From Eledone cirrhosa (taxonomy: Eukaryota), in NCBI GenBank assembly GCA_964016885.1, contig OZ024743.1, positions 243,040,001-243,104,000 on the forward strand: a DNA stretch of 64,000 nt. Reading direction: 5' to 3'. A program made the translations under genes and the position numbers. Under the pieces are notes generated by a model. The model was not told where the DNA came from and ran no database searches. It saw only the letters and a list, made by a program, of their open reading frames with translations. This document shows positions 1 through 64,000 of the stretch, one piece after another. Numbering within the stretch: the stretch's first letter is position 1; the number at the start of each line of letters is the position of its first letter.

Positions 1-3000
1 GTAATGACCTGGTCAACCCATCCCAGGGTCTGTAATGACCTGTTCAACCCATCGTAAGGTCTGTAATGACCAGTTCAACCCATCCTGGGTTCTGTAATGA
101 CCTGTTAAACACATACTAGGGTCTGTAACGACCTGTTCAACCCATCCTAGGGTCTGTTATGACCTGGTTAACCCTTCCTAGTGTTTGTAACAACCTGTTC
201 AACCCACCCTAGGGTCTCTAATGTCCTGTTCCGCCCACCCTAGGGTCTGTAATGACATGTTCAACCTACCCTAGGGTGTGTAATGACCTGTTCCACCCAT
301 CCGACGGTCTGTAACGACCTGTTCCACCCATCCGAGGGTCTCTAACGACCGGTTCAACCCATCCTAGGGTCTGTAACAACCTGTTCAACCCATCCTAGGT
401 TCTGTAACAAGCTGTTCAACCCATCCTAGAGTCTGTAATGACCTGTTCAACCCACCCTAGTGTCTGTAACAACCTGTTCAACCCATCCTAGGGTCTGTAA
501 TGACCTGTTCAACCCATCCTAGGGTCTCTAATGACCTGTTCAACCCACCCTAGCGTCTGTAATCACCTGTTCAACCCATCCTAGGGTCTGTAATGACCTG
601 TTCAACCTATCCTAGGGTCTGTAATGACCTGTTCAACCCATCCTAGGGTCTGTAATGACCTGTTCAACCTATCCTAGGGTCTGTAATGACCTGTTCAACC
701 CATCCTAGAGTCTGTAATGACCTGATCAACCTATCCTAGGGTCTGTAATGACCTGTTCAACCTATCCTAGGGTCTGTAATGACCTGTTCAACCCATCCTA
801 GAGTCTGTAATGACCTGTTCAACCTATCCTAGGGTCTGTAATGACCTGTTCAACCCATTCTAGGGTCTGTAACCTGTTCAACCCACCCTAGGCTCTGTAA
901 TGACATGTTCAACCCATCCTAGGGTCTGTGACCATCTGTTCAACCCTTCCTTGGGTCAGTAACTACGTCTTCAACCCACCCTAGGGTCTGTAATGACCTT
1001 TTCAACACATCGTAGGGTCTGTAATGACATGTTCAACCTACACTAAGGTCTGTAATCACTTGTTCATCACATCCTAAGGTCTGTAATAACCTGTTCAACC
1101 CATCCTAGGGTCTGTAATCACCTGCTCAACCCATCCTAGGGTCTGTAATGACCTGTTCAACCCATCCTGAGGTCTGTAATGACATGTTCAACCTATCCTA
1201 GGGTGTTTCATGACATGTTCAACCCATCCTAGGGTCTGTAATGACGTTTTCAACCCATCCTAGGGTCTGTAACGTTCTGTTCAACCCACCCTAGCGTCTG
1301 TAATGAGCTGTTCAACCTATCCTAGGGTCTGTAATGAACTGTTCAACCAACCCTAGGGTCTGTAAACACCTGTTAAACCCAACCTAGGGTCTGTAATGAC
1401 CTGTTCAACCCCTCCTAGGATCTGTAATGACCAGTTCAACCTATCCTAGGGTCTGTACCGACCTGTTCAACCTATCCTAGGGTCTGTAATGACCCGTTCA
1501 ACCCACCCTAGGGTCTGTAATGACCTGGTCAACCCATCCCAGGGTCTGTAATGACCTGTTCAACCAATCGTAAGGTCTGTAATGACCAGTTCAACCCATC
1601 CTGGGTTCTGTAATGACCTGTTAAACCCATACTAGGGTCTGTAACGACCTGTTCAACCCATCCTAGGGTCTGTTATGACCTGGTTAACCCTTCCTAGTGT
1701 TTGTAACAACCTGTTCAACCCACCCTAGGGTCTCTAATGTCCTGTTCCGCCCACCCTAGGGTCTGTAATGACATGTTCAACCTACCCTAGGGTCTGTAAT
1801 GACCTGTTCCACCCATCCGAGGGTCTGTAACGACCTGTTCCACCCATCCGAGGGTCTCTAACGACCGGTTCAACCCATCCTAGGGTCTGTAACAACCTGT
1901 TCAACCCATCCTAGGTTCTGTAACAACCTGTTCAACCCATCCTAGGGTCTGTAATGACCTGTTCAACCCATCCTAGGGTCTGTAATGACCTGTTCAACCC
2001 ACCCTAGGGTCTGTAATCACCTGTTCAACCCATCCTAGGGTCTGTAATGACCTGTTCAACCTATCCTAGGGTCTGTAATGACCTGTTCAACCCATCCTAG
2101 GGTCTGTAATGACCTGTTCAACCTATCCTAGGGTCTGTAATGACCTGTTCAACCCATCCTAGAGTCTGTAATGACCTGATCAACCTATCCTAGGGTCTGT
2201 AATGACCTGTTCAACCTATCCTAGGGTCTGTAATGACCTGTTCAACCCATCCTAGAGTCTGTAATGACCTGTTCAACCCACACGAGAGTCTGTAATGACC
2301 TGTTCAACCTATCCTAGGGTCTGTAATGACCTGTTCAACCCATCCTAGGGTCAGTAACAACCTGTTCAACCCATCCTAGGGTCTGTAATGACCTCTTCAA
2401 CCCACACGAGGGTCTGTAATGACCTGTTCAACCCATCCTAGAGTCTGTAATGACCTGTTCAACCCACACAAGGGTCTGTAATGACCTGTTCAACCCATCC
2501 TAGGGTCAGTAACAACCTGTTCAACCCATCCTAGGGTCTGTAATGACCTGTTCAACCCACACGAGGGTCTGTAATGACCTGTTCAACCTATCCTAGGGTC
2601 TGTACCTACCTGTTCAACCTATCCTAGGGTCTGTAATGACCTGTTCAACCCATCCTAGGGTCTGTAACGATCTGTTCAACCCATCCTAGGGTATGTAATG
2701 ACCTGTTCAACCTATCCTAGGGTCTGTACCTACCTGTTCAACCTATCCTAGGGTCTGTAATGACCTATTCAAACCACCCTAGGGTCTGTAACGACATGTT
2801 CAACCCAACCTAGGGTCTGTAAAAACCTGTTCAACCCATCCTAGGGTCTGTAATGATCTGTTCAACCCATCCTAGTGTCTGTAATGACCTGTTCAACCTA
2901 TCCTAGGGTCTGTAATGACCAGTTCAACCGATCGTAGGGTCTGTAATGACCTGTTCAACCCAACCTAGGGTCTGTAATGACCTGTTCAACGCATCCTAGG

Positions 3001-6000
3001 GTCTGTAATGACCACTCCAACCCACCCTAGGGTCTGTAACGACCTGTTCAACCCATCCTAGTGTCTGTAATGACCTGTTCAACCCATTCTAGGGTTGGTA
3101 ATTACCTGTTCAACCCACCCTAGGGTCTGTAACGACCTGTTCAACCCTTCCTAGGGTCTGTAACAACCTGTTCAACCCACCCTAGGGTCTGTAACGACCT
3201 GTTCAACCCTTCCTAGGGTCTGTAACAACCTGTTCAACCCATCCTAGGGTCTGTAATGATCTGCTCATCCCATCCTAGGGTCTGTAACAACCTGTTCAAC
3301 ATACCCTAGTGTCTGTAATGACATGTTCAACCCATCCTGGGGTCTGTAACAACCTGTTCAATCCATCCTAGGGTCTGTAATGACCTGTTCAAGCCATCCT
3401 AGGGTCTGTAACGACCTGTTCAACCCAACCTAGGATCTGTAACGACCTGTTCAACGTATCCTAGGGTCTGTAATGACCTGTTCTACCCACCCTAGGGTCT
3501 GTAATAACCTGTTCAACCCATCCTAGGTTATGTAACGACCTGTTCAACCTATCCTAGGGTCTGTAATGAACTGTTCAACCATACCTAGGGTATGTAATGA
3601 CCCGTTCAACCCATGCTAGTGTCTGTAATGACCTGTTAAACCCACCCTAGGGTCTGTAACAACCTGTTCAACCCATCCTAGAATCTGTAATGACCTCTTC
3701 AACCTATCCTAGGGTCTGTAATGATCTCTTCAACCCAACGTAGGGTCTGTAATGACCTGTTCTACCCATCCTAGTGTCTGTAACGACCTGTTAAACCCAC
3801 CCTAGGGTCTGTAACAACTTGTTCAACCCACCCTAGGGTCTGTAATGACCTGTTCAACCCATTCTAGGGTCTGTAACCTGTTCAACCCACCCTAGGCTCT
3901 GTAATGACATGTTCAACCCATCCTAGGGTCTGTGACCATCTGTTCAACCCTTCCTTGGGTCAGTAACTACGTCTTCAACCCACCCTAGGGTCTGTAATGA
4001 CCTTTTCAACACATCGTAGGGTCTGTAATGACATGTTCAACCTACACTAAGGTCTGTAATCACTTGTTCATCACATCCTAAGGTCTGTAATAACCTGTTC
4101 AACCCATCCTAGGGTCTGTAATCACCTGCTCAACCCATCCTAGGGTCTGTAATGACCTGTTCAACCCATCCTGAGGTCTGTAATGACATGTTCAACCTAT
4201 CCTAGGGTGTTTCATGACATGTTCAACCCATCCTAGGGTCTGTAATGACGTTTTCAACCCATCCTAGGGTCTGTAACGTTCTGTTCAACCCACCCTAGCG
4301 TCTGTAATGAGCTGTTCAACCTATCCTAGGGTCTGTAATGAACTGTTCAACCAACCCTAGGGTCTGTAAACACCTGTTAAACCCAACCTAGGGTCTGTAA
4401 TGACCTGTTCACCCCTCCTAGGATCTGTAATGACCAGTTCAACCTATCCTAGGGTCTGTAATGACCTGGTCAACCCATCCCAGGGTCTGTAATGACCTGT
4501 TCAACCCATCGTAAGGTCTGTAATGACCAGTTCAACCCATCCTGGGTTCTGTAATGACCTGTTAAACCCATACTAGGGTCTGTAACGACCTGTTCAACCC
4601 ATCCTAGGGTCTGTTATGACCTGGTTAACCCTTCCAAGTGTTTGTAACAACCTGTTCAACCCACCCTAGGGTCTCTAATGTCCTGTTCCGCCCACCCTAG
4701 GGTCTGTAATGACATGTTCAAACTACCCTAGGGTCTGTAATGACCTGTTCAACCCTCTCTAGGGTCTGCAATGACCTATTCAATGCATCCAGGGGTCTGT
4801 AGTGACCTGTTCAACCCATCCTAGGGTCTGTAACGATCTGTTCAACCCACACTAGGGTCTGTAATGACCTGTTCAACCCTTTCTAAAGTCTGTAACAACC
4901 TGTTCAACCCACCCTAGGGTCTGTAATGACCTGTGCAACCCTTCCTAGTGTTTGTAACAACCTGTTCAACCCACCCTAGGGTGTGTAATGACCTGTTCAA
5001 CCCACCCTAGGGTCTCTTACGACCTGTTCAACCTTTCCTTGGGTCTGTAATAAACTATTCAACCATACCTAGGGTCTGTAATCACTTGTTTATAACATCC
5101 TAGGGTCTGTAATAACCTGTTCAACTCATCCTAGGGTGTGTAATGACCTGTTCAACCTATACTATAGTCTGTAACGATCTGTTCAAACCACCCTAGGGTC
5201 TGTAATGACCCGTTCAACCCACCCTAGGGTATGTAATGACCTGTTCAGCCCATCCGAGGGTCTGTAACGATCCGTTCAACCCATCCTAGGGTCTGTAATG
5301 ACTTGTTCTACCCACCATAAGATCTGTAATGACCTGTTCAACCCTTCCTAGGGTCTGTAACGACCTGTTAAACCCTTCCTAGTGTTTGTAACAAGCTGTT
5401 CAACCCACCCTAGGGTGTGTAATGACCTGTTCAACCCACCATAGGTTCTGTAATGACCCGTTCAAACCACCCTAGGGTCTGAAATGTTCTCTTCAACCCA
5501 TCCTATTGTCTGTAACAACCTGTTCAACCCAACCTAGGGTCTGTAATAACTTGTTCTACCCATCCTAGGGTCTGTAACAACCTGTTCAACCCACCATAGG
5601 ATCTGTAATAACCTGTTCAACCCATTCTAGGGTCTGTAATGACCTGTTCAACCCATCCTAGGGTGTGTAATAACCTGTTCAACCCATTCTAGGGTCTGTA
5701 ATGACCTGTTCAACCCACCCAAGGGTCTATAATGACCTGTTCAACACATCCTAGGATCTGTAATGACCTGTTCAACCCATCCTAGGGTGTGTAATGACCA
5801 GTTCAACCCATGCTAGTGTCTGTAATGACCTGTTCACCCCATCCTAGCGTCAGTAATGAGCTGTTCAAACTATGTTAGAGTCAGTAATGACATGTTCAAC
5901 CCACACTAGCGTCTGTAATGAGCTGTTCAACCTATCCTAGGGTCTGTAATGAACTGTTCAACCAACCCTAGGGTCTGTAAACACCTGTTAAACCCAACCT

Positions 6001-9000
6001 AGGGTCTGTAATGACCTGTTCAACCCCTCCTAGGATCTGTAATGACCAGTTCAACCTATCCTAGGGTCTGTACCGACCTGTTCAACGTATCCTAGGGTCT
6101 GTAATGACCCGTTCAACCCACCCTAGGGTCTGTAATGACCTGGTCAACCCATCCCAGGGTCTGTAATGACCTGTTCAACCCATCGTAAGGTCTGTAATGA
6201 CCAGTTCAACCCATCCTGGGTTCTGTAATGACCTGTTAAACCCATACTAGGGTCTGTAACGACCTGTTCAACCCATCCTAGGGTCTGTTATGACCTGGTT
6301 AACCCTTCCTAGTGTTTGTAACAACCTGTTCAACCCACCCTAGGGTCTCTAATGTCCTGTTCCGCCCACCCTAGGGTCTGTAATGACATGTTCAACCTAC
6401 CCTAGGGTGTGTAATGACCTGTTCCACCCATCCGACGGTCTGTAACGACCTGTTCCACCCATCCGAGGGTCTCTAACGACCGGTTCAACCCATCCTAGGG
6501 TCTGTAACAACCTGTTCAACCCATCCTAGGTTCTGTAACAAGCTGTTCAACCCATCCTAGAGTCTGTAATGACCTGTTCAACCCACCCTAGTGTCTGTAA
6601 CAACCTGTTCAACCCATCCTAGGGTCTGTAATGACCTGTTCAACCCATCCTAGGGTCTCTAATGACCTGTTCAACCCACCCTAGCGTCTGTAATCACCTG
6701 TTCAACCCATCCTAGGGTCTGTAATGACCTGTTCAACCTATCCTAGGGTCTGTAATGACCTGTTCAACCCATCCTAGGGTCTGTAATGACCTGTTCAACC
6801 TATCCTAGGGTCTGTAATGACCTGTTCAACCCATCCTAGAGTCTGTAATGACCTGATCAACCTATCCTAGGGTCTGTAATGACCTGTTCAACCTATCCTA
6901 GGGTCTGTAATGACCTGTTCAACCCATCCTAGAGTCTGTAATGACCTGTTCAACCTATCCTAGGGTCTGTAATGACCTGTTCAACCCATTCTAGGGTCTG
7001 TAACCTGTTCAACCCACCCTAGGCTCTGTAATGACATGTTCAACCCATCCTAGGGTCTGTGACCATCTGTTCAACCCTTCCTTGGGTCAGTAACTACGTC
7101 TTCAACCCACCCTAGGGTCTGTAATGACCTTTTCAACACATCGTAGGGTCTGTAATGACATGTTCAACCTACACTAAGGTCTGTAATCACTTGTTCATCA
7201 CATCCTAAGGTCTGTAATAACCTGTTCAACCCATCCTAGGGTCTGTAATCACCTGCTCAACCCATCCTAGGGTCTGTAATGACCTGTTCAACCCATCCTG
7301 AGGTCTGTAATGACATGTTCAACCTATCCTAGGGTGTTTCATGACATGTTCAACCCATCCTAGGGTCTGTAATGACGTTTTCAACCCATCCTAGGGTCTG
7401 TAACGTTCTGTTCAACCCACCCTAGCGTCTGTAATGAGCTGTTCAACCTATCCTAGGGTCTGTAATGAACTGTTCAACCAACCCTAGGGTCTGTAAACAC
7501 CTGTTAAACCCAACCTAGGGTCTGTAATGACCTGTTCAACCCCTCCTAGGATCTGTAATGACCAGTTCAACCTATCCTAGGGTCTGTACCGACCTGTTCA
7601 ACCTATCCTAGGGTCTGTAATGACCCGTTCAACCCACCCTAGGGTCTGTAATGACCTGGTCAACCCATCCCAGGGTCTGTAATGACCTGTTCAACCAATC
7701 GTAAGGTCTGTAATGACCAGTTCAACCCATCCTGGGTTCTGTAATGACCTGTTAAACCCATACTAGGGTCTGTAACGACCTGTTCAACCCATCCTAGGGT
7801 CTGTTATGACCTGGTTAACCCTTCCTAGTGTTTGTAACAACCTGTTCAACCCACCCTAGGGTCTCTAATGTCCTGTTCCGCCCACCCTAGGGTCTGTAAT
7901 GACATGTTCAACCTACCCTAGGGTCTGTAATAACCTGTTCCACCCATCCGAGGGTCTGTAACGACCTGTTCCACCCATCCGAGGGTCTCTAACGACCGGT
8001 TCAACCCATCCTAGGGTCTGTAACAACCTGTTCAACCCATCCTAGGTTCTGTAACAACCTGTTCAACCCATCCTAGGGTCTGTAATGACCTGTTCAACCC
8101 ATCCTAGGGTCTGTAATGACCTGTTCAACCCACCCTAGGGTCTGTAATCACCTGTTCAACCCATCCTAGGGTCTGTAATGACCTGTTCAACCTATCCTAG
8201 GGTCTGTAATGACCTGTTCAACCCATCCTAGGGTCTGTAATGACCTGTTCAACCTATCCTAGGGTCTGTAATGACCTGTTCAACCCATCCTAGAGTCTGT
8301 AATGACCTGATCAACCTATCCTAGGGTCTGTAATGACCTGTTCAACCTATCCTAGGGTCTGTAATGACCTGTTCAACCCACACGAGAGTCTGTAATGACC
8401 TGTTCAACCTATCCTAGGGTCTGTAATGACCTGTTCAACCTATCCTAGGGTCTGTAATGACCTGTTCAACCCATCCTAGAGTCTGTAATGACCTGATCAA
8501 CCTATCCTAGGGTCTGTAATGACCTGTTCAACCTATCCTAGGGTCTGTAATGACCTGTTCAACCCATCCTAGAGTCTGTAATGACCTGTTCAACCCACAC
8601 GAGAGTCTGTAATGACCTGTTCAACCTATCCTAGGGTCTGTAATGACCTGTTCAACCTATCCTAGGGTCTGTAATGACCTGTTCAACCTATCCTAGGGTC
8701 TGTAATGACCTGATCAACCTATCCTAGGGTCAGTAACAACCTGTTCAACCCATCCTAGGGTCTGTAATGACCTGTTCAACCCACACGAGGGTCTGTAATG
8801 ACCTGTTCAACCCATCCTAGAGTCTGTAATGACCTGTTCAACCCACACAAGGGTCTGTAATGACCTGTTCAACCCATCCTAGGGTCAGTAACAACCTGTT
8901 CAACCCATCCTAGGGTCTGTAATGACCTGTTCAACCCACACGAGGGTCTGTAATGACCTGTTCAACCTATCCTAGGGTCTGTACCTACCTGTTCAACCTA

Positions 9001-12000
9001 TCCTAGGGTCTGTAATGACCTGTTCAACCCATCCTAGGGTCTGTAACGATCTGTTCAACCCATCCTAGGGTATGTAATGACCTGTTCAACCTATCCTAGG
9101 GTCTGTACCTACCTGTTCAACCTATCCTAGGGTCTGTAATGACCTATTCAAACCACCCTAGGGTCTGTAACGACATGTTCAACCCAACCTAGGGTCCGTA
9201 AAAACCTGTTCAACCCATCCTAGGGTCTGTAATGATCTGTTCAACCCATCCTAGTGTCTGTAATGACCTGTTCAACCTATCCTAGGGTCTGTAATGACCT
9301 GTTCAAACCATCCTAGTGTCTGTAAAAACCTGTTCAACCCATCCTAGTGTCTGTAATGACCTCTTCAACCGATCGTAGGGTCTGTAATGACCTGTTCAAC
9401 CCAACCTAGGGTCTGTAATGACCTGTTCAACGCATCCTAGGGTCTGTAATGACCACTCCAACCCACTCTAGGGTCTGTAACGACCTGTTCAACCCACCCT
9501 AGGGTCTGTAACGACCTGTTCAACCCTTCCTAGGGTCTGTAACAACCTGTTCAACCCATCCTAGGGTCTGTAATGATCTGCTCATCCCATCCTAGGGTCT
9601 GTAACAACCTGTTCAACATACCCTAGTGTCTGTAATGACATGTTCAACCCATCCTGGGGTCTGTAACAACCTGTTCAAGCCATCCTAGGGTCTGTAATGA
9701 CCTGTTCAAGCCATCCTAGGGTCTGTAACGACCTGTTCAACCCAACCTAGGATCTGTAACGACCTGTTCAACGTATCCTAGGGTCTGTAATGACCTGTTC
9801 TACCCACCCTAGGGTCTGTAATAACCTGTTCAACCCATCCTAGGTTATGTAACGACCTGTTCAACCTATCCTAGGGTCTGTAATGAACTGTTCAACCATA
9901 CCTAGGGTATGTAATGACCCGTTCAACCCATGCTAGTGTCTGTAATGACCTGTTAAACCCACCCTAGGGTCTGTAACAACCTGTTCAACCCATCCTAGAA
10001 TCTGTAATGACCTCTTCAACCTATCCTAGGGTCTGTAATGATCTCTTCAACCCAACCTAGGGTCTGTAATGACCTGTTCTACCCATCCTAGTGTCTGTAA
10101 CGACCTGTTAAACCCACCCTAGGGTCTGTAACAACTTGTTCAACCCACCCTAGGGTCTGTAATGACCTGTTCAACCCATTCTAGGGTCTGTAACCTGTTC
10201 AACCCACCCTAGGCTCTGTAATGACATGTTCAACCCATCCTAGGGTCTGTGACCATCTGTTCAACCCTTCCTTGGGTCAGTAACTACGTCTTCAACCCAC
10301 CCTAGGGTCTGTAATGACCTTTTCAACACATCGTAGGGTCTGTAATGACATGTTCAACCTACACTAAGGTCTGTAATCACTTGTTCATCACATCCTAAGG
10401 TCTGTAATAACCTGTTCAACCCATCCTAGGGTCTGTAATCACCTGCTCAACCCATCCTAGGGTCTGTAATGACCTGTTCAACCCATCCTGAGGTCTGTAA
10501 TGACATGTTCAACCTATCCTAGGGTGTTTCATGACATGTTCAACCCATCCTAGGGTCTGTAATGACGTTTTCAACCCATCCTAGGGTCTGTAACGTTCTG
10601 TTCAACCCACCCTAGCGTCTGTAATGAGCTGTTCAACCTATCCTAGGGTCTGTAATGAACTGTTCAACCAACCCTAGGGTCTGTAAACACCTGTTAAACC
10701 CAACCTAGGGTCTGTAATGACCTGTTCACCCCTCCTAGGATCTGTAATGACCAGTTCAACCTATCCTAGGGTCTGTAATGACATGGTCAACCCATCCCAG
10801 GGTCTGTAATGACCTGTTCAACCCATCGTAAGGTCTGTAATGACCAGTTCAACCCATCCTGGGTTCTGTAATGACCTGTTAAACCCATACTAGGGTCTGT
10901 AACGACCTGTTCAACCCATCCTAGGGTCTGTTATGACCTGGTTAACCCTTCCAAGTGTTTGTAACAACCTGTTCAACCCACCCTAGGGTCTCTAATGTCC
11001 TGTTCCGCCCACCCTAGGGTCTGTAATGACATGTTCAACCTACCCTAGGGTCTGTAATGACCTGTTCAACCCACTCTAGGGTCTGCAATGACCTATTCAA
11101 TGCATCCAGGGGTCTGTAGTGACCTGTTCAACCCATCCTAGGGTCTGTAACGATCTGTTCAACCCACACTAGGGTCTGTAATGACCTGTTCAACCCTTTC
11201 TAAAGTCTGTAACAACCTGTTCAACCCACCCTAGGGTCTGTAATGACCTGTGCAACCCTTCCTAGTGTTTGTAACAACCTGTTCAACCCACCCTAGGGTG
11301 TGTAATGACCTGTTCAACCCACCCTAGGGTCTCTTACGACCTGTTCAACCTTTCCTTGGGTCTGTAATAAACTGTTCAACCATACCTAGGGTCTGTAATC
11401 ACTTGTTTATAACATCCTAGGGTCTGTAATAACCTGTTCAACCCATCCTAGGGTGTGTAATGACCTGTTCAACCTATACTATAGTCTGTAACGATCTGTT
11501 CAAACCACCCTAGGGTCTGTAATGACCCGTTCAACCCACCCTAGGGTATGTAATGACCTGTTCAGCCCATCCGAGGGTCTGTAACGATCCGTTCAACCCA
11601 TCCTAGGGTCTGTAATGACTTGTTCTACCCACCATAAGATCTGTAATGACCTGTTCAACCCTTCCTAGGGTCTGTAACGACCTGTTAAACCCTTCCTAGT
11701 GTTTGTAACAAGCTGTTCAACCCACCCTAGGGTGTGTAATGACCTGTTCAACCCACCATAGGTTCTGTAATGACCCGTTCAAACCACCCTAGGGTCTGAA
11801 ATGTTCTCTTCAACCCATCCTATTGTCTGTAACAACCTGTTCAACCCAACCTAGGGTCTGTAATAACTTGTTCTACCCATCCTAGGGTCTGTAACAACCT
11901 GTTCAACCCACCATAGGATCTGTAATAACCTGTTCAACCCATTCTAGGGTCTGTAATGACCTGTTCAACCCACCCAAGGGTCTATAATGACCTGTTCAAC

Positions 12001-12175
12001 ACATCCTAGGATCTGTAATGACCTGTTCAACCCATCCTAGGGTGTGTAATGACCAGTTCAACCCATGCTAGTGTCTGTAATGACCTGTTCACCCCATCCT
12101 AGCGTCAGTAATGAGCTGTTCAAACTATGTTAGAGTCAGTAATGACATGTTCAACCCACGCTAGCGTCTGTAATG
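1..12175 (+). repeat. Higher-order tandem duplication, unit ~6.1-6.3 kb (~200 monomers), two copies (~1-5920 and ~6132-12175)
   Basis: The variant series beginning GTAATGACCTGGTCAACCCATCCCAGG at 1 recurs at 6132 (offset 6131). Rare variants such as CTCTTACGAC (~5013/~11331) and TATGTTAGAGTCAG (~5871/~12127) recur in the same order. Confidence 0.85.
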
Positions 12176-12289
12176 ACCTGTTAAACCCATGCTAGGGTCT
12201 GTAACGACCTGTTAAACCCACCTTAGTGTCTGTAATGACCTGTTCAACCCATCCTAGGGTCTGTAATGACCTGCTCAACCCATCCTAGG

Positions 12290-15200
12290 GTCTGTAATGA
12301 CCTGTTCAACCCACCCTAGGGTCTGTAATGACCTGTTCAACACACCCTGGGGTCTGTAATGAACTGATCAACCCACCCTAGGGCCTGTAATAACCTGTTC
12401 AACGCATCCAGTGGTCTGTAATGACCAGTTCAACCCATCCTAAGGTTTGTAATGACCTGTTCCACCCATCCTAATGTCTGTAATGACCTCTTCAACCTAT
12501 CCTAGGGCCTGTAATGATCTCTTCAACCCAACCTAGGGTCTGTAATGACCTGTTCTACCCATCCTAGGGTCTGTAACGACCTGTTAAACCGATCCTGGGT
12601 CTGTAACAACTTGTTCAACCCACCCAAGGCTCTGTAATGAACTGTTCAACCCATTCTAGGGTCTGTAATGACCTGTTCAACCCACCCTAGGCTCTGTTAC
12701 CATCTGTTCAACCCTTCCTGGTGTCTGTAACTACTTCTTCAACCCATCCTAGGGTCTGTAACAACCTGTTCAACCCACCCTAGGGTCTGTAATGACCTTT
12801 TCAACCCATCGTAGGGTCTGTAATGACATGTTCAACCTACACTAAGGTCTGTAATCACTTGTTCATCACATCCTAGGGTCTGTAATAACCTGTTCAACCC
12901 ATCCTAGGGTCTGTAATCACCTGCTCAACCCATCCTAGGGTCTGTAATGACCTGTTCAACCCATCCTAAGGTCTGTAATGCCCTGTTCAATCTACCCTAG
13001 GGTGTTTAATGACTTGTTCAACCCATCCTAGGGTCTGTAATGACCTTTTCAACCCATCCTAGGGTCTGTAACGTTCTGTTCAACCCACCCTAGCGTCTGT
13101 AATGAGCTGTTAAACCCAACCTGGGGTCTGTAATGAGCTGTTCAACCCATCGTAAGGTCTGTAATGACCAGTTCAACCCACCCTAGGATCTGTAATGACC
13201 TATTCCGCCCACCCTAGGGTCTGTAATGAAATGTTCAACCTACCCTAGGGTCTGTAATGACCTGTTCAACCCACTCTAGGGTCTGCAATGACCTGTTCAA
13301 CGCATCCAGGGGTCTCTAGTGACCTGTTCAACCCATCCTAAGGTCTGTAATGACCTGTTCAACCCAGCCTAGGGTCTGTATTGACCTGTTCAACCCACTC
13401 TAGGGTCTGTAATGACCTGTTCAACGCATCCGGGGCTCTGTAATGACCTGTTCAACCTATCCTAGGGTCTGTAATGACCTGTTCAAGCCATCCTAGGGTC
13501 TGTAATGACATGTTCAACGCATCCTAGGGTCTGTAATGATCTGTTCAACCCACACTAGGGTCTGTAATGACCTATTAAACCCACCCTAGGTTCTGTAATG
13601 ACATGTTCAACGCATCCCAGGGTCTGTAATGATCTGTTCAACCCACACTAGGGTCTGTAATGACCTATTAAACCCACCCTAGTGTCTGTAATGACCTGTT
13701 CAACACATCCTAGGGTCTGTAATGACCTGTGCACCCCTTCCTAGAGTTTGTAACAACCTGTTCAACCCACCCTAGTGTGTGTAATGACCTGTTCAACCCA
13801 CCCTAGGGTCTCCTACGACCTGTTCAACCTTTCCTTGGGTCTGTAATGAAATGTTCAACCCACCTTAGGGTCTGTAATCACTTGTTTATAACATCCTAGG
13901 GTCTGTAATAACCTGTTCAACCCATCCTAGGGTGTGTAATGACCTGTTCAACCTATACTAGGGTCTGTAACAATCTGTTCAAACCCACCCTAGGGTCTGT
14001 AATGACCCTTTCAACCCACCCTAGGGTATGTAATGACCTGTTCAGCCCATCCGAGGGTCTGTAACGATCCGTTCTGCCCATCCTAGGGTCTGTAACGACC
14101 TGTTCAACCCACCATAAGATCTGTAATGACCTGTTCAGCCCTTCCTAGTGTTTGTAACAACCTGTTCAACCCAACCTAGGATCTGTAATAACCTGTTCAA
14201 CCCATCCTAGGGTCTGTAATGACCTGTTCAACCCACCCTAGGGTCTATAATGACCTGTTCAACGCATCCTAGGGTCTGTAATGACCTGTTCAACCTATGC
14301 TAGGGCCTGTAATGAACTGTTCAACCCACACTAGGGTCTGTAATGACCTGGTCAACCCATCCCAGGGTCTGTAATGACCTGTTCAACCCATCCTAGGGTC
14401 TGTTATGACCTGTTCAACCCTTCCTAGTGTTTGTAACAACCATTTCAACCTATCCTAGGGTCTGTAATGACCTGTTCCACCCACCCTAGGGTCTGTAATG
14501 ACATGTTCAACCCACCCTAGGGTCTGTAATGACCTTTTCAACCCATCCTAGGGTCTGTAACGATCTGTTAAACCCACCCTAGAGTCTGTAATGACCTGTT
14601 CAACCCATGCTTGGGTCTGTAATGACCTGTTCAACCCATCCTAGGGTCTGTAACGACCTGTTCCACCTATCCTAGGGTCTATAACCACCTGTTACACCTA
14701 CCCTAGGGTCTGTAACGACGTGTTCAATCCAACCTAGCGTCTGTTATGACCTATTCAAGCCTTCCTAGTGTTTGTAACAACCTGTTCAACCAACCCTATG
14801 GTCTGTAATGACCTGTTCAACTTATCCTAGGGTCTTTAACGACCTGTTCAACCTATCCTAGGGTCTGTAATGACCTGTTCAACCAACCCTATGGTCTGTA
14901 ATGACCTGTTCAACCTATCCTAGGGTCTTTAACGACCTGTTCAATCCACCCTAGGGTCTGTAATGACCTGTTCAACCCTTTCTAGGGTCTGTAACAACCT
15001 GTTCAACCCACCCTAGGGTCTGTAATAACCTGTTCAACACATCCTATGGTTTGTAATTACCGGTTCAACCCATTCTAAGGTCTGTAATGAAGTGTTCAAA
15101 CTATCCTAGGGTCTGTTATGACCTGGTCATCCCATCCTAGGGTCTGTAACAACCTGTTCAACCCACCATAGGATCTGTAATAACCTGTTCAACCCATCCT

Positions 15201-18200
15201 AGGGTCTGTAACAACCTGTTCAACCCAGCCTAGGGTCTGTAATGACCTGTTCAACACATCCTAGGGTCTGTAATGACCTGTTCAACCAACCCTATGGTCT
15301 GTAATGACCTGTTCAACCTATCCTAGGGTCTTTAACGACCTGTTCAATCCACCCTAGGGTCTGTAATGACCTGTTCAACCCTTTCTAGGGTCTGTAACAA
15401 CCTGTTCAACCCACCCTAGGGTCTGTAATAACCTGTTCAACACATCCTATGGTTTGTAATTACCGGTTCAACCCATTCTAAGGTCTGTAATGAAGTGTTC
15501 AAACTATCCTAGGGTCTGTTATGACCTGGTCATCCCATCCTAGGGTCTGTAACAACCTGTTCAACCCACCATAGGATCTGTAATAACCTGTTCAACCCAT
15601 CCTAGGGTCTGTAACAACCTGTTCAACCCAGCCTAGGGTCTGTAATGACCTGTTCAACACATCCTAGGGTCTGTAATGACCTGTTAAACCGTTGCTAGTA
15701 TTTGTAACAACCTGTTCAACACACCCTCGAGTGTATAATGACCTGTTCAACCCATACTAAGGTCTGTAATGACCTGTTGAACCTATCCTAGGGTCTGTAA
15801 TTATCTGTTCAACCCATCCTAGGCACTGTAATGACATGTTCAACGCATCCTAGGGTCTGTAATGACCTGTTCAACCCACCCTAGGGTCTGTAATGACCTG
15901 TTCAACCCTTTCTAGGGTCTGTAACAACCTGATCAATCCCCCGTAGGATCTGTAATAACCTGTTCAGCCCTTCCTAGGGTCTGTAACAACCTGTTCAACC
16001 CAATTTAGGGTCTGTAATGACCTGTTCAACACATCCTAGGGTATGTATTGACTTGTACAACCCATCCTAGTGTCTGTAATGACCTGTTCAACCCACCATA
16101 GTGTCTGTAATCACTTGTTCATCGCATCCTAGGGTATGTATTGACCTGTTCAACCTATCCTAGGGTCTGTACCTACCTGTTCAACCCATCCTAGAGTCTG
16201 TAATGACCTATTCAACCCATCCTAGAATCTGTAATGACCTGTTCAACCTATCCTCGGGTCTGTACTGACCTGGTCAACCCATCATAGGGTCTGTAATGAC
16301 CCGTGCAACCTATCCTAGGGTCTGTAATGACCTGCGCAACCCATCCTAGGGTCTTTAATGACCTTTTCAACCCATCCTAGGGGTCTGTAACGATCTGTTA
16401 AACCCACCCTAGGGTCTGTAATGACCTGTTCCACCCATCCTAGGATCTGTAATGACCTGTTCGACCTATCCTAGGGTCTGTACCAACCTGTTCAACCTCT
16501 CCTATGGTCTGTAACGACCTGTTCAACCCACCCTAGGGTCTGTAATGACCTGTTCCACCCATCCTAGGATCTGTAATGACCTGTTCGACCTATCCTAGGG
16601 TCTGTACCAACCTGTTCAACCTCTCCTATGGTCTGTAACGACCTGTTCAACCCACCCTAGGGTCTGTAATGACCTGTTCAACCCATCCCTGGGTCTGTAA
16701 TGACCTGTTCAACCCATCGTAAGGTCTGTAATGACCTGTTCAACCCAACCTAGGGTCTGTAATGACCAGTTCAACCCCCCCTGGTGTCTGTAATGACCTG
16801 TTCAACACTTCCTAGGATCTGTAATAACCTGTTCAACGAATCCAAGGGTCTGTAACGACCTATTCAACCCACCCTAGGGTCTGTAACGACCTGTTCAACC
16901 CTTCTTAGGCTCTGTAACAACCTGTTCAACCCACCCTAGGGTCTGTAATGACGTGTTAAACCCACCCTAGGGTCTGTAACGATCTGTTCAACCCATCCAA
17001 TGGTCTGTAATGATCTGTTCAACCCATGCTTGGGTCTGTAATGACCTGTTCAACCTATCCTCGGGTCTGTACCGACCTGGTCAACCCATCCTAAGGTCTG
17101 TAACCACCTGTTCAACCCATCCTAGGGTCTGTAACCACCTGTTCAACCCATCCTAGGGTCTGTAACGACGTGTTCAATCCAACCTAGCGTCTGTTATGAC
17201 CTATTCAAGCCTTCCTAGTGTTTGTAACAACCTGTTCAACCAACCCTAGGGTCTGTAATAACCTTTTCAACCCATCTTTGGCTCTGTAACAAACTGTTCA
17301 ACCCACTCTAGGGTCTGTAATCACCTGTTCAACCCATCCTAGGGTCTGTAATGACCTGTTCAACCTATCCTAGCGTCTGTACCGACCTGTTCAACCCATG
17401 CTAGGTTCTGTAATAACCTGTTCAACCTATTCTCGGGTCTGTAATGACCTGTTCAACCCATCCTAGGGTCTGTAATGACCTGTTCAACCCATCCTAGTGT
17501 CAGTAGTGACCTGTTAAACCCATCCTAGTGTTTGTAACAACCTCTTCAACCGACCCTAGGGTCTTGAATGACCTGTTCACCCCATCCTAGAGTCTGTAAT
17601 GTCCTGTTCAACGCATCCTAGGGTCTGTAATCACCTGTTCAACCCATCCTAGGGTGTGTAATGACCTGTTCAACCTATACTAGGGTCTGTAACGATCTGT
17701 TCAAACCCACCCTAGGGTCTGTAATGACCCTTTCACCCCACCCTAGGGTATGTAATGACCTGTTCAGCCCATCCTAGGGTCTGTAACGATCCGTTCTACC
17801 CATCCTAGGGTCTGTAACGACCTGTTCAACCCACCATAAGATCTGTAATGACCTGTTCAACCCTTCCTAGTGTTTGTAACAACCTGTTCAACCCACCCTA
17901 GGTTCTGTAATGACCCGTTCAACCCACCCTAGGTTCTGAAATTTTCTCTTCAACCCATCCTATTGTCTGTAACGAGCTGTCAACCCATCGTAGGGTCTGT
18001 AACAACCTGTTCAACCCAACCTAGGGTCTGTAATAACTTGTTCTACCCATCCTAGAGTCTGTAACGACCTGTTCAAACCACCATAGGATCTGTAATAACC
18101 TGTTCAACCCATCCTAGGGTCTGTAATGACCTGTTCAACGCATCCTAGGGTCTGTAATGACCTGTTCAACCCATCCTAGGTCTGTAATGACCTGTTCAAC

Positions 18201-21200
18201 CTATCCTAGGGTCTGTACCGACCTGTTCAACCTATGCTAGGGCCTGTAATGAACAGTTCAACCCATCCTAGCGTCTGTTATGACCTGTCCAACCCTTCCT
18301 AGTGTTTGTAACAACCATTTCAACCTATCCTAGGGTCTGTAATGACCTGTTCCACCCACCCTAGGGTCTGTAATGACATGTTCAACCCACCCTAGGGTCT
18401 GTTATGATCTTTTCAACCCATCCTAGGGTCTGTAACGATCTGTTAAACCCACCCTAGAGTCTGTAACGACCTTGTCAACCCATCCTAGGGTCTGTAACGA
18501 CCTTGTCAACCCATCCTAGGGTCTGTAACGACCTGTTCCACCTATCCTAGGGTCTGTAATGACCTGTTAAACCCATCCTAGGATCTGTAATTACCTGTTC
18601 AACCTATCCTAGGGTCTGTAACCACCTGTTACACCCACCCTAGGGTCTGTAACGACGTGTTCAATCCAACCTAGCGTCTGTTATGACCTATTCAAGCCTT
18701 CCTAGTGTTTGTAACAACCTGTTCAACCAACCCTAAGGTCTGTAATGACCTGTTCAACCAACCCTAGGGTCTGTAATGACCTGTTCAACACATCCTATGG
18801 TCTGTAATGACCTGTTCAACCTATCCTAGGGTCTTTAACGACCTGTTCAAACCACCCTAGGGTCTGTAATGACCTGTTCAACCCTTTCTAGGGTCTGTAA
18901 CAACCTGTTCAACCCACCCTAGGGTCTGTAATAACCTGTTCAACACATCCTATGGTTTGTAATGAAGTGTTCAAACTATCCTAGGGTCTGTTATGACCTG
19001 GTCATCCCATCCTAGGGTCTGTTATGACCTGGTCATCCCATCCTAGGGTCTGTCACAACCTGTTTTAACCCACCATAGGATCTGTAATAACCTGTTCAAC
19101 CCATCCTAGGGTCTGTAACGACCTGTTCAACCCTCCCTAGGGTCTGTAACAACCTGTTCAACCCAGCCTAGGGTCTGCAATGACCTGTTAAACCGTTGCT
19201 AGTATTTGTAACAACCTGTTCAACACACCCTCGAGTGTGTAATGACCTGTTCAACCCATACTAAGGTCTGTAATGACCTGTTGAAACTATCCTAGGGTCT
19301 GTACCTACCTGTTCAACCCATCCTAGAGTCTGTAATGACCTGCTCAACCCATCCTAGGGTCTGTAACAACCTGTTCAACCCACCCTAGGGTCTGTAATGA
19401 CCAGTTCAACCCTTCCTAGGGTCTGTAATGACGTGTTAAACTCACCCTAGGGTCTGTAATGATCTGTTCAACCCACCCTAGGGTCTGTAATGACCTGTTA
19501 AACCCACCCTAGGGCCTGTAATGACCTGTTCAACCCATACAATGGTGTGTAATGACCTGTTCAACATATCCTAAGGTCTGTAATGACCTGCTCAGCCCAT
19601 CCTAGAATCTGTAATGACCTTATCAACCTATCCTCGGGTCTGTACCGACCTGGTCAACCCATCCTAGGGTCTGTAACCACCTGTTCAACCCATCCTAGGG
19701 TCTGTAACCACCTGTTCAACCCATCCTAGGGTCTGTAACGACGTGTTCAATCCAACCTAGCGTCTGTTATGACCTATTCAAGCCTTCCTAGTTTTTGTAA
19801 CAACCTGTTCAACCAACCCTAGGGTGTGTAATGACCTTTTCAACCCATCTTTGGCTCTGTAACAAACTGTTCAACCCACTCTAGGGTCTGTAATCACCTG
19901 TTCAACGAATCCTAGGGTCTGTAATGTCCTTTTCAACCCATCCTTGGGTCTGTAATGACCTGTTCAACCATTTCTAGGGTCTGTAACAACCTGTTCAACC
20001 CACCGTAGGATCTGTAATAACCTGTTCAACCCATCCTAGGGTGTGTAACGCCCTATTCAACCCACCTTAGGGTCTGTAATGACCTGTTCAGCCCTTCCTA
20101 GGGTCTGTAACAACCTGTCCAACCCATCCTAGGGTCTGTAATGATCTGTTCCACCCATCCTAGGATCTGTACCAACCTGTTCAACCTCTCCTATGGTCTG
20201 TAATGACCTGTTAAACCTATGCTCGGGTCTGTACCGACCTGGTCAACTCATCCTAGGGTTTGTAATGACCTGTTCAACCCACTCTAGGGTCTGTAATGAC
20301 CTGTTCAACCCATCCTAGGGTCAGTACCGACTTTGTCAACCCATTCTAGGGTCTGTAATGACCTGTTCCACCCATTCTAGGGACTGTAATGACCTGTTCA
20401 ACCCATCCTAAGGTCTGTAAAGACCTGTTCGACCCATCCTATGGTCTGTACCGACCTTGTCAACCCATTCTAGGGACTGTAATGACCTGTTCAACCCATC
20501 CTTGAATCTGTAATGACGTGTTCAACCTATCCTAGGGTCTGTACCGACCTGTTCAACCCACCCTAGGGTATGTAATGACCTCTTCAACTTATCCTAGGGT
20601 CTGTAATTACCTGTTCAACCCATACTAGGGTCTGTAATGACCCGTTCAACCCACCCTAGAGTCTGTAATGACGTGTTCAACCCATCCTAGTGTCTTTAAG
20701 GACCAGTTCAACCCAACCTAGGGTCTAGAATGACCTGTTCAACCCACCCTAGGGTCTATAATCACCTGTTCATCACATCCTAGTGTCTGTAATAACCTGT
20801 TCAACCCTTCCTAGGGTCTGTAATGACCTGTTCAACCCATCCTAGAGTCTGTAACAATCTGTTCAACCCTCCTAGGGTATGTAATGACCTGTTAAACCCA
20901 CACTAGGGTCTGTAATAACCTGATCAACCAATCCTAGGGTCTGTTACGACCTGTTCAACCCTTACTAGGGTCTGTTACAACCTGTTCAAACCACACTAGG
21001 GTCTGTAATGACCTGTTCAACCCACCCTAGGGTCTGTAATGACCTGTTCAACACACCCTGGGGTCTGTAATGAACTGATCAACCCACCCTAGGGCCTGTA
21101 ATAACCTGTTCAACGCATCCAGTGGTCTGTAATGACCAGTTCAACCCATCCTAAGGTTTGTAATGACCTGTTCCACCCATCCTAATGTCTGTAATGACCT

Positions 21201-24200
21201 CTTCAACCTATCCTAGGGCCTGTAATGATCTCTTCAACCCAACCTAGGGTCTGTAATGACCTGTTCTACCCATCCTAGGGTCTGTAACGACCTGTTAAAC
21301 CGATCCTGGGTCTGTAACAACTTGTTCAACCCACCCAAGGCTCTGTAATGAACTGTTCAACCCATTCTAGGGTCTGTAATGACCTGTTCAACCCACCCTA
21401 GGCTCTGTTACCATCTGTTCAACCCTTCCTGGTGTCTGTAACTACTTCTTCAACCCATCCTAGGGTCTGTAACAACCTGTTCAACCCACCCTAGGGTCTG
21501 TAATGACCTTTTCAACCCATCGTAGGGTCTGTAATGACATGTTCAACCTACACTAAGGTCTGTAATCACTTGTTCATCACATCCTAGGGTCTGTAATAAC
21601 CTGTTCAACCCATCCTAGGGTCTGTAATCACCTGCTCAACCCATCCTAGGGTCTGTAATGACCTGTTCAACCCATCCTAAGGTCTGTAATGCCCTGTTCA
21701 ATCTACCCTAGGGTGTTTAATGACTTGTTCAACCCATCCTAGGGTCTGTAATGACCTTTTCAACCCATCCTAGGGTCTGTAACGTTCTGTTCAACCCACC
21801 CTAGCGTCTGTAATGAGCTGTTAAACCCAACCTGGGGTCTGTAATGAGCTGTTCAACCCATCGTAAGGTCTGTAATGACCAGTTCAACCCACCCTAGGAT
21901 CTGTAATGACCTATTCCGCCCACCCTAGGGTCTGTAATGAAATGTTCAACCTACCCTAGGGTCTGTAATGACCTGTTCAACCCACTCTAGGGTCTGCAAT
22001 GACCTGTTCAACGCATCCAGGGGTCTCTAGTGACCTGTTCAACCCATCCTAAGGTCTGTAATGACCTGTTCAACCCAGCCTAGGGTCTGTATTGACCTGT
22101 TCAACCCACTCTAGGGTCTGTAATGACCTGTTCAACGCATCCGGGGCTCTGTAATGACCTGTTCAACCTATCCTAGGGTCTGTAATGACCTGTTCAAGCC
22201 ATCCTAGGGTCTGTAATGACATGTTCAACGCATCCTAGGGTCTGTAATGATCTGTTCAACCCACACTAGGGTCTGTAATGACCTATTAAACCCACCCTAG
22301 GTTCTGTAATGACATGTTCAACGCATCCCAGGGTCTGTAATGATCTGTTCAACCCACACTAGGGTCTGTAATGACCTATTAAACCCACCCTAGTGTCTGT
22401 AATGACCTGTTCAACACATCCTAGGGTCTGTAATGACCTGTGCACCCCTTCCTAGAGTTTGTAACAACCTGTTCAACCCACCCTAGTGTGTGTAATGACC
22501 TGTTCAACCCACCCTAGGGTCTCCTACGACCTGTTCAACCTTTCCTTGGGTCTGTAATGAAATGTTCAACCCACCTTAGGGTCTGTAATCACTTGTTTAT
22601 AACATCCTAGGGTCTGTAATAACCTGTTCAACCCATCCTAGGGTGTGTAATGACCTGTTCAACCTATACTAGGGTCTGTAACAATCTGTTCAAACCCACC
22701 CTAGGGTCTGTAATGACCCTTTCAACCCACCCTAGGGTATGTAATGACCTGTTCAGCCCATCCGAGGGTCTGTAACGATCCGTTCTGCCCATCCTAGGGT
22801 CTGTAACGACCTGTTCAACCCACCATAAGATCTGTAATGACCTGTTCAGCCCTTCCTAGTGTTTGTAACAACCTGTTCAACCCAACCTAGGATCTGTAAT
22901 AACCTGTTCAACCCATCCTAGGGTCTGTAATGACCTGTTCAACCCACCCTAGGGTCTATAATGACCTGTTCAACGCATCCTAGGGTCTGTAATGACCTGT
23001 TCAACCTATGCTAGGGCCTGTAATGAACTGTTCAACCCACACTAGGGTCTGTAATGACCTGGTCAACCCATCCCAGGGTCTGTAATGACCTGTTCAACCC
23101 ATCCTAGGGTCTGTTATGACCTGTTCAACCCTTCCTAGTGTTTGTAACAACCATTTCAACCTATCCTAGGGTCTGTAATGACCTGTTCCACCCACCCTAG
23201 GGTCTGTAATGACATGTTCAACCCACCCTAGGGTCTGTAATGACCTTTTCAACCCATCCTAGGGTCTGTAACGATCTGTTAAACCCACCCTAGAGTCTGT
23301 AATGACCTGTTCAACCCATGCTTGGGTCTGTAATGACCTGTTCAACCCATCCTAGGGTCTGTAACGACCTGTTCCACCTATCCTAGGGTCTATAACCACC
23401 TGTTACACCTACCCTAGGGTCTGTAACGACGTGTTCAATCCAACCTAGCGTCTGTTATGACCTATTCAAGCCTTCCTAGTGTTTGTAACAACCTGTTCAA
23501 CCAACCCTATGGTCTGTAATGACCTGTTCAACTTATCCTAGGGTCTTTAACGACCTGTTCAACCTATCCTAGGGTCTGTAATGACCTGTTCAACCAACCC
23601 TATGGTCTGTAATGACCTGTTCAACCTATCCTAGGGTCTTTAACGACCTGTTCAATCCACCCTAGGGTCTGTAATGACCTGTTCAACCCTTTCTAGGGTC
23701 TGTAACAACCTGTTCAACCCACCCTAGGGTCTGTAATAACCTGTTCAACACATCCTATGGTTTGTAATTACCGGTTCAACCCATTCTAAGGTCTGTAATG
23801 AAGTGTTCAAACTATCCTAGGGTCTGTTATGACCTGGTCATCCCATCCTAGGGTCTGTAACAACCTGTTCAACCCACCATAGGATCTGTAATAACCTGTT
23901 CAACCCATCCTAGGGTCTGTAACAACCTGTTCAACCCAGCCTAGGGTCTGTAATGACCTGTTCAACACATCCTAGGGTCTGTAATGACCTGTTCAACCAA
24001 CCCTATGGTCTGTAATGACCTGTTCAACCTATCCTAGGGTCTTTAACGACCTGTTCAATCCACCCTAGGGTCTGTAATGACCTGTTCAACCCTTTCTAGG
24101 GTCTGTAACAACCTGTTCAACCCACCCTAGGGTCTGTAATAACCTGTTCAACACATCCTATGGTTTGTAATTACCGGTTCAACCCATTCTAAGGTCTGTA

Positions 24201-27200
24201 ATGAAGTGTTCAAACTATCCTAGGGTCTGTTATGACCTGGTCATCCCATCCTAGGGTCTGTAACAACCTGTTCAACCCACCATAGGATCTGTAATAACCT
24301 GTTCAACCCATCCTAGGGTCTGTAACAACCTGTTCAACCCAGCCTAGGGTCTGTAATGACCTGTTCAACACATCCTAGGGTCTGTAATGACCTGTTAAAC
24401 CGTTGCTAGTATTTGTAACAACCTGTTCAACACACCCTCGAGTGTATAATGACCTGTTCAACCCATACTAAGGTCTGTAATGACCTGTTGAACCTATCCT
24501 AGGGTCTGTAATTATCTGTTCAACCCATCCTAGGCACTGTAATGACATGTTCAACGCATCCTAGGGTCTGTAATGACCTGTTCAACCCACCCTAGGGTCT
24601 GTAATGACCTGTTCAACCCTTTCTAGGGTCTGTAACAACCTGATCAATCCCCCGTAGGATCTGTAATAACCTGTTCAGCCCTTCCTAGGGTCTGTAACAA
24701 CCTGTTCAACCCAATTTAGGGTCTGTAATGACCTGTTCAACACATCCTAGGGTATGTATTGACTTGTACAACCCATCCTAGTGTCTGTAATGACCTGTTC
24801 AACCCACCATAGTGTCTGTAATCACTTGTTCATCGCATCCTAGGGTATGTATTGACCTGTTCAACCTATCCTAGGGTCTGTACCTACCTGTTCAACCCAT
24901 CCTAGAGTCTGTAATGACCTATTCAACCCATCCTAGAATCTGTAATGACCTGTTCAACCTATCCTCGGGTCTGTACTGACCTGGTCAACCCATCATAGGG
25001 TCTGTAATGACCCGTGCAACCTATCCTAGGGTCTGTAATGACCTGCGCAACCCATCCTAGGGTCTTTAATGACCTTTTCAACCCATCCTAGGGGTCTGTA
25101 ACGATCTGTTAAACCCACCCTAGGGTCTGTAATGACCTGTTCCACCCATCCTAGGATCTGTAATGACCTGTTCGACCTATCCTAGGGTCTGTACCAACCT
25201 GTTCAACCTCTCCTATGGTCTGTAACGACCTGTTCAACCCACCCTAGGGTCTGTAATGACCTGTTCCACCCATCCTAGGATCTGTAATGACCTGTTCGAC
25301 CTATCCTAGGGTCTGTACCAACCTGTTCAACCTCTCCTATGGTCTGTAACGACCTGTTCAACCCACCCTAGGGTCTGTAATGACCTGTTCAACCCATCCC
25401 TGGGTCTGTAATGACCTGTTCAACCCATCGTAAGGTCTGTAATGACCTGTTCAACCCAACCTAGGGTCTGTAATGACCAGTTCAACCCCCCCTGGTGTCT
25501 GTAATGACCTGTTCAACACTTCCTAGGATCTGTAATAACCTGTTCAACGAATCCAAGGGTCTGTAACGACCTATTCAACCCACCCTAGGGTCTGTAACGA
25601 CCTGTTCAACCCTTCTTAGGCTCTGTAACAACCTGTTCAACCCACCCTAGGGTCTGTAATGACGTGTTAAACCCACCCTAGGGTCTGTAACGATCTGTTC
25701 AACCCATCCAATGGTCTGTAATGATCTGTTCAACCCATGCTTGGGTCTGTAATGACCTGTTCAACCTATCCTCGGGTCTGTACCGACCTGGTCAACCCAT
25801 CCTAAGGTCTGTAACCACCTGTTCAACCCATCCTAGGGTCTGTAACCACCTGTTCAACCCATCCTAGGGTCTGTAACGACGTGTTCAATCCAACCTAGCG
25901 TCTGTTATGACCTATTCAAGCCTTCCTAGTGTTTGTAACAACCTGTTCAACCAACCCTAGGGTCTGTAATAACCTTTTCAACCCATCTTTGGCTCTGTAA
26001 CAAACTGTTCAACCCACTCTAGGGTCTGTAATCACCTGTTCAACCCATCCTAGGGTCTGTAATGACCTGTTCAACCTATCCTAGCGTCTGTACCGACCTG
26101 TTCAACCCATGCTAGGTTCTGTAATAACCTGTTCAACCTATTCTCGGGTCTGTAATGACCTGTTCAACCCATCCTAGGGTCTGTAATGACCTGTTCAACC
26201 CATCCTAGTGTCAGTAGTGACCTGTTAAACCCATCCTAGTGTTTGTAACAACCTCTTCAACCGACCCTAGGGTCTTGAATGACCTGTTCACCCCATCCTA
26301 GAGTCTGTAATGTCCTGTTCAACGCATCCTAGGGTCTGTAATCACCTGTTCAACCCATCCTAGGGTGTGTAATGACCTGTTCAACCTATACTAGGGTCTG
26401 TAACGATCTGTTCAAACCCACCCTAGGGTCTGTAATGACCCTTTCACCCCACCCTAGGGTATGTAATGACCTGTTCAGCCCATCCTAGGGTCTGTAACGA
26501 TCCGTTCTACCCATCCTAGGGTCTGTAACGACCTGTTCAACCCACCATAAGATCTGTAATGACCTGTTCAACCCTTCCTAGTGTTTGTAACAACCTGTTC
26601 AACCCACCCTAGGTTCTGTAATGACCCGTTCAACCCACCCTAGGTTCTGAAATTTTCTCTTCAACCCATCCTATTGTCTGTAACGAGCTGTCAACCCATC
26701 GTAGGGTCTGTAACAACCTGTTCAACCCAACCTAGGGTCTGTAATAACTTGTTCTACCCATCCTAGAGTCTGTAACGACCTGTTCAAACCACCATAGGAT
26801 CTGTAATAACCTGTTCAACCCATCCTAGGGTCTGTAATGACCTGTTCAACGCATCCTAGGGTCTGTAATGACCTGTTCAACCCATCCTAGGTCTGTAATG
26901 ACCTGTTCAACCTATCCTAGGGTCTGTACCGACCTGTTCAACCTATGCTAGGGCCTGTAATGAACAGTTCAACCCATCCTAGCGTCTGTTATGACCTGTC
27001 CAACCCTTCCTAGTGTTTGTAACAACCATTTCAACCTATCCTAGGGTCTGTAATGACCTGTTCCACCCACCCTAGGGTCTGTAATGACATGTTCAACCCA
27101 CCCTAGGGTCTGTTATGATCTTTTCAACCCATCCTAGGGTCTGTAACGATCTGTTAAACCCACCCTAGAGTCTGTAACGACCTTGTCAACCCATCCTAGG

Positions 27201-29640
27201 GTCTGTAACGACCTGTTCCACCTATCCTAGGGTCTGTAATGACCTGTTAAACCCATCCTAGGATCTGTAATTACCTGTTCAACCTATCCTAGGGTCTGTA
27301 ACCACCTGTTACACCCACCCTAGGGTCTGTAATGACGTGTTCAATCCAACCTAGCGTCTGTTATGACCTATTCAAGCCTTCCTAGTGTTTGTAACAACCT
27401 GTTCAACCAACCCTAAGGTCTGTAATGACCTGTTCAACCAACCCTAGGGTCTGTAATGACCTGTTCAACACATCCTATGGTCTGTAATGACCTGTTCAAC
27501 CTATCCTAGGGTCTTTAACGACCTGTTCAAACCACCCTAGGGTCTGTAATGACCTGTTCAACCCTTTCTAGGGTCTGTAACAACCTGTTCAACCCACCCT
27601 AGGGTCTGTAATAACCTGTTCAACACATCCTATGGTTTGTAATGAAGTGTTCAAACTATCCTAGGGTCTGTTATGACCTGGTCATCCCATCCTAGGGTCT
27701 GTAACGACCTGTTCAACCCTCCCTAGGGTCTGTAACAACCTGTTCAACCCAGCCTAGGGTCTGCAATGACCTGTTAAACCGTTGCTAGTATTTGTAACAA
27801 CCTGTTCAACACACCCTCGAGTGTGTAATGACCTGTTCAACCCATACTAAGGTCTGTAATGACCTGTTGAAACTATCCTAGGGTCTGTACCTACCTGTTC
27901 AACCCATCCTAGAGTCTGTAATGACCTGCTCAACCCATCCTAGGGTCTGTAACAACCTGTTCAACCCACCCTAGGGTCTGTAATGACCAGTTCAACCCTT
28001 CCTAGGGTCTGTAATGACGTGTTAAACTCACCCTAGGGTCTGTAATGATCTGTTCAACCCACCCTAGGGTCTGTAATGACCTGTTAAACCCACCCTAGGT
28101 CTGTAACGACCTGTTCAACCCATCCTAGGGCCTGTAATGACCTGTTCAACCCATACAATGGTGTGTAATGACCTGTTCAACATATCCTAAGGTCTGTAAT
28201 GACCTGCTCAGCCCATCCTAGAATCTGTAATGACCTTATCAACCTATCCTCGGGTCTGTACCGACCTGGTCAACCCATCCTAGGGTCTGTAACCACCTGT
28301 TCAACCCATCCTAGGGTCTGTAACCACCTGTTCAACCCATCCTAGGGTCTGTAACGACGTGTTCAATCCAACCTAGCGTCTGTTATGACCTATTCAAGCC
28401 TTCCTAGTTTTTGTAACAACCTGTTCAACCAACCCTAGGGTGTGTAATGACCTTTTCAACCCATCTTTGGCTCTGTAACAAACTGTTCAACCCACTCTAG
28501 GGTCTGTAATCACCTGTTCAACGAATCCTAGGGTCTGTAATGTCCTTTTCAACCCATCCTTGGGTCTGTAATGACCTGTTCAACCATTTCTAGGGTCTGT
28601 AACAACCTGTTCAACCCACCGTAGGATCTGTAATAACCTGTTCAACCCATCCTAGGGTGTGTAACGCCCTATTCAACCCACCTTAGGGTCTGTAATGACC
28701 TGTTCAGCCCTTCCTAGGGTCTGTAACAACCTGTCCAACCCATCCTAGGGTCTGTAATGATCTGTTCCACCCATCCTAGGATCTGTACCAACCTGTTCAA
28801 CCTCTCCTATGGTCTGTAATGACCTGTTAAACCTATCCTCGGGTCTGTACCGACCTGGTCAACTCATCCTAGGGTTTGTAATGACCTGTTCAACCCACTC
28901 TAGGGTCTGTAATGACCTGTTCAACCCATCCTAGGGTCAGTACCGACTTTGTCAACCCATTCTAGGGTCTGTAATGACCTGTTCCACCCATTCTAGGGAC
29001 TGTAATGACCTGTTCAACCCATCCTAAGGTCTGTAAAGACCTGTTCGACCCATCCTATGGTCTGTACCGACCTTGTCAACCCATTCTAGGGACTGTAATG
29101 ACCTGTTCAACCCATCCTTGAATCTGTAATGACGTGTTCAACCTATCCTAGGGTCTGTACCGACCTGTTCAACCCACCCTAGGGTATGTAATGACCTCTT
29201 CAACTTATCCTAGGGTCTGTAATTACCTGTTCAACCCATACTAGGGTCTGTAATGACCCGTTCAACCCACCCTAGAGTCTGTAATGACGTGTTCAACCCA
29301 TCCTAGTGTCTTTAAGGACCAGTTCAACCCAACCTAGGGTCTAGAATGACCTGTTCAACCCACCCTAGGGTCTATAATCACCTGTTCATCACATCCTAGT
29401 GTCTGTAATAACCTGTTCAACCCTTCCTAGGGTCTGTAATGACCTGTTCAACCCATCCTAGAGTCTGTAACAATCTGTTCAACCCTCCTAGGGTATGTAA
29501 TGACCTGTTAAACCCACACTAGGGTCTGTAATAACCTGATCAACCAATCCTAGGGTCTGTTACGACCTGTTCAACCCTTACTAGGGTCTGTTACAACCTG
29601 TTCAAACCACACTAGGGTCTGTAATGACCTGTTCAACCCA
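12290..29640 (+). repeat. Higher-order tandem duplication, unit ~8.7 kb (~281 monomers), two near-identical copies (~12290-21000 and ~21001-29640)
   Basis: CACACCCTGGGGTCTGTAATGAACTGATC occurs at 12341 and 21052 (offset 8711). The shared variant order runs to the end, where the offset is 8616 after three whole-monomer-scale indels. Confidence 0.92.
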
Positions 29641-32600
29641 TCCTTGGGTTTGTAATGACCTGTTCAACCTATCCTCGGGTCTGTACCGACTTTGTCAACC
29701 CATCCTAGGGTCTGTAATGACCTCTTCAACCTATCCTCCGGTCTGTACCGACTTTGTCAACCCATGCTAGGGTCAGTAATGACCTGTTCAACCCATCCTA
29801 GGGTCTGTAACGACCTGTTCAACCCACCCAAGGGTCTGTAATGACCTGTTCAACCCATCCTATCGTCTGTACTGACCTGTTCAACCCATGCTAGGGTCTG
29901 TAATGACCTGTTCAACCCATGCTAGGGTCTGTAATGACCTGTTCAACCCATCCTAGGATCTGTAATGACCTGTTCAACCTATCCTAGCGTCTGTACCGAC
30001 CTGTTCAACCCATGCTAGGGTCTGTAATGACCTGTTCAACCCATGCTAGGGTCTGTAATGACCTGTTCAACCCATCCTAGGATCTGTAATGACCTGTTCA
30101 ACCTATCCTAGCGTCTGTACCGACCTGTTCAACCCATGCTAGGGTCTGTAATGACCTGTTCAACCTATTCTCGGGTCTGTAATGACCTGTTCAACCCATC
30201 CTAGGGTCTGTAATGACCTGTTAAACCCATCCTAGTGTTTGTAACAACCTCTTCAACGCATCCTAGGGTCTTGAATGACCAGTCCAACCCACTCTAGGGT
30301 CTGTAATGATCTGTTCAACCTATCCTAGGGTCTGTAACGACCTGTTCAACGCATCCTAGGGTCTTTAATGAACTGTTCAACCCACCCTAGGGTCTGTAAT
30401 GACCTGTTCAACCCATCCTAGTGTCTGTAATGACCTGTTCAACCCACTCTAGGGTCTGTAATGACCTGTTCAACCCATCCTAGGGTCTGTAATGACCTGT
30501 TCAACCCATCCTAGGGTCTGTAATGACCTGTTCAACCCATCCTAGTATCTGTAATGACCTGTTCAACCTATCCTAGGGTCTTTAATGACCTGTTCAACCA
30601 ACCCTAGGGTCTGTAATGACCTTGTCAACCCATCCTAGGGTCTGTAACGACCTGTTCAACTCTTCCTAGGGTCTGTAACGACCTGTTCAACACACCCTAG
30701 GGTTTATAATGACCAGTTCAACCCATCCTTGTTCCTGTAAAGACCTGTTCAACCCATCCTAGGGTCTGTAAACACCTGTTTAACCCATCCTAGGGTTTGT
30801 AATGACCTGTTCAACCCACCCTAGAGTCTGTAATGACCTGTTCAATCCATACTATGGTCTGTAATGACCTGTTCAACCCATCCTTGTGTCTGTAAAGACC
30901 TGTTTAACCCATCCTAGGGTCTGTAACGACATGTTCAACCCATCCTAACGTCTGTAGTGACCTGTTCCAGCCATGCTAGCGTCGCTATTGACCTTTTCAA
31001 CCCATCCTAGGGTTTGTAATGACCTGTTCAACCTATCCTAGGATCTGTAATGACCTTTTCAACCCATCCTAGGGTCTGTAATGACCTGTTCAACCAACCC
31101 TAGGGTCTGTTATGACCTTGTCAACCCATCCTAGGGTCTGTAATGTCCTGTTCAACCTATCCTAGGGTCTGTAATGACCTGCTCAACCTATCCTAGGGTC
31201 TGTAATGACATGTTCAACGCATCCTAGGGTCTGCAATAACCTGTTCAACCCAACCTATCGTGACTAATGACCTGTTCAACCTATTCTAGTGTCTGTAATG
31301 ACCTGTTCAACCCATCCTAGTGTCTTTAATGACCAGTTCAACCCAACCTAGGGTCTAGATTGACCTGTTCAACCCACCCTAGGGTCTGTAATCACCTGTT
31401 CATCACATCCTAGGGTCTTTAATGACCTGTTCAACCTATCCTAGTATCTGTAATGACCTGTTCAACCTATCCTAGGGTCTTTAATGACCTGTTCAACCAA
31501 CCCTAGGCTCTGTAATGACCTGTTCAACCCATCCTAGGGTCTGTAACGACCTGTTCAACACACCCTAGGGTTTGTAATGACCAGTTCAACCCATCCTTGT
31601 TTCTGTAAAGACCTGTTCAACACATCCTAGGGTCTGTAAACACCTGTTTAACCCATCCTAGGGTCTGTAATGACCTGTTCAACCCACCCTAGAGTCTGTA
31701 ATCACCTGTTCAACCTATCCAAAGGTCTGTAATGAACTGTTCAACTTATCCTAGGGTCTGTAATGACCTTTTCAATCCATACTATGGTCTGTAATGACCG
31801 GTTCAACCCATCCTTGTGTTTGTAAAGACCTGTTTAACCCATCCTAGGGTCTGTAACGACTTGTTCACCCCATCCTAGGGTCTGTAGTGACCTGTTCCAG
31901 CCATGCTAGAGTTGCTAATGATCTTTTCAACCCATCCTAGGGTCTGTAATGAACTGTTCTCCCTATCCTAGTGTCTGTAACGACCTGTTCAACCCATTCT
32001 AAGGTCCCTAATGACCTGTTCAACCCATCTTAGGGTCTGTAACGACCTTTTCCACCCATACTAGGGTCTGTAATGACCTGTTCAATTCATCCTAGGGTCT
32101 GTAATGACCTGTTCAACCTATCCTAGGGTCTGTAATTACCTGTTCAACCCATACTAGGGTCTGTAATGACCTGTTCAACACATCCTAGTGTTTGTAATGA
32201 ACTGTTCAAACCACCCTAGGGTCTGTAATGAACTGTTCAAACCAACCTAGGGTCTGTAATGACCCGTTGAACCTATGCTCGGGTCTGTACCGACCTGGTC
32301 AACCCATCATAGTGTCTGTAATAACCTGTTCAACCCATCATAGGGTGTGTAATGACCTGTTCAACCTATACTAGGGTCTGTAACGATCTGTTCGACCCAT
32401 CCTAGGGGCTGTAATAACCTGTTCAACCCATCTTAGGGTCTGTAACAACCTGTTCAACCCATCCTAGAGTTTGTAACAATCTGTTAAACCCATCCTAGGG
32501 TCTGTAACGACCTGTTCCACCCATCCTAGGGGCTGTAATGACCTGTTCAACCTGTCCTAGGGTATGTAATGACCTGTTCATCCCTTCCTAGGGTCTCTAA

Positions 32601-33195
32601 TGACCTGTTGAACCCACCCTACGGTGTGTAATCACCTGTTCAACGCATCCTACGGCTTGTAATGACCTGTTCAAACCACCCTGGGGTCTCTAATGATGTG
32701 TTCAACACATCCTAGGGCTTGTAATGACTTTTTTAACCCATCCTAGGGTCTGTAATGACCTGTTCAACCTATCCTAGTGTCCGTAATGACCTGTTCAACC
32801 CACCCTAGGGTCTGTAATGACCTGTTCAACCCATCGTAGGGTCTGTAATGCCCTGTTCAACCCACCCTAGGGTCTGTAATGATCTCTTCAACGTATCCTA
32901 GGATCTGTAATTATCTGTTCAGCCTATCCTAGGGTCTGTAATTACCTGTAAATCCTATCCTAGGGTCTGTTATGACCTGTTCAACCATTCCTAGGGTCTG
33001 TAACAACCTGTTCAACCAACCCTAGGGTCTGTAATGACCTGTTCAACCCATGCTAAGGACTGTAATGACCTCTTCAACCCACCCTAGGGTCTGTAATGAT
33101 CTGTTCAACGCATCCTAGGGTCAGTAATTATCTGTTCAACCTATCCTAGGGTCTGTAAATACCTGTTCAACCTATCCTAGGGTCTGTAATAACCT

Positions 33196-33745
33196 TGTAG
33201 TGACCTACATTCCGCGGGCTCACATACATTCTCTGTGCGTGATCTGGCTCAGTTAAGCCAATCAACGCCAGTAGAAGAGGTATCCCTACGCGCCTTGAGG
33301 AAGAAATTCCCCGCGAAGATTTGAAGAATCTCTCTCTTGTACCAGAAACTTCGAGCCAGCAACACGCATAATGTAACAGTGAGATATTGCACCCTAGCCT
33401 CGCCGGCTTTTCGGCGCAATGGCACATTCCCTTTGGTAACCTCTTTTTATCTGTAACTTCGACCATATAAGTTAACAAACATTGTTTGTGCTACATCAAA
33501 AATAAACTTACATTTCATCTCTAATTTCTGCTGTTGAAATCATTTTTACGTTACTCGTGTCTCAATAACATCTATAATCCATGCTGCTGGAATTGGCGAC
33601 CTGACGAAAGGAATGTTGTAAATACAAAGATGGTAAATAGATCGAGGGACCTTCCCTCACGTCTATGTCGACAAGATAATCCAACGAGGATAATATCACT
33701 TACCACACTGGCAACTAACGACCTTCAATCATCTACCCTGTTAAA
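33196..33745 (+). repeat. 5' LTR of family A element (550 bp; 578 bp if extended to the second end at 33773)
   Basis: TGTAG start; AATAAA at 33501-33506; differs from the 3' LTR by about 14 substitutions and one 3-bp indel. Confidence 0.9.
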
Positions 33746-33746
33746 G

Positions 33747-33788
33747 TGGTGACCATTCTACCACCCTGCTAAAGTGGTGACCGACGTA
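33747..33788 (+). promoter_or_regulatory. Two tandem primer-binding-site-like motifs resembling the complement of the tRNA-Trp 3' end
   Basis: TGGTGACCATTC at 33747 and TGGTGACCGACGTA at 33775, versus TGGTGACCCCGACGTGA, the complement of the metazoan tRNA-Trp 3' end. Each lies 1 nt after a CTG(T/C)TAAA motif. Confidence 0.7.
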
Positions 33789-35375
33789 AGAATTTAACGC
33801 AGCCCTTCTTTTTTATTCAGTTGAACTTTTATTGCCATGTTGCCAACCTTTTCGCAACTTGCGAAAATAAAAAATATTCCTTTTAAGATTTTTGAAAAAT
33901 TAGCAGTATTTCAAAAACTTTTCGCCACGAAGAAATTTCAAAATGGCTACCGACAAGTCCTGTCTACGATCAACAAAGACAGCAGCAGCAACGACAACAT
34001 TGTTTAGCCACTGACCAAAACAGGGAATAGCGAGTGGCAGCTTCATAGCCTTACCGACGCAAACCACAACACATCGGAAATTTCAGGACGGCTTGTAGCT
34101 TTACCGACGCAACCACCATACATACCTTCTGTCTCGTTACCACAGGGACTCGAGAAATTGAGACAGTAGTTTTCTCACCATTATGGCGTCAGACGTGGCT
34201 GCCATGTTTGGTGACTGCTACTCTACAGAAGATTCTTTGACTTTTCTTTAACAATAAGCAACACAACCGTGTGGCGGGACGGTAAAATGGCCACGAAAAC
34301 TCACAAAAACACCATACATCTAACCCCTAACGGCATTAACAAACTTCTTTTTCAGTTTTCAGATAGAACTAGTGTCTGTACACTGGTGATGTGTGAACTA
34401 TTTGACTTTGAAAAACTTTGAACTTATTGAGCAATTTCTCTGCTCCCTTAGATTGACTTTGAATTATCAGTTTGTTACATTCACATATTTCTTTGTAGAA
34501 TGCATTTACTTGTTTTGTGCTCTTTTGCTATTTGCTTGCTCATGGTTTTTGTTCATTCACATTCTTTGCTGTTTTACATGCCTGCATATGCACACATTTT
34601 TTTTATCACACATCAACATGTTGTTCTTGGTATATGTTCTTCAAACGTAATATTCTGCGAGTCCCTTTTCACCTGGTTGAGGTGCTGTCACATGCTAGCA
34701 GCTCACAGAGCTTAATCCACTGGATTCAAACAGGCACCGCAACACGAGAATACTAATTGCAGCTGAACTCAAACAGCTTCGCATCTCGTTGCACACTGAT
34801 CGTCCATGACGGCCATCCGTCTTGCTGTTTTTGCCCAACTCGCTGGGAAAGCAACAAATTGAACTGGACTTGTCAGCATTTCGGCCACTTCTGTGGATTC
34901 GCCCGAATTATGGAATTTACACTGCAACCCACCTACAGATTAAACTTTTTTTTTTTTTCTTTACAAAGCAACCAGCCATTTTTTCCTGGCTCCACAGCAC
35001 ATTCGACAATACATCTGGGGGCCATCATTTTCTCGCCAGCACTGGTAAACTACCATAATAGCTTCGTTCACCGCTACTGGTACAACGCTTACCATTAACA
35101 TTTAATGCAAGAACAGCAACTTCGCCCATGTCAGACTTTATCTGTTTTCTGGTAGGCCTTTGAGGGTCTCGTTTAAACTACAAAACAGCTAGTCATTTGA
35201 CAGCGACTCAACACGGCCCGTCGCGCCTAATTTTTTTTGTTCTTGCATGAATCTTTCTGCTCAATTATTTTTTCACTGATGTGCTCTTTCAGCATTTGTT
35301 CTTGCTGATTCAATAATATGTGGGTCCTTGGTTTCTTCGTTATCGATTTTCGGCTGAAAATCTGCTCGGAGATGA

Positions 35376-35928
35376 TGTAGTGACCTACATTCCGCGGGCT
35401 CACATACATTCTCTGTGCGTGATTTGGCTCAGTTCAGCCAATCAGCGCCAGTAGAAGAGGATGTATCCCTACGCGCTCTGAGGAAGAAATTCCCCGCGAA
35501 GATTTGAAGAATCTCTCTCTTGTACCAGAAACTTCGAGCCAGCAACACCCATAATGTAACGGTGAGATTTTGCACCCTAGCCTCACCGGCTTTTCGGCGC
35601 AATGGCACATTCCCTTTTGTAACCTCTTCTTATCTGTAACTTCAACCATATAAGTTAACAAACATTGTTTGTGCTACATCAAAAATAAACATACATTTCA
35701 TCTCTAATTTCTGCTGTTGAAATCATTTTTATGTTACTCGTGTCTCAATAACATCTATAATCCATGCTGCTGGAATTGGCGACCTGACGAAAGGAATGTT
35801 GTAAATACAAAGATGGTAAATAGATCGAGGGACCTTCCCTCACGTCTATGTCGACAAGATAATCCAACGAGGATAATATCACTTACCACACTGGCAACTA
35901 ACGACCTTCAATCATCTACCCTGTTAAA
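35376..35928 (+). repeat. 3' LTR of family A element (553 bp)
   Basis: Direct repeat of 33196-33745. Preceded only by a weak purine-rich GGAGATGA (possible degenerate polypurine tract) and followed by the ACCT duplication. Confidence 0.9.
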
Positions 35929-38907
35929 ACCTGTTCAACCAATCCTAGTGTATGTAATGACCAGTTCAACCTATCCTAGGGTCTGTACCTACCTGTTCAA
36001 CATATCCTAGGGTCTGCAACGACCTGTTCAACCCACACTAGGGTCTGAAACGACATGTACAACTAGCCTAAGGGTCTGTAACGACCTGTTCAACCCATCC
36101 TAGGGTCTGTAACAACATGTTCAACCCATCCTAGGGTCTGTAACGACCTGTTCGACCAATCCTAGGGTCTGTAATGACCTGGTCAACCTATCCTAGGGTC
36201 TGTACCGGCCTGTTCAACTAGCCCAAGGGTCTGTAATAACCTGGTCAACCCATCCTAGGGTATATAACGACCTGTTCGACCCATCCTAGGATCTTTAATG
36301 ACCTGTTCAACCTATCCTAGGGTCTGTACCGGCCTGTTCAACTAGCCCAAGGGTCTGTAATAACCTGTTCAACCCATCCTAGGGTATATAACGACCTGTT
36401 CGACCCATCCTAGGGTCTGTAATGACCTGTTCAACCCATCCTAGGGTATATAACGACCTGTTCGACCCATCCTAAGGTCTGTAATGACCTGTTCAACCTA
36501 TCCTAGGGTCAGTAATGACCTGTTCAACCCACCCTAGGGTCTGTAATCACCTGTTCAACCCACCCTAGGGTTTGTAATGACCTGTTCAAACCACCCTGGG
36601 GTCTGTAATGACCTTACCAACCATTTCTAGGGTCTGTAATGATGTGTTCAAACCATTCTAGGGTCTACAACGACCTGTTCAACCCATCCTAGGGTCTGTA
36701 ATGACCAGTTCAACCCATCATAGAGTTGTAATGACCGGTTAAACCTATCCTAGGGTCTGTAATGATCTGTTCAACCCATCCTAGGGTATGTAATGACCGG
36801 ATCAACCTAGCCTAGGGTCTATATAAAACCTGTTCAACCCATCCTAGGGTCTTTTACGACCTGTTCAACCCATCCTAATGTCTGTAATGACGTGTCCAAA
36901 TGACCCTAGGGTCTGTAATGACCTGTTAAACCCATCCTAGGAACTGTAATGAATTGTTCAACCCATCCTAAGGTCTGTAATGACCTGTTCAATCCATCCT
37001 AGGGTCTATAATGACCTGTTCAACCCATCCTTGTATCCGTTATGACCTCTTTAACCCATCTTAGTGTCTGTAACAAACTGTTCAACCCATTCTAGGGTCT
37101 GTAATGACCTGTTCAACCCACCGTAGGGTCTGTAATCACACGTTCAACCTATGCTATTATCTGTAATGAGCTGTTCAACCCATTCTAGGGTCTGTAACGA
37201 CATGTTCAACTCTTCCTAGGGTCTGTAACGACCTGTTCAACACACCCTGGGGTCTGTAATGACCTGTTCAACCCACCCTATGGTCTGTAATGACCTGTTC
37301 AACCCACCCTAGGGTCTGTAATGACCTGTTCAACCCATCCTAGGGTGTGTAATTAATTGTTCAACCTATCCTATTATCTGTAATGACCTGTTCAACCTAT
37401 CCTAGGGTCTTTAATGCCCTGTTCAACCAACCCTAGGGTCTGTAATGACCTTGTCAACCCATCCTCGGGTCTGTAACGACCTGTTCAACTCTTGATAGGG
37501 TCAGTAACGACCTGTTCAACACACCCTAGGGTCTGTAATGACCAGTTCAACCTATCCTTGTTTCTGTAAAGACCTGTTCAACCCATCCTAGCGTCTGTAA
37601 AGACCTATTTAACCCATCCTAGGGTCTGTAATGACCTGTTCAACCCACCCTAGAGTCTGTAATCATCTGTTCATCCTATCCTTGGGTCTGTAATGACCTG
37701 TTCAACCCATCCTTGTGTCTGTAAAGATCTGTTTAACCCATCCTAGGGTCTGTAACGACCTGTTCAACCCATCCTAGGGTCTGTAGTGACCTGTTCCAGC
37801 CCTGCTACGGTCCCTAATGACCTTTTCAACCCATCCTAGGGTCTGTAATGCCTTGTTCACCCTATCCTAGGGTTTGTAATGACCTGTTCAACCTATCCTA
37901 GGGTCTGTAACGACCTATTCAACTCGTCCTAGGGTCTGTAACGACCTGTTCAACACAACCTAGGGTCTGTAATGACAAGTTCAACCCACCCTAGAGTCTG
38001 TAATGACCTGTTCAATCCATCCTAGGGTCTCTAATGACCTGTTCACCCCATCCTAGGGTCTGTATTGACGTGTTCAATCCATCCTAGGGTCTGTAATTAC
38101 CTGTTCAACCCACCATAGGGCCTGTAATCACCTGTTCAACCTATCCTAGGCTCTTTAATGACCTGTTCAACCCACCCTAAGCTCTGTAATGACCTGTTCC
38201 ACCCATCCTAGGATCTGTAATGACCTGTTCCACCCATCCTAGGATCTGTAATGACTTGTTCAACCTATCCTAGGGTCTGTAATGTCTTGTTCAACCCATC
38301 CTAGGGTCAGTAATGACCTGTTCAACCCACACGAGTGTCTGTAATGACCTGTTCAACCTATCCTAGGGTTGTAATGACCTGGTCAAACCATCCTAGGGTC
38401 TATTATGACCTGTTCAACATTTCCTAGTGTCTGTAATAACCTGTTCACCCCATCCTAGGGTCTGTAACGACCTGTTCAACCCACCCTAGGGTCTGTAATG
38501 ACCTGTTCAACCTATCGTAGGGTCTGTAACGACCTGTTCAACCCATCCTAGGGTCTGTAATGACCTGGACAACCCATCCTAGTGTCTGTAATGACCTGTT
38601 CAACCAGCCCTAGGGTCTGAAATGACCTGTTCAACCCAGTCTAGGGTCTGTAATGACCTGTTCAACCTATCCTAGGTTCTGTAATGACCTGTGCAACCCA
38701 TCCTAGTGTCTGTAATAACCTGTTCACCCCATCCTAGGGTCTGTAACGACCTGTTCAACCCATCCTAGGGTCTGTAATGACCTTTCCAAACCATCCTAGG
38801 GTCTGTAATGACCTGTTCAACCCATCATAGGATCTGTAATGACCTGTTCAACCCATTCTAGGGTCTGTAATGACCAGTTTAACCCAACCTTGTGTCTGTA
38901 ACGAACT

Positions 38908-39257
38908 TGTAGCGGTTGTCTCCCTTGTTTGGGTTATCATCTAGACGGGAAGTAGAACCCTTTCTGCAACTTCCGGTCAGAACCCTATAAAACTAACAAC
39001 TTTAGGTTCTCACTCTCTCATTGCCTTTTCGGCACCAGGCCAAGAGCCTCTCATTTGGCCTGGCTGGCCTTAGCCAGGCTCCTCTGCCAGCCGCGTTTGC
39101 CTGGCAATCAAAACGGTAACTACTAACTTTGTTTCATTCTAACATCTATTTCTTTGACATGCTAACTATACTATCTACCATTGTTAATTAAATATATATC
39201 TACACAAACACAATGCCTCGTTTTGTTACATTCATACAACTCAGTATCTCTGCTATA
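38908..39257 (+). mobile_element. Solo LTR, family B (350 bp)
   Basis: Termini TGTAGC...GCTATA. AACT duplicated at 38904-38907 and 39258-39261. TATAAAA at 38986-38992 and ATTAAA at 39187-39192. Homologous to the reverse complements of 53099-53437 and 55644-55983. Confidence 0.85.
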
Positions 39258-39809
39258 AACTGTTCGACCCATTCTAGGGTCTGTAATGACCTGTTTAACC
39301 CACCCTAGGGTCTGTAATCACCTGTTCAACCTATCCTTGTGTCTGTAATGAGCTGTTCAACCCATTCTAGGGTCTGTAACGAACTATTATACACACACTA
39401 GGGTCTGTAATGACCTGTTCAACCTATCCTAGGGTGTGTAATGAATTGTTCAACGTATCCTAGTGTCTGTAATGACCTGTTCAACCTATCTTAGGGTCTC
39501 TAATGACCTGTTCAACCTATCCTAGGGTGTGTAATGACCCGTGCAACCCATCCTAGGGTCTGCAATAACCTGTTCAACCTATCCTAGAGTCTGTAACGAC
39601 CTGTTCAACCCATCCTAGTGTCTGTAATGACCTGTTCAACTTATCCTAGGGTCTTTAATGACATTTTCAACGCATCCTAGGGTCTGTAACAACATGTTCA
39701 ACACATCCTAGGCTCTGTAATGACCTGTTCAATCCACCCTAGAGTCTGTAATCACCTTTTCAACCCATCCTAGAGTCTGTAATCACCTTTTCAACCTATC
39801 CTAGGGTCT

Positions 39810-40105
39810 GTAACAACATGTTCAACCTATCCTAGGGTCTATAACAACATGTTCAACATATCCTAGGGTCTGTAACAACATGTTCAACCCATCCTAGGGT
39901 CTGTAATCATCTTTTCAACTTATCCTAGGGTCTGTAACAACATGTTCAACCTATCCTAGGGTCTGTAACAACATGTTCAACCTATCCTAGGGTCTGTAAC
40001 AACATGTTCAACCTATCCTAGGGTCTGTAACAACATGTTCAACCTATCCTAGGGTCTGTAACAACATGTTCAACCTATCCTAGGGTCTGTAACAACATGT
40101 TCAAC
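39810..40105 (+). repeat. Locally homogenised run of a monomer variant (AACAACATGTTCAACCTATCCTAGGGTCTGT), ~9 copies
   Basis: Consecutive monomers share the AACAACATG variant, which is rare elsewhere in the array. Confidence 0.85.
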
Positions 40106-42824
40106 CCATCCTAGGGTCTGTAATCACCTTTTCAACTTATCCTAGGGTCTGTAATGACCCGTGCAACCCATCCTAGGGTCTGTAATGACCTGTTCAACCT
40201 ATCCTAGAGTCTGTAACGACCTTTTCAACCCATCCTAGGGTTTGTTATGACCTGTTCAACCCATCCTAGGGTTTGTAATGACCTTTCCAAACCACCCTAG
40301 GGTCTGTAATGACCTGGTCAACCCATCATAGGGTCTGTAATGATCTGTTCAACCCATCATAGGGTCTGTAATGACCTATTCATCCTATCCAAAGGTTTGT
40401 AATGACCAGTTCAAGCCATCCTAGGGTCTGTAACGACCTGTTCAACCTATCCTAGGGTCTTTAAAGACCCGTTTAACCCACCCTATGGTCTGTAATGACC
40501 TGTTCAACCTATCCTAGAGTCTGTAATGACCTGTTCAACCCATCCTAGGGTCTGTCATGACATGTTTAACCCACCCTAGGGTCTGTAATGACCTGTTCAA
40601 CCTATCCTAGGGTCTCTAATGACCTGTTCAACCCATCCTAGCATCTGTAATCACCTGTTTAACCTGTCCTAGGGTTTTTAATGACTCGTTCAATCCACCC
40701 TATGGTCTTAAATGACCTGTTCAACCCACCCTAGGGTCTGTAATCACCTTTTCAACCCATCCTAGGGTCTGTAATGACCTGTTCAACCTATCCTAGGGTC
40801 TGTAACAACATGTTCAACACATCCTAGGGTCAGTAACGACCTGTTCAACCCATCCTAGGGTCTGTAATGACCTGTTCAATCCACTCTAGGGTCTGTAATC
40901 ACCTGTTCAACCCATCCTAGCGTCTGTAATGACCTGCTCAATCGATCCTATGGTCTATAATGACCTGTCCAATCCATCCTTGTGTCTGTAAAGACCTGTT
41001 TAACCCATCCTAGGGTCTGTAACGACCTGTTCAACCCATCCTAGGGTCTGTAATGACCTGTTCCACCCATGCTAGGGTCCCAAATGACCTGTTCAACCCA
41101 TCCTAGTGTCTGTAATGACCTTTTCAACATATCCTAGGGTCTGTAATGACCTGTTCACTCTATCCTAGGGTTTGTAATGACCTGCTCAATCCATCCTAGG
41201 GTCTGTAATAACCTGTTCAACCCATCCTTGTGTCTGTTATAACCTGTTTATCCCATCCTAGGGTCTGTAACGACCTGTTCAACCCATCCTAGGGTTCCTA
41301 ATGACCTGTTCCACCCATCTTAGGGTCTGTAATAAATGGTTCAACCTCTCCTAGGGTCTTTAATGACCTGTTCAACCTATCCTAGGGTCAGTAATGACCT
41401 GTTTAACCCATCCTAGTGTCTGTTACATCCTGTTCCACTCTTACTAGGGACTGTAACGACCTGTTTAACACACCCTAGGGTCTGTAATGACCTGTTCAAC
41501 CCACACTAGGGTCTGTAATGACCTGTTCAACCCACCATAGGGTCTGTAATGTACTGTTCAACCGATCCTAGTGTCTGTAATGACATGTTCAACTTATCCT
41601 AGGGTCTCTAATGACCTGTTCACCCCATCCTAGGGTCTGTATTGAGGTGTTCAATCCATCCTAGGGTCTGTAATTACCTGTTCAACCCACCCTAGGGTCT
41701 GTAATTACCTGTTCAACCCACACGAGGGTCTGTAATGACCTGTTCAACCCATCCTAGTGTCTGTAATGTCCTGTGCCACCCATCCTAGAGTCTGTAATGA
41801 CCTGTTCCACCGATGCTAGGGTCTGTAACAACATGTTCAACACATTCTAGGGTCTGTAATGACCTGTTCAATCCACCCTTTGTCTGTAATCACCTGTTCA
41901 ACCTATCCTAGGGTCTGTAATGACCCCTTCAACCCACCCTACAGTCTGTAATGACCTGTTCCACCCATCTTAGGGTCTGTAATAAATGGTTCAACCTCTC
42001 CTAGGGTTTTTAATGACCTGTTCAACCTATCCTAGGGTTAGTAATGACCTGTTCAGCCCATCCTAGGGTCTGTATTGACCTGTTCATTCCATCCTAGGGT
42101 CTGTATTGACCTGTTCATTCCATCCTAGGGTCTGTAAAGACCTGTTCAATCCATCCTAGGGTCTGTAATGACCTGTTCAACCCATCCTTGTGTCAGTAAT
42201 GACCTGTTTAACCCCTCCTAGTGTCTGTAACGACCAATTCAACCCATCCTAGGCTCTGTAATGACTTGTTCCACCCATCGTAGGGTACCTAAAGACCTGT
42301 TGAGCCCATCCTAGTGTCTGTAATAACCTGTTCAACCTATCCTAAGGTCTTTAATGACCTGTTCAACTCTTCCTAGGGTCTATAACGACCTGTTCAACAC
42401 ACCGTAGGGCCTGTTATGACCGGTTTAACCCATTCTAAGGTCTGTAATGACCTGTTCAACCCACCCTCAGATCAGTAATCACCTGTTCACCCTATCCTAG
42501 GGTCTGTAATGACCTGTTCAACCCACCCTAGGGTTTGTAATGACCTTTTCAACCCATCGTAGGGTCTGGAATGACCTGTTCAACGTATCCTAGGATCTGT
42601 AATGACTTGTTCAACCTATCCTAGGGTCTGTAATTACCTGTTCAACCTATCCTAGGGTCTGTAACAACCCCATCAACCCATCCTAGGGTCTGTTATGACC
42701 TGTTCAACCCACCCTAGTGTCTGTAATGCCCTGTTCAACCCACCTAGGGTCTGTTATGACCTGTTCAATCTATCCTAGGGTCTGTATTGACCTGTTCAAT
42801 CCATCCTAGGGTCTGTAATGACCT

Positions 42825-43396
42825 TTTAGCAGTAGCAAAGTTGAATAGTCGCCACTTTAACAGGGTAGATGATTGAAGGTCGTTAGTTGCCAGTGTGGTA
42901 AGTGATAGTATCCTCGTTGGATTATCTTGTCGACATAGACGTGAGGGAATGTCCCTCGATCTATTTACCATCTTTGTATTTACAACATTCCTTTCGTCAG
43001 GTCGCCAATTCCAGCAGCATGGATTATAGATGTTATTGAGACACGAGTAGCATAATAATGATTTCATCAGCAGAAATTAGAGATGAAATGTATGTTTATT
43101 TTTGATGTAGCACAAACAATGTTTCTTAACTTATATGGTCGAAGTTACAGATAAAAAGAGGTTACCAAAGGGAATGTGCCATTGTGCCGGCGAGGCTAGG
43201 GGTATAATCTCACCATTACATTATGGGTGTTGCTGGCTCGAAGTTCCTGATATAAGAGAGAGATTCTTCAAATCTTCGCGGGGAATTTCTTCCTCAAGGC
43301 GCGTAGGGATACCTCTTCTACTGGCGTTGATTGGCTTAACTGAGCCAGATCACGCACAGAGAATGTATGTGAGCCCGCGGAATGTAGGTCACTACA
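42825..43396 (-). mobile_element. Solo LTR, family A (572 bp), inverted relative to the 33196 element
   Basis: Reverse complement of 33196-33773, ending ...GGTCACTACA at 43396. ACCT duplicated at 42821-42824 and 43397-43400. Confidence 0.92.
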
Positions 43397-46329
43397 ACCT
43401 GATCAACCCACCCTAGGGTATGTAATGACCTGTTCAACCTATCCTAGGTTCTGTAATGACCTGTTCAACCTATCCTAGGGTCTGTAATGACCTGTTCAAT
43501 CCATCCTAGGATCTGTAATGACCTGTTCAACATATCGTTGTGTCTGTAATGACTTGTTCAGCCTATCCTAGGGTCTGTAATGACCTGTTCAACCCATCCT
43601 AGGATCTGTAATGTTCTGTGCCACCCAGCCTAGAGTCTGTAATGACCTGTTCCGTCCATGCTAGGGTCTGTAACAACATGTTCAACCTATCCTAGGGTCT
43701 GTAATGACGTGTTCAACCCATCCTAGGATCTGTAACAACCTGTTCAACTCTTCCTAGCGTCTGTAACGACCTGTTCAACACACCCTCGGTTCTGTAATGA
43801 CCTGTTCAACCCATCCTTGTGTTTGTTATGACCGGTTTAACCCATTCTAGGGTCTGTAATTACCTGTTCAACCCGACTTAGGGTATGTATTGACCTGTTC
43901 AATCCATTCTAGGGTCTGTAACGACCTGTTCAACCCACCCTAGGGTCTGTAATGACCTGTTCAAGCCATCCTAGGGTCTGTAATGACCTGTTCAAGCCAT
44001 CCTAGGGTCTGTAATGACCTTTTTAACCCATCCCAGAGTCTGTAATGACGTGTTCAACCCACACTAGGTTGGGTAATGACAATTTCAACGTATCCTAGGG
44101 TCTGTAATCTCCTGTTCAACCCATTCTAGGGTCTGTTATGACTTGTTCAGCCTATCCTAGAGTCTGTAATGTACTGTTCAACCCATCCTAGGGTCTGTAA
44201 TGACCACTTCAACCCACCCTAGGGTCTGTAATGCCCTGTTCCACCCATCATAGGGTCTGTTAGTAACTGTTCAACCTCTCCTAGGGTCTGTAATGCCCTG
44301 TTCAACCCATCCTTCTGTCTGTAATGACCTGTTTAACCCCTTCTAGGTTCTGTAAAGACGTGTACAACACATCCTAGGGTCTGTATTGACGTGTTCAATC
44401 CATCCTAGGGTCTGTAATGACCAGTTCAACCCACGCTATGCTCTGTAATTGCCTATTCAACGAACCCTAGGGTCTGTAATGACCTGTTCAACCTATCCTA
44501 GGGTCTGTAATGATTTGTTCAACCTATTCTAGGGTCTGTAATGTGTTGTTCAACCCATGCGAGGGTCTGTAATAACTTGCTAAACATATCCTAGGGTCTG
44601 TAATGACCTGTTCAACCTATCCTAGGGTCTGTAATGACCTGTTTAACCCATCCTAGGGTCTGTAATGACCTGTTCAACCCACCCTATGGTCTGTAACGAC
44701 CTGTTCAACCCATCCTAGGGTCTGTAATAACCTGTTCCACCCACCCTAGAGTCTTTAAGGACATGCTCAACCCATCCTAGGGTCTGTAATCACCTTTTCA
44801 ACCCATCCTAGGGTCTGTAATGACCTGTTCAACCCACCCTATGGTCTGTAACGACCTGTTCAACCCATCCTAGGGTCTGTAATAACCTGTTCCACCCACC
44901 CTAGAGTCTTTAAGGACATGTTCAACCCATCCTAGGGTCTGTAATCACCTTTTCAACCCATCCTAGGGTCTGTAATGACCTGTTCAAACCACCCTAGTGT
45001 CTGTAATGACCTGTTCAACCCATCCTAGGGTCTGTAATGACCTGTTCAAACTATCCTAGGGTCTGTAATGACCTGTTCAAACTATCCTAGGGTCTGTAAT
45101 GACCTGTTCAACCTATCCTAGGGTCTGTAATGACCTGTTCAACCTATCCTAGGGTCTGTAATGACCTGTTCAAACTATCCTAGGGTCTGTAATGACCTGT
45201 TCAACCCATCCTAGGATCTGTAATGGTCTATGCCGCCCATCCTAGGGTCTGTAACAAGATGTTCAACACATTCTAGGGCCTGTAACGACCTGTTCAACCC
45301 ATCCTAGGGTCTGTATTGACCTCTTCATCCCACCCTAGGGTCTGTAATGACCTGTTCAACCCACACTAGGTTCTGTAATGACAATTTCAACGTATCCTAG
45401 GGTCTGTAATCTCCTGTTCAACCCATGCTAGGGTCTGTTATGACTTTTTCAACCTATTCTAGAGTCTGTAATGACCTGTTGCACCCATGCTAGGGTCTGT
45501 AATGACCTGTTCAACCCATCCTAGGGTCAGTAATGAACTGTTCAACCTATCCTAGGGTCTGTAATGAACTGTTCAACCTCTCCTAGGGTCTGTAATGACC
45601 TGTTCAACCCATCCTAAGGACTGTAATGACCTGTTCAACACAGCCTTGTGTCTGTAATGACCTGTTTAACCCCTTCTAGGTGCTGTAACGACCTGTTCAC
45701 CACATCCTAGGGTCTGTATTGACCTGTTCACCACATCCTAGGGTCTGTATTGATGTGTTCAATCCATCCTAGGGTCTGTAATGACCTGTTCAACCCACCC
45801 TAGGGTCTTTAATGACCTGTTTAAGCTATCCTAGGGTCTGTAATGTCTTGTTCAACCAATGCTAGGGTCTGTAATGACTTGTTCAAACTATCCTAGGGTA
45901 TGTAATGTCCTGTTCACCCATCCTAGGGTGTGTAATGACCTGTTGCACCCATCCTAGTGTCTGTAATGAACTGTTCAACCTCCCCTAGGGACCCTAATGA
46001 CCTGATCAACTCTTCCTAGGGTCTGTAATGACCTGTTCAACCCACCCTATGGTCTGTAACGACCTGTTCAACCCATCCTAGGGTCTGTAACGACCTGTTC
46101 AACCCATCCTAGGGTCTGTAATAACCTGTTCCACCCACCCTAGAGTCTTTAAGGACATGTTCAACCCATCCTAGGGTCTGTAATGAACTATTCAACCTAT
46201 CCTAGGGTCTCTAATGACCTGTTCAGCCCATCCTAGGGTCTGTATTGACCTGTTCAATCTATCGTAGGGTCTGTAATGACCTGTTCAACCCACCCTAGAG
46301 TCTGTAATTACCTTTTCAACCTATCCTAG

Positions 46330-49300
46330 GGTCTGTAATGACCTGTTCAAACTATCCTAGGGTCTGTAATGACCTGTTCAACCCATCCTAGGGTCTGTAA
46401 TGACCTGTTCAACCTATCCTAGGATCTGTAATGGTCTGTGCCGCCCATCCTAGGGTCTGTAACAAGATGTTCAACACATTCTAGGGTCTGTAACGATCTG
46501 TTCAACCCATCCTAGGGTCTGTATTGACCTCTTCATCACACCCTAGGGTCTGTAATGACCTGTTCAACCCACCCTAGGGTCTGTAATCACCTGTTCAACC
46601 TATCCTAAAGTCTGTAATGACCTGTTCAACCCACCCTAGAGTCTGTAATCACCTTTTCAACCTATCCAAGGGTTTGTAATGACCTGTTCAACCCACACTA
46701 GGTTCTGTAATGACAATTTCAACGTATCCTAGGGTCTGTAATCTCCTGTTCAACCCATGCTAGGGTCTGTTATGACTTTTTCAACCTATTCTAGAGTCTG
46801 TAATGTCCTGTTCAACCCATCCTAGGGTCTGTAATGACCTGTTGCACCCATCCTAGGGTCTGTAATGAACTGTTCAACCTATCCTAGGGTCTGTAATGAA
46901 CTGTTCAACCTATCCTAGGGTCTGTAATGAACTGTTCAACTTCTCCTAGGGTCTGTAATGACCTGTTCAACCCATCCTAAGGACTGTAATGACCTGTTCA
47001 ACCCAGCCTTGTGTCTGTAATGACCTGTTTAACCCCTTCTAGGTTCTGTAACGACCTGTTCACCACATCCTAGGGTCTGTATTGACCTGTTCACCACATC
47101 CTAGGGTCTGTGTTGCCGTGTTCAATCCATCCTAGGGTCTGTAATGACCTGTTCAACCCACCCTAGGGTCTTTAATGACCTGTTTAACCTATCCTAGGGT
47201 CTGTAATGTCTTGTTCAACCAATGCTAGGGTCTGTAATGATTTGTTCAAACTATCCTAGGGTATGTAATGTCCTGTTCACCCATCCTAGGGTGTGTAATG
47301 ACCTGTTGCACCCATCCTAGTGTCTGTAATGAACTGTTCAACCCATCCTAGGGTCTGTAATGACCTGTTCAACCCATCCTAGGGTCTGTAATGACCTGTT
47401 CAACCCACCCTACGGTCTGTAACGACCTGTTCAACCCATCCTAGGGTCTGTAATTGACTGTTTAACCTATCCTAGTGTCTGTAATGAACTGGTCAACCTA
47501 TCCTAGGGACTCTAATGATCTGTTTACCCCATCCTAGGGTCTGTATTGACTTGTTCAACCCAACCTAGGGTCTGTAATGACCTGTTCATCCCATCCTAGT
47601 ATCTGTAATGTCCTGTGACACCCATCCTAGAGTCTGTAATGATCTGTTCTTCACATGCTAGGGAGTGTAACAGCATCTTCAACACATTCTAGTGTCTGTA
47701 ACGACCTGTTCAATCCACCCTAGTGACTGTAATGACCTGTTCAACCTATCTTAGGTTCTGTAATGACCTGTTCAACCCATCGTAGGGTCTGTAATGACTT
47801 CTTTCACCTTCCTAGGGTCTGTAATGAACTGTTCAACCTATCCTAGGTTCTTTAATGACCTGTTCAACCCACCCTAGGGTCTGTAATGACCTTTTCAACC
47901 CATCCTAGTCTCTGTAATGACGTTTTCAACCCATCCTAGGGTCTGTAATGACCTGTTCAACCCATTCTAGAGTCTGTAATGTGCTGTTCAACCCACCCTA
48001 ATGTCTGTAATCACCTGTTCAACCAATCCTAGGGTCTGTATTGACCTGTTCAATCTATCCTATGGTCTGTAATGACCGGTTCAACCCACCCTAGGGTGTG
48101 TAATGACCTTTTCAACCTATCCTAGGGTCTGTAATGACCTGTTCAACCTATCCTAGAGTTTGTAATGAAATGTTCAACCTCTCCTAGGGTCTGTAATGAC
48201 CTGTTCAACCTATCCCAGGGTCTGTAATGACGTGTTCAACCTATCCCAGGGTCTGTAATGACCTGTTCAACCTATCCCAGGGTCTGTAATGACCTGTTCA
48301 ACCTATCCCAGGGTCTGTAATGACCTGTTCAACCTATCCCAGGGTCTGTAATGACGTGTTCAACCTATCCCAGGGTCTGTAATGACCTGTTCAACCTATC
48401 CCAGGGTCTGTAATGACCTGTTCAACCTATCCCAGGATCTGTAATGACCTGTTCAACCTATCCCAGGGTCTGTAATGACGTGTTCAACCTATCCCAGGGT
48501 CTGTAATGACCTGTTCAACCTATCCCAGGGTCTGTAATGACCTGTTCAACCTATCCCAGGGTCTATAATGACCTGTTCAACCTATCCCAGGGTCTGTAAT
48601 GACCTGTTCAACCTATCCCAGGGTCTGTAATGACGTGTTCAACCTATCCCAGGGTCTGTAATGACCTGTTCAACCTATCCCAGGGTCTGTAATGACCTGT
48701 TCAACCTATCCCAGGGTCTGTAATGACCTGTTCAACCTATCCCAGGGTCTGTAATGACGTGTTCAACCTATCCCAGGGTCTGTAATGACCTGTTCAACCT
48801 ATCCCAGGGTCTGTAATGACCTGTTCAACCTATCCCAGGGTCTGTAATGACCTGTTCAAACTATCCTAGGGTCTGTAATGACCTGTTCAACCCATCCTAG
48901 GGTCTGTAATGACCTGTTCAACCTATCCTAGGATCTGTAATGGTCTGTGCCGCCCATCCTAGGGTCTGTAACAAGATGTTCAACACATTCTAGGGTCTGT
49001 AACGATCTGTTCAACCCATCCTAGGGTCTGTATTGACCTCTTCATCCCACCCTAGGGTCTGTAATGACCTGTTCAACCCACCCTAGGGTCTGTAATCACC
49101 TGTTCAACCTATCCTAAAGTCTGTAATGTCCTGTTCAACCTATCCTAGGGTCTGTAATGACCTGTTCAACCCACCCTAGAGTCTGTAATCACCTTTTCAA
49201 CCTATCCAAGGGTTTGTAATGACCTGTTCAACCCACACTAGGTTCTGTAATGACAATTTCAACGTATCCTAGGGTCTGTAATCTCCTGTTCAACCCATGC

Positions 49301-51410
49301 TAGGGTCTGTTATGACTTTTTCAACCTATTCTAGAGTCTGTAATGTCCTGTTCAACCCATCCTAGGGTCTGTAATGACCTGTTGCACCCATCCTAGGGTC
49401 TGTAATGAACTGTTCAACCTATCCTAGGGTCTGTAATGAACTGTTCAACCTATCCTAGGGTCTGTAATGAACTGTTCAACTTCTCCTAGGGTCTGTAATG
49501 ACCTGTTCAACCCATCCTAAGGACTGTAATGACCTGTTCAACCCAGCCTTGTGTCTGTAATGACCTGTTTAACCCCTTCTAGGTTCTGTAACGACCTGTT
49601 CACCACATCCTAGGGTCTGTATTGACCTGTTCACCACATCCTAGGGTCTGTGTTGCCGTGTTCAATCCATCCTAGGGTCTGTAATGACCTGTTCAACCCA
49701 CCCTAGGGTCTTTAATGACCTGTTTAACCTATCCTAGGGTCTGTAATGTCTTGTTCAACCAATGCTAGGGTCTGTAATGATTTGTTCAAACTATCCTAGG
49801 GTATGTAATGTCCTGTTCACCCATCCTAGGGTCTGTAATGACCTGTTGCACCCATCCTAGTGTCTGTAATGAACTGTTCAACCCATCCTAGGGTCTGTAA
49901 TGACCTGTTCAACCCATCCTAGGGTCTGTAATGACCTGTTCAACCCACCCTACGGTCTGTAACGACCTGTTCAACCCATCCTAGGGTCTGTAATTGACTG
50001 TTTAACCTATCCTAGTGTCTGTAATGAACTGGTCAACCTATCCTAGGGACTCTAATGATCTGTTTACCCCATCCTAGGGTCTGTATTGACTTGTTCAACC
50101 CAACCTAGGGTCTGTAATGACCTGTTCATCCCATCCTAGTATCTGTAATGTCCTGTGACACCCATCCTAGAGTCTGTAATGATCTGTTCTTCACATGCTA
50201 GGGAGTGTAACAGCATCTTCAACACATTCTAGTGTCTGTAACGACCTGTTCAATCCACCCTAGTGACTGTAATGACCTGTTCAACCTATCTTAGGTTCTG
50301 TAATGACCTGTTCAACCCATCGTAGGGTCTGTAATGACTTGTTTCACCTTCCTAGGGTCTGTAATGAACTGTTCAACCTATCCTAGGTTCTTTAATGACC
50401 TGTTCAACCCACCCTAGGGTCTGTAATGACCTTTTCAACCCATCCTAGTCTCTGTAATGACGTTTTCAACCCATCCTAGGGTCTGTAATGACCTGTTCAA
50501 CCCATTCTAGAGTCTGTAATGTGCTGTTCAACCCACCCTAATGTCTGTAATCACCTGTTCAACCAATCCTAGGGTCTGTATTGACCTGTTCAATCTATCC
50601 TATGGTCTGTAATGACCGGTTCAACCCACCCTAGGGTGTGTAATGACCTTTTCAACCTATCCTAGGGTCTGTAATGACCTGTTCAACCTATCCTAGAGTT
50701 TGTAATGAACTGTTCAACCTCTCCTAGGGTCTGTAATGACCTGTTCAACCTATCCCAGGGTCTGTAATGACGTGTTCAACCTATCCCAGGGTCTGTAATG
50801 ACCTGTTCAACCTATCCCAGGGTCTGTAATGACCTGTTCAACCTATCCCAGGGTCTGTAATGACCTGTTCAACCTATCCCAGGGTCTGTAATGACGTGTT
50901 CAACCTATCCCAGGGTCTGTAATGACCTGTTCAACCTATCCCAGGGTCTGTAATGACCTGTTCAACCTATCCCAGGATCTGTAATGACCTGTTCAACCTA
51001 TCCCAGGGTCTGTAATGACGTGTTCAACCTATCCCAGGGTCTGTAATGACCTGTTCAACCTATCCCAGGGTCTGTAATGACCTGTTCAACCTATCCCAGG
51101 GTCTGTAATGACCTGTTCAACCTATCCCAGGGTCTGTAATGACCTGTTCAACCTATCCCAGGGTCTGTAATGACGTGTTCAACCTATCCCAGGGTCTGTA
51201 ATGACCTGTTCAACCTATCCCAGGGTCTGTAATGACCTGTTCAACCTATCCCAGGGTCTGTAATGACCTGTTCAACCTATCCCAGGGTTTGTAATGACGT
51301 GTTCAACCTATCCCAGGGTCTGTAATGACCTGTTCAACCTATCCCAGGGTCTGTAATGACCTGTTCAACCTATCCCAGGGTCTGTAATGACCTGTTCAAC
51401 CTATCCCAGG
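46330..51410 (+). repeat. Higher-order tandem duplication, unit ~2.5 kb (~81-82 monomers), two near-identical copies; an older partial copy lies at ~45170-46330
   Basis: ATGGTCTGTGCCGCCC at 46431 and 48940 (offset 2509). The rare variant GGGAGTGTAACAGCATC occurs at 47661 and 50201. A diverged ATGGTCTATGCCGCCC occurs at ~45223. Confidence 0.9.
48210..48840 (+). repeat. Homogeneous run (~20 copies) of variant monomer CCTATCCCAGGGTCTGTAATGACCTGTTCAA; second copy at ~50750-51410
   Basis: Every monomer carries CCCAGG in place of CCTAGG; a GACGTG variant recurs at 48229, 48353, 48477, 48632 and 48756. Confidence 0.92.
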
Positions 51411-53098
51411 ATCTGTAATGACTTGTTCAACCTATCCAAGGGTCTGTAATGTCCTATTCAACCCATCTTAGGGTCTGTAACGACCTGTTCACCCCATCAT
51501 AGGGTCTGTATTGACCTGTTCAATCCATCCTAGAGTCTGTAATTACCTGTTCAACCCATCCTAGGGTCTGTAATGACCTGTTCAACCTATCCTAGGATCT
51601 GTAATGACTTGTTCAACCCATCCTAGGGTTTGTAATGTCTTGTTCAACCCATGCTAGGGTCTGTAATAACTTTTTCAAGCTATCCTAGGGTCTGTAATGT
51701 CCTGTTCAGCCTATCCTAGGGTCTGTAATGACCTGTTGAACCCATCCTAGGGTCTATAATGTCCTGTGCAACCCATCCTAGAGTCTGTAATGACCTGTTC
51801 CGCCCATGCTAGGGTCTGTAACAACATGTTCAACACATTCTGGGGTCTGTAACGACCTGTTCAACCCATCCTAGGCTCTGTAATGACCTGTTCAATCCAT
51901 CCAAGGGTCTGTAATGAACAGTTCAACCCATCCTTGTGTCTGTTATGACCTTTTTAACCCATCCTAGGGTCTGTAACTACCTGTTCAACTCACGCTAGGG
52001 TCTGTAATGATCTGCTCAACTCACCCTAGGATCTGTAATGACCGGTTCAACCCATCCTAGGGTGTGCAATGGACTGTTCAACCTATCCTAGTGTATGTAA
52101 TGACCTGTTCACCCTATCCTAGGGTCTCTAATGACCTGTTCAATCCATCCTAGGGTCTGTAATGACCTGTTCAACGTATCCTAGGATCTGTAATGACTTG
52201 TTCAACCAATCCTAGGGTCTGTAATGACCTGTTCAACCCACACTAGGGTCTGTAATGACTTTTTCAACCCATCCTAGGTTCTTCAATGACCTGTTCAAAC
52301 CACCCTAGGGTATGTAATGACCTGTTCAACCCACCCTAGGGTCTGTAATTGCCTTTTCAACCCACCCAGGGGTATATAATGACCTGTTCAACCCACCCTA
52401 GGGTCTGTAATTGCCTTTTCAACCCACGCTAGGGTCTGTAATGACTTGTTCAACCTATTCTAGGTTCTGTAATGTTCTGTTCAACCCATCCTAGGGTCCC
52501 TAATGACCTGTTCAACCCATCCTAGTGTTTGTAATGACCTGTTCAACCCACCCTAGGGTCTGTAATGACTTGTTCAACCCTTCCTTGGATGAGTAATTAA
52601 CTGTTCAACCTATCCTAGTGTCTGTAATGACCTGTTCAACCTATCCTAGGGTCTCTAATGACCTGTTCAACCTATCCTAGGGTCTCTAATGACCTGTTCA
52701 ATCCATCCTAGGGTCTGTAATGACCTGTTCAACCTATCCTAGGGTCTCTAATGACCTGTTCAATCCATCCTAGGGTCTGTAATGACCTGTTCAACCTCTC
52801 CTAGGGTCTGTAATGACCTGTTCAACCCACACGAGGGTCTGTAATGACTTTTTCAACCCATCCTAGAGTCTGTAATGACCTGTTCAACCCACACTAGGGT
52901 CTGTACTCACTTGTTCAAGTTATCCTAGGGTCTGTAATGTCCTTTTCAATCCATGCTAGGGTCTGTAATGACTTGTTCAACCTATCCTACGGTCTGTAAT
53001 ATCCTGTTCAACCTCTCCTAGGGTCTGTAATGTCCTGTTCAACCCATCCTAGGATCTGTAATGACCTGTTCAACCCACACGATGGTCTGTAATGACCT

Positions 53099-53437
53099 TA
53101 TAGGGAAGATACTGGGTTGTATGAACGTAACAAGGAGGCTTTGTTTGTGTGTATAATATTTAATTAACAATCATGGATATATATAGAACAGTATAGTTGA
53201 ACATGTCAAAGAAATAGATGATAGAATGAAACAAAGTTAGTAGTTACCGTTTTGATTGCCAGGCAAAGCGAGACGCCTGGTGAAGGCCAGGTGCCGGAAG
53301 GGCAAATGAGAAGGAGAGAGCCGAAGGCTATTCATTTTATAGGGCTCTGCCGGAAGTTACAGAAAGGGTTCTTCTTCCCGTCTAGATGTTGTTAATCTAT
53401 TGGGATTGTGAGTCACAACAAGGTGACAAACGCTACA
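53099..53437 (-). mobile_element. Solo LTR, family B (339 bp)
   Basis: Termini TATAGG...CGCTACA (reverse complement TGTAGCG...CCTATA). ACCT duplicated at 53095-53098 and 53438-53441. Shares blocks such as AAAGTTAGTAGTTACCGTTTTGATTGCCAGGCAAA with the reverse complement of 38908-39257. Confidence 0.88.
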
Positions 53438-55643
53438 ACCTTTTCAACCCATCCTAGAGTCTGTAATGACCTGTTCAACGTATCCTAGGAACTGTAATGA
53501 CTTGTTCAACCTATCCTAGGGTCTGTAATGTCCTGTTCAACCCATGCTAGGGTCTGCAATGACTTGTTCAACCGATCCTAGGTTCTGTAATGTTCTGTTC
53601 AACCCATCCTAGGGTCCCTAATGACCTGTTCAACCCATCCTAGTGTCTGTAATGACCTATTCAACCCACCCTCGGCTCTGTCATTACCTGTTCAACCCAC
53701 CCTAGGGTCTGTAATGACTTGTTCAACCTATCCTAGGGTCTCTAATGACCTGTTCAATCCATCCTAGGGTCTCTAATGACCTGTTCAACCCACACGAGGG
53801 TCTGTAATGACTTTTTCAACCTATCCTAGGGTCTGTAATGTCCTTTTCAACCCATGCTAGGGTCTGTAATGAACTGTTCAACCTATCCTAGGGTTTGTAA
53901 TGACCTGTTCAACCCACACTAGGGTCTGTAATGACCTGTTCAACCCATCCTAGAGTCTGTAATGAACTGTTCAACCTATCCTAGGGTTTGTAATGACCTG
54001 TTCAACCCACACTAGGGTCTGTAATGACCTGTTCAACTCATCCTAGGATCTGTAATGACCTGTTCAACCTATCCTAGGGTCTGTAATGTCCTGTTCAACC
54101 CATACGAGGGTCTGTAATGACTTGTTCAACCTATCCTAGTGTCTGTATTGACCTGTTCAATCCATCCTAGGGTCTGCACTGACCTATTCAACCCCTCGTA
54201 GGGTCTGTAATGACATGTTTAACCCTTCCTAGGGTCTGTAACGACCGTCTCAACCCACTCTAGGGTCTGTAATGACCGGTTCATCCCATCCTAGGATCTG
54301 TAATGACCTGTTCAACCCATCCTAGAGTCTATAATGACTTGTTCAACCTATACTAGGTTCTGTAATGTCCTGTTCAACCCATACTAGGGTCCCTAATGAC
54401 CTGTTCAACCCACCCTAGGGTCTGTAATGACTTGTTCAACCCTTCCTAGGATGAGTAATTAACTGTTCAACCTATCCTAGTGTTTGTAATGACCTGTTCA
54501 AGCTATCCTAGCGTCTGTAATGACCTGTTCAACCCATCCTAGGGTCTGTAATGACCTGTTCAACCCATCCTAGGGTCTGTAATGACCTGTTCAACCCACA
54601 CAAGGGTCTGTAATGACCTGTTCAACCTATCCTAGGGTCTGTAATGTCCTGTTCAACCCATCCTAGGGTCTGTATTGAGGTGTTCAATCCATCCTAGGGT
54701 CTGTAATGTCCTGTGCAACCCATCCTAGAGTCTGTAATGACCTGTTCCGCCCATGCTAGGGTCTGTAACAATATGTTCAACCCATCCTAGGCTCTGTAAT
54801 GACCTGTTCAACCCATCCGAGGCTCTGTAATGACCTGTTCAATCCATCCAAGTGTCTGTAATGACCTTTTTAACCCATCCTAGGGTCTGTAACTACCTGT
54901 TCAACTCACCCTAGGGTCTGTAATGACCTGCTCAACCCACCCTAGGGTCTGTAGTGACCGGTTCAACCCATCCTAGGGTGTGCAATGGACTGTTCAACCT
55001 ATCCTAGGGTCTGTAATGACCTGTTCAACCCACACTAGGGTCTGTAATGACTTTTTCAACCCATCCTAGGTTCTTCAATGACCTGTTCAAACCACCCTAG
55101 GGTATGTAATGACCTGTTCAACCCACCCTAGGGTCTGTAATTGCCTTTTCAACCCACCCTGGGGTATATAATGACCTGTTCAACCCACCCTAGGGTCTGT
55201 AATTGACTTTTCAACCCCTAGCTAGGGTCTGTAATGACCGGTTCAACCCATTCTAGGCTCTGTAATGACCTGTTCAACCCATGCTAGTGTCTGTAATGAC
55301 TTGTTCAACCTATCCTAGGTTCTGTAATGTTCTGTTCAACCCATCCTAGGGTCCCTAATGAGCTGTTCAACCCATGCTAGGGTCTGTAATGACCTGTTCA
55401 ACCCACCCTAGGGTCTGTCATGACCTGTTCAACCCACCCTAGGGTCTGTAATGACTTGTTCAACCCTTCCTTGGATGAGTAATTAACTGTTCAACCTATC
55501 CTAGTGTCTGTAATTACCTGTCCAACCTATCTTAGGGTCTGTAATATCCTGTTCAACCTCTCTTAGGGTCTGTAATGTCCTGTTCAACCCATCCTAGGAT
55601 CTGTAATGACCTGTTCAACCCACACGAGGGTCTGTAATGACCT

Positions 55644-55983
55644 TATAGGGAAGATACTGGGTTGTATGAACGTAACAAGGAGGCTTTGTTTGTGTGTATA
55701 ATATTTAATTAACAATCATGGATATATATAGAACAGTATAGTTGAACATGTCAAAGAAATAGATGATAGAATGAAACAAAGTTAGTAGTTACCGTTTTGA
55801 TTGCCAGGCAAAGCGAGACGCCTGGTGAAGGCCAGGCGCCGGAAGGGCAAATGAGAGGGAGAGAGCCGAAGGCTATTCGTTTTATAGGGCTCTGCCGGAA
55901 GTTACAGAAAGGGTTCTACTTCCCGTCTAGATGTTGTTAATCTATTGGGGTTGTGAGTCACAACAAGGGAGACAACCGCTACA
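55644..55983 (-). mobile_element. Solo LTR, family B (340 bp); segmental duplicate of the 53099 copy
   Basis: About 7-8 differences from 53099-53437. ACCT at 55640-55643 and 55984-55987. Both sides share the same flanking monomer variants. Confidence 0.88.
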
Positions 55984-58900
55984 ACCTTTTCAACCCATCC
56001 TAGAGTCTGTAATGACCTGTTCAACGTATCCTAGGAACTGTAATGACTTGTTCAACCTATCCTAGGGTCTGTAATGTCCTTTTCAATCCATGCTAGGGTC
56101 TGTAATGAATTGTACAACCTATCCTAGGGTCGGTAATGTCCTGTTCAACCTCTCCTAGGGTCTGTAATGACCTGTTCAACATCTCATAGGGTCTGTAGTG
56201 ACCTGTTCAACCCACACTAGGGTCTGTAATGACCTGTTCAACGTATCCTAGGATCGGTAATGTCCTGTTCAACCTCTCCTAGGGTCTGTAATGACCTGTT
56301 CAACCCACACTAGGGTCTGTAATGACGTGTTCAACGTATCCTAGGATCTGTAATGACTGGTTCAACCTATCCTAGGATCTGTAATGTCCTGTTCAACCCA
56401 TGCTAGGGTCTGTAATGACTTGTTCAACCTATCCTAGGATCTGTAATGTCCTGTTCAATCCATCCTAGGATCTGTAATGACCTGTTCAACCTATCCTAGG
56501 GTCTGTTATGACATGTTCAACGTATCCTAGGAACTGTAATGACTGGTTCAACCTATCCTAGGATCTGTAATGTCCTGTTCAATCCATCCTAGGATCTGTA
56601 ATGACCTGTTCAACCTATCCTAGGGTCTGTTATGACATGTTCAACGTATCCTAGGAACTGTAATGACTTGTTCAACCTATCCTAGGGTCTGTAATGTCCT
56701 TTTCAACACATGCTAGGGTCTGTAATGAACTTTTCAACCTATCCTAGGGTCTGTAATGACCTGTTCAACCCACACTAGGGTCTGTAATGACCTGTTCAAA
56801 GTATCCTAGGATCTGTAATGTCATGTTCAACCTCTCCTAGGGTCTGTAATGACCTGTTCAACCCACACTAGGGTCTGTAATGACCTGTTCAACTTATCCT
56901 AGGATGTGTAATGACTAGTTCAACCTATCCTAGGGACTGTAATGTCCTGCTCAACCCATGCTAGGGTCTGTAATGACTTGTTCAACCTATCCTAGTGTCT
57001 GTATTGACCTGTTCAATACATCCTAGGGTCTGTAATGACCTGTTCAACCCACACGAGGGTCTGTAATGACTTTTTCAACCCATCCTAGAGTCTGTAATGA
57101 CTTGTTCAACCCTTCCTAGGATGAGTAATTAACTGTTCAACCTATCCTAGTGTCTGTAATGACGTGTTCAACCTATCCTAGGGTATCTAATGACTTTTTC
57201 AACCGACACTAGTGTCTGTAATGACTTGTTCAACCTATCCTAGGGTCTGTAATATCCTGTTCAACCTCTCCTAGGGTCTGTAATGTCCTGTTCAACCCAT
57301 CCTAGGATCTGTAATGACCTGTTCAACCCACACTAGGGTCTGTAATGACGTGTTCAACGTATCCTAGGATCTGTAATGACTTGTTCAACCTATCCTAGGA
57401 TCTGTATTGTCCTGTTCAACCCATGCTAGGGTCTGTAATGACTTGTTCAACCTATCCTAGAGTCTGTAATGACCTGTTAGACATATCCTAGGGTCTGTAA
57501 TGACTTGTTCAACCTATCCTAGGATCTGTATTGTCCTGTTCAACCCATGCTAGGGTCTGTAATGACCTGTTCAACCTATCCTAGAGTCTGTAATGACCTG
57601 TTAGACGTATCCTAGGGTCTGTAATGACCTGTTCAACCCACACTAGGGTCTGTAATGACCTGTTCAAAGTATCCTAGGATCTGTAATGTCCTGTTCAACC
57701 TCTCCTAGGGTCTGTAATGACCTGTTCAACCCGCACTAGGGTCTGTAATGACCTGTTCAACTTATCCTAGGATCTGTAATGACATGTTCAACCTATCCTA
57801 GGGTCTGTAATGTCCTGTTCAACCCATGCTAGGGTCTGTAATGACTTGTTCAACCTATCCTAGTGTCTGTATTGACCTGATCAACCCACCCTAGGGTATG
57901 TACTGACCTATTCAACCCCTCGTAGGGTCTGTAATGACCTGTTTAACCCTTCCTAGGGTCTGTAACGACCGGTTCAACCCACTCTAGGGTATGTAATGAC
58001 CTGTTCAACCCATCCAAGGGTATGTAATGACCGGTTCATCCCATCCTAGGATCTGTAATGACCTGTTCAACCCATCCTAGAGTCTATAATGACTTATTCA
58101 ACCTATACTAGGTTCTGTAATGTCCTGTTCAACCCATACTAGGGTCCCTAATGACCTGTTCAACCCACCCTAGTGTCTGTAATGACCTATTCAACCCACC
58201 CTAGGGACAGTCATGACCTGTTCAACCCACCCTAGGGTCTGTAACGACCGGTTCAACCCACTCTAGGGTATGTAATGACCTGTTCAACCCATCCTAGTGT
58301 CTGTAATGACCTATTCAACCCACCCTACGGACGGTCATGACCTGTTCAACCCACCCTAGGGTCTGTAACGACCGGTTCAACCCACTCTAGGGTATGTAAT
58401 GACCTGTTCAACCCATCCTAGTGTCTGTAATGACCTATTCAACCCACCCTAGGGACGGTCATGACCTGTTCAACCCACCCTAGGGTCTGTAATGACTTGT
58501 TCAACCCTTCTTGGGTGAGTAATTAACTGTTCAACCTATCCTAGTGTTTGTAATGACCTGTTCAACCTATCCTAGAGTCTCTAATGACCTGTTCAATCCA
58601 CCCTAGTGACTGTAATGACCTGTTCAATCTATCCTAGGATCTGTAATGACCAGTTCAACCCATCCTTGTGTCTGTTATGATATTTTTAACCCATCGTAGG
58701 GTCTTTAATGACCTGTTCAACCTATCCTCGGGTCTGTAACGACCTGTTCAACCCACCCTAGGGTCTCTAATGACCTGTTCAACACATCCTAGGATCTGTA
58801 ATGACCTGTTCCTCCCATCCTATGGTCTGTAATGACCTGTTCAACACGTCCTAGGGTGTGTAATGAACTGTTCAAGCTATTCTAGGGTCTGTAATGACCT

Positions 58901-61616
58901 GTTCAACCCACCCTAGTGTCTGTAATGACCTTTTCAACCCATCCTTGGGTCTGTAATGACTTGTTCAACCCACCCTAGGGTCTGTAATGAACTGTTCAAC
59001 CCATCATAGGGTCTGTATTGACCTGTTCAATCCATCCTAAGGTCTGTAATGACCTGTTCAACCCATCCTTGTGTCTGAAATGACCAGTTTGACCCCGTCT
59101 AGGTTCTATAACGACCTGTTCACCCCATCATAGGGTCTGTAATGACCTGTTCAACCCACACGAGGGTCTGTAATGACCTGTTCAACCCATCCTAGGGTCT
59201 GTATTGACCTGTTCAATCCATCCTAGTGTCTGTAATTACCTGTTCAACCCATCCTAGGGTCTGTAACGACCTGTTCAACCCATCCCAGGGTTTGTAATGT
59301 CTTGTTCAACCCATGCTAGGGTCTGTAATAACTTGTTCAAGCTATCCTAGTGTCTGTAATGTCTGTTCAACCCATCCTAGGGTCTGTAATGACTTGTTCA
59401 CCCCACCCTAGCGTCTGTATTGACCTGTTCAATCCATCCTAGGGTCTGTACTGACCTATTCAACCCCTCGTAGGGTCTGTAATGACCTGTTTAACCCTTC
59501 CTAGGGTCTGTAACGACCGGTTCAACCCATCCAAGGGTATGTAATGACCGGTTCATCCCATCCTAGGATCTGTAATGACCTGTTCAACCCATCCTAGAGT
59601 CTATAATGATTTGTTCAACCTATACTAGGTTCTGTAATGTCCTGTTCAACCCATACTTGGGTCCCTAATGACCTGTTCAACCCACCCTAGTGTCTGTAAT
59701 GACCTATTCAACCCACCCTAGGGACAGTCATGACCTGTTCAACCCACCCTAGGGTCTGTAATGACTTGTTCAACCCTTCCTAGGATGAGTAATTAACTGT
59801 TCAACCTATCCTAGTGTTTGTAATGACCTGTTCAACCTATCCTAGAGTCTCTAATGACCTGTTCAATCCATCCTAGGGTCTGTAATGACCTGTTCAATCT
59901 ATCCTAGGATCTGTAATGACCAGTTCAACCCACACGAGGGTCTGTAATGACTTTTTCAAGCTATCTTAGGGTCTGTAATGTCCTTTTCAACCCATGCTAG
60001 GGTCTGTAATATCCTGTTCAACCTCTCCTAGGGTCTGTAATGTCCTGTTCAACCCATCCTAGGATCTGTAATGACCTGTTCAACCGACACGAGGGTCTGT
60101 AATGACCTTTTCAACCAATCCTAGAGTCTGTAATGACCTGTTCAACCCACACTAGGGTCTGTAATGACCTTACCAATCCGTCCTCGTATCTGTAATGACC
60201 TTTTCAACCCATCCTAGGGTCTGTAATGACCTTACCAATCCGTCCTCGTATCTGTAATGACCTTTTCAACCCATCCTAGGGTCTGTAATGACCTCTTCAA
60301 CGTATCCTAGGATCTGTAATGACCTGTTCAACCTATCGTAGGATCTGTAATGACCTGTTCAATCTATCCTAGGATCTGTAATGTCCTGTGCCACCCATCC
60401 TAGGGTCTGTAATGACCTTTTCAATACATCCTAGTGTCTGTAACAACCTTTTCAACCCACCCTAGGGTCTGTAATGACCTGTTCCACCCATCCTAGCATT
60501 TGTATTGAACTGTTCAACCTCTCCTAGGGATTGTAATGACCTCTTCAACCCACCCTAGGGTCTATAATGACCTGTTCCACCCATCCTAGGGTCTGTAATG
60601 ACCTGTTCAACCTATCCTAGGGTTTGTATTGACCTGTTTAAGCCCACCTAGGGTCTGTAACAACCTGTTCAAACCACCCTAGGGTCTGTAATGACCTGTT
60701 AAACCTATCCTAGTGTCTGTAATGACCTGTTCAACCCATCCTAGGGTCTGTAATGACCTGTTCAAACCACCCTAGGGTCTGTAATGTCTTGTTTAACCCA
60801 TCCTAGGGTCTGTAATGACCTGTTCAACCTATCCTAGTGTCTGTAATGACCTGTTCAACCCATCCTAGGGTCTGTAACAACCTGTTCAAACCACCCTAGG
60901 GTCTGTAATGTCTTGTTTAACCCATCCTAGGGTCTGTAATGACCTGTTAAACCTATCCTAGTGTCTGTAATGACCTGTTCAACCCATCCTAGGGTCTGTA
61001 ACAACCTGTTCAAACCACCCTAGGGTCTGTAATGTCTTGTTTAACCCATCCTAGGGTCTGTAATGACCTGTTCAACCTATCCTAGTGTCTGTAATGACCT
61101 GTTCAACCTATTCTAGGGTCTGTAATGACCTGTTCAACCCATCCTAGGGTCTGTATTGACCTGTTCAATCCATCCTAGGGTCTGTAAGGCCCTGTTCAAC
61201 CCACTCTAGGGTCTGTAATCACCTGTTCAACGAATCCTGGGGTCTGTAATGACCTCTTCAACCCACCCTAGGGTCTGTAATGACCTGTTCAACCCAAACG
61301 AGGGTCTGTAATGACTTGTTCAACGTATCCTAGGGTCTGTAATGACCTGTTCAACCCATGCTAGGGTCTGTAATGACTTGTTCAACCTATCCTAGTGTCT
61401 GTAATAAACTGTTCAACCTATCCTAGGGTCTGTAATGACCTGTTCAACCCACACTAGGGACTGTAATGACCTGTTCAACCTATCCTAGGGTCTGTAAACC
61501 TGTTCAACCTACCCAAGTGTCTGTAATGACCTGTTCCACCCACCCTAGGGTCTGTAATGACCTGTTCAACCTATCCTAGTAAGGAATTCAGATGTTATAT
61601 GATAATGAGGATGATG

Positions 61617-61750
61617 ACACACATACAAACATATAAACACACATATACACACAAACACACACATAAACACACATATACACACAAACATACATATAAACAC
61701 ACACACACAAATATATACAAAGGCATACCAGCACAAATACATATATATAA
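61617..61750. repeat. Degenerate (CA)n/(AT)n microsatellite
   Basis: ACACACATACAAACATATAAACACACATATACAC... low-complexity tract. Confidence 0.9.
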
Positions 61751-61762
61751 ATGCACACTTAC

Positions 61763-61956
61763 GGCGGTGTGTGGATTGGCAGTATCGGTAGAGGGTCGGA
61801 CGCCATGCTTTCCAGCATAGTTACGTCCCTTTACGATCTGAGTTCAAATCCCGCCGAGGTTGACTTTGCCTTTCATCCTTACGGGGTCGATAAAATAAAG
61901 TACCAGTAATGCACTGGGTAATTTGCTGGCCTTGTGCCAAAAGTAGAAACAATTAT
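61763..61956 (+). mobile_element. tRNA-derived SINE
   Basis: GGCGG (61763) pairs with CCGCC (61851) like an acceptor stem. A-box-like TGGCAGTATCGG at 61777 and B-box GAGTTCAAATCC at 61840. Body TTGACTTTGCCTTTCATCCTTACGGGGTCGATAAAATAAAGTACC resembles a conserved invertebrate SINE central domain. AT-rich tail. Confidence 0.82.
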
Positions 61957-61972
61957 ATATATATACATATAT

Positions 61973-64000
61973 CATCATCATCATCATCATCAACGTTTAA
62001 CGTCCGTGTTCCACGCTTGCATGGGTTTGGACGGGGGTAGTCCCACTTGGGGCAAGAGTGGTTGTCTTGCTCGCATAGGACTGTCTGGCAGGTTTTCTAC
62101 AGTTGGATGCCCTTCCTAACACCAACCACATTTACAGTGTGGGTCTGGGAGGTTTTTACCGTGTTGCCTACACGGCCACATTACAGCGTGGACTGTGTGT
62201 TTTTTTGTCGTGACACCTACACGATCTCATTTGTTTCGGCCTCGATGGCGCGGCACCAACATAACTTTACATAGAACGGGGTGGTGTGGATGGGGTGGGG
62301 GTGGTGGGACGGGGTGTATTTTGTTAGAGATGCCTACTGGCTGGAGTAGGTTTTACTGTATATTTAGGTAAGGCGGGTCTTCTCTGTTACTGAGTACCGC
62401 CAAAGGTCTCGGTCCAGTGACATTGTCTTGGATAGGTGTAAGTGTGTGATGTCGGAGTTTATCAGCTCGTCCCAGGTTTTTCTAGGTCTGCCTATTCCGT
62501 GACTACCGTCTATCTTTATTGCCCTGCACTTTGTTATACAGCTATCGACTTTCATGCGCATCACGTGTCCATACCAACGTAGCCTTCTCTCGAGTAAACA
62601 ACATCTGATCCCTCTTATCTCTAATTTTTTCCTTAGTTCATTTATGCTTTGCCGTTCACGTATATTACTGTTACACATCCAGCAGAGCATGCAAGCTTCG
62701 TTCCTCTCTAGTCTGCGTATATCCTCTGCACACAATGCCCAGGTCTCACTACCATGCAGCATTGCTGTTCGTATGCAGGCATCGTACTACCTGCCTTTCA
62801 TTTTTAGGGAGAACCCTTTAGCAGCTAATAGTGGTATAAGCTCTCTGAACTTTTTCCAACCAGTTCTGACTCTAGCTACAGTACTTTCAGAGCACCCTCC
62901 CCCACTGCTGATTTTATGGCCCAGGTAACGGAAGCTGTCCACTATTTCTATAGAACCCTCTGCGCAATTGAAAGTGCTAGTATTTTGTGGGCACTTGCTG
63001 CTACTTATTGCACCAGAACACCAGCCACATGTAAAATCTATGTTCTTAGTTAGCTTACCTGTGATCCCACTACATCTTTTATGCACCCATACTTTGCATT
63101 TAGGACATAAAATGGAGTTTCTACCTACGCCTTTCCTACACACCGAGCACGACCATTTCCCAGAAGGGACCACCGCCTTGTTTTCTTTCCTACAAACTAG
63201 AACTTTGGTCTTAGCCAGGTTAATTTTAAGTCCTTTTGACTCTAGGCCGTGCTTCCATGTTTGGAATTTCTTCTCTAGCTCGGCCATTGATTCCGTTATG
63301 AGTGTCAGGTCGTCTGCTTATAGGAGTTCCCATGGGCAGCCTGTCTTGAACTCCTCTGTTATAGCCTGAGGGGCAATAATAAATAGTAGGGGGCTGAGAA
63401 CAGAGCCCTGATGGACGCCAACTTTTACGCTAAACTCTTCACTATATTCGTTGTTAATTCTAACCTTGCTGACTGTTTCTTTATACATGGCTTGTATAGC
63501 CCTCACAAGCCATTCGTCAACGCCTAGTTTTCTAAGAGCCCACCAGATAATGGAGCGGGGGACTCTGTCGAAGGCTTTCTCCAAGTCGACAAAAGCTAAG
63601 TAGAGGGGTTTACCTTTAGCTAGGTACTTCTCCTGTAGTTGTCGTACTATGAAAAGAGCGTCTGTGGTACTTTTGCCTGACACAAACCCGAACTGCATTT
63701 CATCTAGGTCAATTCTCTCTCTGATTAGTTGCGCTATTACTTTTTCCGTGACCTTCATGACCTGGTCGATTAATTTAATGCCTCTATAGTTACTCCTATC
63801 TAGGGCGTCTCCTTTACCCTTATAACAGTTAACGATGATGCTGCTATGCCAGTCCTTCGGAACAACCCCATTCTGTACAACTTGGTTAACTATGCGGGTG
63901 ACCATGGTGTGTCCCACCGTGCCAGATGCCTTCAGCATCTCAGCAACTATTTCCGAAGGCCCAGCCGCCTTACCCGTCTTCATATCCTTGATTGCCTTAC
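61973..64000 (-). mobile_element. RTE-clade non-LTR retrotransposon (LINE), 3' portion; continues past the right window edge
   Basis: (CAT)n at 61973-61990 reads as an (ATG)n 3' tail; ~370-bp 3' UTR; RT and C-terminal motifs typical of RTE ORFs (NYRGIKL, QFGF, FVDLEKAFDRVPR, GVHQGSVLSPLLF, FRYLG, GSETW, RLRWYGHVMR, GRPRKTW). Confidence 0.95.
62364..63998 (-). pseudogene. LINE reverse transcriptase ORF with two in-frame nonsense mutations
   Basis: ORFs 63318-63983, 62787-63287 and 62364-62762 share one frame. TAA at 63318-63320 replaces the Y of YADD (WELL*ADDL); TAG at 62787-62789; natural stop at 62364-62366. Confidence 0.93.

Follow-up and report, generated by a model that had tools for sequence, protein, structure and literature searches.

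The closest described relatives of the elements considered here belong to the CsRn1 lineage of Gypsy retrotransposons. In the accessible sections of one study (PMC2582038), the CsRn1 primer-binding site (PBS) is given as TGGTGA[G/C]CCCG[T/A], complementary to tRNA-Trp, and target preference is reported as not seen in 14 mosquito families of the CsRn1 type. Integration into satellite DNA has been described for other enzymes. Tal1 targets satellite through the integrase C-terminus, according to the portions of PMC11735389 and PMC10984392 available to us, and the K258R mutant of HIV-1 integrase produces base-identical hot spots at two preferred alpha-satellite positions, the cause of which is unexplained in the available part of PMC8933506. 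Here we consider a 64,000-nucleotide stretch of the Eledone cirrhosa genome (the window), in which two element families with long terminal repeats (LTRs), A and B, entered a 31-bp satellite at one register of its monomer. We put at about 0.72 the probability that this shared register reflects a weak integrase bias amplified by the satellite, and not satellite targeting.

The satellite array occupies positions 1..61579 of the window on the + strand, the right two thirds of a single locus of ~90.5 kb (G000:C4:243011049-243101579) with some 2,800 monomers. An exact 27-mer of the satellite has 344 matches in the 3.0-Gb assembly, on one strand only, of which the window accounts for 189 and the 29 kb upstream for 154. 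As 343 of the 344 lie at one locus, further arrays of this satellite elsewhere in the assembly were rejected. A looser 16-mer, common to the 31-bp satellite and a 38-bp array on C1, has 1,591 matches, and 1,561 of these fall inside those two arrays. The leftmost ~58 kb of the array has been recently duplicated and is free of insertions; repeated 60-mers make up 94-100% at array positions 3-57 kb and 0-4% at 60-69 kb. Every insertion is carried by the older, little-duplicated part (31000..61579 of the window, limits approximate), and all five interruptions of the array in the window come from families A and B. The flanking non-array DNA (171 kb) and the 29 kb of array upstream contain no A or B LTR.

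Family A is represented by a two-LTR, non-coding element, A1 (33196..35928, +), with ends TGT...AAA and the target-site duplication (TSD) ACCT (left copy 33192..33195, right copy 35929-35932, +). Its 5' LTR (33196-33773) and 3' LTR (35376-35928), both on the + strand, are 97.5% identical. Between them lie a degenerate PBS of the CsRn1 (tRNA-Trp) type (33775..33790, +) and, on the 5' side of the 3' LTR, a polypurine-tract region (35357..35375, +) of a kind common to families A, B and C. A second PBS-like copy is present 28 bp upstream of the A1 PBS. The remaining insertions are solo LTRs. B1 (38908..39257, +; ends TGT...ATA; TSD AACT at 38904-38907 and 39258-39261) represents a diverged subfamily of B, 87% identical to B2. 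A2 lies at 42825..43396 (-; TSD ACCT at 42821-42824 and 43397-43400) and B2 at 53099..53437 (-; TSD ACCT at 53095-53098 and 53438-53441), while B3 (55644..55983, -; TSD ACCT) is a later within-array duplicate of B2, with 97.9% identity and flanks identical at 61/62 and 62/62 bases. All five have a perfect 4-bp TSD at register 6 of the monomer, with junctions checked by script. Flank identity in the other nine insertion pairs is 49-55/62 bases, no more than that of unrelated monomers, and consequently the four integrations are independent. The first-pass annotation, which had counted four independent insertions and one duplicate at the same 4 bp, was correct in this respect. The coincidence is indeed beyond what uniform registers would give, but the annotation's chance estimate of 3e-5 (1/31 cubed) rested on the wrong null, as the families' own motif gives ~0.02.

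Read from their sequences, A and B are best classed as putative non-coding derivatives of CsRn1-clade Gypsy elements. Their LTRs are alike at the termini alone, and homology beyond the termini was rejected (best blastn E 0.16). Exact LTR termini number at least 1,767 for A and at least 1,285 for B genome-wide, which are lower bounds because the terminus patterns demand a non-C base 16 upstream, and 674 for a third family, C. These correspond to ~1,360 events for family A and ~780 for family B, with facing A+/A- pairs that share one TSD scored as a single event. Neither pol nor gag could be matched anywhere in the window, and the copies there are non-coding. Coding elements were traced through a reverse transcriptase fragment within a B copy, and most of them bear the B-related LTR of family C. 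One coding copy, L234, has a B-type 5' LTR, a Gag with CX2HX9CX3C in ORF1, and a Pol of 1,051 codons in which Pfam recognized RVP (below cut-off), RVT_1, RT_RNaseH, Integrase_H2C2 and rve. A GPY motif was read in the L234 Pol translation, env was absent, and no chromodomain was hit by Pfam at E 0.1, a check that is blind to single-residue determinants in the integrase C-terminus such as those of Tal1.

The internal region of B is 85-96% identical to family C and L234, and that of A in the window had no BLAST match to either. LTRs of the A type are found flanking a gag (L105) and an integrase (L097) of their own, and this integrase is 81% identical to the one in L234. Consequently, the single shared integrase that had been proposed for both families is not needed. 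The assignment to the CsRn1 lineage with a tRNA-Trp-type PBS has held up better, with LTR ends, PBS, TSD length and Gag motif all in agreement. The LTRs of A and C end in AAA and those of B in ATA. Against the printed CsRn1 PBS, which served as the reference in place of the host tRNA gene, the first 11 bases of family C match, A1 has a 2-base deletion, and B has one or two substitutions.

The target sites outside the window come from loci reached through the termini listed first (100 of A and B, 30 of C), together with 60 loci of best hits and 20 coding copies. A matching 4-bp repeat was found at an LTR-like end for 130 of 193 outer LTR starts, and the other 63 provided the left side only. The sites have a palindromic motif, WTR[RRYY]YAW, of ~2.5 bits, with an additional preference for A/T at 12 bases out, where C has a frequency of only 0.06. 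Half-site frequencies are A 0.66 and T 0.28 at -3, T 0.59 at -2, and A 0.43 and G 0.36 at -1, followed by RRYY in the TSD. Over 323 half-sites, significance ranges from p 1e-5 to 1e-44 across positions -3 to T4; families A, B and C, with 147, 127 and 49 half-sites, show the same motif, and cross-validated AUC for the motif models was 0.92-0.94. A symmetric integrase preference, first suggested from the window, is confirmed by a palindromic motif at 130 TSD-confirmed sites elsewhere. The weak dyad noted in the satellite site itself holds in part. The genome-wide motif agrees with it in the A at -3, the T at +3 and the A..T edges, but position 5 carries no signal (p=0.93). In the literature outside subscription papers, Repbase and supplements, PMC3286476 among it, no target motif turned up in print for elements of the CsRn1 clade, the one relevant remark being that no preference was seen; this analysis supplies such a motif.

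To find how far the motif accounts for register 6, every array position was scored with six motif matrices and the 31 registers were compared. Five matrices put register 6 in second place among the 31 and the remaining one put it third, its share being 0.15-0.21. First place goes to the register 8 bases on (TSD AACC), which has a share of 0.35-0.42 in the six matrices and 0.2-0.5 overall and was used by none of the four events. Under the motif, the probability that all four fall in one register is 0.018-0.034 (bootstrap 0.009-0.050), and over 12 regression models it is 0.002-0.07; for all four at register 6 specifically, it is about 1e-4 to 2e-3. With the array sites left out of training, register 6 ranked 3, 3 and 4, and the regression models placed it at 2-4. 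Nearest-neighbour counts gave a tie between register 6 and the top register (6.2 vs 6.0; 5.4 vs 5.9). First place was reached by register 6 in no model (rank 2-4), and neither wider flanks nor dinucleotide terms nor regression raised it there. A null of uniform registers was rejected, with a log-likelihood of -54 against -27 for the motif over 15 scored insertions, in a run that placed the first site of the 38-bp array at a neighbouring register, the reported registers being those of a separate mapping. Of the five orders of magnitude in 3e-5, the motif takes away about three, without singling out register 6.

Other tandem arrays provide a further view of the same preference. A matrix with a flank of 3, trained on 120 sites outside arrays, was applied to held-out insertions in seven other arrays with monomers of 18, 21, 45, 45, 46, 52 and 81 bp. 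The register used ranked first for 7/8 insertions, where the TSD was confirmed in 5/8 and the other three were placed from the 5' junction alone, and where two A copies in the 18-bp array with flanks in common were counted once. The single miss was in the 81-mer, at rank 8. With a 13-base flank, four of the eight ranked first, three second and one third. The matrix itself would lead to an expectation of 2.7 rank-first insertions in these arrays, against the 7 observed. Since the top rank is followed in other arrays more often than predicted, the misfit of register 6 becomes sharper. The A/B register coincidence recurs in unrelated sequence: in a 45-bp array at C1:32.6 Mb, one and the same 4 bp were used by a B(-) and an A(+) copy. 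The 38-bp array, at C1:204.4 Mb, has a 16-bp motif in common with the 31-bp satellite, and its three B events lie at registers 19, 21 and 18 (ranks 3, 1 and 7 of 38), one of them at the position equivalent to register 6. This array also contains a triplicated short B LTR. Genome-wide, the shared-register pattern has 8 matches, of which 6 are true junctions (five in the array in the window and one in the 38-bp array); the two extra matches, an ordinary site and another 31-32-bp repeat with no LTR, were rejected. The exact anchor-to-A junction occurs once in the genome.

While both families have entered this array, most of their copies are elsewhere. Only 3/1,767 A termini and 2/1,285 B termini lie in the 31-bp array, as do 3 of the best 40 A matches and 2 of the best 40 B matches. 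Among the 130 TSD-confirmed sites, 10 are in tandem repeats of period >6. At least 250 bp of repeats of this kind lay upstream of 8/98 pattern-led loci, compared with 8/20 4-kb windows (Fisher p=0.001), the background being evenly spaced windows on one arm (C1:3-88.5 Mb only) and not region-matched. In a hand count over C1:7.5-39 Mb, 7/26 A and B events were in long arrays, and 8/8 windows there were arrays. On C1, long arrays with many unrelated monomers are frequent. With the motif present at non-satellite sites and no general enrichment in satellites, the description of these families as satellite-targeted fails at the family level. The first-pass annotation had named exactly this pair of findings as what would reduce its proposal to ordinary integrase sequence bias.

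Local density is a separate matter. Four events in ~26 kb, compared with 0.7-1.15 per Mb, amount to ~100 times the genome mean, in a window that was picked for looking odd among very many arrays. The Poisson probability for a 23-kb window is 2e-8, and a negative-binomial fit to the clustering on C1 predicts 0.16 such 23-kb windows genome-wide, or 2.2 of 90 kb. The motif predicts an enrichment of the array of 1-2.4-fold only. Clusters also occur outside satellites: C1:40.9-41.0 Mb, where there is no long array, has 3 events within 14 kb and 5 within 130 kb.

Several explanations other than integrase bias could be offered. If the integrase sought the 31-bp satellite, as those of centrophilic plant elements do, the local cluster, taken alone, would be in keeping with it. 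However, the handful of termini in the array, the one exact anchor-to-A junction genome-wide, the six true shared-register junctions and the depletion of both families in arrays on C1 all speak against such targeting, which we consider very improbable; this assembly refutes it unless the satellite is for the most part collapsed or missing there. It is similarly hard to believe that a single junction was copied or converted within the array in place of four integrations. Copying does occur, as seen in B2/B3 and in the triplicated short B LTR of the 38-bp array, and identical TSDs copied by the host, on one strand, are known in satellite arrays, at least from the accessible part of one report (10.64898/2026.09.17.752431). 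Nevertheless, the junctions involve two families, each in both orientations, in differing monomer variants (49-55/62), and the AACT TSD differs in step with its own monomer. Host copying of one junction accounts for B3 only. Somewhat less remote, though still improbable, is that retention or assembly inflated the density, with insertion-bearing stretches of a longer array preferentially kept and the register being that of the motif. Every event is in the non-duplicated end of the array and assembly gaps adjoin such elements, as this would lead one to expect. However, the old part is unique, with 0-4% of 60-mers repeated (60-69 kb), and therefore does not collapse.

The strongest competitor is a hot spot produced by locus tethering or chromatin, in which a protein or a positioned nucleosome would draw CsRn1 intasomes and expose one register; a monomer of 31 bp comes to roughly three helical turns. 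The ~100-fold density, the choice of the second-best register in 4/4 events, the origin of all five array interruptions from A and B, the three B events within 4 bases of one another in the motif-sharing 38-bp array, and an A/T preference 12 bases from the TSD, which hints at wider contacts, are all consistent with it. Even so, clusters form outside satellites, the three events of the 38-bp array are at three registers, Pfam detects neither a chromodomain nor any further domain in the integrase, and the family C elements, which encode an enzyme, are missing from the array. We therefore regard a hot spot of this type as unlikely. Slightly less likely again is its more specific form, in which the 31-bp and 38-bp arrays are both tethered hot spots where a host factor or a nucleosome phase of three helical turns would draw two integrases ~100-fold and fix the second-ranked register. 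Such a tethered or phased hot spot keeps a minor share of the probability because of the density and the register used.

Ordinary integrase bias remains the likely explanation because both families are found genome-wide and have a common weak, symmetric preference. The independence of the events, the dispersal of the families, the motif in A, B and C, and the prediction of registers in other satellites are demonstrated. Use of the second-best register in 4/4 events and the high local density are not fully explained by the motif. In the mechanism we propose, enzymes would be supplied in trans by coding relatives, for B from the family C lineage and for A from its own sister lineage, and a symmetric intasome would accept either orientation. 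The satellite would act as a single target present in some 2,800 copies, with one or two good sites per monomer. Because it repeats a single target, any advantage of one site in sequence or shape recurs everywhere, and effects at the level of the site do not average out, being identical in all monomers. Effects that a position matrix misses, such as DNA shape or nucleosome setting, may then tip the choice between near-equal best registers. Insertions would persist only in the part of the array spared recent duplication and turnover. Of the earlier interpretation, the independent integrations, the CsRn1 affinity, the PBS type and the symmetric preference survive; targeting does not, and the single integrase is not needed.

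These results call for caution, in that identical TSDs and registers in a satellite show neither targeting nor copying, since a weak integrase motif focuses insertions on just one or two of a monomer's registers, whatever the monomer. If the residual is real, a genome with many different long arrays could separate sequence from chromatin in the choice of LTR targets, because every array presents a single target in thousands of copies. If a hot spot were the true explanation, animal LTR retrotransposons would here have a natural hot spot in a satellite, exact to the base. For HIV-1 integrase, hot spots at particular registers of satellite monomers have already been published.

Compared with known systems, the elements are closest to the CsRn1 lineage (CsRn1, PwRn1, AgCR1-14), with which they share, as far as the available text of PMC2582038 and PMC3630058 describes it, a 4-bp TSD, TGT...AAA/ATA ends, a tRNA-Trp-type PBS, a Gag with CX2HX9CX3C, a PR-RT-RH-IN order with GPY and no chromodomain or env, and gag and pol overlapping in different frames. 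Unlike those elements, the copies in the window are non-coding derivatives and solo LTRs, and the 130 sites show a clear palindromic motif where PMC2582038, in its accessible sections, reports no target preference. Drosophila LTR elements also have an AT-rich palindrome reaching about three bases past a 4-bp TSD and common to related families, as given in the portion of PMC3276498 open to us. They belong to a different clade, and here the RRYY core is more degenerate with most of the information at -3 to -1, in a motif drawn from fixed copies of one assembly and not from new insertions. With HIV-1 K258R, as presented in the accessible part of that study, the likeness is in independent integrations at the same base of different monomer copies. 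However, that mutant is redirected to satellite more than tenfold, while A and B are dispersed and their insertions are natural, germ-line events. Tal1, ATHILA and CRM are similar in leaving LTR elements and solo LTRs in satellite arrays, from which turnover purges them (available portions of PMC11735389 and PMC10984392). The same portions describe them as concentrated in centromeric arrays through an integrase C-terminus or chromodomain. True satellite targeting predicts such a concentration of copies in the array, whereas more than 99% of A and B termini lie outside the 31-bp satellite.

The 3' ends of family A LTRs (window 33725-33790; genomic loci L003-L030) carry one or two units, each composed of a PBS-like 8-mer, a hypervariable spacer of 10-25 bases, and the LTR end signal. 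Solo LTRs of this family range from 308 to 738 bp in length. In A1, the two-LTR family A element at window 33196-35928 (plus strand), the 3' LTR (35376-35928) ends at the first end signal, 28 bp before the point that the 5' LTR (33196-33773) reaches, and the PBS-like copy lying upstream is a closer match to the primer site than it is in most copies. Taken together, these two features would fit priming from the upstream site. A double PBS resembling that of family A is also found in family B.

In a B element at locus L187 (5666-9506), the interior contains an inverted RT-RNase H piece, with a 443-codon frame, adjoining an integrase tail, and the LTRs and TSD are intact. Two A-family insertions (L146 and L154) have two LTRs facing each other, each insertion being bounded by a single 4-bp duplication.

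Compared with an A-type integrase as query, the integrases genome-wide fall into at least three groups, which share 92-100%, 85-90%, and 80-84% identity with it, and many of them have open frames of more than 1,000 codons. LTR pairs of family C, the coding family related to B, are up to 99.8% identical, so the clade has been active recently.

Insertions are also present in other satellites. A 61-kb array of a 45-bp monomer (G000:C1:32610697-32672105) contains B (minus strand) and A (plus strand) insertions at the same 4 bp, with the A copy continuing into an assembly gap. Across C1:7.5-39 Mb, all eight evenly spaced 4-kb windows (L371-L378) consisted entirely of tandem repeat, no two of them sharing a period (18, 44, 46, 62, 21, 33, 35, and 22 bp), and this end of the chromosome appears to be a mosaic of long satellites unrelated to one another. 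Within the window, the 31-bp array stops at 61579; in the remaining sequence (61580-64000) it is followed by simple repeats and one short interspersed repeat, and on the minus strand there is a non-LTR reverse transcriptase (62787-63998) that is broken and presumably of the RTE-like class.

A 38-bp satellite array on C1 (G000:C1:204376336-204443908; L182-L189) holds three independent B insertions. This satellite ends in a putative tRNA-like head from a common SINE, and the 38-bp monomer may derive from that head. The satellite has a 16-bp motif in common with the 31-bp satellite, a likeness that does not establish homology.
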